Of a stretch of 32,000 bases of DNA, positions 1-32,000 are shown one piece after another. Under the pieces are notes generated by a model, which searched no databases, was not told where the DNA came from, and saw nothing but the letters and a program-made list of their open reading frames with translations. Position numbers and translations under genes: made by a program. Numbering within the stretch: position 1 is the first letter of the stretch; each line of letters starts with the position of its first letter. The DNA lies in assembly GCA_963704755.1 (NCBI GenBank), contig OY969938.1, forward strand, positions 3,240,001-3,272,000, in the 5' to 3' direction. The DNA comes from an uncultured Chloroflexia bacterium (GTDB lineage Bacteria; Chloroflexota; Anaerolineae; Anaerolineales; Anaerolineaceae).

Positions 1-432
1 ATAAACCAGGAAGACCGTGAGCAGAGCCCCCAGGAAGGCCGCGGCCGGGATGGTATACATTCCCAGGACAGAATCGGACCAGTGCAGGGCGATGGCGAGC
101 ACCGCGCCCAGCCCGGCCCCGGAGGCCACGCCGATCAAATAGGGATCGGCCAGGGGGTTACGGAACACGCCTTGATAAACTGCCCCGCTGCCCGCCAGGG
201 CAGCCCCGGTCAGTGCGATCAGGAAGGCGTGCGGTAAGCGGATTTGGTAGATGATCGCCGAGAAAGTGGATGGCCAGTCCTGGTGAACAATGCCCCCGAG
301 GCCCGCAAAGAGGATGCGAACCGAAGTTGCGGGAGGAATGAAGACGCTGCCGATGCCGACGCTAAGGATCAGCGCCAGCACCAGCAGGGCAATCATCAGG
401 ATCAAAGACCGGACATGAAAGGATCTGGTCAT
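1..432 (-). CDS. ABC transporter permease, FecCD/BtuC family (corrinoid / iron-siderophore type); N-terminal 144 codons, 3' end runs off the window
   Basis: Not in the ORF track because no stop lies in the window. Own translation from ATG at 432..430: MTRSFHVRSLILMIALLVLALILSVGIGSVFIPP...QIRLPHAFLIALTGAALAGSGAVYQGVFRNPLADPYLIGVASGAGLGAV. RNPLADPYLxGxxSGA is the hallmark FecCD-permease motif. Starts 13 nt after the stop of the binding-protein gene. Confidence 0.8.
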   Translation of the reverse strand, partial: MTRSFHVRSLILMIALLVLALILSVGIGSVFIPPATSVRILFAGLGGIVHQDWPSTFSAIIYQIRLPHAFLIALTGAALAGSGAVYQGVFRNPLADPYLIGVASGAGLGAVLAIALHWSDSVLGMYTIPAAAFLGALLTVFLVY

Positions 433-445
433 CGGTTGGGGTCGA

Positions 446-1471
446 TTATTTGAACAAATCCGGGTGGAGTAGTTTGGCCATGGCTTCCAGGCCATCGACC
501 AGGCGAGGCCCAGGCCGGCTGACCAGGTTGTCGTCGAAGGTGTACACCTGGTTCTGCTTGACGGCGGTAATGCCATCCCAACCGGCACGGGAGGTCACCA
601 TCTCGGGGGTCATGGCCCCCCAGGTGGCATCGCCGAGCAGGATAATGTCGGGGTTCTCGACGATCAGGTCTTCGGTGCTGATCTGGGCCCAATCACCCGA
701 GAGGGATGCGCCCGCGTTACGGCCGCCGGCCATGTTGATGACCGTATCGACGAACGAGCCCGGGCCGGCCGTCCAGGGCGCGGTCGGGTCGGTGCCATCC
801 AATTCGTAGAAGACCAGGGGTTTCTGGTCATCGCTGAGCGAAGCCAGGGTCGTTTCGACGGCGTCCACACGGGCTTTGTAGCCAGCGACCAGCGCCTGGA
901 CGGTGTTGGTGTGGCCGGTCAACTGGGCCACCAGGTCCAAATCATCGTACAGGCCGTTGAAGTCGGTCGGGTTGGGCACGACGAAAATGGTCAGGCCCAG
1001 GTCTTGGACAGCCTTGATCTGGTCGGCGGAGGTCAATTCGGCCGCCAGCACCAGGTCGGGCTGCAAGGCCAGGATGGCTTCCGTGTTCAAATCACTGTAA
1101 CCGCCGCCAATATCGGTGGCTGCGGCGGCTGCATCCGGGTAGTCCGAATACAAATCGCGGCCAACAACCTGGTCACCGGCGCCTACCGCAAAGAGGATTT
1201 CGGTCACGGACGGGGCTAACGAGACGATCCGCTGGGGCGCAGTGTCGAGGGTGACCTGCCGGCCGGCGGCATCCGTAGCGGTAAAAGGCCAGGCGGGTGT
1301 TTCAGTGGGACTGGGCAGTTCGGTGGGGGAGGCAGCGACGGTGGGTTCAGCCGTGGGCGCCGTTGTGGCTGCCGGTTCTATGGCGACTGTGGGGGCCGGG
1401 GTGGCCTGAGTGGCGCAGGCAGAGAGCAGAACGATCAGGATCAGGCCGGTAATGACGAATTTCTTGAACAA
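446..1471 (-). CDS. ABC transporter periplasmic substrate-binding lipoprotein, BtuF-like (cobalamin / Fe3+-siderophore binding, Peripla_BP_2 fold)
   Basis: 341-aa ORF with a lipoprotein signal (LLSAC), a Thr/Ala/Pro-rich linker and the BtuF-type core RIVSLAPSVTEILFAVGAGDQVVG. TTG start preceded by GGAGG at 9-nt spacing. Lies downstream of a cobalamin-riboswitch-like leader and upstream of a FecCD permease. Confidence 0.85.
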   Translation of the reverse strand: MFKKFVITGLILIVLLSACATQATPAPTVAIEPAATTAPTAEPTVAASPTELPSPTETPAWPFTATDAAGRQVTLDTAPQRIVSLAPSVTEILFAVGAGDQVVGRDLYSDYPDAAAAATDIGGGYSDLNTEAILALQPDLVLAAELTSADQIKAVQDLGLTIFVVPNPTDFNGLYDDLDLVAQLTGHTNTVQALVAGYKARVDAVETTLASLSDDQKPLVFYELDGTDPTAPWTAGPGSFVDTVINMAGGRNAGASLSGDWAQISTEDLIVENPDIILLGDATWGAMTPEMVTSRAGWDGITAVKQNQVYTFDDNLVSRPGPRLVDGLEAMAKLLHPDLFK

Positions 1472-1540
1472 TGGTGCGTTCCTCCAGAATAGGGTTGAGT
1501 TAGGTGGTTTTTGTATCTACTCAAGCTTGTGCAAAAAGTT

Positions 1541-1595
1541 CCCGAATTTGAGGTGTCTGTGGGGACGAAGTCCCCATAGACACCTCAAATTCGGG
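1541..1595. repeat. Hairpin repeat, class 1 (arms CCCGAATTTGAGGT...), 26 bp + GAA + 26 bp
   Basis: CCCGAATTTGAGGTGTCTGTGGGGAC-GAA-GTCCCCATAGACACCTCAAATTCGGG. One G.T wobble (1559/1577), otherwise perfect. Sits in the btuF-like leader between the riboswitch terminator and the SD. Confidence 0.9.
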
Positions 1596-1620
1596 TATCT
1601 TAGCAGTTCCGGTAGTTTAA

Positions 1621-1644
1621 ACAAAAAACCTGCCACGCGGCAGG
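1621..1644 (-). terminator. Intrinsic terminator, likely the expression platform of the cobalamin riboswitch
   Basis: Minus strand reads CCTGCC-GCGT-GGCAGG followed by TTTTTTGT (A-run 1623..1628 on the plus strand), directly 3' of the riboswitch aptamer. Confidence 0.6.
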
Positions 1645-1699
1645 AGGAACGACTTTCCTTAAAACAGGATACCGTTCCCAATTACCTTTCCGCGAGGCT

Positions 1700-1865
1700 G
1701 TGGGAACATCGGTAGGGCGGGCGACCTGGCTCGTTTAATCGTATAAAACGATTAAACCTACAGTTGCGGGACAGCGTCGGACTTCGCCCAGTATTCACTG
1801 AGCGGCACCGACATCGCCATTAAACTTTCTCATCCGGGAGTAGAAGTACCCTGACCGAAGTTTCG
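1700..1865 (-). promoter_or_regulatory. Cobalamin (B12) riboswitch candidate
   Basis: Minus strand contains GGTGCC, GCTGTCCCGCAACTGTAGG (plus 1759..1775, the conserved CCCGCAACUGUA core) and a peripheral stem GTTTAATCG/CGATTAAAC. A B12-box-like GAGCCAGGTCGCCCGCCC lies at plus 1715..1732. The GGGAA / GGUGAAAxUCC part is less canonical. Context is the 5' leader of a BtuF/BtuC-like operon beside a corrinoid-dependent rdhA. Confidence 0.6.
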
Positions 1866-2029
1866 ATTTGTAACGATCAACTTTCAAGATATGACAATTG
1901 CTTACTTGCTTTGGGCAGGCGTGTAACACCTACAAACTTACTATACAGCAATCTGGCAGGAGAGTCTATCAGGAGAAATGCACATTTTTGTAAGGGTTTC
2001 TCTGACGGGTACCCGTTCGTGCCTGGAAA

Positions 2030-3112
2030 TCAATCTCCGGCGTCCTGTTTTAGTTCAGCCAACAAGGTCTGGGCCCTTTCGACCATATCGGCTGCTTCGA
2101 TCGACTGGTAGGAAGCCACCGCCGCCTGGCAGTATTGTACCGCGAGATCCATATTATGGACATCCTGGTAATTGAACGCCAGCAGCATTTGTTGTTCGCC
2201 GGCCAGGGCAGTTTCTTCAAGCTCCAGGGCCAGGTCCAGGGACTGGCGGGCGTATTCGATCGATTCGGGCAGCATCTCTTGCTCGGCCCGGACGGCGGCC
2301 AGGTAACCCAGGATGCGGGCCTGCGAGAGCCGGTCGGCAAAACCGCCTGCCAGGGTCAAGGCGCGCGTGTAGGCCTCATGAGCAGCCGGATAGTCGCCGG
2401 ATTGGAAGGAGGCCATGCCGGCCGAAACCTCGATGGTCAGCAGCCATTCCTGATTGTTGTTTTGCGTGGCCAGCTCGCGGCCCTGGTTGAAATACTTGAG
2501 CGCCTGCTCATAGTCGCTGTGGATGGCGTAATAGGTTCCCAGGGCGAAGATATTGTTGATTTGTGCGTCGAAGTGCTGAATTTCGGCGGCCAGTTGGATC
2601 GCTTTTTCGCCGTAATAGGTAGTCAGGCCGGGCTCATTGAGTTGCGAATAGGCCCGAAACAGCCCGCCGATGATGTTGATCTCGGAGCCGCGGTTTTCCA
2701 AAGAGGAGGCGATCACCAGGGCCTGGTCGTAGTGCTTGACGGCGTTCCTGGCATCCCCTTTGGCCAGGGCGGCGTTGCCCATTTCGGTCAGAAAAGTACA
2801 TTCGCCTTTATGGTCACCCTGGGTACGGGCCTGCTCATAGGCCTGGGCAAAATATTCCAGGGCCTGGTCGTATTCTTTCAGGGCGTAATAATCATTGGCG
2901 AGCGTGCCGGCAATGTTCAGCATACGGGAGCTGTCGCCCTCCTGGCTGGCGATCTCGAAGGCCCGCAGCAAATCTGCCACACCTTTTTCGCAGTCTTCCA
3001 TCTCGAACTCGAGCATGCCCATCTGGAAAAACGAGTTCGCACAGCAGCGGATTGTGCTGGAGGTGGGTGGCGATGCCGTTGGATTTCTGGAATGCGTGCA
3101 GGGCCATTTCAT
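2030..3112 (-). CDS. Tetratricopeptide (TPR) repeat protein; probably the downstream part of a frameshifted longer gene
   Basis: 360-aa ORF. From MGMLEFEMEDCEKGVADLLRAFEIA onward it is a continuous series of 34-40-aa A/Y/L-patterned TPR-like helices (ALEYFAQAYEQA, AVKHYDQALVIA, ALKYFNQGRELA, AHEAYTRALTLA). The first ~25 codons look non-native (frame entered by shift). Confidence 0.7.
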   Translation of the reverse strand: MKWPCTHSRNPTASPPTSSTIRCCANSFFQMGMLEFEMEDCEKGVADLLRAFEIASQEGDSSRMLNIAGTLANDYYALKEYDQALEYFAQAYEQARTQGDHKGECTFLTEMGNAALAKGDARNAVKHYDQALVIASSLENRGSEINIIGGLFRAYSQLNEPGLTTYYGEKAIQLAAEIQHFDAQINNIFALGTYYAIHSDYEQALKYFNQGRELATQNNNQEWLLTIEVSAGMASFQSGDYPAAHEAYTRALTLAGGFADRLSQARILGYLAAVRAEQEMLPESIEYARQSLDLALELEETALAGEQQMLLAFNYQDVHNMDLAVQYCQAAVASYQSIEAADMVERAQTLLAELKQDAGD

Positions 3113-3377
3113 AATTGCCTAATTTTTTCAGGGATATTCCCTGGAACCCAAACAGGCGCGACTGGGCCTCTTTATTGTCTGCTTTTTGGGCCAGTTTGAA
3201 GGCCGCCTCGAATTGGGTCAACGCGTCCGGTACTTCTCTTCGGTCCAGGTAGGCCTGCCCCAATTTGGTCAAAGCCGCGCAAATAGCATCGGGATCGCCC
3301 TGCTGTTTGGCTCGTTCGGCCACATTCTGGAGCTGGAGGATCAAAATATCGGGTTTATGCGGTTTGTCTGCATTCAT
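2892..3377 (-). CDS. TPR repeat protein, N-terminal fragment (frame changes near 3030-3060)
   Basis: Start chosen at ATG 3377..3375 (MNADKPHK) with GAAAGG upstream. TPR-like ALTKLGQAYLDRREVPDALTQFEAAFKLA and GNYEMALHAFQKS, then the sequence degenerates into Arg/Gly-rich nonsense while the TPR pattern continues in the frame of ORF 2030..3112. Confidence 0.55.
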   Translation of the reverse strand: MNADKPHKPDILILQLQNVAERAKQQGDPDAICAALTKLGQAYLDRREVPDALTQFEAAFKLAQKADNKEAQSRLFGFQGISLKKLGNYEMALHAFQKSNGIATHLQHNPLLCELVFPDGHARVRDGRLRKRCGRFAAGLRDRQPGGRQLPYAEHCRHARQ

Positions 3378-3426
3378 GGGCGGTATACCTTTCAAAATTG
3401 GAGCGGTATTTCTCTGCAAAAGAGAC

Positions 3427-3514
3427 GGCTTTAGACGGTTGAAAATCCGGCTTTAGACGGTTGAAAATCCGGCTTTAGACGGTTGAAAGTCCGGCTTTAG
3501 ACAGATGGAAATCC
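3427..3514. repeat. Tandem direct repeat, 4 x 22 bp (GGCTTTAGACGGTTGAAAATCC)
   Basis: Units at 3427, 3449, 3471 and 3493. Units 1 and 2 are identical, unit 3 has 1 mismatch and unit 4 has 3 mismatches. Unit 4 overlaps the last codons and stop of apbE. The array ends 50 bp upstream of the TPR gene ATG. Confidence 0.95.
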
Positions 3515-4507
3515 GGAAGAGCGATAAATCGTCAGGTCCTTGGTGGCGAGCATGGCCTCGATGCCCGGCAGTCGTTCGACCAGCGCCAGCCCGGCCGAGG
3601 AGCCGAGCACCATCAGGGTGGTTGCCAGGGCATCCGCATCGGTCACGGTTGGAGCGATTACGGTCGCGCTGGACAGCTCTGCAGGGGATACCCCGGTGCG
3701 CGGATCGATAATATGGTTGAGGCTGTAGTCACTGGTGAAGGCTTGCATATAGTCGCCGGAGGTGGCCACGGCCTGGTCGTTCACCCGCAGGGTGGCCAGC
3801 CACTGGCTGTTGGCGGTAGGGCGTGGGTTGGCCACGCCGATATCCCACAGGCTGCCGTTGGGATGGGTGCCATCGGCCAGCAGATCTCCGCCGGCTTCGA
3901 CCAGGATGTTGTCAAAGCCTTGTTCCTTGAGGGTGCGCACCCCGTAATCGACCACGCGCCCTTTGGCGATGCCGTCCAGGGTGGCGCGCATACCGGGTTT
4001 CTTGAACGCCACCCGGTCGCCTTGCAGGTCGATGGATTGGTAGCCGATCAGCGCCAGTTCGTCTGAAGTGACCGGGTGCCCGGCCTGGTAGGTTTCGAGC
4101 ACCGGCAGCACGGTCACGTCGAAGGCGCCGCCGCTGATGTCGCTGTAATTGCAGGCTTTTTGCAGGATCGCGACCAGGTCGGCCGAGGCGTGCTCCAGCT
4201 TGCCGTTCAGGTTCAGCCGGGCCAGTTCGCTGTCGGATTTGCGATAATCGAAGATATGGGTCAGGCGTTCCATCTCGCTGAACGCGGCGTTGATCGCGGC
4301 CTGGCCAAGCTGGCTGGTCTCGGCGACCAGGGTGATGTCGATCACCGTGCCCATCAACAGGCGCGTATCGCGCACGGTAACATTCTTGGCTTTCAATGAA
4401 AAATGCAGCAGGCTGCTCCCCGCTACGACTCCGCCGGCCACCGCGCAGATTTTGATGAAATCGCGGCGGGAAATTTTTGACTGTGAGCGCAGGGTGCGGT
4501 TATCCAT
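3497..4507 (-). CDS. apbE: FAD:protein FMN transferase (ApbE family), Tat-exported
   Basis: Twin-arginine signal SRRDFIKICAVAGG. ApbE motifs LMGTVIDITL, LDGIAKGRVVD, VEAGGDL, AVATSGDY and HIIDPRTG. Its start overlaps the upstream small ORF by 8 nt. Confidence 0.9.
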   Translation of the reverse strand: MDNRTLRSQSKISRRDFIKICAVAGGVVAGSSLLHFSLKAKNVTVRDTRLLMGTVIDITLVAETSQLGQAAINAAFSEMERLTHIFDYRKSDSELARLNLNGKLEHASADLVAILQKACNYSDISGGAFDVTVLPVLETYQAGHPVTSDELALIGYQSIDLQGDRVAFKKPGMRATLDGIAKGRVVDYGVRTLKEQGFDNILVEAGGDLLADGTHPNGSLWDIGVANPRPTANSQWLATLRVNDQAVATSGDYMQAFTSDYSLNHIIDPRTGVSPAELSSATVIAPTVTDADALATTLMVLGSSAGLALVERLPGIEAMLATKDLTIYRSSGFPSV

Positions 4508-4811
4508 TGAACTGATCTTCTTCCCAGGTTTGAGTCAGGTTGGGGGTAGGCGCGGTCGTGGCTTTTGCCCCGCTTTGCGGGCCGGGAGTAACGGAGAGGG
4601 TCACTTCTGCGCCAGGGGTGGCTGTCGAAGCCGGGCTGGCGGCGGGTGTATCTGTGTGGGTTGCCGTGGAAGTTGGCGCGGTCAGCGTGGCCTGTGGGGT
4701 GGCCGTACCTGCCGAGCCGCTATCATTCAACCCTTGCGCCCACACGAGGACGATCAGAACGATACAGGCCAGGACAAAGCCCACCAGTAAAGATTTTTTC
4801 AGTGTTTCCAT
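4500..4811 (-). CDS. Small membrane-anchored protein with Thr/Ala/Pro-rich tail, function unknown
   Basis: 103 aa with one N-terminal TM helix (LLVGFVLACIVLIVLVW). Tightly packed in the operon: 3 nt after the rdhC-like stop and an 8-nt overlap with apbE. Low-complexity content keeps confidence moderate. Confidence 0.55.
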   Translation of the reverse strand: METLKKSLLVGFVLACIVLIVLVWAQGLNDSGSAGTATPQATLTAPTSTATHTDTPAASPASTATPGAEVTLSVTPGPQSGAKATTAPTPNLTQTWEEDQFNG

Positions 4812-4814
4812 ATC

Positions 4815-6023
4815 TTATTTCGCCATATCTTCCAGGTCTCGCGCGTCCAGCGCCGGGAACTCGGCGATGAAATCATAGACCGGGTTAAGCGGGCATATAT
4901 AGGTGCAGAACGGCCGGTAGATGACCAGGCTGGCCAGCAGGACAATTCCCAGGAAAATCCACTCGATGGAGGTGCCGCGTAAGTCGAACAAGGTGCCAAA
5001 GGGCTCGTAGCTGGCCACGCCCGGCCGGCGCAGCGCCAGACCGAGAATAATGGCCGCGAAGGTGAGCCCGCGCTGGGTCCAGGTGAGGATCTGGTTTAGC
5101 CCGCGCGGCTTATAGCGTTTGGCGCGGGTAATTTGCGCCAGGCACTCCTGAACGGCGCCAAACGGGCAGAACCAGCTACAGTAGGGGTTCTTCGAATCGA
5201 CGGTGGTGACGAACAGGATCCCGCCGATGAGGAAATACCAGTACAGGTTGTTATGCCAGTCCGGCCAGTAGCCGCTGAGCAGGCTGATGATCTGGGCGAT
5301 GGTGAGCGGGGCGGTGTAGATGAACCCCAGCACAACCATGCCGATCAGCAGGGTGCCCCAGCGGATGCGTTTTTTCCAGGTGCTGGAATGCAGTTTGTGA
5401 CCAAAATAACCTGCCGCATACAGCCCCAGCAGGGCGATTTCGGGCAGGCCAAACTGGATAGTTTTCTTATGAGGGGGAAGGGGGGTATCCAGCCCTTCCA
5501 GAGCAATGGTGTGGACCGCGGCGCGGATGGAGGAAGCCACGCCCTCGGAGCTGAATGTGGCTCCGCTGACGGCATCGACGTCCTGCCCGAGCGAGAGGGG
5601 CGAAGTAAACTTGAGGCCGACGAACTGCCCGATCAGGTCATGCTGGAGCACCAGGCGAAAAAAGCCGGGGGTCTCGCGCTGGGTGATGATCTGCGCCCCG
5701 GTGATATCTCCGGCCGGGTTGATGCCGACCAGCATCTCGACCGGGCCACCATACCCCTGGCCCTGTCCGACCGCGGCGTAGCCGGCGATATCCCCATTCA
5801 GGTTATAGCCAATGTAAAGACTGCCGTGGGTTTCGACGCGGGTAGCACCTGGGATCACCTGGGGAACCAGCGGGATGACGTCGGTGCCGCTGGCGAAATA
5901 GCCGAACACCCAGGCTGCCAGGACCAGGATGACCGAGCCGATCAGCACCTTCCGGGAAAGCGGGATGCGTTTCGGTTGGTGGGGAAGTTGGGCGACTGTA
6001 GGGGGTTGATTAATTGCTTCCAT
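4815..6023 (-). CDS. PceC/CprC-type RdhC: NosR/NirI-family membrane protein with periplasmic FMN-binding domain and two CX3CP motifs
   Basis: N-terminal TM, then an FMN_bind domain with the flavinylation motif DAVSGATFSS. This is followed by polytopic TM helices carrying CSWFCP and CTYICP (CX3CP pairs typical of NapH/NosR/PceC). Located downstream of rdhAB. Confidence 0.85.
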   Translation of the reverse strand: MEAINQPPTVAQLPHQPKRIPLSRKVLIGSVILVLAAWVFGYFASGTDVIPLVPQVIPGATRVETHGSLYIGYNLNGDIAGYAAVGQGQGYGGPVEMLVGINPAGDITGAQIITQRETPGFFRLVLQHDLIGQFVGLKFTSPLSLGQDVDAVSGATFSSEGVASSIRAAVHTIALEGLDTPLPPHKKTIQFGLPEIALLGLYAAGYFGHKLHSSTWKKRIRWGTLLIGMVVLGFIYTAPLTIAQIISLLSGYWPDWHNNLYWYFLIGGILFVTTVDSKNPYCSWFCPFGAVQECLAQITRAKRYKPRGLNQILTWTQRGLTFAAIILGLALRRPGVASYEPFGTLFDLRGTSIEWIFLGIVLLASLVIYRPFCTYICPLNPVYDFIAEFPALDARDLEDMAK

Positions 6024-6142
6024 GAGGCGGTATCATTCTAAAGCACGAAACTTACTAATTACAGTGAAAATCATCATATTTCGGTTGGAATAAGATAACG
6101 TTTGATGAAGTGGCCTGCTCGGGCAGGCCTGTGCAGCCGGGG

Positions 6143-6195
6143 CTTGAATTTGAGATATTTGCGGGGTTTTGCTCCGCAAATATCTCAAATTCAGG
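6143..6195. repeat. Hairpin repeat, class 1 variant (24-bp stem, TTTTG loop)
   Basis: CTTGAATTTGAGATATTTGCGGGG-TTTTG-CTCCGCAAATATCTCAAATTCAGG, with two G.T/T.G wobbles. Sits in the spacer between rdhB and the rdhC-like gene. Confidence 0.85.
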
Positions 6196-6216
6196 ATTTT
6201 TAGTCACACAGTAAAG

Positions 6217-6240
6217 AGGAGAGGCGTACCCGCCTCTCCT
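6217..6240 (-). terminator. GC-rich hairpin 3' of rdhB (possible terminator/attenuator between rdhAB and rdhC)
   Basis: AGGAGAGGCG-TACC-CGCCTCTCCT (10-bp perfect stem) 40 nt after the rdhB stop. Only a weak U-tract follows on the minus strand (CTTTAC). Confidence 0.35.
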
Positions 6241-6280
6241 CATAACGATAAACGGAGTTTATAAAATCTCGTTCAGCAGG

Positions 6281-6493
6281 CTATTGTGAGCGGCGCATGA
6301 ACCAGACAACAACTGCACCCACCAGAAGTACAACGGCGGTGACCCAGAAAATGACGGCTGCGCGCGGCTCGAGCTCGGCTTTGCTGGCGATAGCGCATTG
6401 AACCGTGAACACTTCCACGATCAGCCAGATTGCCCACAGTAACCATTCGTACCAGGGGCGTTTCTTGATTTCGATGACGTATTTATCACTCAT
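6281..6493 (-). CDS. rdhB: Reductive dehalogenase membrane anchor RdhB (short, two-helix form)
   Basis: 70 aa, starting 11 nt after the rdhA stop with a GAGGAG SD. Has two TM helices. Motifs WYEWLLWAIWLIV and AELEPRAA match the WYEW / E(V/L)EP(K/R)AA signatures I recall from Dehalococcoides RdhB proteins. Confidence 0.8.
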   Translation of the reverse strand: MSDKYVIEIKKRPWYEWLLWAIWLIVEVFTVQCAIASKAELEPRAAVIFWVTAVVLLVGAVVVWFMRRSQ

Positions 6494-6504
6494 GGTAATC
6501 TCCT

Positions 6505-7932
6505 CTACACATTAATCGTGCTGTCGGTGCCGAGTTCTGGCAGATCCAGGTTCCACCAGGCTTCCTGGTCCTTCTCTACGCCATAGCCGAAGGCATCGTC
6601 CATGGTGCGCAAGAAGCCATCCACCGCCGGAACGGTCAATTCGGTAGCCCGTACCAGATTATGGATCCAGGCTTTGTCCTTCTTGGCGAAGGGGCAGACT
6701 GCGAAGCAGATACCGCAGTTGGTACCGACCTGGCGCCAGAAAGTGGTGCATTTGACCGAATCTTCAAAGTAGGCTTTGTGACCGGGGTTGTTCCAGCCAC
6801 CGCGGGTTTCCCAGGTGGGCTCGTCATCGAAACTCAAGGCGGCGCCGCCGCAGGCCTCTGCGCACTTCTTGCAGGAGTGGCAGAATTTCATGACGCCGAA
6901 ATCGATCGGTTTGTCGGTCGCTACCGGTAAATCGGTGATCATCTTGAACACACGGGTCATGGGACCAAATTCAGGCGTGATCAAGCGGTTGAGGCGGGAG
7001 AGCTCGCCCAAGCCGGCCAGTACGCCGAAGGCAGGAGCGATTGCCAGAGCATTGATGCTGCTTTCGCCCAGGCCCATGTAGCCAATACCGCGCAGGAATT
7101 CCTGCATGGAGGCCTGGATCTGGCGGCTGCGTTTGTAGGACAAAGCGGTGGTCGCCTGCGCCAGGACGGTAGGAGCCCGTTTGAGGGTTTCTTCCGACAT
7201 CTGGATGGTGTAGACGATCATGTATTTGGCTTTGTTGGGGATGTAGCGGGTGGTATCGTCTTCGGATGGCTGATCGTCATCGGTGAAGACCAGTTTCTTG
7301 CCATCGGGGTCAACCGAGTAGACCAGTTTGCGGGTGTTGTCGTCCAGTTCGACGAAGCCAACCGTACCGGCGCCGTTGTGGCGGAAAGCAGCGCGCAGCA
7401 TGCGGGCGGCTTCTTCGGGGGTACCGGTCCACTTGGGAACGCCCCAGTCGTCCGGGGTCTTGGCAGTCTGCGGGCCCAGGAAGGTGCTGTCCATGCGGGC
7501 GCCGCCATTCTGGGCGGAATTGAGGGCCTGGTCTTTGAGGGTATAACCGGGGGTGTTGTTCTTGACACCGTCAGACAGAACTTTGTTGCTTTGAGCGGTC
7601 AGCTCGTCGGACTTATCTTTACCGATGTAGCCGGCGAAACCGCCACCGCGAACGGAACCGATATTGGTGGCCGGGTCGTAGCGCTCATTGAACCGCTGCA
7701 TCTTATCCCAATCGATTTCAACAGTCGGTTTATCAACCGTCTTGACCCACCAGGGCCGCTGAGGGCGGCCAGCCGGGTCGGTGAAGGGTTGATAGGCAAA
7801 GTTGGGATTTTCTGCGGTACCTGTCTTGCTCATCGGCCTGGCCGCAACGCCAATTGCCGCTGCGCCGGCACCCAAGCCAACCAGTTGCAGGAAATCTCTG
7901 CGGCTTAGTTTAGATTTGCCTTGCTCTCCCAT
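6505..7932 (-). CDS. rdhA: Reductive dehalogenase catalytic subunit RdhA (corrinoid / 2x[4Fe-4S])
   Basis: 475 aa with Tat signal SRRDFLQLVGLGAGAAA. C-terminal Fe-S motifs CHSCKKCAEAC and C(x11)CGICFAVCP. GGAGG SD. Followed by rdhB. Confidence 0.9.
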   Translation of the reverse strand: MGEQGKSKLSRRDFLQLVGLGAGAAAIGVAARPMSKTGTAENPNFAYQPFTDPAGRPQRPWWVKTVDKPTVEIDWDKMQRFNERYDPATNIGSVRGGGFAGYIGKDKSDELTAQSNKVLSDGVKNNTPGYTLKDQALNSAQNGGARMDSTFLGPQTAKTPDDWGVPKWTGTPEEAARMLRAAFRHNGAGTVGFVELDDNTRKLVYSVDPDGKKLVFTDDDQPSEDDTTRYIPNKAKYMIVYTIQMSEETLKRAPTVLAQATTALSYKRSRQIQASMQEFLRGIGYMGLGESSINALAIAPAFGVLAGLGELSRLNRLITPEFGPMTRVFKMITDLPVATDKPIDFGVMKFCHSCKKCAEACGGAALSFDDEPTWETRGGWNNPGHKAYFEDSVKCTTFWRQVGTNCGICFAVCPFAKKDKAWIHNLVRATELTVPAVDGFLRTMDDAFGYGVEKDQEAWWNLDLPELGTDSTINV

Positions 7933-7979
7933 TGTAATTCCTCCGATCCAAATAATTTAACTACTTGTGTAAAATATTC

Positions 7980-8032
7980 CCGAATTTGAGGTATTTGCGG
8001 AGGTTTTGCCCCCGCAAATACCTCAAATTCGG
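7980..8032. repeat. Hairpin repeat, class 1 (24-bp stem, TTTTG loop), 47 nt upstream of the rdhA ATG
   Basis: CCGAATTTGAGGTATTTGCGGAGG-TTTTG-CCCCCGCAAATACCTCAAATTCGG, with one A.C mismatch (8001/8011). Confidence 0.9.
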
Positions 8033-8241
8033 TGTTCTTACTTCTTTGGTTAAGCATTTATAAAAAAATTGCATAAATTGCTTTCCAGTGACTATATATT
8101 AGCGTTCGAGCCACCGGTTTTATAGCGGGAAAAGGATGTTCTTTTGTCGGGGATTCTCTGACAAAATGAAAAAAACATTAAAAAGCCGTTACCAATCCGG
8201 TAACGGCCCTTTTGAGAAAATCGCCACCGCTCAACTGCCGC

Positions 8242-8304
8242 AAAAAAGGGGTGTTTTTATCATTTTTCGCGCGCTTCGCACACGAAAAATAATAAAAACA
8301 CCTC
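8242..8304 (-). terminator. Class-2 hairpin repeat (GAA strand is the minus strand) plus U-tract: likely intrinsic terminator of the kinase/regulator operon
   Basis: Plus strand GGGGTGTTTTTATCATTTTTCGCGCG-CTTCG-CACACGAAAAATAATAAAAACACCTC. On the minus strand the three mismatches become G.U wobbles, the centre reads GCGAAGC and the stem is followed by TTTTTT (A-run 8242..8247). Lies 49 nt after the regulator stop. Confidence 0.65.
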
Positions 8305-8352
8305 GTTATTCCCGAACTGGCCTGGATAGGAACGAAGTTTTCGGATAGGTCC

Positions 8353-9006
8353 TTAATCTTCATTCAGCAGGCGAGCTTTGAGAGCAAATTCGACCAGGTC
8401 GGAGCGGTGCTCGAGGTTGAGCTTCTCCATAGCGCGCTGGCGGTAAGTCTCGATGGTTTTTGCGCTGAGGAAGAGCTTGTCGCCGATCTCGCGGCTGTTG
8501 AAGCCTTTGGCGGTCAATTTTATGACTTCTTGCTCGCGTTTGGAGAGGGCCTCGAATTGCTCGGTCAGGGGGTGGTCGCTGGTGATCAATTCGACCAGGG
8601 CTGTGGCTGCTGCCGGATGGAGGAAGCGTTTGCCTTCCAGGACCGTGTGAATGGCATCGATGAGATCGGTGTGGGTGGAGGACTTGGGCACGTAACCCGC
8701 ACAGCCGGCTTCGATGGCCTGCAGGACGATTTCTTTGTGCACGTACATGGAGAGCACAATGATCTGGCTCTTCTTGTTTTTCTCGCGGATAGCGCGGATG
8801 GCATTGACCCCGTTCATGTCCGGCAAGCCCAGGTCCATGACGATGATATCCGGCACCAGATCGACCCCCATCTGGATGCCTTGGGCGCCGGTGTCGGCCT
8901 CGGCCACGACCCGCATATTTTCTTCGCTTTCGAGCAGGGCTTTCAGCCCATCCCGCAACATTTTATGGTCGTCAACCAGCAAAATGGAGATTTCGTTGGA
9001 ATTCAT
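8353..9006 (-). CDS. Response regulator, NarL/FixJ family (REC + LuxR-type HTH)
   Basis: 217 aa. Receiver motifs LLVDDH, IIVMDLGLPDMNG and SMYV..K. C-terminal LSKREQEVIKLTAKGFNSREIGDKLFLSAKTIETYRQRAMEKL. ATGA start/stop overlap with the kinase gene. Confidence 0.9.
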   Translation of the reverse strand: MNSNEISILLVDDHKMLRDGLKALLESEENMRVVAEADTGAQGIQMGVDLVPDIIVMDLGLPDMNGVNAIRAIREKNKKSQIIVLSMYVHKEIVLQAIEAGCAGYVPKSSTHTDLIDAIHTVLEGKRFLHPAAATALVELITSDHPLTEQFEALSKREQEVIKLTAKGFNSREIGDKLFLSAKTIETYRQRAMEKLNLEHRSDLVEFALKARLLNED

Positions 9007-10622
9007 GCAGCAATTGCCTCTCGCAGGGGAATAAACACCTGGATCATGGTGCCTTTATGGGGCGCAGTGTAGACGTCTAAAATCCCGCCGAGCATTTCGG
9101 CCCTTTCGCGCATGCTGATCAGGCCTAAATGGCGCTTGCCCTGTGTCCCGGGCAAATGGTTGGGATCGAAGCCGATACCATCGTCTTCGACCGATAATTG
9201 AATGCCGCTCCCGGTTCGCTTGAGCAAAATTCTGACCTGTTTGGCGGATGCATGGCGCATAATGTTGGTCAATCCTTCCTGTGCAATCCGGTACAGGGCT
9301 ACTTCGATATCTTCGGGCATTTCAAACTCTTCCAATGCACAGGAACAGGAGACTTGCAGGTCGGAATTTTTAGCCACCTCTTCCAGCAAGGTCTCCAGGG
9401 CCATCGACAGGCCAAACTCTTCCAGGGCCAGCGGCCGGAGGCGGTAGGAAAGCCCGCGAATCTGGTCGATGGTTTGCGAGACAATGTCTTCCATGCCCAC
9501 CAGGGCCGGCTTCAGGTCGGAAGAAGCGGCTTTGTTTTCCAGAATCTTCAACCGCACCAGCAGGCTGGTCAGAGTTTGGCCCGCGCCGTCGTGCAGTTCA
9601 CGGGCCAGGCGGCCGCGTTCTTCTTCCTGGACCTTAACCAGCGATTCGAGCAGCGCCTGGCGAGCAGCTTCTTTTTCGCGTAATTTGAGTCTCAGCCAGG
9701 CATTGGCCACAATTTCTGATATTTGCGCGCCAATCGAGACCAGCAGTTCGGAGTCCTCTTCGGCCAGGACGACATCTTTTTCGCACATGAGGTTGATCAC
9801 ACCCAGGGTCTGGCCGCGCGCCTCCAACGGGATGGTGATATGGTCCGGGCAACCGGTCGTAAAACCCGAGGCTTGCAAGCATTCGCAGGGGAGAATTTTG
9901 ATCTCTACTTCTCCGTTGCTGTCCAATAAATACCTTTGGCAGGCACACGGAGGAGCCCCGGCCCGGCCGAGCAAGATATCGCCCATTTCGGGCGTGACGC
10001 CTGCCCAACTGGCCAGGTGAAATTGCTGGCGTTCGGGGTCCAGGAGATAAATCCAGCCGGCCTCCAGATGGATAGCCGTGAGGATTTTTTGCAGCAAAAT
10101 ATAGAGCACATCATGGATATCGGTTTGGTCGTCGGCGGCCAGGGTGATTTGGTTGATCACGTCCAGGCGCCGGTTGGTGCGCACCAGATTACGTTGGGTC
10201 GAGACCAGCTCATCGGTCATCGAGTTGATCGCGATGCCAAGCTGGCCGATATCGTCGTGGGCCCAAATGCGCACGCGGGCGTCCAACTGGCCGCCGGCAA
10301 CTTTTTGGGCCATCTCGCGCAGGGTCAGGATCTGGCGGGAAAGGATGTGAGAGAGGAGCAGCGAGACGAAAACCGACAGCGCCGCGGCCAGGAAGGTCAC
10401 CAGGGTGACACTGCGCCGCCCGGCGGCCATGGCGGCCTGGACGCGCTCGTCGATGAGCAAATGGGACAGCCAGTCCGACAGACCGGATGTCACCCAATAG
10501 TTGATGGCGAACCCCAGGATCAAGACCGGGATCAAGCCAATGCCAATAATTTTGGATCGGACCGTCACCCCCAGCAGTGCATTCCCCCACCAGCTAAAGA
10601 AACCATTGATGACTTTCTTCAT
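9003..10622 (-). CDS. Sensor histidine kinase (2 TM - HAMP - Cys-rich GAF - HisKA_3 - HATPase_c)
   Basis: 539 aa. Two N-terminal TM helices with only a short external loop, then a HAMP-like segment and a GAF-like region. H-box ARELHDGAGQTLTSL, N/G boxes (LTNIMRHA, EDDGIGF, GLISMRER). GAGGGAGAG SD. Confidence 0.9.
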   Translation of the reverse strand: MKKVINGFFSWWGNALLGVTVRSKIIGIGLIPVLILGFAINYWVTSGLSDWLSHLLIDERVQAAMAAGRRSVTLVTFLAAALSVFVSLLLSHILSRQILTLREMAQKVAGGQLDARVRIWAHDDIGQLGIAINSMTDELVSTQRNLVRTNRRLDVINQITLAADDQTDIHDVLYILLQKILTAIHLEAGWIYLLDPERQQFHLASWAGVTPEMGDILLGRAGAPPCACQRYLLDSNGEVEIKILPCECLQASGFTTGCPDHITIPLEARGQTLGVINLMCEKDVVLAEEDSELLVSIGAQISEIVANAWLRLKLREKEAARQALLESLVKVQEEERGRLARELHDGAGQTLTSLLVRLKILENKAASSDLKPALVGMEDIVSQTIDQIRGLSYRLRPLALEEFGLSMALETLLEEVAKNSDLQVSCSCALEEFEMPEDIEVALYRIAQEGLTNIMRHASAKQVRILLKRTGSGIQLSVEDDGIGFDPNHLPGTQGKRHLGLISMRERAEMLGGILDVYTAPHKGTMIQVFIPLREAIAA

Positions 10623-10719
10623 TTACTCTCCCTCGATATGTAGCGCTTCCAGAGGACGGAGCTACCCACACAGTGCCGCATTAGTATACTTGTAACTGCT
10701 CAGCCTGGCGGGGAAGAAA

Positions 10720-10773
10720 CCCGAATTTGAGGTATGTGTGGGGGCTTAGCCCCGCACGTACTTCAAATTCGGG
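10720..10773. repeat. Hairpin repeat, class 1 (24-bp stem with three G.T wobbles, 6-nt loop)
   Basis: CCCGAATTTGAGGTATGTGTGGGG-GCTTAG-CCCCGCACGTACTTCAAATTCGGG, about 100 nt upstream of the kinase start. Confidence 0.9.
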
Positions 10774-10845
10774 AACTTCTTAACAGGAGCCTGAGTAGTT
10801 ATGTATACTTCTATTTTACAGTTGTCAGATCATCATCGTCCTATT

Positions 10846-10896
10846 ACAAAAAGCACTCATCGCAATGACACATGACAGATATCATTGCGATGAGTG
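10846..10896 (-). terminator. Intrinsic terminator downstream of the VOC gene
   Basis: Perfect 15-bp stem CACTCATCGCAATGA / TCATTGCGATGAGTG (10854..10868 / 10882..10896) with a 13-nt loop. On the minus strand it is followed by CTTTTTGT. Confidence 0.5.
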
Positions 10897-11051
10897 TCTT
10901 AATAGTAAGTTTTCGCGGCTGTGAGAGGAAATACCGGAGTTTCGCAGCTTTATGGATAAAAAGCTAACGGTTTAAATCCATCAGGGCAAGAAAACTGCTC
11001 CTGTTCAACAAGAGACCGCTTCGAGCGAGGTCATAATCATTCCATCCAGCG

Positions 11052-11462
11052 TCAGCGCGGCGGGGTACAGTTCAGCATCCAGTTGATGCCGAAGCGGTCG
11101 GTCACCTGGCCATAGCGTGCGCCCCAAAAAGTCTTCTCCAGGGGCATGGTGATTTTGCCTCCCGCGGCCAGGGCGCTGAAAATCTTATCCTGCTCGGCTT
11201 CGTCGTCCATATTGACGTTCAGGGTGACGTTGTTGCCCAGGGCGGAGACGAAGGCCGGCCCGCCATCGGACGCCATCAGGTAGATGTCCTCGGCTTTGAA
11301 TTCGGCGTGAATGATATGCTGCTTGAAGGGATCGTCCACGTTCATATTGGCCTCGGCAAAGGTTTGCATGGCAGTGATTTCTCCGCCAAAGCAGCTTTTG
11401 TAGTAATTCATGGCTTCCCGGCACGTTCCACCAAAGAGAAGGTAAGGCACTACGGTCTTCAT
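11052..11462 (-). CDS. VOC (glyoxalase/bleomycin-resistance fold) family protein, PhnB-like
   Basis: 136 aa. PYLLFGGTCREAMNYYKSCFGGE at the N-terminus and FWGARYGQVTDRFGINWMLN at the C-terminus are typical of PhnB-like proteins. Confidence 0.8.
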   Translation of the reverse strand: MKTVVPYLLFGGTCREAMNYYKSCFGGEITAMQTFAEANMNVDDPFKQHIIHAEFKAEDIYLMASDGGPAFVSALGNNVTLNVNMDDEAEQDKIFSALAAGGKITMPLEKTFWGARYGQVTDRFGINWMLNCTPPR

Positions 11463-11737
11463 ATTTTGTTCCTTTATTCGTTTTTTGGGAGCATTGCGGC
11501 GGTATTGGCCACCCGAAATGTTCCCCTAAAGGATCGTTTGTCAGGAGCCGCCTGGCTGCCTGGCCCACTTGTGCGAGCGGCCTCCCTACCCGGAGAAATA
11601 CGCCTAAACGGATGGTTAACATCCGGTTTGATTATATCAAAATCACCGATGGGTTATTATATCCATTCTTCGGTAGGGGAGAAACCGGAAGAAAAGCGAT
11701 AAAAAAGCATATTCGCCTTATGTTCCATCGCCGGCGA

Positions 11738-11797
11738 GCGCAACTTAGCGCCTTCTCCTTCCCAGGGAGAAGGTTGGGATGAGGGTAAACGCCGGCC
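11738..11797. repeat. Dispersed repeat K, copy 1 (CCTTCTCC hairpin + GGGATGAGGGTAAAyGCCGGCC)
   Basis: GCGCAACTTAGCGCCTTCTCCTTCCCAGGGAGAAGGTTGGGATGAGGGTAAACGCCGGCC. A second copy lies 237 bp downstream. Confidence 0.8.
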
Positions 11798-11974
11798 AAG
11801 TGATACCTTTCATATCCAGTAAATTTGCTATTGGATTGACCGCACCTTTCACCCGGCCTTTGTCCCTTTAAAGACCGGGACTGAGCCTATTTTTCCCCTG
11901 TAGCCTCAGCTACCCCCGGCTTAGAAAGCCGGGCTACATCTTTAGGTCAGCTTCTGATACATAAATCCAGGCTG

Positions 11975-12044
11975 GCGCAAGGCACTTAACGCCTTCTCCC
12001 TCCGCGAAGCGTGGAGAAGGGTGGGATGAGGGTAAATGCCGGCC
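11975..12044. repeat. Dispersed repeat K, copy 2 (hairpin centred on GCGAAGC)
   Basis: GCGCAAGGCACTTAACGCCTTCTCCCTCCGCGAAGCGTGGAGAAGGGTGGGATGAGGGTAAATGCCGGCC. Same flanks as copy 1, with the inner loop replaced by a CGCGAAGCG centre. Confidence 0.8.
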
Positions 12045-12084
12045 GGACCAGGTCTCGTTTTTAAAAAGCGCCTGGCAGCATAAC

Positions 12085-13119
12085 TCAGAATTGTGCAGCA
12101 ATTCTGACCAACTCCGGGCTGACAACCTGGCCATCCTTGTCCACCAGGCCGAAATCGAGGGCCTTGTAGGTCCAAATGGCCCGGCCTACCCTATATTGAT
12201 TGAGCAGATCGACGAAATCACGGGTCCAGTTCAGGCGGGTCTGCATGGCGGCCACTTCGTATACGCCAAACTCACCGCAATAAACCGGCTGACCGGTGCT
12301 TTGGGCGAAGTCCAACGCCGGCTGGAGCATGCTGCGCAGATAATTTTTGTCGAACTGAACGCCGATTTCGCGTTTTAACCGTATGTCGGGAAATTTCTTG
12401 ACGATGTTGGCCAACCCAACGGCCTGTTGGCCGGGGTAGTCGATCTTACGGCTGTACTCAATGAAGGGCTCGACCCAGGGTGCACATTGGTGCGTGACCG
12501 TCAGCGGCAGATAAAAATGGAAAGTGTAGAGGATGTTCGGGTCATCCAAAGCAGCGAGGTTTTGCAGCTCTTCCGGTGCGTTATAGTAATTGCCGCCAAC
12601 CAGAATGAGGCGCTGGGGATCGATGCTGCGGATGCGTTCGAGCGCCTTTTGCACCAGCGCGTTCCACGGGCTGCTGTCGGGCAGCATGATTTCGTTGAGC
12701 AGCTCAAAGGCCAGGCTATCCTCCAGGCGCCCGGCGAAATGGCGGGCGATGGCCTGCCACAAGGCCAGGAACCGCTCTTGCAGCGCCGGGCTGGAAAATA
12801 AAGTGATCTTATCCAACTGGTCGAAGGCAAAGCCGGGCGCTTTGTGCAGGTCGAGAATAGTGCGCAGGCCGTTCTGCCGGCACCATTCCAGGCAGGACTC
12901 GATGTAGCCAAAGCCGCTGTCTTTATACACGCCGGGCTGGTCGTCGTCCTCCAGAACGGGGTAATCGACCGGCAGGCGCACGTGATCCATGCCCCAGCCG
13001 GCGATGCGCTGAATATCTGCCGCGCTGATGAAGGTATTAAAGTGCTGGTGATCGTAAGCCGGGTATTGTGAGATCCAGCCGCCCAGGTTAATGCCCACCC
13101 CAAGTGCTTTTTTATCCAT
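12085..13119 (-). CDS. Glycoside hydrolase family 5 (cellulase/mannanase-type), apparently cytoplasmic (no signal peptide)
   Basis: 344 aa. GH5 catalytic signatures FELLNEI (acid/base NE) and YCGEFG (nucleophile E). N-terminal GINLGGW and a HxY-type motif FHFYLP. GGAGGG SD. Confidence 0.85.
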   Translation of the reverse strand: MDKKALGVGINLGGWISQYPAYDHQHFNTFISAADIQRIAGWGMDHVRLPVDYPVLEDDDQPGVYKDSGFGYIESCLEWCRQNGLRTILDLHKAPGFAFDQLDKITLFSSPALQERFLALWQAIARHFAGRLEDSLAFELLNEIMLPDSSPWNALVQKALERIRSIDPQRLILVGGNYYNAPEELQNLAALDDPNILYTFHFYLPLTVTHQCAPWVEPFIEYSRKIDYPGQQAVGLANIVKKFPDIRLKREIGVQFDKNYLRSMLQPALDFAQSTGQPVYCGEFGVYEVAAMQTRLNWTRDFVDLLNQYRVGRAIWTYKALDFGLVDKDGQVVSPELVRIAAQF

Positions 13120-13171
13120 CGTTTTCCCTCCTGCTGCTTACATTTATTCTGGGTTACTACTCAGGTTAGTT

Positions 13172-13226
13172 CGGGAATTTTATTGTTTTTCGCTTGCGAA
13201 GCAAGCGAAAAACAATAAAATTCCCG
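13172..13226. repeat. Hairpin repeat, class 2 (perfect 26 bp + GAA + 26 bp)
   Basis: CGGGAATTTTATTGTTTTTCGCTTGC-GAA-GCAAGCGAAAAACAATAAAATTCCCG with no mismatch. Lies between the VOC stop and the GH5 start. Confidence 0.95.
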
Positions 13227-13252
13227 CCTCTTTTGTGGTAGCTGAATAGGTA

Positions 13253-13726
13253 CTATCCCTGCTGGTAAGCTCGTTTTAATTCGGAAATATTTAATTTGGT
13301 CATCTGGAGCATGGCCTTTGTAACCCTGGCGGCTTTTTCGGGGTCCGGGTCGCCCAACAGCTCACCCAATATCGTTGGGACGATTTGCCAGGACACGCCG
13401 AATTTATCTGTCAGCCAGCCGCATTGGCTTTTCTCGCCGCCTTCGGAGAGTCTTTCCCATAAGTCATCCACTTCGGCCTGGTCGGCGCAGTTGACGAAGA
13501 ACGAAATGGCCGGGGTGAAAGAAAACACCGGCCCGCCGTTGAGCGCGATGAATTCCTGGCCGGCGATCTGGAAGGTGCCGGTCATGACCGTCCCGGGTGT
13601 CCCGGGGCCTTCGCTGCCGTAGCGCGCCACCGACACGATTTTGGAATCTTTGAAGATGGAGGTGTAGAACTCCATGGCCTCTTCGGCGCGGTTGTCAAAC
13701 CATAAGAAGGGGGTAATTTTTTGCAT
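13253..13726 (-). CDS. VOC family protein, PhnB-like (3-demethylubiquinone-9 3-methyltransferase-type fold)
   Basis: Start moved to ATG 13726..13724 ([25 protein letters not shown]) with GGAG 8-11 nt upstream. C-terminal [16 protein letters not shown] is typical of this family. The 34 upstream codons of the ORF track look non-native. Confidence 0.8.
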
Positions 13727-13891
13727 CTTATTTACTCCGAACCGATATGATTGGGGGTGATATCCACTCTGGATCCCTGGTATGGATATTCGAAGGGAAA
13801 TTCTTGTATAAGCTTGTTTGGTTATCAATTATAAATTATTTATCAGATTAGTAATATTGAGATCGTTGAAAGAGTCACTTGTTGACAAAAG

Positions 13892-13946
13892 ATATGGGGG
13901 ATATGGGGTGGCGCGGCGAAGCCGCGCCACCCCATATCCCCCATAT
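13892..13946. repeat. Hairpin repeat, class 3 (perfect 26 bp + GAA + 26 bp), core of a nested 133-bp palindrome (13853..13985)
   Basis: ATATGGGGGATATGGGGTGGCGCGGC-GAA-GCCGCGCCACCCCATATCCCCCATAT. Outer arms AATATTGAGATCGTTGAAAGA (13853..13873) and the reverse complement of 13964..13985 (AATATTAGAGGGTGTTGAAAGA) also pair. Confidence 0.95.
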
Positions 13947-14323
13947 TTCTTTAAGCGAAGGTATCTTTCAACACCCTCTAATATTGGAAACTTCCCAGGC
14001 AGGTTCATGAATAGAGGGGGATTGAAAAGAAGTTTTCCGGAAATAAGGCGAGGACAACTTAATGAAGCGCGATTGTGCTGACCTAATTAAGAATCCTGTA
14101 AGGAATTTGAACTTTTTTCGTAATAAATGCTTCAGATTCTTTATCTAGACTGAATACAAACACTTTGGAAAACAGATACGTGAGTAATACGAAATATACC
14201 GTGCAGTCTTCTTTACGCCAGCATAGCTCAGGCGCGGAGAAGGGAGTCTCTATGATTTTTGTCAGGGATGGTTATATGCAATTGCTAATTAAACCAATCC
14301 AGTGAATTTAAATGGAGGTTATC

Positions 14324-16201
14324 ATGCTACGCAAGAATGCAACATTTTTACTTGCCATTATCTTGAGCCTGGTGATGGCCGTACCTGTCGCGGCCGCGGC
14401 GCCCGCTGCAACTGGAACGAGTGTGGCCGGAGGAGACGTCTCCGGTACCTGGGACGTGGCCGGCTCTCCTTACCTGATTAACGGCAATATTACTGTCCCT
14501 GCCGGGGCTACGCTGACCATCGATGCGGGTGTCCAGGTCCTTTTCCAGAGCTGGTACATGCTTACGGTGAACGGCACCCTTTTAGCCAACGGCACGGAAA
14601 GTGCGCCCATCCTGTTCGGCGGTGGCCACCCCACAGCCGGATGGCTGGGCATCCGCTTCATCAATGCCCCAGATGGCAGCAGTTTGGTCTATGCCACAAT
14701 CGAAAATGGCGGTGCAACCGGAGCCAGCCCACTGGATAGCGGCGGTGGAATCTACAGCGACCATTCGAACCCGGTTATCCGTCACAGCACCATCCGGAAT
14801 AACCATGCCGGATATTCTGGCGGCGGCATCTATTTGACCAGTTCCAACGCAACCCTGATTGCCAATACCATCATCGATAACACCGCCGGCTCAAATGGGG
14901 CCTCTGCCAATGGAGGCGGTGTGACCATACTGAATTCGAACCCCATCGTAGAGGATAACATCATCAGCGGAAACTCCGTCTCGATCGCCGGTTCATACTC
15001 GACACCTTCCGGCTTTGGCGGTGGCTTATATGTGCAAAACTCGAACTCGACCTTTAGCGGAAACCTCATCAGCGATAATCACGTCAACGCCCAGCTCAAC
15101 AGCAATGCCAGGGGCGCAGGGCTGTATCTGTCTTCTGGCGCGCCCAATTTCGTCAACGATACCATCAGCGGGAACACGATCGAAAACGAGAGCAGCGGTT
15201 ATTATGCGGTCAAAGAAGGCGGCGGGATCTATTCTTACCTCTCCAATCCCACCTTCGTCAACACTGCCCTTTGGAATGATGCGCCGCAGGAGATTTTCGT
15301 CTCACAAAACGGCTACCGGAGCACCCTCACTTTTGCTTATACCGACCTGCAAGGCGGGCAGGCAGGCCTGGTGACCAATAACAGTGCCACCGTCAACTGG
15401 GAAGCGGGCAATTTAGATAGCGCCCCACGCTTCGTCGATGCAGCTTCTGCTGACTTTTCTCTGCAATCCAATTCGCCATTGGTCGATGCCGGCACAGCGA
15501 ATTTCAGTTGGAACGGTACGACCCTGGTCGACTTGACCTCAGCAGATTACAGCGGAAATGCGCCAGACATAGGCGCTTTCGAAAGTGCTTACAGCGGCGG
15601 TGGATCAGGCGGTGGCAGTAACCAACCTCCAGTCGCAGCGGTCTCCGCCAACCCGGAAAGTGGGAATGCCCCATTACCGGTTCAGTTCAGTTCGGACGGC
15701 TCGAACGACCCCGACGGCCAAATCACGGCTTACGCCTGGGATTTTGGGGACGGCAGCACCTCGAATGACGCCAACCCGGCGCACACCTACACCAGTACCG
15801 GTACTTTCGATGCCGTCCTGGTGGTCAGCGATAATGACAATGCTACCAGCAGTGCGACCGTCACCATCCATGTTACCCAGGCCAGTCAAAACGAGATCCA
15901 CGTTCAGGTCCAAAATCTCGCGCGCACGCAGTCCTCTTCGCGTGTCTGGAAGGGTACAGATACAGTCTTGGTCACCGATCAAAACAACCAACCCGTAGCT
16001 GGGGTAAAGGTAACAGCCACCTATTCGGGTCCCAACCGGGGCCAGGTGAGTGGGACCACTGCTGCGGATGGCAAAGTAACCCTGACGACCAGCAGCCAAC
16101 GAAATCCACGCGGGAGCTGGTGCTTCTCTATCACCGCTTTATCCAAAGGCGGCTACACTTATGATCCCGGCTCCAATGTAGTTACATCCCTATGCGAGTA
16201 A
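14324..16201 (+). CDS. Secreted right-handed parallel beta-helix repeat protein with PKD domain
   Basis: Start set at ATG 14324, 5 nt after GGAGG (the track start 14312 overlaps the SD). Signal peptide LLAIILSLVMAVPVAAAAP. Repeated GGGIY/NxxIxxN beta-helix turns. PKD signature PLPVQFSSDGSNDPDGQITAYAWDFGDGSTS..HTYTSTGTFDAVLVVSDNDN. Confidence 0.85.
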   Translation: MLRKNATFLLAIILSLVMAVPVAAAAPAATGTSVAGGDVSGTWDVAGSPYLINGNITVPAGATLTIDAGVQVLFQSWYMLTVNGTLLANGTESAPILFGGGHPTAGWLGIRFINAPDGSSLVYATIENGGATGASPLDSGGGIYSDHSNPVIRHSTIRNNHAGYSGGGIYLTSSNATLIANTIIDNTAGSNGASANGGGVTILNSNPIVEDNIISGNSVSIAGSYSTPSGFGGGLYVQNSNSTFSGNLISDNHVNAQLNSNARGAGLYLSSGAPNFVNDTISGNTIENESSGYYAVKEGGGIYSYLSNPTFVNTALWNDAPQEIFVSQNGYRSTLTFAYTDLQGGQAGLVTNNSATVNWEAGNLDSAPRFVDAASADFSLQSNSPLVDAGTANFSWNGTTLVDLTSADYSGNAPDIGAFESAYSGGGSGGGSNQPPVAAVSANPESGNAPLPVQFSSDGSNDPDGQITAYAWDFGDGSTSNDANPAHTYTSTGTFDAVLVVSDNDNATSSATVTIHVTQASQNEIHVQVQNLARTQSSSRVWKGTDTVLVTDQNNQPVAGVKVTATYSGPNRGQVSGTTAADGKVTLTTSSQRNPRGSWCFSITALSKGGYTYDPGSNVVTSLCE

Positions 16202-16278
16202 AGTGGAATTAATCGCGCCGTAGCTGTTTGGATGTTGTTGTGCAAGAACAGTGCGGTACCAACGTGTCATGGCTAACC

Positions 16279-16308
16279 ATCGGGCTCGGTCCCTTGACCG
16301 GGCCCGAT
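16279..16308. other. GC-rich hairpin between convergent genes (possible bidirectional terminator, no U-tract)
   Basis: ATCGGGCTCGGTC-CCTT-GACCGGGCCCGAT, a 13-bp stem with one G.T. Lies between the beta-helix gene stop (16201) and the panE stop (16346). Confidence 0.3.
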
Positions 16309-16345
16309 CATCAATTCTGGCGTTCAGGTACCCCCCGAATTACTT

Positions 16346-17263
16346 TTAATAATTCTGTTCCAACACGTGGATGATTTGCACCACGGTCTGGTTGGCCGGC
16401 GTGGGAATGCCGAGTTCCTGGCCCAACGAAACCGCCTTGCCGCCAAAGACCTCTACCTCGGTCTTGCGCCCGGCCTCGATATCCTGCAGCATGGACGTTT
16501 TGCCCTGCGGCGAGAGCTTGTTCAGCACCGGGTACCAATCACGGATATCCTGCTGGGTCAAGTTGACATTTTTGGCCTGGGCCAGGGCGACCACTTCTTG
16601 CATCAGGGCTTCCATCAGGCCTTGCGCTTCCGGGTCATTCTGGAAGAAATGGTAGGGCGCCCGCATGACGGCCGAGGCCTGGTTGACCCCGACGTTGATC
16701 ATGAACTTCCACCATAACATACGGGTCATATCCTCGGGGGTTGCGTAACGGATGCCGGCTTTGGCGAAGGCGGCCTGCACGCGCTGGACCCTGGGGCTGA
16801 GGGTCACGTTCTGCGCTTCGCCGAAATAGTGCGTGCCGGGGTTGGAAAAAGATACCCGGTTGCCTTCGCGCACGGCATCGATCCCCAGCGAAATTGCGTA
16901 TAGGATTTTGTCCTGGCCATAGCGCGCCGCGATGATTTCTTCGCTTTCCAGCCCGTTCATCACCGAGAGGAAAAGAGTAGAGTCGCCGACCAGCTTGCCC
17001 AGGTTTTGGATAGCGCCGGCGAGATGGTGGTGCTTGAGGCCGACGATGATCAGGTCGACCGGGCCTTCGGCCGCCTGGGGTGAAACCGTGGGGATGAGAT
17101 AAGGCTTGCCGTTCACCACCAGCCCGTCTTTCGCCAATTTTTCAAGCCGCTGGCCGTCGGCGATTAACACGGTGGAAAAACCAGGGGTGTCGTAAAAACA
17201 GGAGGCAAAATAAGCGCCCATCGCACCGGCGCCCAGGATGGCTACTTTTTTAATTTCTGGCAT
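16346..17263 (-). CDS. panE: 2-dehydropantoate 2-reductase (ketopantoate reductase, ApbA/PanE family)
   Basis: 305 aa. N-terminal Rossmann KVAILGAGAMGAYFA. C-terminal family motif GKTSMLQDIEAGRKTEVEVFGG. Confidence 0.85.
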   Translation of the reverse strand: MPEIKKVAILGAGAMGAYFASCFYDTPGFSTVLIADGQRLEKLAKDGLVVNGKPYLIPTVSPQAAEGPVDLIIVGLKHHHLAGAIQNLGKLVGDSTLFLSVMNGLESEEIIAARYGQDKILYAISLGIDAVREGNRVSFSNPGTHYFGEAQNVTLSPRVQRVQAAFAKAGIRYATPEDMTRMLWWKFMINVGVNQASAVMRAPYHFFQNDPEAQGLMEALMQEVVALAQAKNVNLTQQDIRDWYPVLNKLSPQGKTSMLQDIEAGRKTEVEVFGGKAVSLGQELGIPTPANQTVVQIIHVLEQNY

Positions 17264-17437
17264 GATTGATCCTTGTAACCGCTCAGCTTACGCCAGAACC
17301 TCCCGAATCTGGGGTTCTTTTCATAAAACCGGGCAGTTATCTTCCCTTTCTAGCTTGGCGTTTTCAACGGAGGTTTCGAACAATTTTCTCACAGAAAAGG
17401 AGCTATTTAACGCCAGTTCGGGAATAATTTTGGTCTT

Positions 17438-18637
17438 TTAGCGTTTGGAGAATTGGACTTCGGGATAGGCGGGGGAGCTGCCCTGTAATAAATCGGGGGA
17501 AGCGCCGTTCAGGCTCTGGTCGAAAAAGGCTGCCAGGTAGGCGTTCACGATTTGGGAGGCGCGCACAGGCGCTATAGTTCCCACATAGCCCAGCCTGGTG
17601 AACAAGGCCCGCGCCGGCGGCCACAACAACAGGGGTAAATCGCTGAAATTAAAATGCTGCGTCCCGCTGACAGTCAGGTAATAGGCAGCGCTGCCGGTTT
17701 TTGCAACCATTTGCCGCATGGTGGCGCAGTTGTCGGCGCATCCGGGTTCGGTCGTGAACAGTACCGGCTGATGGACAACCCCCTGGGCCGCATCGCTGAA
17801 CAGCGTGCCATCCAGGTCCGCGGCCGCCTTGCAGCGCGGGTCCAGCTCGCAGACCTGCACCGCCGTGGCTCCGCCGAGAGAATGCCCGAACAGCCCGATT
17901 CGGTCCAGGTCGAGCCGCTTATAGAACGGGTTGGATGGGTCGCCGGCCATACTTTGGGCCTTGTCCATGACGAAACGGGCATCCGCGACCCACACCTTCT
18001 GGATGCGGTTGACATCCTGGTCCAGGGTGGCGGGATCGGCGTTGTCGGGGATGCCGCCCTTTTCTGTGCTCCGTGCAATCCGTCCATCCGGGAAAACGAC
18101 GATATCCGAAGAGTAAGTCTGGTTGATGCCGAAAACGACGTAACCGTGGCTGGCCAGGTTTTCGGCATACGCGGTGTAGTCCGGGACAGCCCGGCCCATA
18201 CCCGGCTGCATGAGGATCACCGGGTAAGCGCCTTGGGCTCCGGACACAGGTGCGTTTTCGAAGGAATGGGTCTGCACCAGGGCCGGATTACGGTAGAAGA
18301 ACCGGCCCAATCCCTGATCGGCAGCCTGCGCCCTGGCCCACTCAGGCGGCAGATAAGGAGCGGCCGGCCCGGATGGGGAAGAATTGGCCGGGTACCAGAC
18401 CCAGACCAGCAGTTCACGCTTTAGGTTGGCCTGGTCCGAGAGCGGGTCGGTACGGCTGGTGTCCACCCAGTCGTACTCACTGCGACCGACCCGGTAGGGC
18501 CCGCTGGGAGCCGGCAGGGACACAGCCTGTTTTTGGAAAATCGCCACATATCCCAGCAGCGTTAGAACGGCCAATAGGATGAGCGCCAGGAGTATCCCCA
18601 GGCCGATTATGATCTTCTTTTGGGTTCTGGCTAACAT
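17438..18637 (-). CDS. Membrane-anchored alpha/beta hydrolase (PAF-acetylhydrolase / lipase-like)
   Basis: 399 aa with an N-terminal TM (IIIGLGILLALILLAVLTLLGYVAI). Nucleophile elbow FGHSLGG. Overall length and pattern fit the serine-hydrolase fold. Confidence 0.75.
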   Translation of the reverse strand: MLARTQKKIIIGLGILLALILLAVLTLLGYVAIFQKQAVSLPAPSGPYRVGRSEYDWVDTSRTDPLSDQANLKRELLVWVWYPANSSPSGPAAPYLPPEWARAQAADQGLGRFFYRNPALVQTHSFENAPVSGAQGAYPVILMQPGMGRAVPDYTAYAENLASHGYVVFGINQTYSSDIVVFPDGRIARSTEKGGIPDNADPATLDQDVNRIQKVWVADARFVMDKAQSMAGDPSNPFYKRLDLDRIGLFGHSLGGATAVQVCELDPRCKAAADLDGTLFSDAAQGVVHQPVLFTTEPGCADNCATMRQMVAKTGSAAYYLTVSGTQHFNFSDLPLLLWPPARALFTRLGYVGTIAPVRASQIVNAYLAAFFDQSLNGASPDLLQGSSPAYPEVQFSKR

Positions 18638-18875
18638 ACCTTATTCTCCGTATCCTGTTCTTTCGAGTGGCCTTGCGCCGGCCTGGATTTCTTCGATTGT
18701 ATATTTATTAAACACCTCCCGGGTTAAAAACTGGACAGGGAAAAAGGGGGAAGGATATTTTTATCCGTAAGGCTTTTCTTGTGATTCGGGTGATTCCTGC
18801 CGCTCCCTCGGGAAATTTTGGGCGGGGTGCCGTTATAATAATTGAAGCATTGCAACAGCCCAGGCTAAAGAGTTT

Positions 18876-18926
18876 CCCGAATTGAGGTGTGTGCAGGGTT
18901 TTCAACCGCACACACCTCAATTCGGG
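18876..18926. repeat. Hairpin repeat, class 1 (19-bp perfect stem, 13-nt loop)
   Basis: CCCGAATTGAGGTGTGTGC-AGGGTTTTCAACC-GCACACACCTCAATTCGGG, in the divergent spacer between the hydrolase and recQ. Confidence 0.9.
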
Positions 18927-18982
18927 GTTCCTTTCCATCAGGTTTTGTAATCAAACTTAACGATCGATTTTTGAAGCAATCT

Positions 18983-21202
18983 ATGTTGACGCCTGCATCC
19001 ATCCTAAAAAATACATTTGGCTACGATACCTTTCGCCCTTTTCAGAAAGAAGTAATCGAGAACGTCCTGGCGGGGCGCGATACCCTGGCGATCATGCCCA
19101 CCGGCGGCGGTAAATCGCTGTGCTACCAGATCCCGGCCCTGCTGTTCGACGGGCTGACGGTGGTAGTTTCGCCCTTGATCGCCTTGATGAAAGACCAGGT
19201 CGAGCAGTTGCGCGCCAATGGCGTACCGGCCCTGTTCCTCAACAGCACCCTCTCGCCGCAGACTTACCAGGAAAATATGAATTATATTCGCCGCGGTGCG
19301 GTCAAGCTGCTGTATGTAGCGCCCGAAACGCTGCTGACCCCGCGCATTTTTGCCTTGCTCGATTCGGTCAAGGTCTCGCTGTTGACCATCGATGAGGCCC
19401 ATTGTATTTCGGAATGGGGCCACGATTTCCGGCCGGAGTACCGCCAACTGGTGGGGGTGCGCCAGCGCTACCCGCAGGCAGTCTGCCTGGCCATGACCGC
19501 TACGGCCACCCCGCGGGTGCAGACGGACATCAAGACGACGCTCGGCTTTGCACAATCCAACCAGTTTGTGGCCAGCTTCAACCGTGAAAACCTGTACATC
19601 GAGGTGGCTCCCAAGGAAGATGCCTATGGGCAGACGCTACGTTTCCTAGAGCGCTTCCGCGACCAGTCGGGCATTATTTATTGTTTCTCGCGCAAGCAGG
19701 TCGATGAGCTGGCGGCTTACCTGGCCCGCCAGGGCTTTTCGGTGCGGCCCTACCACGCCGGGCTGGACGATTCCCAACGCAAGGGCAACCAGGAAGCCTT
19801 CATCCGCGACGATGCCCAGATCATTGTGGCGACGATCGCTTTTGGGATGGGCATCAACAAACCCAATGTGCGCTTTGTGCTGCATTACGACCTGCCCAAG
19901 AGCATCGAAGGCTACTACCAGGAGATCGGCCGGGCCGGCCGGGATGGGCTGCCGGCGCACTGTCTATTGTTGTACAGCTACTCGGACGTGGCCAAGCTGC
20001 GCTATTTTATCAACCAGAAAGAAGGCGAGGAGCGCCGTGTGGCCGCCCAACACCTGGACGCCATCGTGCGCTTCGCCGAAGACAATTCCACCTGCCGGCG
20101 CAAGACTTTGCTGGGCTATTTCGGCGAAGTTTTCCCGCCGCCGGCACCCGGTCAGTCCCTGGCGACGCCGGTCAAATGCGGCAACTGTGACAACTGCACG
20201 GCCGCTCCGCCGCTGCTGGCCAACATCACCATCCCTGCCCAAAAGTTCCTCTCGTGCGTGGTCCGCACCGGCGAACGTTTTGGGGCGGGTTACGTGACCG
20301 ATGTACTGCGCGGCTCGAAGGGCAAAAAAGTGCTGCAAAACGAGCACGATAAGCTTTCGACGTATGGGATTGGCACCGAGATGAGCGAAAAGCAGTGGCT
20401 CGATCTGGGCCACCAGCTTGTTCAGATGGGTTACCTCAACCAGGACGGTGAATACCACACCCTCAGCCTGACCGGCATGGCCCGCGAGGCGCTGCGCAAG
20501 CGCAGCCCGATCATGGGCCAGGTCAGCCAGGCGACGGCCAGAACTGAGGAACGCACCCGTGCCGAAAAAGTTGCCCGGACGGAACCGGAATGTAACAACG
20601 CCCTGTACGCCCAGCTGCGCCAGAAGCGCAAAGAGCTGGCCGACCAGGCCGGCGTGCCGCCCTACGTGATCTTTTCGGACCGGACCCTGATCGAGATGGC
20701 CTCTTATTTTCCGCAATCGCTAGAAAAGCTGCACGATATCAGCGGGGTGGGCCAGGTCAAGCTGAATCAATACGGCGAGCTGTTCCTGGGGGTCATCAAG
20801 CCGTATTGTGAAAAACACGGTTTGGCAGAAAAGCCGAAAGCGGAAGCGAGCAATGGGAAACCGCCTCGCGATAAAAGCGATGCCGGCCGGCGCTACGTAC
20901 TGGTCAGCGAGGCCTATAACGCTGGCGCCAGCATCACCACGCTGGCCGAGCAGCACAACGTGCAGGTAGGTACCATCATGGCCCACCTGGCGCGCTATGT
21001 CGAAGCCGGCAACCACCTGCGCAGCAGCGACGATTTGCAAGCGCTGGTGACCGCTTCGCCAGTGGACCAGCAGGCCGCCCTGGCCGCCTTCGATGAAATG
21101 GGTACGCAGTACCTCAAGCCGGTCTTCGAAAGAATGGACGGAAAGATCGACTACGAAGATTTGAAGGTTTTGAAGCTGATCTACCTGACAACACGGTCGT
21201 AA
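18983..21202 (+). CDS. recQ: ATP-dependent DNA helicase RecQ with C-terminal HRDC plus an extra helix-turn-helix-like extension
   Basis: Start set at ATG 18983 (MLTPASILKNTFGYDTFRPFQKEVIENVL); the upstream 32 codons of the track ORF run through hairpin E. Motifs MPTGGGKSLCYQ, DEAHCISEWGHDFRPEY, Zn-finger CRRK..CGNCDNC and HRDC (PPYVIFSDRTLIEMA). Confidence 0.9.
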   Translation: MLTPASILKNTFGYDTFRPFQKEVIENVLAGRDTLAIMPTGGGKSLCYQIPALLFDGLTVVVSPLIALMKDQVEQLRANGVPALFLNSTLSPQTYQENMNYIRRGAVKLLYVAPETLLTPRIFALLDSVKVSLLTIDEAHCISEWGHDFRPEYRQLVGVRQRYPQAVCLAMTATATPRVQTDIKTTLGFAQSNQFVASFNRENLYIEVAPKEDAYGQTLRFLERFRDQSGIIYCFSRKQVDELAAYLARQGFSVRPYHAGLDDSQRKGNQEAFIRDDAQIIVATIAFGMGINKPNVRFVLHYDLPKSIEGYYQEIGRAGRDGLPAHCLLLYSYSDVAKLRYFINQKEGEERRVAAQHLDAIVRFAEDNSTCRRKTLLGYFGEVFPPPAPGQSLATPVKCGNCDNCTAAPPLLANITIPAQKFLSCVVRTGERFGAGYVTDVLRGSKGKKVLQNEHDKLSTYGIGTEMSEKQWLDLGHQLVQMGYLNQDGEYHTLSLTGMAREALRKRSPIMGQVSQATARTEERTRAEKVARTEPECNNALYAQLRQKRKELADQAGVPPYVIFSDRTLIEMASYFPQSLEKLHDISGVGQVKLNQYGELFLGVIKPYCEKHGLAEKPKAEASNGKPPRDKSDAGRRYVLVSEAYNAGASITTLAEQHNVQVGTIMAHLARYVEAGNHLRSSDDLQALVTASPVDQQAALAAFDEMGTQYLKPVFERMDGKIDYEDLKVLKLIYLTTRS

Positions 21203-21432
21203 TTTCTCCACTTTTTTTGAAAGCTGATTTCTCTTTTAAAATATCTGGAAGAGATAATCAAGTTAAACTGATCTTGGCTGATATTAGCAGGTAAGAATTT
21301 TCTAACCATATGCGATAAATGTAAAATAATGGTCATGCTGAGAAGACACTATATTTGAAAAATATAAAGAGCCTCGGTGTTCAATAAAGGCCTATTTTCA
21401 ATCTTGTCTGATAAAAAACACTTTAATAGGTA

Positions 21433-21460
21433 TTGTCTAGATTCGTCAAACATGTATAAT
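21433..21460 (+). promoter_or_regulatory. Sigma70-like promoter candidate for the island gene
   Basis: TTGTCT (21433..21438), 16-nt spacer, TATAAT (21455..21460), about 125 nt upstream of ATG 21586. Sequence match only. Confidence 0.3.
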
Positions 21461-21585
21461 CTTCTTTCGAGGAATTTTTTTGTCTTACATCTTTCTGGTT
21501 TAGCTTATTGTTTCCGAATTTCAGGAAATGAGCCATTCTAAATGCGCGTACTAAAAGCAACAACATCTTAAACAAAGGGAAAGAA

Positions 21586-22905
21586 ATGAATATCATAATG
21601 GAAAAGTATATTTTGGCTTCATTCTGCAATATACCTTTTTTTACAGTCAGTCCAATCTTATGCATTAAGTTGCAAGTTGATTCAAATGGATCGGTCGATT
21701 TTGCTCCCGTTACCCTTGGGTACTCACAACCTATTGATACTGTTACCGGGATGGCTCGTAGTGATGGAAGAATTTATATTACTTTTGGCTCCAAAGGAAA
21801 AATTTACGTCTCTGTAAAAAGCGAGTATTGTCTCGAGGATCTTTTTTGTCAGGAGCTGCCTGAAGTGACGGAAGCTCATTCCGTTCTTGTTTTGGGTCAA
21901 TATTTTTATATCGTTTCAACAGGGACAGACCAGGTTATTCGCTATGAAATAAATGACAATCGACTTGTTCATCCTAATTGTGTTTGGGAGGCTAGCCAGG
22001 AGAATAAAGATACTCATCACATGAATTCTATTGTAGAAATGGATGGCGAGTTATATGTTTCTGCGTTTGGGCCAAAAAAGGAAAAATTATGGGCTAGTGC
22101 TACGGATGGATATATTTACAACATTACATCTGGTAAACGAATTATTGAAGGAATTCATCATCCGCACTCCTTAACAGTTCACAACCGCCAGCTTTATTTT
22201 TGCGAGTCCCATAATGGTACTTTTTGTTCTCGTGAAGGCTCATTATTTAAATTAAATGGCTACTCTCGTGGCATCGTTTGGTTGTCAGATGAGCTAGTAG
22301 CGGTTGCGACAAGCGTAGGTAGGAAAGTGTCTAGAAGCACAGGTTTGTTTGCAAACCCTGCAGACCCGGGCGAGAAAGCAGGTACCTGTAACTTAAGTGT
22401 TAGGCAAGTACCTGCTGGTGATACAGTCATTTCAAGCGACTTATCCTGGTTCGGGCCAGAAGTTTACGATTTGCTTTTACTTGACCTCCCGGTAGATCTC
22501 TTGAAAATTTCTACTCGTTCGTACATAGCTGAAAGAGAAACAATTGGTACCAATATCGAAAACCATAAGCAGGCTACAAATCAGATCAATGCCCAATTAG
22601 TAGAATCTCAAGAGCTTGTTAAAATGCTTAATTTGCAGATTTCAGGTAACCAACAAGACATTAAGTTGTTGAACGATCAAAATGGTATCAATGAACAAAA
22701 GGTTCAGGGATTATCGTTTGAACTGGCTGAGATTAAACGAAGTAAAGCATGGATGTTTGCTCTGTGGATTCGGAAAACCCGCGTTAAACTTATTCCGCCT
22801 AATAGCCTTCGAGAGGTTGTATCACGGCGGATTTTTCGAGGCGTGTCAGGATTGCTTAATTGGTCCGAAAGTATATTTAGAAATAATAGAAAAGGAATTG
22901 ATTAA
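21586..22905 (+). CDS. DUF4915 / TIGR03032-like protein with C-terminal coiled-coil extension (function unknown)
   Basis: 439 aa. The pattern HHMNSIVEMDGELYVSAFG ... IHHPHSLTVHNRQLYFCESHNG ... LNGYSRGIVWLSDELVAVATSVGR resembles, from memory, the conserved blocks of the TIGR03032 family. The last ~120 aa are heptad-like (QINAQLVESQELVKMLNLQISGNQQDIKLLNDQ). Low-GC codon usage. Confidence 0.5.
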   Translation: MNIIMEKYILASFCNIPFFTVSPILCIKLQVDSNGSVDFAPVTLGYSQPIDTVTGMARSDGRIYITFGSKGKIYVSVKSEYCLEDLFCQELPEVTEAHSVLVLGQYFYIVSTGTDQVIRYEINDNRLVHPNCVWEASQENKDTHHMNSIVEMDGELYVSAFGPKKEKLWASATDGYIYNITSGKRIIEGIHHPHSLTVHNRQLYFCESHNGTFCSREGSLFKLNGYSRGIVWLSDELVAVATSVGRKVSRSTGLFANPADPGEKAGTCNLSVRQVPAGDTVISSDLSWFGPEVYDLLLLDLPVDLLKISTRSYIAERETIGTNIENHKQATNQINAQLVESQELVKMLNLQISGNQQDIKLLNDQNGINEQKVQGLSFELAEIKRSKAWMFALWIRKTRVKLIPPNSLREVVSRRIFRGVSGLLNWSESIFRNNRKGID

Positions 22906-22934
22906 AAAGCTTGAATTTATTCCTTTGTTGCTGA

Positions 22935-23516
22935 TCAACAAAAGTGATCTACATGACCAAAGACGGTTGACACCCTGCGTCGAGTCACCCGTTCTATCAT
23001 CATTGCAAAACCCGCAGGGCTCGCATTTTCGAGACCCGAAAGGATCTCTCTTTCAACCGGCATGGGAGTAACTGAATCCGCAAATCCGACGTCTAGCCGC
23101 ATGGGAACTTTTGCTTTTCCCAAGTATCCCAGGAAATTTATTCTTATGCCCTGGTATTCAGCGTCCTCTTTTAAGATTTCTCCAGTAACGGTTTCAGGAG
23201 CAAAAACCATCCCGTCTGGCTCAACTGGTTGTATACAGATTTCTTGAATAATGTGAACCAAGTTTTCGATGGAATTTTCGGTGTACCCGAGAAAATCCAT
23301 ATCCCGCGCAGGCCTAGTAAGTGGAACCTTCCAGGCAAGAAAGACTAAAGCCCCTTTAAGTACAAGATTTCCGCAGAAATGTGATGTTCCAAATCGGTAT
23401 AGGAAGCGTTCGATCGCATAATATTGAAGTAATTCATTAAAAGGCCGATGATTTTAGGCCGCTTTATTCAGAAGGCGCTGGTGAATCGACGCAGTCATTC
23501 CATCCGGCCGGCTCAT
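22935..23516 (-). pseudogene. AbiEii/AbiGii-family nucleotidyltransferase toxin remnant (in-frame TAA, C-terminally truncated, no AbiEi partner)
   Basis: Own translation from ATG 23516 (GGAGG upstream): MSRPDGMTASIHQRLLNKAA-stop(23456..23454)-NHRPFNELLQYYAIERFLYRFGTSHFCGNLVLKGALVFLAWKVPLTRPARDMDFLGY...MRLDVGFADSVTP. YAxERFLYRL, LKGG and RPTRDxDFLG are the family blocks. The ORF ends after ~194 codons without the usual C-terminal half. Confidence 0.65.
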
Positions 23517-23591
23517 ACCAATGCCTCCGGATATCGGGACAACAGACTTTCCACCCGGTCGACGCGGGCGTAGGCGTGTTCCTCAAGAAAT

Positions 23592-24620
23592 TTATCCCTT
23601 TAGCTCTTCGAACGCCGCCTGAAATTCCCGATCCATCCTGGCCTTCTCCCCTTCCGGCAGCAGGGTCGCGTGGACCGCGTTGAGCGCCAGGTGCCGGATG
23701 GTGGCCTGGTCCCAACCGAAGGCTTGTTGCGCTATCCTAAATTCATTCGTCAGGCTGGTGTCGAACATGGGCGGGTCGTCGCTGTTGAGGGTAATGTATA
23801 AACCCGCCTCCATCAAACGCGGCAGGCTGTGCTCGGCCAGGGAGGGGAATACTTTCAGGCAGACGTTGCTGCTGGGGCATACTTCCAATGGAATTTGCTG
23901 CTGGCGTAGATAGTCCAGCAAGTCGGGGTCTTCCACTGCCCGCACGCCGTGACCAATGCGCCGGCTGTCGGCCACACGCAGTGCGCTCCAGATGCTCTGG
24001 GGTCCCTCCGTTTCGCCTGCGTGTAAGATACAGGGAATGCCGGCGCTCCTGACCTTATCGAAAGCCGCTTGAAACTTTTCCGGGGGATTGTTGTGCTCGG
24101 GCCCGCCCAGCCCCAGGGCGATCACACCGTCGCCATAGCCGGCGATGACCCAGTCGGCGACGGTTTCTCCTTCTGCCGGGGTGATCTCGCGCGGGATATC
24201 CATAATGATGCCCATCCGTACCCCCAGGGCTTTTTCACCCCAGGCGCGGGCCCGGTTGACGGCCGCCAGTTGCTCGTGAAAACCCAGGCGATGGATCAGA
24301 TACTGGTTATAGGGGGTGAAAGTGACTTCGCTGTACACAATGTTTTGATCGGCCTGGTTTTGCAGAAACTCGCGGGCGATCAGCTCGATATCGTCCGCGG
24401 TCTGCAGACAGCTTGCAATGGCGTGATAGATCTCGATAAAATGATCGAAATCCCGAAAAGAATACCACTTGCGCAACTCGTCCACGCTGGCGGCGGGTAA
24501 ATGCAGGTTGTGCAGCTTGGCCAGTTGCAGCAGCGTCTGCGGGCGAACGGAGCCTTCCAGGTGAACATGCAGTTCGACCTTGGGCATGCGGGTGATTAAG
24601 TCTTCAATCGTATTTTTCAT
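23592..24620 (-). CDS. add: Adenosine deaminase
   Basis: Start set at ATG 24620 (MKNTIEDLITRMPKVELHVHLEGS) with a GGAAGG SD. Metal/catalytic motifs HVHLEGS, ILHAGETEG and TLNSDDPPMF. 342 aa. Confidence 0.9.
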   Translation of the reverse strand: MKNTIEDLITRMPKVELHVHLEGSVRPQTLLQLAKLHNLHLPAASVDELRKWYSFRDFDHFIEIYHAIASCLQTADDIELIAREFLQNQADQNIVYSEVTFTPYNQYLIHRLGFHEQLAAVNRARAWGEKALGVRMGIIMDIPREITPAEGETVADWVIAGYGDGVIALGLGGPEHNNPPEKFQAAFDKVRSAGIPCILHAGETEGPQSIWSALRVADSRRIGHGVRAVEDPDLLDYLRQQQIPLEVCPSSNVCLKVFPSLAEHSLPRLMEAGLYITLNSDDPPMFDTSLTNEFRIAQQAFGWDQATIRHLALNAVHATLLPEGEKARMDREFQAAFEELKG

Positions 24621-24662
24621 GTCTGCCTTCCTGCGTAATTCCTCAGCCAGCGAGGAAGAACA

Positions 24663-24715
24663 GGGGTCTTTTATTATTTTTGCAAGCGAAGCATGCCAAA
24701 ATAATAAAAAACCCT
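24663..24715. repeat. Hairpin repeat, class 2, degenerate (GAA centre, 3-4 mismatches)
   Basis: GGGGTCTTTTATTATTTTTGCAAGC-GAA-GCATGCCAAAATAATAAAAAACCCT, in the divergent spacer between add and the 24843 gene. Confidence 0.75.
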
Positions 24716-24842
24716 CCCCTTCTGAACGTGCTAGAGTCGTTACCTTTCTGCAAGCATTTATACACCCCCTGTTGATCCACGTTAACGGTAAGAGAGTGAG
24801 GGGATATATAATAACGCAGGTCATCGGAAAAACGGAGGATTT

Positions 24843-25370
24843 ATGGATAAAGGAAAGAAATATACCGGGCGCAGGGACCCGCGCTTTGTGACCGTCCGGC
24901 GCGGCGGCACGCTCGAATATCCGCAGCATCGTTTGCTGGCGGCCTGGGCGGCCGACTGCGCGGAGCATGTGCTCGACTACTTCAGCGCACAATACCCGGC
25001 CGATGACCGGCCTCGGCGCGCCATCGAGCAGGCGCGGGCCTGGTCTCGGGGGGAGATCAGCATGACGCAGGCGCGCGAGGCGGCTTACGCGGCCCACGAT
25101 GCGGCCAGGGCAGCCAGCGGAGCGGCCCGTGAGGCAGCCCGCGCGGCCGGCCATGCGGTGGCTACCGCGCACATGGCCGATCACGAACTGGGCGCGGCCG
25201 CCTATGCGATCCGGGCTGTGCGCACCGCTTCAGCGGCGGACATACGTGACGAGGCCGGTAGGAGCGAGTGCCGCTGGCAGCGCGAGCGGCTGCCTGAGCC
25301 GATCCGCGACCTGGTGCTTTCGGATGAAGAGCTGCGCAACCGCAAATTGTGGTCGCTGTTCGAGTGTTGA
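24843..25370 (+). CDS. Hypothetical Ala/Arg-rich all-helical protein (resembles a putative-immunity-protein-like family; uncertain)
   Basis: 175 aa. RRGGTLEYPQHRLLAAWAADCAEHVLDYF ... DDRPRRAIEQARAWSRGE ... AARAAGHAVATAHMADHELGAAAYAIRA is a pattern I recall from widespread uncharacterised actinobacterial/Chloroflexi proteins. Preferred over the antisense extension of the add ORF. Confidence 0.6.
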   Translation: MDKGKKYTGRRDPRFVTVRRGGTLEYPQHRLLAAWAADCAEHVLDYFSAQYPADDRPRRAIEQARAWSRGEISMTQAREAAYAAHDAARAASGAAREAARAAGHAVATAHMADHELGAAAYAIRAVRTASAADIRDEAGRSECRWQRERLPEPIRDLVLSDEELRNRKLWSLFEC

Positions 25371-25457
25371 GTGTAAACTGCGAGGAGGCAGCGCCAATCT
25401 GCATACTGCCGGGGGATTGTTCGACCTGGTTGCGAGTTTTTTTGTGTGAAAAGCGTG

Positions 25458-26237
25458 TCAGGCCGGACGGGTGTTTCTTCGCAGGAAAAGCGGCTCGCTG
25501 GCCAGGGCAATGAAGGCCAGGCCGGCCGTAATCAGGCCAAAAACGCGCGGGTCGTAGTATGAGCCGCTGACCGGAAAGAGCTGCCAACACAAGTTAATCA
25601 TGGCGTGGAATAGGGCGGCCATAAACACACTCGGGCCGGCGTGGGCGTACAGCCAGACTATGATGATCCGTAAGGATAATGTGCCCAACGACCACCAGGC
25701 GATCCAGGCCGGCGAGCGGCCTGCCTGGAGCAGGGGGACAAAATGCCAGATCGCCCAGATCGATCCCAAGATCAGGCCGGCCGCGATTGTTCCGCCGCGC
25801 TGAAGCAGCGGTCCGGTGGCAAAGCCGCTCCAACCGAGCTCTTCGCCAAGGGCGCCGATGAAGAAAAAGGCAAACATGGGCAGGACGGCCAGCGTCAGTG
25901 GAGCCATGCCTGGCAGGGATGGGTTGCTTGCTTTTATCCCCGCATACGCGATGAGGGCAATGGCCGGGTTGATCAGAATGGCGGCCAGCAGCCCGGGTTT
26001 GCTTTTTATTTGGGCAAAATCGAAAGAACGTTTTAGGAGCCGGAGGATTTCCGAAAAGCGTCCGCGGCGATAAACGAGAATGCAGGCGGCCAGGCCGGGA
26101 GCCAGCGCCCCCACTGCGCTGAGGGGTAATCCCGGAAGCAATTGGATCGGCTCAATCGCACCCAGCACCCAAAAAGGGATGGAAATTGCAAAAACGAGGG
26201 CAAAGTAGAGTGAAAGCGAGCTGTGTTTTTCCGGCAC
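25458..26237 (-). CDS. CPBP family intramembrane glutamic endopeptidase (CAAX protease / Abi family)
   Basis: 259 aa, polytopic, GTG start. Motifs GALGEELGWSGF (EExxxR-type), WAIWHF and AALFHAMINL (FxxxH, HxxxN). Confidence 0.8.
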   Translation of the reverse strand: MPEKHSSLSLYFALVFAISIPFWVLGAIEPIQLLPGLPLSAVGALAPGLAACILVYRRGRFSEILRLLKRSFDFAQIKSKPGLLAAILINPAIALIAYAGIKASNPSLPGMAPLTLAVLPMFAFFFIGALGEELGWSGFATGPLLQRGGTIAAGLILGSIWAIWHFVPLLQAGRSPAWIAWWSLGTLSLRIIIVWLYAHAGPSVFMAALFHAMINLCWQLFPVSGSYYDPRVFGLITAGLAFIALASEPLFLRRNTRPA

Positions 26238-26317
26238 GGATTGATTATACAGTCGATTAGCGGGCGGGTTAAGTCTGCCTTGCGTGAATTTGAAGTTCTT
26301 CTCGGTGTGCTCCGTGC

Positions 26318-27973
26318 CTAATGCACAATCATTGGCAGGAATATTTGCTTTGGGTTAATACTGATCGCGGCTGTATCCTTTACGTTTGGGTCGTAGATAG
26401 AGACTGCATCGATATGCATCAGCCCGGTAAATAGCGGTTCGTCTTCCGGGACGATAATGGCTATCGTGCGCGAAAAGGTCTCACCTGGATTAAGCTCGGG
26501 GGTCGCGGTCTCTGAGGGTGTGCCGGTTAAATCCCCACTGAATAGGATTCTGAAAGCGTCCGGAATGTTCCCATTGTTTGTGACAGTCAATGAAAAAGTG
26601 ACCGTCTGACCGGGTTTGTACAGCAAAAATTGCGGGGTAGTTTGGATATCCACACTAAGCGCCGGATGGTAAATGAAGGTGTCCGTTTGTGCATTGGTAT
26701 CGCCGCCCACCAGGCTGTTGCCCCGCGTATAAAATGTAATGTAATCGGCGGCAGGTGAAATCCCCGATAAAAACGAATCCCCGTTCCCTTGAACATCCAG
26801 GTTGGTAATCCGGCGGATATCGTTCGAGCTCAGGTTTTTATAAAAAACGTCGATTTTGCCGTTCGTGTCCCCGGCCACCAAATTATCGGCATTGGACTCG
26901 AAAACTACGGTATTGCCGTCGGCAGATATTCGCGGGTATAGCGAAAAAGAGTTGCCGGCCTGGCCCTGGGCATTTTGCGAAATAAGGGCCAACTTGCTTG
27001 TTTGGCGGTCATAAACGTATACATTGTCGGTGGCATTGGTCTCCTGAGGCACCAGGGTGGTGGACCGCGAGTAAAAGGCGACAAAGCGGCCATCATCGGA
27101 AATGGTGGGGTAATAAGAATCCTCATCCCCCTCTTCTCCGTTCGAGCCAATCGATACGCGTTGAACGTCACCGGTCAGCCGGTCTCTGACGAAGACGTCC
27201 ACCCGGTTATTGTGATCGTCCGGAACAATATCATCAAAGCTGAGAAAGACCACGTAGCGACCATCGGATGAAATGGAGGATTTAAAATAGGGAGTGAAGG
27301 CGGATGTTCCGCCGCTTTGCGCGCCGGAAGAGGTTAGCGACTCGCGTGTGGTCTGCCCGGTTTGTAAATCGTAGACGAATTCGTCTCCAAAGCCATTGGT
27401 GTCGCCGGGTACCAGATTGTCGGCATAGGATTGAAAAAGGACAAATCTACCATTCGAAGAAATGGTGGGATGGGTAGAGAAATCATTTCCCAGAACACCT
27501 TCTGATGAAACAGACACGACCTTTAATTTCTGGGTTTGCCGGTCATAAACATAGATATCCGGATTCTGATTGGAGTCGAGGGGGACTAAATTGCTTGCGG
27601 CGGACCCGAAGGCGATAAATCTCCCATCCGCCGATATGGAGGGGAAGTAAGAATTTGAATTTCCCTGCTCTCCAGATGCGTTTACCGATATTCTGGAGAG
27701 ATAGCCCGTTGTGGTGTCGAGCAGGAAGACATCTTCCGTGTCATTTGTGTCACCCTCGACCAGGTTCGAGGCCGCAGATTTAAAGGCAACATAACGACCA
27801 TCTGCTGAGATGGCTGCCTCATCCGAGGGGCCATTCGCCTGCTCGCCGTTCGTGGAAAAAGGTACCCTGCGGATCAGCTCATTGTTTTGGGCGTGAGCGT
27901 TGGTTACAAAACCCAAAAGAATGGCGAGGCATAAAAAAGTAAGGGCGAAATGGAGCGGCCTGGACGTTGACAT
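26318..27973 (-). CDS. Secreted PD40 / TolB-like beta-propeller repeat protein
   Basis: 551 aa with signal peptide ...GFVTNAHAQN. About nine repeats of the form ISADGRYVAFxSxAxNLVxGDTNxxxDVFxxD, then a C-terminal beta-sandwich-like domain. AGGGGGA SD. Confidence 0.8.
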   Translation of the reverse strand: MSTSRPLHFALTFLCLAILLGFVTNAHAQNNELIRRVPFSTNGEQANGPSDEAAISADGRYVAFKSAASNLVEGDTNDTEDVFLLDTTTGYLSRISVNASGEQGNSNSYFPSISADGRFIAFGSAASNLVPLDSNQNPDIYVYDRQTQKLKVVSVSSEGVLGNDFSTHPTISSNGRFVLFQSYADNLVPGDTNGFGDEFVYDLQTGQTTRESLTSSGAQSGGTSAFTPYFKSSISSDGRYVVFLSFDDIVPDDHNNRVDVFVRDRLTGDVQRVSIGSNGEEGDEDSYYPTISDDGRFVAFYSRSTTLVPQETNATDNVYVYDRQTSKLALISQNAQGQAGNSFSLYPRISADGNTVVFESNADNLVAGDTNGKIDVFYKNLSSNDIRRITNLDVQGNGDSFLSGISPAADYITFYTRGNSLVGGDTNAQTDTFIYHPALSVDIQTTPQFLLYKPGQTVTFSLTVTNNGNIPDAFRILFSGDLTGTPSETATPELNPGETFSRTIAIIVPEDEPLFTGLMHIDAVSIYDPNVKDTAAISINPKQIFLPMIVH

Positions 27974-28342
27974 GACTTCCCCCTTTATGGTTTTGTGTTA
28001 AAAAATGGGAACAGCACTGATGCAGCGAAGTTTAGCTGAAATTTTGTTTGCAGTTACTGGCAGCCTGCGCGCTGCGGACCAAGATTTTGTTCGAGAAAAG
28101 CAATACCTATAAAATGATACTTGCTAAGGCTTTCTCGTCTTCGGAGAGTTAAGCGTGCTGTTTCTTGTTTTCCTCATAAGATAAATTATAAAGTTTTTAG
28201 GAAATGATAAAACTTTGTAATTTTTTAGAATTTAAGGAAAGGAATGTTGGCAGCATTCTCGACGGGGGAGAGGAATAATTTTTCTCTCTGGCAAGCCATT
28301 TCCCCCTTTAGCGCTTCTCCGTGTATGCCCTGGAATGGAACA

Positions 28343-28395
28343 GGGTGTTTTTATTTTTTCGGTGGGCGAAGCCCATCGAAAAAATAAAAACACCC
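28343..28395. repeat. Hairpin repeat, class 2 (25 bp + GAA + 25 bp, one G.T wobble)
   Basis: GGGTGTTTTTATTTTTTCGGTGGGC-GAA-GCCCATCGAAAAAATAAAAACACCC, 43 nt after the DEAD-box helicase stop. Confidence 0.95.
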
Positions 28396-28437
28396 ACATC
28401 TTACAAATCTGCTTGAGGTGTTACGAAAAAAATAAGC

Positions 28438-30069
28438 TCAGGCCAACTGCAAATCCATCGACTGGCGGCGGATGCGGGCGTTGCGCGTGCGGGCCAGTAC
28501 CTGGGTTACCATTTCTTCAGGCACATCCACGAATGAACGGTTGGACTGGATGCTGATCTTACCGATGACGTGACCGGGGATTTCGGCGCGTGAGGCAATG
28601 AACCCGACAATCTCATTCGGGCTCAATCCCTGTTGCTTGCCGATATTGAGCTGCAAGCGAACCATGCCCGGTTCGTGTGAAATTTCCCCCGAGCGAGTAT
28701 GGGGGGTATGCTGCGCGGGTACCCGGCCGGTGGAACGCGGATGCGCTTCGGCGACCTCTTCGACAGAATAAATTGGGCGTTGTTTCTCTTCGGCACGGGC
28801 CACCTTGAGAGCGGCAGCGGCGATGTCTAATGGATCAAAACCTTCCGCGATCATCTTTTCGGCCAACGCACGCTCGCGCAGGCAGCGTCCGCGCTGCAGC
28901 CAGACGGTCACGTTGTGGATCAATTTTTCTTCCCGGATGGTGCGGATATCTTCTTCGCTGGGCAGGTTGGCGCGTTCGATCTTCTTATGGGTATATTTTT
29001 CCACCATTCCCAATAAGCGCCGTTCGCCCGGTGAGACTAAAGTGATCGCTTTACCTTTTTTTCCAGCCCGCCCGGTACGGCCAATGCGATGAACGTAAAG
29101 TTCCGGGTCATCCGGGAGCTGAAAATTGAACACATGCGAAATATTATCGATATCCAGGCCGCGAGCAGCCACGTCCGTAGCCACCACCACCTTGATCTGG
29201 TGCTGGCGAAAGCGCTCCAAAGTTCGTTCGCGCTCATCCTGGGTCAGGCTGCCGCTCAGCACCTCGGCCGGAAAGTTCCGCGCCGAAAGCTCACTGGCCA
29301 AATCGGCCGTTTCCACGCGGGTACGCACAAAGATCAAGGCGCTGCTAATCTCTTCCACTTCGAAAAGGCGGGTCAGCGCGGCGACTTTATCGCTTGATTT
29401 AACCAGGTAATAGCACTGCTCGATCGCTTCCACCGTGACCTGCTCACGCTGTATGGTCACCGGCTGGGGATTGTGCATGTGCCCTTCCGCCAGGCGGCGG
29501 ATGGCGGCAGGCAGGGTGGCGGAAAAGAGCGCCGTCTGGCGCTCGGACGGCGTCTTAGCCAGAATGGTTTCAATATCTTCGATAAAGCCCATGCTGAGCA
29601 TTTCGTCGGCCTCATCCAGTACGACCGTACGGATGGCGTTCAATTCCAGTACGTCGCGCTTGATCAGGTCCAACAGGCGACCGGGCGTACCCACCACGAT
29701 ATCCACACCGCGGCGCAGTTGGCCGATTTGAGGACCATAGGCCTGCCCGCCATAGACGGCCAGCACACGCACATGGCTGTGGCTGCCCATCGCTTCGATC
29801 GCTCCGGCGACCTGTAAAGCCAATTCGCGGGTGGGGGCCAGCACCAGTCCCTGGACGCTTTTCTGGTTGGGCTGGAGAGCATGGATCATGGGCAGTGCAA
29901 AGGCCGCCGTTTTGCCGGTGCCGGTTTGGGCCTGGCCAATCACATCCTGGCCGGCCAACATGAGCGGAATAACGCCTGCCTGGATCGGCGTGGGCGTAAG
30001 ATATCCAAGGTCTGATACAGCCTGCACCAACTGCGGGTGCAGGTCTAATTGGGTGAAATCCGAAATCAT
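28438..30069 (-). CDS. deaD: DEAD-box ATP-dependent RNA helicase (DeaD/CsdA-like with C-terminal DbpA-type RNA-binding domain)
   Basis: 543 aa. Q-motif PTPIQ, AQTGTGKT, DEAD, SAT, HRIGRTGRAG. C-terminal MVRLQLNIGKQQGLSPNEIVGFIA... is DbpA/RRM-like. GAGGAG SD. Confidence 0.9.
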   Translation of the reverse strand: MISDFTQLDLHPQLVQAVSDLGYLTPTPIQAGVIPLMLAGQDVIGQAQTGTGKTAAFALPMIHALQPNQKSVQGLVLAPTRELALQVAGAIEAMGSHSHVRVLAVYGGQAYGPQIGQLRRGVDIVVGTPGRLLDLIKRDVLELNAIRTVVLDEADEMLSMGFIEDIETILAKTPSERQTALFSATLPAAIRRLAEGHMHNPQPVTIQREQVTVEAIEQCYYLVKSSDKVAALTRLFEVEEISSALIFVRTRVETADLASELSARNFPAEVLSGSLTQDERERTLERFRQHQIKVVVATDVAARGLDIDNISHVFNFQLPDDPELYVHRIGRTGRAGKKGKAITLVSPGERRLLGMVEKYTHKKIERANLPSEEDIRTIREEKLIHNVTVWLQRGRCLRERALAEKMIAEGFDPLDIAAAALKVARAEEKQRPIYSVEEVAEAHPRSTGRVPAQHTPHTRSGEISHEPGMVRLQLNIGKQQGLSPNEIVGFIASRAEIPGHVIGKISIQSNRSFVDVPEEMVTQVLARTRNARIRRQSMDLQLA

Positions 30070-30222
30070 TAAAACTCCTCAAACAAAATAAATGTAGCGC
30101 CTATCCCTGCCATTTAAGGTTGTGGATAGACAGGATGGGCGTTTTGATGATTTCAGAAGAACCCAGGAAGGCCGCTTGACGGGAACCTGTCATTCCTCGC
30201 GGAACGGCAGGGGAGAGCCAAT

Positions 30223-30250
30223 AAAAAAGCCCGACACAAAATCGTCGGGC
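30223..30250 (-). terminator. Intrinsic terminator after the tandem-repeat surface protein gene
   Basis: Minus strand GCCCGAC-GATTTTGT-GTCGGGC followed by TTTTTTAT (A-run 30223..30228). Confidence 0.5.
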
Positions 30251-30405
30251 AATCATCCGAAAGCACCAAAACAATTTCCTGACACGAAGGCCCGGTAGAG
30301 CCAAACGAGTTAGTATATCATACTTTTGCGCAGATGATTTTTAATGAATCGGGCTCAATTGGAATCGCCGGGGTGAGGGCCCATATACCCAATTTCTAAC
30401 AGGGC

Positions 30406-30425
30406 AGGGTGTTGAAAAACACCCT
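30406..30425. repeat. Collapsed mini-version of the class-2 hairpin
   Basis: AGGGTGTT-GAAA-AACACCCT shares both termini with element 28343..28395 (AGGGTGTTTTT...AAAAACACCC) but lacks the inner ~35 nt. Its 3' flank AACACCCTCTAAT is also found at 13971..13983. Confidence 0.6.
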
Positions 30426-30430
30426 CTAAT

Positions 30431-32000
30431 CTATCGGTTCGGCATGACCACCAAGGGAAGGAACACTTTTATGGGGTCACGAATGCCGGTGAAGTTTACG
30501 TTTTGCAGGCCTTGATCGCTGATCGTTATTGCTTGCGTTGCCGGAGTGAACGTGTAACCTGCGAAAACTGGTGTGATGGTATATTGCCCGGCCAGCAGGC
30601 CGGAAAACAGGTAATTTCCATTTGCATCACTGGTCGCCGTTATCCCGGGCGCGATGGTCAGCAGCACCCCGGCCAGGGGTGTGGCGCCATCCATTATTTT
30701 CCCGCTGACGTTATAGCGGACCAGTTCCCCTGAAAAATCGACGTTTTGCAGATTCTGATTGCTGATCGTGACCGCGCGGGATTCAGGAGTGAACGTATAG
30801 CCGGCTTTCAGCAGTGTGATGGTGTAATCCCCTGGAACCAGGCTGGCGAACAGGTAATTCCCATCTGCATCGCTGGTTGCGGTGACGTCCGGAGCGATGG
30901 TCAGCAGTACCCCGGCCAGGGGGGTGGTTCCATTCGTTATTTTCCCACTGATGTCGTAACAGACCAGTGCCCCTGAAAAATCAACGTTTTGTAGATTTTG
31001 ATCACTGAGGGTGATCGAGCGAGATGACGGGGTGAACGTATATCCGGCTTTGGCCGGTGTGATGCTGTAGTCTCCCGGCAGCAGGCTGGAGAACAGGTAA
31101 TTCCCATTCACATCGCTGGTCGCTGTGATATCGGGCGCGATGGCCAGCGACACCCCGGCCAGGGGGGTGGTTCCATCGGTTATTTTTCCACTAACGTTGT
31201 AACGGATCATTGCGCCGCTGAAATTGATGTTTTGCAGGTTTTGATCGCTGATGGTGACCGAACGAGATAGTGGAGTGAATATAAAGCCTGTTTTTGCAGG
31301 TGTAATGCTGTAATCTCCGGGAAGCAGGCCGGAGAAATGGTAATTTCCATCCCCATCGCTGGTCGCCGTGACATCCGGCGTGATGGTCAGCAATACTCCG
31401 GCCAGGGGCGTGGTTCCATCGGTTATTTTCCCGCTGATGGAATACCGGATCAGCGCTCCTGAAAAATTGATGTTTTGCAGATTTTGCGTGCTGATGGTGA
31501 GCGACCGAGATAGCGGGGTGAACGCATAGCCGGCTTTGGCAGGAGTAAGGGTGTAATTTCCAGGAAGCAGGCCGGTGAAACAGTAGTTCCCGCTGGCGTC
31601 GGTTGTGGCCGTAATGTCCGGGGCGATGGTCAGCAACACCCCGGATAGAGGCGTGGCGCCATCCATAACCTTCCCGCTGATATCATATTTTGTTAGTTCG
31701 GCCGAAAAATCGACGGTGTCTATGTCCTGGTGGCTGACGGTTACCCCTTGAGTGGGCGGGCTGAACGTATAGCCGGTCAACTGTGGCGTGATGGTGTAGC
31801 TCCCTTGAGTGAGGTTGGAAAACAGGTAATCGCCATTCTCATCGCTGGTCGCGGTAATTTCTGGCGCAATGCTCAGGGTTACTCCAGGCAAAGGTGCGGA
31901 CCCCTCCATTATTTTTCCGCCAACTTCATGGTATTCGCTGGGCTCCCCCGAGAAGGTGATGCCTTGCAGGTCCTGGTTGGTCAGGTTTGCCGCCAGCGAA
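30431..32000 (-). CDS. Surface/secreted protein made of tandem carboxypeptidase-regulatory-like (CarboxypepD_reg / Cna-B-like) domains; 5' end outside the window
   Basis: 81-aa units of the form SGKITDGTTPLAGVLLTIAPDVTATSDxxGNYxFSGLLPGDYSITPAKxGYTFTPxSRSVTISDQNLQNVNFSG. The frame stays open upstream of the track Met at 31909 (own translation ...SLAANLTNQDLQGITFSGEPSEYHEVGGKIMEG), so the gene continues past 32000. Confidence 0.8.
   Translation of the reverse strand, partial: SLAANLTNQDLQGITFSGEPSEYHEVGGKIMEGSAPLPGVTLSIAPEITATSDENGDYLFSNLTQGSYTITPQLTGYTFSPPTQGVTVSHQDIDTVDFSAELTKYDISGKVMDGATPLSGVLLTIAPDITATTDASGNYCFTGLLPGNYTLTPAKAGYAFTPLSRSLTISTQNLQNINFSGALIRYSISGKITDGTTPLAGVLLTITPDVTATSDGDGNYHFSGLLPGDYSITPAKTGFIFTPLSRSVTISDQNLQNINFSGAMIRYNVSGKITDGTTPLAGVSLAIAPDITATSDVNGNYLFSSLLPGDYSITPAKAGYTFTPSSRSITLSDQNLQNVDFSGALVCYDISGKITNGTTPLAGVLLTIAPDVTATSDADGNYLFASLVPGDYTITLLKAGYTFTPESRAVTISNQNLQNVDFSGELVRYNVSGKIMDGATPLAGVLLTIAPGITATSDANGNYLFSGLLAGQYTITPVFAGYTFTPATQAITISDQGLQNVNFTGIRDPIKVFLPLVVMPNR
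30470..32000. repeat. Tandem DNA repeat, 243-bp unit, at least 6 copies (coding)
   Basis: The recurrent motif GTTTTGCAG(A/G)(T/C)TTTGAT recurs at about 30502, 30745, 30988, 31229 and 31472, with diverged copies near 31715 and 31958. Plus-strand shadow ORFs at 30503 and 30746 are 243 bp apart. Confidence 0.85.

Follow-up and report, generated by a model that had tools for sequence, protein, structure and literature searches.

The window, i.e. the whole 32,000-nt stretch of DNA analysed here, contains an rdh cluster (including rdhA, rdhB, an rdhC-like gene and a LuxR-type response regulator) as well as a BtuF-like gene, an adenosine deaminase gene and a DeaD-like gene. Its intergenic regions contain long inverted repeats whose arms, 19-33 nt in length, are 82-100% complementary. 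An initial annotation, made from the sequence alone, had sorted these hairpins into three classes, and all of them were found at the coordinates it had given, always outside coding sequence. A count of stems of 19 bp or more gives 10 in the window and none in 20 dinucleotide shuffles, so the hairpins that it had described stand out clearly from shuffled sequence. The CGAAG or GCGAAGC centre was likewise confirmed in the copies at 1541, 8248, 13172, 13892, 24663 and 28343 and in a small hairpin at 12004.

Hairpin-cored elements of the window

The class-1 and class-2 hairpins are not free-standing. Each is the core of an element of about 111 nt (modal length 111-112 nt) that encodes no gene and reads 5'-GTAACTRCTCAG, ~16 nt, 25-bp arm, GAA, 25-bp arm, ~16 nt, CTGAGYAGTTAC-3'. 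The terminal inverted repeat has the extended form 5'-GTAACTRCTCAG(S)C, the outer arm of ~16 nt is imperfectly paired, and the core arm of 24-26 bp is near-perfect around a 3-nt loop, GAA or TTC, mostly as GC-GAA-GC. The outer inverted repeat GTAACTRCTCAG, ~28 nt beyond each hairpin, had been overlooked, as had the AT-rich 8-bp direct repeats that flank the elements (e.g. GTATACTT around 10692-10802) and a core-less copy at 17275-17340 (Table 1).

Table 1. Hairpins and hairpin-cored elements in the window, with terminal-repeat scores, nhmmer E-values and surroundings
Feature	Position	Strand	Core	Terminal repeats	nhmmer E	Location
Class-1 MITE	1513..1622	.	1541-1595, 26+GAA+26	GTATCTACTCAAGC (10/12)	5e-22	5' UTR of BtuF-like gene, between cobalamin-riboswitch terminator (1629-1644) and ribosome-binding site
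Degenerate class-1 MITE	6100..6210	.	6143-6195	decayed to 6-7/12	3e-10	between conserved rdhB terminator (6216-6241) and conserved upstream region of rdhC-like gene
Class-1 MITE	7951..8061	.	7980-8032		4e-16	between conserved rdhA promoter-like block and rdhA ribosome-binding site
Class-2 MITE (111 nt)	8223..8333	.	8248-8304, AT-rich arms	weak, 8/12 + 8/12		between response-regulator stop codon (8353) and the same gene's separate canonical terminator (8180-8212)
Class-1 MITE	10692..10802	.	10720-10773	GTAACTGCTCAG / CTGAGTAGTTAT	2e-23	
MITE intermediate between classes 1 and 2	13153..13253	.	13172-13226, perfect 26+GAA+26	11/12 + 10/12	0.014 (full-length match to class-1 profile)	adjoins stop codon of gene 13253-13726(-)
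Class-3 hairpin	13850..13990	.	13887-13951	own outer inverted repeat		
Core-less short MITE (66 nt)	17275..17340	.	central palindrome deleted	11/12 + 9/12		
Class-1 MITE	18852..18954	.	18876-18926		1e-9	divergent intergenic region
Class-2 MITE	24635..24743	.	24663-24715	GTAATTCCTCAG (10/12), GTAACGACTCTA (9/12)		divergent region, immediately upstream of ribosome-binding site of adenosine deaminase gene
Class-2 MITE	28321..28424	.	28343-28395, 25+GAA+25	GTAACACCTCAAGC (9/12) + 7/12		3' of DeaD-like gene
Mini-hairpin (20 nt)	30406..30425	.	AGGGTGTT-GAAA-AACACCCT			

The youngest-looking class-1 copy of the window is that at 10692..10802. It is bounded by a perfect 8-bp target duplication (10684-10691 and 10803-10810) and folds as a single long end-to-end hairpin (DNA, -33.5 kcal/mol, z=-8). 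The element at 24635..24743 has a duplication matching at 7 of 8 positions (CTTCCTGC / CTTTCTGC); the true start of the adjacent adenosine deaminase gene lies at ~24620(-). Old copies predominate in the window; their terminal repeats are weak and they lack a clear duplication. Short copies of 57-70 nt comparable to the core-less one are also present in metagenome-assembled genomes (MAGs), one of them (L092:4438-4505) with the perfect duplication GATTTATA. The mini-hairpin at 30406..30425 may be a collapsed class-2 core; a search for terminal repeats around it detected none, and the gene beside it has its canonical terminator at another place (30229-30250).

The stems had been described as unrelated in sequence, which overstates the case; class 3 alone is at the level expected by chance (6/26 positions). 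In register, the arm of the hairpin at 13172 agrees with the class-1 consensus at 16/26 positions and the remaining class-2 arms agree at 10-13 of 25-26 (12/25 in 28321..28424), and the outer terminal repeats are common to both classes. Class 2 is placed in the family on two good copies (13153, 24635), two weak ones and arm identities of 40-62%. The class-3 hairpin (13892) does not fit the pattern of the family. Its flanks form an inverted repeat of their own (score 22, above the 99th percentile of the null), in which a GTAAC terminal repeat was looked for and not found. It is terminator-like on either strand and shares with L022:3592-3610 only the 19-nt apex GGCGCGGCGAAGCCGCGCC; a search for a syntenic relative in which to look for an empty site returned none.

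Copies and empty sites in related genomes

The elements are dispersed through the intergenic DNA of the source genome and of related Anaerolineae. The class-1 pattern has at least 98 matches, of which at least ~90 come from five Anaerolineaceae/Anaerolinea MAGs, many of the MAG copies being located at contig ends. Both terminal repeats score at least 9/12 in 78 hairpins (random rate 1.6% per side). The 8-bp flanking repeats of 76 elements agree at 8/8 positions in 27 cases, at 7/8 in 14 and at 6/8 in 10, as against a mode of 2/8 at a control offset. Target-site duplications with at most one mismatch thus accompany 41/76 elements, and they are 70% A+T compared with a background of 44%.

Two loci of relatives, L099 and L100, have the same rdh operon order, every element is absent from them, and no long hairpin occurs there. 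In alignments, site 7980 is a clean empty site in both loci, and the element at 6143 is an insertion relative to both, with conserved flanks. In L099 the orthologous spacer between riboswitch and btuF lacks the whole element at 1541, and that at 8248 is absent in L100. Clean empty sites between conserved flanks are available in relatives at 1541, 6143 and 7980, and at 8248 in one relative. With a histidine kinase only ~72% identical, these relatives are too distant for dating the insertions.

The initial annotation had proposed a REP-like mobile or structural-RNA family. Mobility is borne out, as the elements are dispersed, multi-copy and missing from orthologous sites. The REP-like and structural-RNA parts of the proposal did not stand, given the terminal inverted repeats, the 8-bp duplications, and the lack of both strand or orientation bias and G.U tolerance. 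Terminal inverted repeats together with fixed 8-bp target-site duplications point to MITEs of a DDE transposon with IS66-type ends, and the long hairpins are very probably the palindromic centres of such ~111-bp non-autonomous transposons. The hairpin-cored elements are a new MITE family, although ordinary in kind.

Type of element and its probable mobilisation

The closest match to these ends lies in the single-ORF ISBst12/ISGka4-like group of the IS66 family, represented by ISDge4 of Deinococcus geothermalis and by the element at 14.1-15.7 kb on plasmid pHTA426 of Geobacillus kaustophilus. In ISDge4, which belongs to the ISBst12 group of that family, the terminal repeats are GTAACTGCTCAGCA / GTGACTACTCAGCA and the direct repeat is 8 bp long (PMC12898284). 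The pHTA426 element encodes a transposase with DDE_Tnp_IS66 and zf-IS66 domains and has ends GTAACTATTCAGCCC / GTATCTATTCAGCCC and the 8-bp duplication AACTCGTC. The terminal repeats of both are almost identical to the GTAACT(G/A)CTCAG(S)C of the elements described here, down to the G/A by which the two ends differ, and all of them duplicate 8 bp of target. Unlike them, the present elements are ~111 bp long and carry no transposase gene, and their interior is a 53-nt near-perfect palindrome, which is not known from the autonomous elements. Judged from these sequence matches, an origin in the IS66 group is probable. A single-ORF IS66-family (ISBst12/ISGka4-like) DDE transposase would most likely mobilise the elements in trans, recognising the terminal repeats and cutting AT-rich intergenic targets with an 8-bp stagger, which would leave the 8-bp duplications. 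In the window and ~0.7 Mb of fetched loci, searches with terminal-repeat pairs and tblastn found no autonomous element of IS66 type that has these ends; trans-mobilisation in these genomes, and the IS66-family identity of the transposase, are thus inferred. Messenger RNAs that contain the 25-bp stems may be affected by them.

Hairpin-forming MITEs are known from other bacteria, e.g. Correia/NEMIS in Neisseria, ERIC/IRU in enterobacteria and RUP in Streptococcus pneumoniae. These are non-coding, 100-150 bp long, bounded by terminal inverted repeats and very abundant in intergenic DNA, and they can form one long hairpin and are transcribed together with adjacent genes. The present elements resemble them as selfish DNA landing in UTRs, but differ in terminal repeats, transposase family and target duplication (Correia duplicates TA rather than 8 bp). 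None of them is known to have a perfect 25-bp core with a GAA triloop, arms that evolve in mirror fashion or a flip-flopping loop.

Several other readings of the hairpins were weighed. They could be structured cis-regulatory RNAs, terminators or mRNA-stabilising hairpins under selection for RNA pairing, for which strong stem covariation and the position of several copies in untranslated regions, 5' or 3', of the rdhA, btuF-like and response-regulator genes would speak, as would an enrichment between convergent genes (24/71) of hairpins that lack the terminal repeats. The MITE copies, however, are depleted there: 38 lie between tandem, 17 between divergent and 6 between convergent genes, the background gaps numbering 160, 67 and 57 respectively. 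Their orientation relative to transcription is unbiased (17 to 15 by outer-arm polarity; TTC to GAA loops 10 to 6), and sense-strand G.U-type mismatches are not favoured (5 vs 10 A.C). The excess of G.T mismatches on the GAA strand noted in the initial annotation also disappears in 64 hairpins (5 G.T, 6 A.C and 14 transversion mismatches). The absence of strand bias and of G.U tolerance argues against a structural-RNA family. Further, the elements lack U-tracts and adjoin canonical terminators that each affected gene retains, the same operon exists in relatives without them, and no Rfam match was obtained, so that an RNA function is very improbable. As palindromic operators for a dimeric regulator such as the LuxR-type response regulator of the rdh cluster, the hairpins would owe their perfect dyad symmetry to protein binding, and several do lie upstream of rdh-cluster genes. 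This is extremely improbable, as the same element occurs with its duplications beside unrelated genes in several genomes and is missing from orthologous rdh promoters, which share a different conserved block, and 25-bp arms far exceed known operators in length.

Abundant intergenic palindromes are also typical of REP/BIME families handled by RAYT (IS200-like Y1) transposases, which recognise single-stranded hairpins. GTAG occurs within the outer motif of the elements (CTGAGTAGTTAC), and their GCGAAGC apex forms a very stable mini-hairpin in single-stranded DNA (PMC13037366). Yet REPs, which are associated with a Y1 transposase, are 20-40 nt long and lack both terminal inverted repeats and target duplications, whereas fixed 8-bp duplications and terminal inverted repeats of 12-14 nt are DDE hallmarks and the element ends match those of IS66-family elements. 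The window was said to hold no RAYT/IS200-type gene, and in a Pfam scan the Y1 domain was indeed absent from all 28 window ORFs scanned; we consider a REP/RAYT system highly improbable. Much the same applies to de novo palindromes, also suggested earlier, in which fold-back priming at the GCGAAGC mini-hairpin would copy local sequence into a second arm. Such a process would suit the recurrence of the GC-GAA-GC apex over differing lower stems, the perfect mirroring of arms, indels included, and the class-3 hairpin 13892 and L022:3570, which have only the 19-nt apex in common. Relatives, however, lack both arms rather than one at 4/4 testable sites, the class-1 arms are the same sequence in at least ~90 copies from five genomes and accompany terminal repeats and duplications, and class-2 arms keep 40-62% identity to class 1. 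For classes 1 and 2, fold-back genesis is ruled out by the relatives without both arms at the four tested sites and by class-1 arms shared by descent in at least five genomes; overall it is very unlikely.

Mirrored core arms and loop inversion

Mirror-symmetric core evolution and loop inversion are the unusual features of this otherwise ordinary element. The earlier observation that both arms change together was confirmed and extends to double changes in 18/25 core pairs across 40 copies. Core changes are mirrored between the arms, as are indels; for example, the element at 18852..18954 has an identical 1-nt deletion in either arm (GAATTGAGG / CCTCAATTC). The GAA loop is randomly inverted between near-identical copies, with 17 nearest-neighbour copies in the same orientation and 16 flipped, although in SPAdes MAGs a k shorter than the palindrome could have led to mis-assembly of the loop orientation and only the k=87 MEGAHIT pairs are free of this caveat. 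L036 and L072 differ solely by one base and an inverted loop, and L017/L051 and L022/L049, from a k=87 assembly, combine a loop flip with mirrored core changes.

Common descent with concerted evolution of the core arms would give a shared geometry and divergent stem sequences. The most likely process would be intra-palindrome template switching, i.e. arm-to-arm conversion during replication, which could carry substitutions and indels from arm to arm and also invert the 3-nt loop; on the sequence comparisons, we give this mechanism an even chance. Selection for transposition-competent master copies could produce mirrored changes without conversion. In E. coli and yeast, quasipalindrome template-switch mutagenesis is a replication process that rewrites one arm of an imperfect inverted repeat to match the other and makes palindromes more perfect (PMC7202029). 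This is the behaviour suggested for the cores here, but it has been described as a single-locus mutational hotspot and not as homogenising arms or flipping loops across a whole transposon family. The inner segments of the elements fall into length classes of 25, 27 and 29 nt, odd lengths outnumbering even ones by 87 to 17.

Anatomy and dispersal of the hairpin elements

Inverted repeats are present at the positions listed in the initial annotation, with arms of 19-33 nt that are 82-100% complementary and spaced by 3-13 nt. In the window, ten hairpins have stems of 19 bp or more, as against none in 20 dinucleotide shuffles. GCGAAGC/GCTTCGC occurs 11 times in the window; six occurrences are hairpin centres and the other five are within chance expectation. 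The flanks of the class-1 hairpins (1541, 6143, 7980, 10720 and 18876) and of the AT-rich class-2 hairpins (8248, 13172, 24663 and 28343) are non-random sequence: each hairpin is enclosed, at a distance of about 28 nt, by another inverted repeat whose left half is GTAACTRCTCAG and whose right half is CTGAGYAGTTAC.

Among the listed matches from metagenome-assembled genomes (MAGs) and the window copies, 78 elements carry GTAACTRCTCAG at both ends with at least 9/12 matches (chance, 1.6% per side), and the length of the elements, which contain no ORF, has its mode at 111-112 nt. In the same set, 8-bp flanking direct repeats (n=76) match at 8/8 positions in 27 cases, 7/8 in 14 and 6/8 in 10, whereas the next 8 bases outward, used as control, have their mode at 2/8. 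These target duplications are 70% A+T compared with 44% in the background. GTATACTT flanks the 10692-10802 copy on either side, and in the class-2 copy at 24635-24743 the terminal repeats match at 10/12 and 9/12 positions and the duplication is CTTCCTGC/CTTTCTGC.

One genome per species was scanned for the pair of outer 11-mers that delimit the class-1 core, a 53-nt palindrome; there were at least 98 matching loci, and about 90 of those listed come from five Anaerolineaceae/Anaerolinea MAGs. MAG DAIQPZ01 alone has at least 45 loci, and the window has 10 copies in 32 kb. Eight singleton matches in other phyla, among those listed, are without the hairpin interior. A scan of metagenomes with the class-2 pattern GGTGTTTTTAT N24-40 ATAAAAACACC gave 24 matches; only one, L109, looks related, and the others were set aside as chance matches or other hairpins. 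Core-less copies of 57-70 nt also exist, some with perfect duplications (in the window, 17275-17340). For an all-against-all comparison of MAG loci aimed at orthologous insertions, the genomes proved too divergent. Many copies lie less than 100 nt from the end of a MAG contig (L025:7-57, L047:31-83, L057:33-81, L035, L038, L046 and L087). The elements thus break MAG assemblies, and the family is probably under-counted in MAGs.

The order of the reductive-dehalogenase (rdh) cluster is conserved in three Anaerolineae genomes, namely the window and the relatives' contigs L099 and L100: GAF/HAMP histidine kinase, LuxR-type response regulator, rdhA, rdhB, rdhC-like gene, small ORF, ApbE and TPR protein, followed in the window and L099 only by the BtuF-like gene, which in both is accompanied by the cobalamin riboswitch. 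These relatives are distant (histidine kinase about 72% identical to that of the window), and in the nearest relative available this protein is only 73% identical. The L099 and L100 contigs contain no long hairpins at all, and in three alignments the window elements are extra blocks between conserved flanks. Thus, four window sites are empty, with intact flanks, in L099 and/or L100; the 8248 site is clearly empty only in L100, L099 having other sequence there. The initial annotation had proposed de novo palindrome genesis by fold-back priming, under which arms would match local sequence in relatives; relatives have neither arm at the tested sites, and the model therefore fails by its own measure.

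Features of the window and their settings
Feature	Position	Strand	Setting or remarks
Reductive-dehalogenase cluster	446-10622	minus	With two-component system, ApbE, TPR protein and BtuF-like binding protein
1541 element	1541		Between riboswitch terminator and ribosome-binding site (alignment with relatives)
Cobalamin riboswitch	1700-1868		Precedes BtuF-like gene (Rfam)
rdhC-like gene		minus	FMN_bind/Fer4_5 domains
6143 element	6143		Between a terminator shared by the three genomes and a conserved upstream block (alignment with relatives)
rdhB, small, VcrB-like	about 6270-6490	minus	
7980 element	7980		Between conserved rdhA promoter-like block and ribosome-binding site (alignment with relatives)
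8248 element	8248		Between response-regulator stop codon and its terminator (alignment with relatives)
Class-3 hairpin	13887-13951		Divergent spacer; own outer inverted repeat, no GTAAC ends
DUF4915 protein	21586-22905		In low-GC island
AbiEii toxin fragment	22935-23300		In low-GC island
Imm5-like immunity protein	24843-25370		Just past right edge of low-GC island

The elements are below about 300 bp and without coding capacity, have terminal inverted repeats conserved across copies and a target-site duplication of fixed length (8 bp), and are dispersed in many copies per genome, with intact empty sites in relatives. [quoted passage not shown] A literature search found no earlier description of MITEs in Anaerolineae; the family is undescribed, and it is abundant in this class.

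Relationship to IS66 and other readings

The ends of IS66-family elements begin with GTAAGCG, and 8-bp repeats are made by these elements (PMC11946415). ISDge4 of Deinococcus geothermalis, a member of the ISBst12 group of this family with a single 449-aa transposase, is reported to carry terminal repeats GTAACTGCTCAGCA and GTGACTACTCAGCA, to be flanked by direct repeats of 8 bp and to move by copy-and-paste (PMC12898284). The MITE terminal repeat is identical to the published ISDge4 repeats at 12-13 of 14 positions (PMC12898284), and a G/A difference between the two ends is common to both. On plasmid pHTA426 of Geobacillus kaustophilus, an element contains a gene whose annotation is IS66-like transposase and whose product has the domains DDE_Tnp_IS66 and zf-IS66. 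Its plasmid sequence shows GTAACTATTCAGCCC and GTATCTATTCAGCCC as the boundaries of this element and AACTCGTC on both flanks; the ends of the element are identical to the MITE repeat at 13 of 14 positions. The MITE therefore has the ends starting with GTAA, the family-type terminal repeats and the 8-bp direct repeats at insertion that mark ISBst12/ISGka4-like IS66 elements, and is likely to have been derived from single-ORF members of this family. About 0.7 Mb of Anaerolineae loci were searched for terminal-repeat pairs 130-6000 nt apart, relaxed pairs at 1-3.2 kb, orphan repeats and, by tblastn, relatives of the pHTA426 transposase, and contained no autonomous element with MITE ends; thus, the trans-mobilising transposase partner remains inferred.

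Several other readings have been considered. A REP/BIME-RAYT system would consist of 20-40-nt palindromes without terminal repeats or duplications, linked to a Y1 gene; the present elements are 111 nt long with terminal repeats and an 8-bp duplication, and a Y1 transposase domain was found in none of the scanned window ORFs. Intrinsic terminators would be GC-rich stems with a U-tract after genes. The spacers that hold MITE copies are tandem in 38 cases, divergent in 17 and convergent in only 6 (6/61), with one further copy in coding sequence, against 160 tandem, 67 divergent and 57 convergent background gaps, and they are thus depleted between convergent genes, whereas hairpins without terminal repeats are enriched there. 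Further, separate canonical short terminators adjoin the elements (1629-1644, 6216-6241, 8180-8212 and 30229-30250), and in tandem spacers the distances from core to start codon are densest at about 50-70 nt. The class-3 hairpin at 13892 is the only one here with the look of a terminator, and it resembles a bidirectional one.

A structural-RNA family would be expected to show strand bias. Relative to transcription, the elements are oriented 17 to 15 by outer-arm polarity and, by the loop, 10 TTC to 6 GAA, and core mismatches on the sense strand comprise 5 G.U vs 10 A.C, with no G.U bias. Terminal-repeat pairs have a marginal 31:15 excess of G.U on the sense strand; element orientation is unbiased. 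An earlier count had hinted at a G.T bias on the GAA strand; with 5 G.T, 6 A.C and 14 transversions the mismatches are unbiased, and this point does not hold. Against the Rfam covariance models the hairpins gave only sub-threshold matches, to generic miRNA-precursor models, the cobalamin riboswitch being the sole passing match. CRISPR arrays, tRNA-linked elements and promoter motifs were also considered and set aside; no tRNAs were found, and promoter-like sites are not enriched. On this reading, the density of about one long perfect hairpin per 3 kb is explained by a transposon burst, and neither a novel RNA nor a novel process of DNA structure is called for. Such elements lead to excess predictions of terminators and structured RNAs. 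They have also placed 25-bp duplex-forming sequences in UTRs, for example of the reductive dehalogenase and of the riboswitch-controlled corrinoid-binding protein, where the stems could alter mRNA processing.

Mirrored arms and loop orientation

The initial annotation described a conserved geometry with unrelated stem sequences. The geometry stands; the stems of classes 1 and 2 are related, and their divergence is explained by descent with concerted evolution of the two arms. A sequence-only profile of 40 MAG copies recovers all five class-1 window copies (E 1e-23 to 1e-9) and also matches the class-2 copy at 13153-13253 from end to end (E=0.014). In register, arm identity to the class-1 consensus is 40-62% for class 2 and 23% for class 3. 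In an alignment of 40 copies, double changes that keep the pair occur in 18 of the 25 core pairs; about 97% of cells pair, with only a few G.U intermediates. Old window copies have terminal repeats decayed to 6-9 of 12, yet their cores are near-perfect. As the listed copies were ascertained by the outer 11-mers alone, there is no bias toward a perfect interior: of 104 inner segments, 87 have an odd number of nucleotides, the length classes being 25, 27 and 29 nt, and 53 are free of mismatches. The odd-length classes imply that indels are mirrored too, and in the 18876 window copy one T·A base pair is missing from the stem, the deletion falling at mirrored positions of the two arms.

The loop is oriented at random with respect to the outer arms, which are asymmetric: its orientation was the same in 25 copies and flipped in 14 by reference polarity, the same in 64 close pairs and flipped in 57, and the same in 17 nearest-neighbour comparisons and flipped in 16. 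L036:1564 and L072:1307, two MAG loci with different sites and duplications, differ only in one base and an inverted loop. Loop flips together with mirrored core changes are found in L017/L051 and L022:2745/L049:4457 (MEGAHIT k=87 assembly); the claim of flipping rests on such k=87 pairs, because De Bruijn assemblers with k below the palindrome length cannot orient the loop.

Template switching is known to perfect quasipalindromes (PMC7202029), and GCGAAGC is an exceptionally stable DNA mini-hairpin (PMC13037366), which could nucleate folding of the palindrome. Template switching within the palindrome during replication would be the simplest single mechanism for both mirrored arms and loop flips, and we give it roughly even chances. 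Alternatively, selection on transposition-competent master copies might account for the mirrored changes. A bolder and rather improbable proposal is that the 53-nt core is a dynamic 'flip-flop' palindrome, whose arms are continually homogenised in every lineage, mirrored indels included, and whose GAA/TTC loop is re-oriented at random. Flip-flop would then be rapid, nearest-neighbour copies being flipped half the time, and might proceed through a copy-out intermediate or a folded single strand, with nucleation at the d(GCGAAGC) mini-hairpin. Provided that it is linked to the transposition cycle, such behaviour would be mechanistically new among bacterial DDE-type MITEs. Whatever the mechanism, the mirrored arms and random loops provide a natural multi-copy data set for template switching at palindromes.

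The MAGs also contain a second family of hairpins, with the related core CCGCATTTTGGGTGTGAGAGCGGC-GAA (L030:2519-2571, L016:224-284, L028:517-568 and L085:1444-1505). Its architecture is alike, and its outer inverted repeat in L030:2519 and L016:224 is TTGGGAGTTGCCGTGGT, not the GTAAC ends; the module of 25-26 bp plus GAA is therefore not tied to one set of ends. The flip-flop route, if true, could explain the occurrence of this module with unrelated ends in the second family and in class 3. The class-3 hairpin and a hairpin in another MAG have a 19-nt apex alone in common, and homologues of its two flanking genes led to no syntenic relative for an empty-site comparison. In the class-1 cores L026:2960, L031:5744, L062:6148, L048:4726 and L074:3231, an alternative apex, GCGCTTAC-N3-5-GTAAGCGC, replaces GCGGGTGC-GAA-GCACCCGC, which suggests that the palindrome tip may be exchangeable.

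Surrounding genes and minor observations

According to Pfam scans, the window is coded mostly on the minus strand. Two non-coding blocks are kept in the three rdh genomes, one upstream of rdhA (about 8090-8170, minus; TTTTGTCGGAGAAATCCC.ACAAAA ... TTGATATGATAT, alignment columns 228-300) and one upstream of the rdhC-like gene (about 6030-6100; alignment columns 244-320); both are candidate promoter/operator sites for the adjacent two-component regulator. The orthologous riboswitch region of L099 (18522-18593) has a different, 33-nt imperfect inverted repeat with AGC(T/A)GAAAGC-like units that is absent in the window.

Of the sigma-70-like matches in the first half of the window, the best is TTAACA-18-TATACT (10/12; 10780-10809, plus strand), which is made up of the right end of the 10692-10802 element and its target duplication. 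It faces in the direction opposite to the histidine-kinase gene and could be either an outward promoter made by the insertion or a chance match.

A low-GC island at 20000-24000 (46-50% vs about 55% elsewhere in the window) is probably horizontally acquired, defence/toxin-related DNA. The VOC/3-dmu-9_3-mt protein (13253-13726) is a 157-aa single domain, compared with a 293-aa tandem two-domain form in most homologues, and the PKD/beta-helix protein (14312-16201) has 625 aa compared with about 1095 aa in many homologues.
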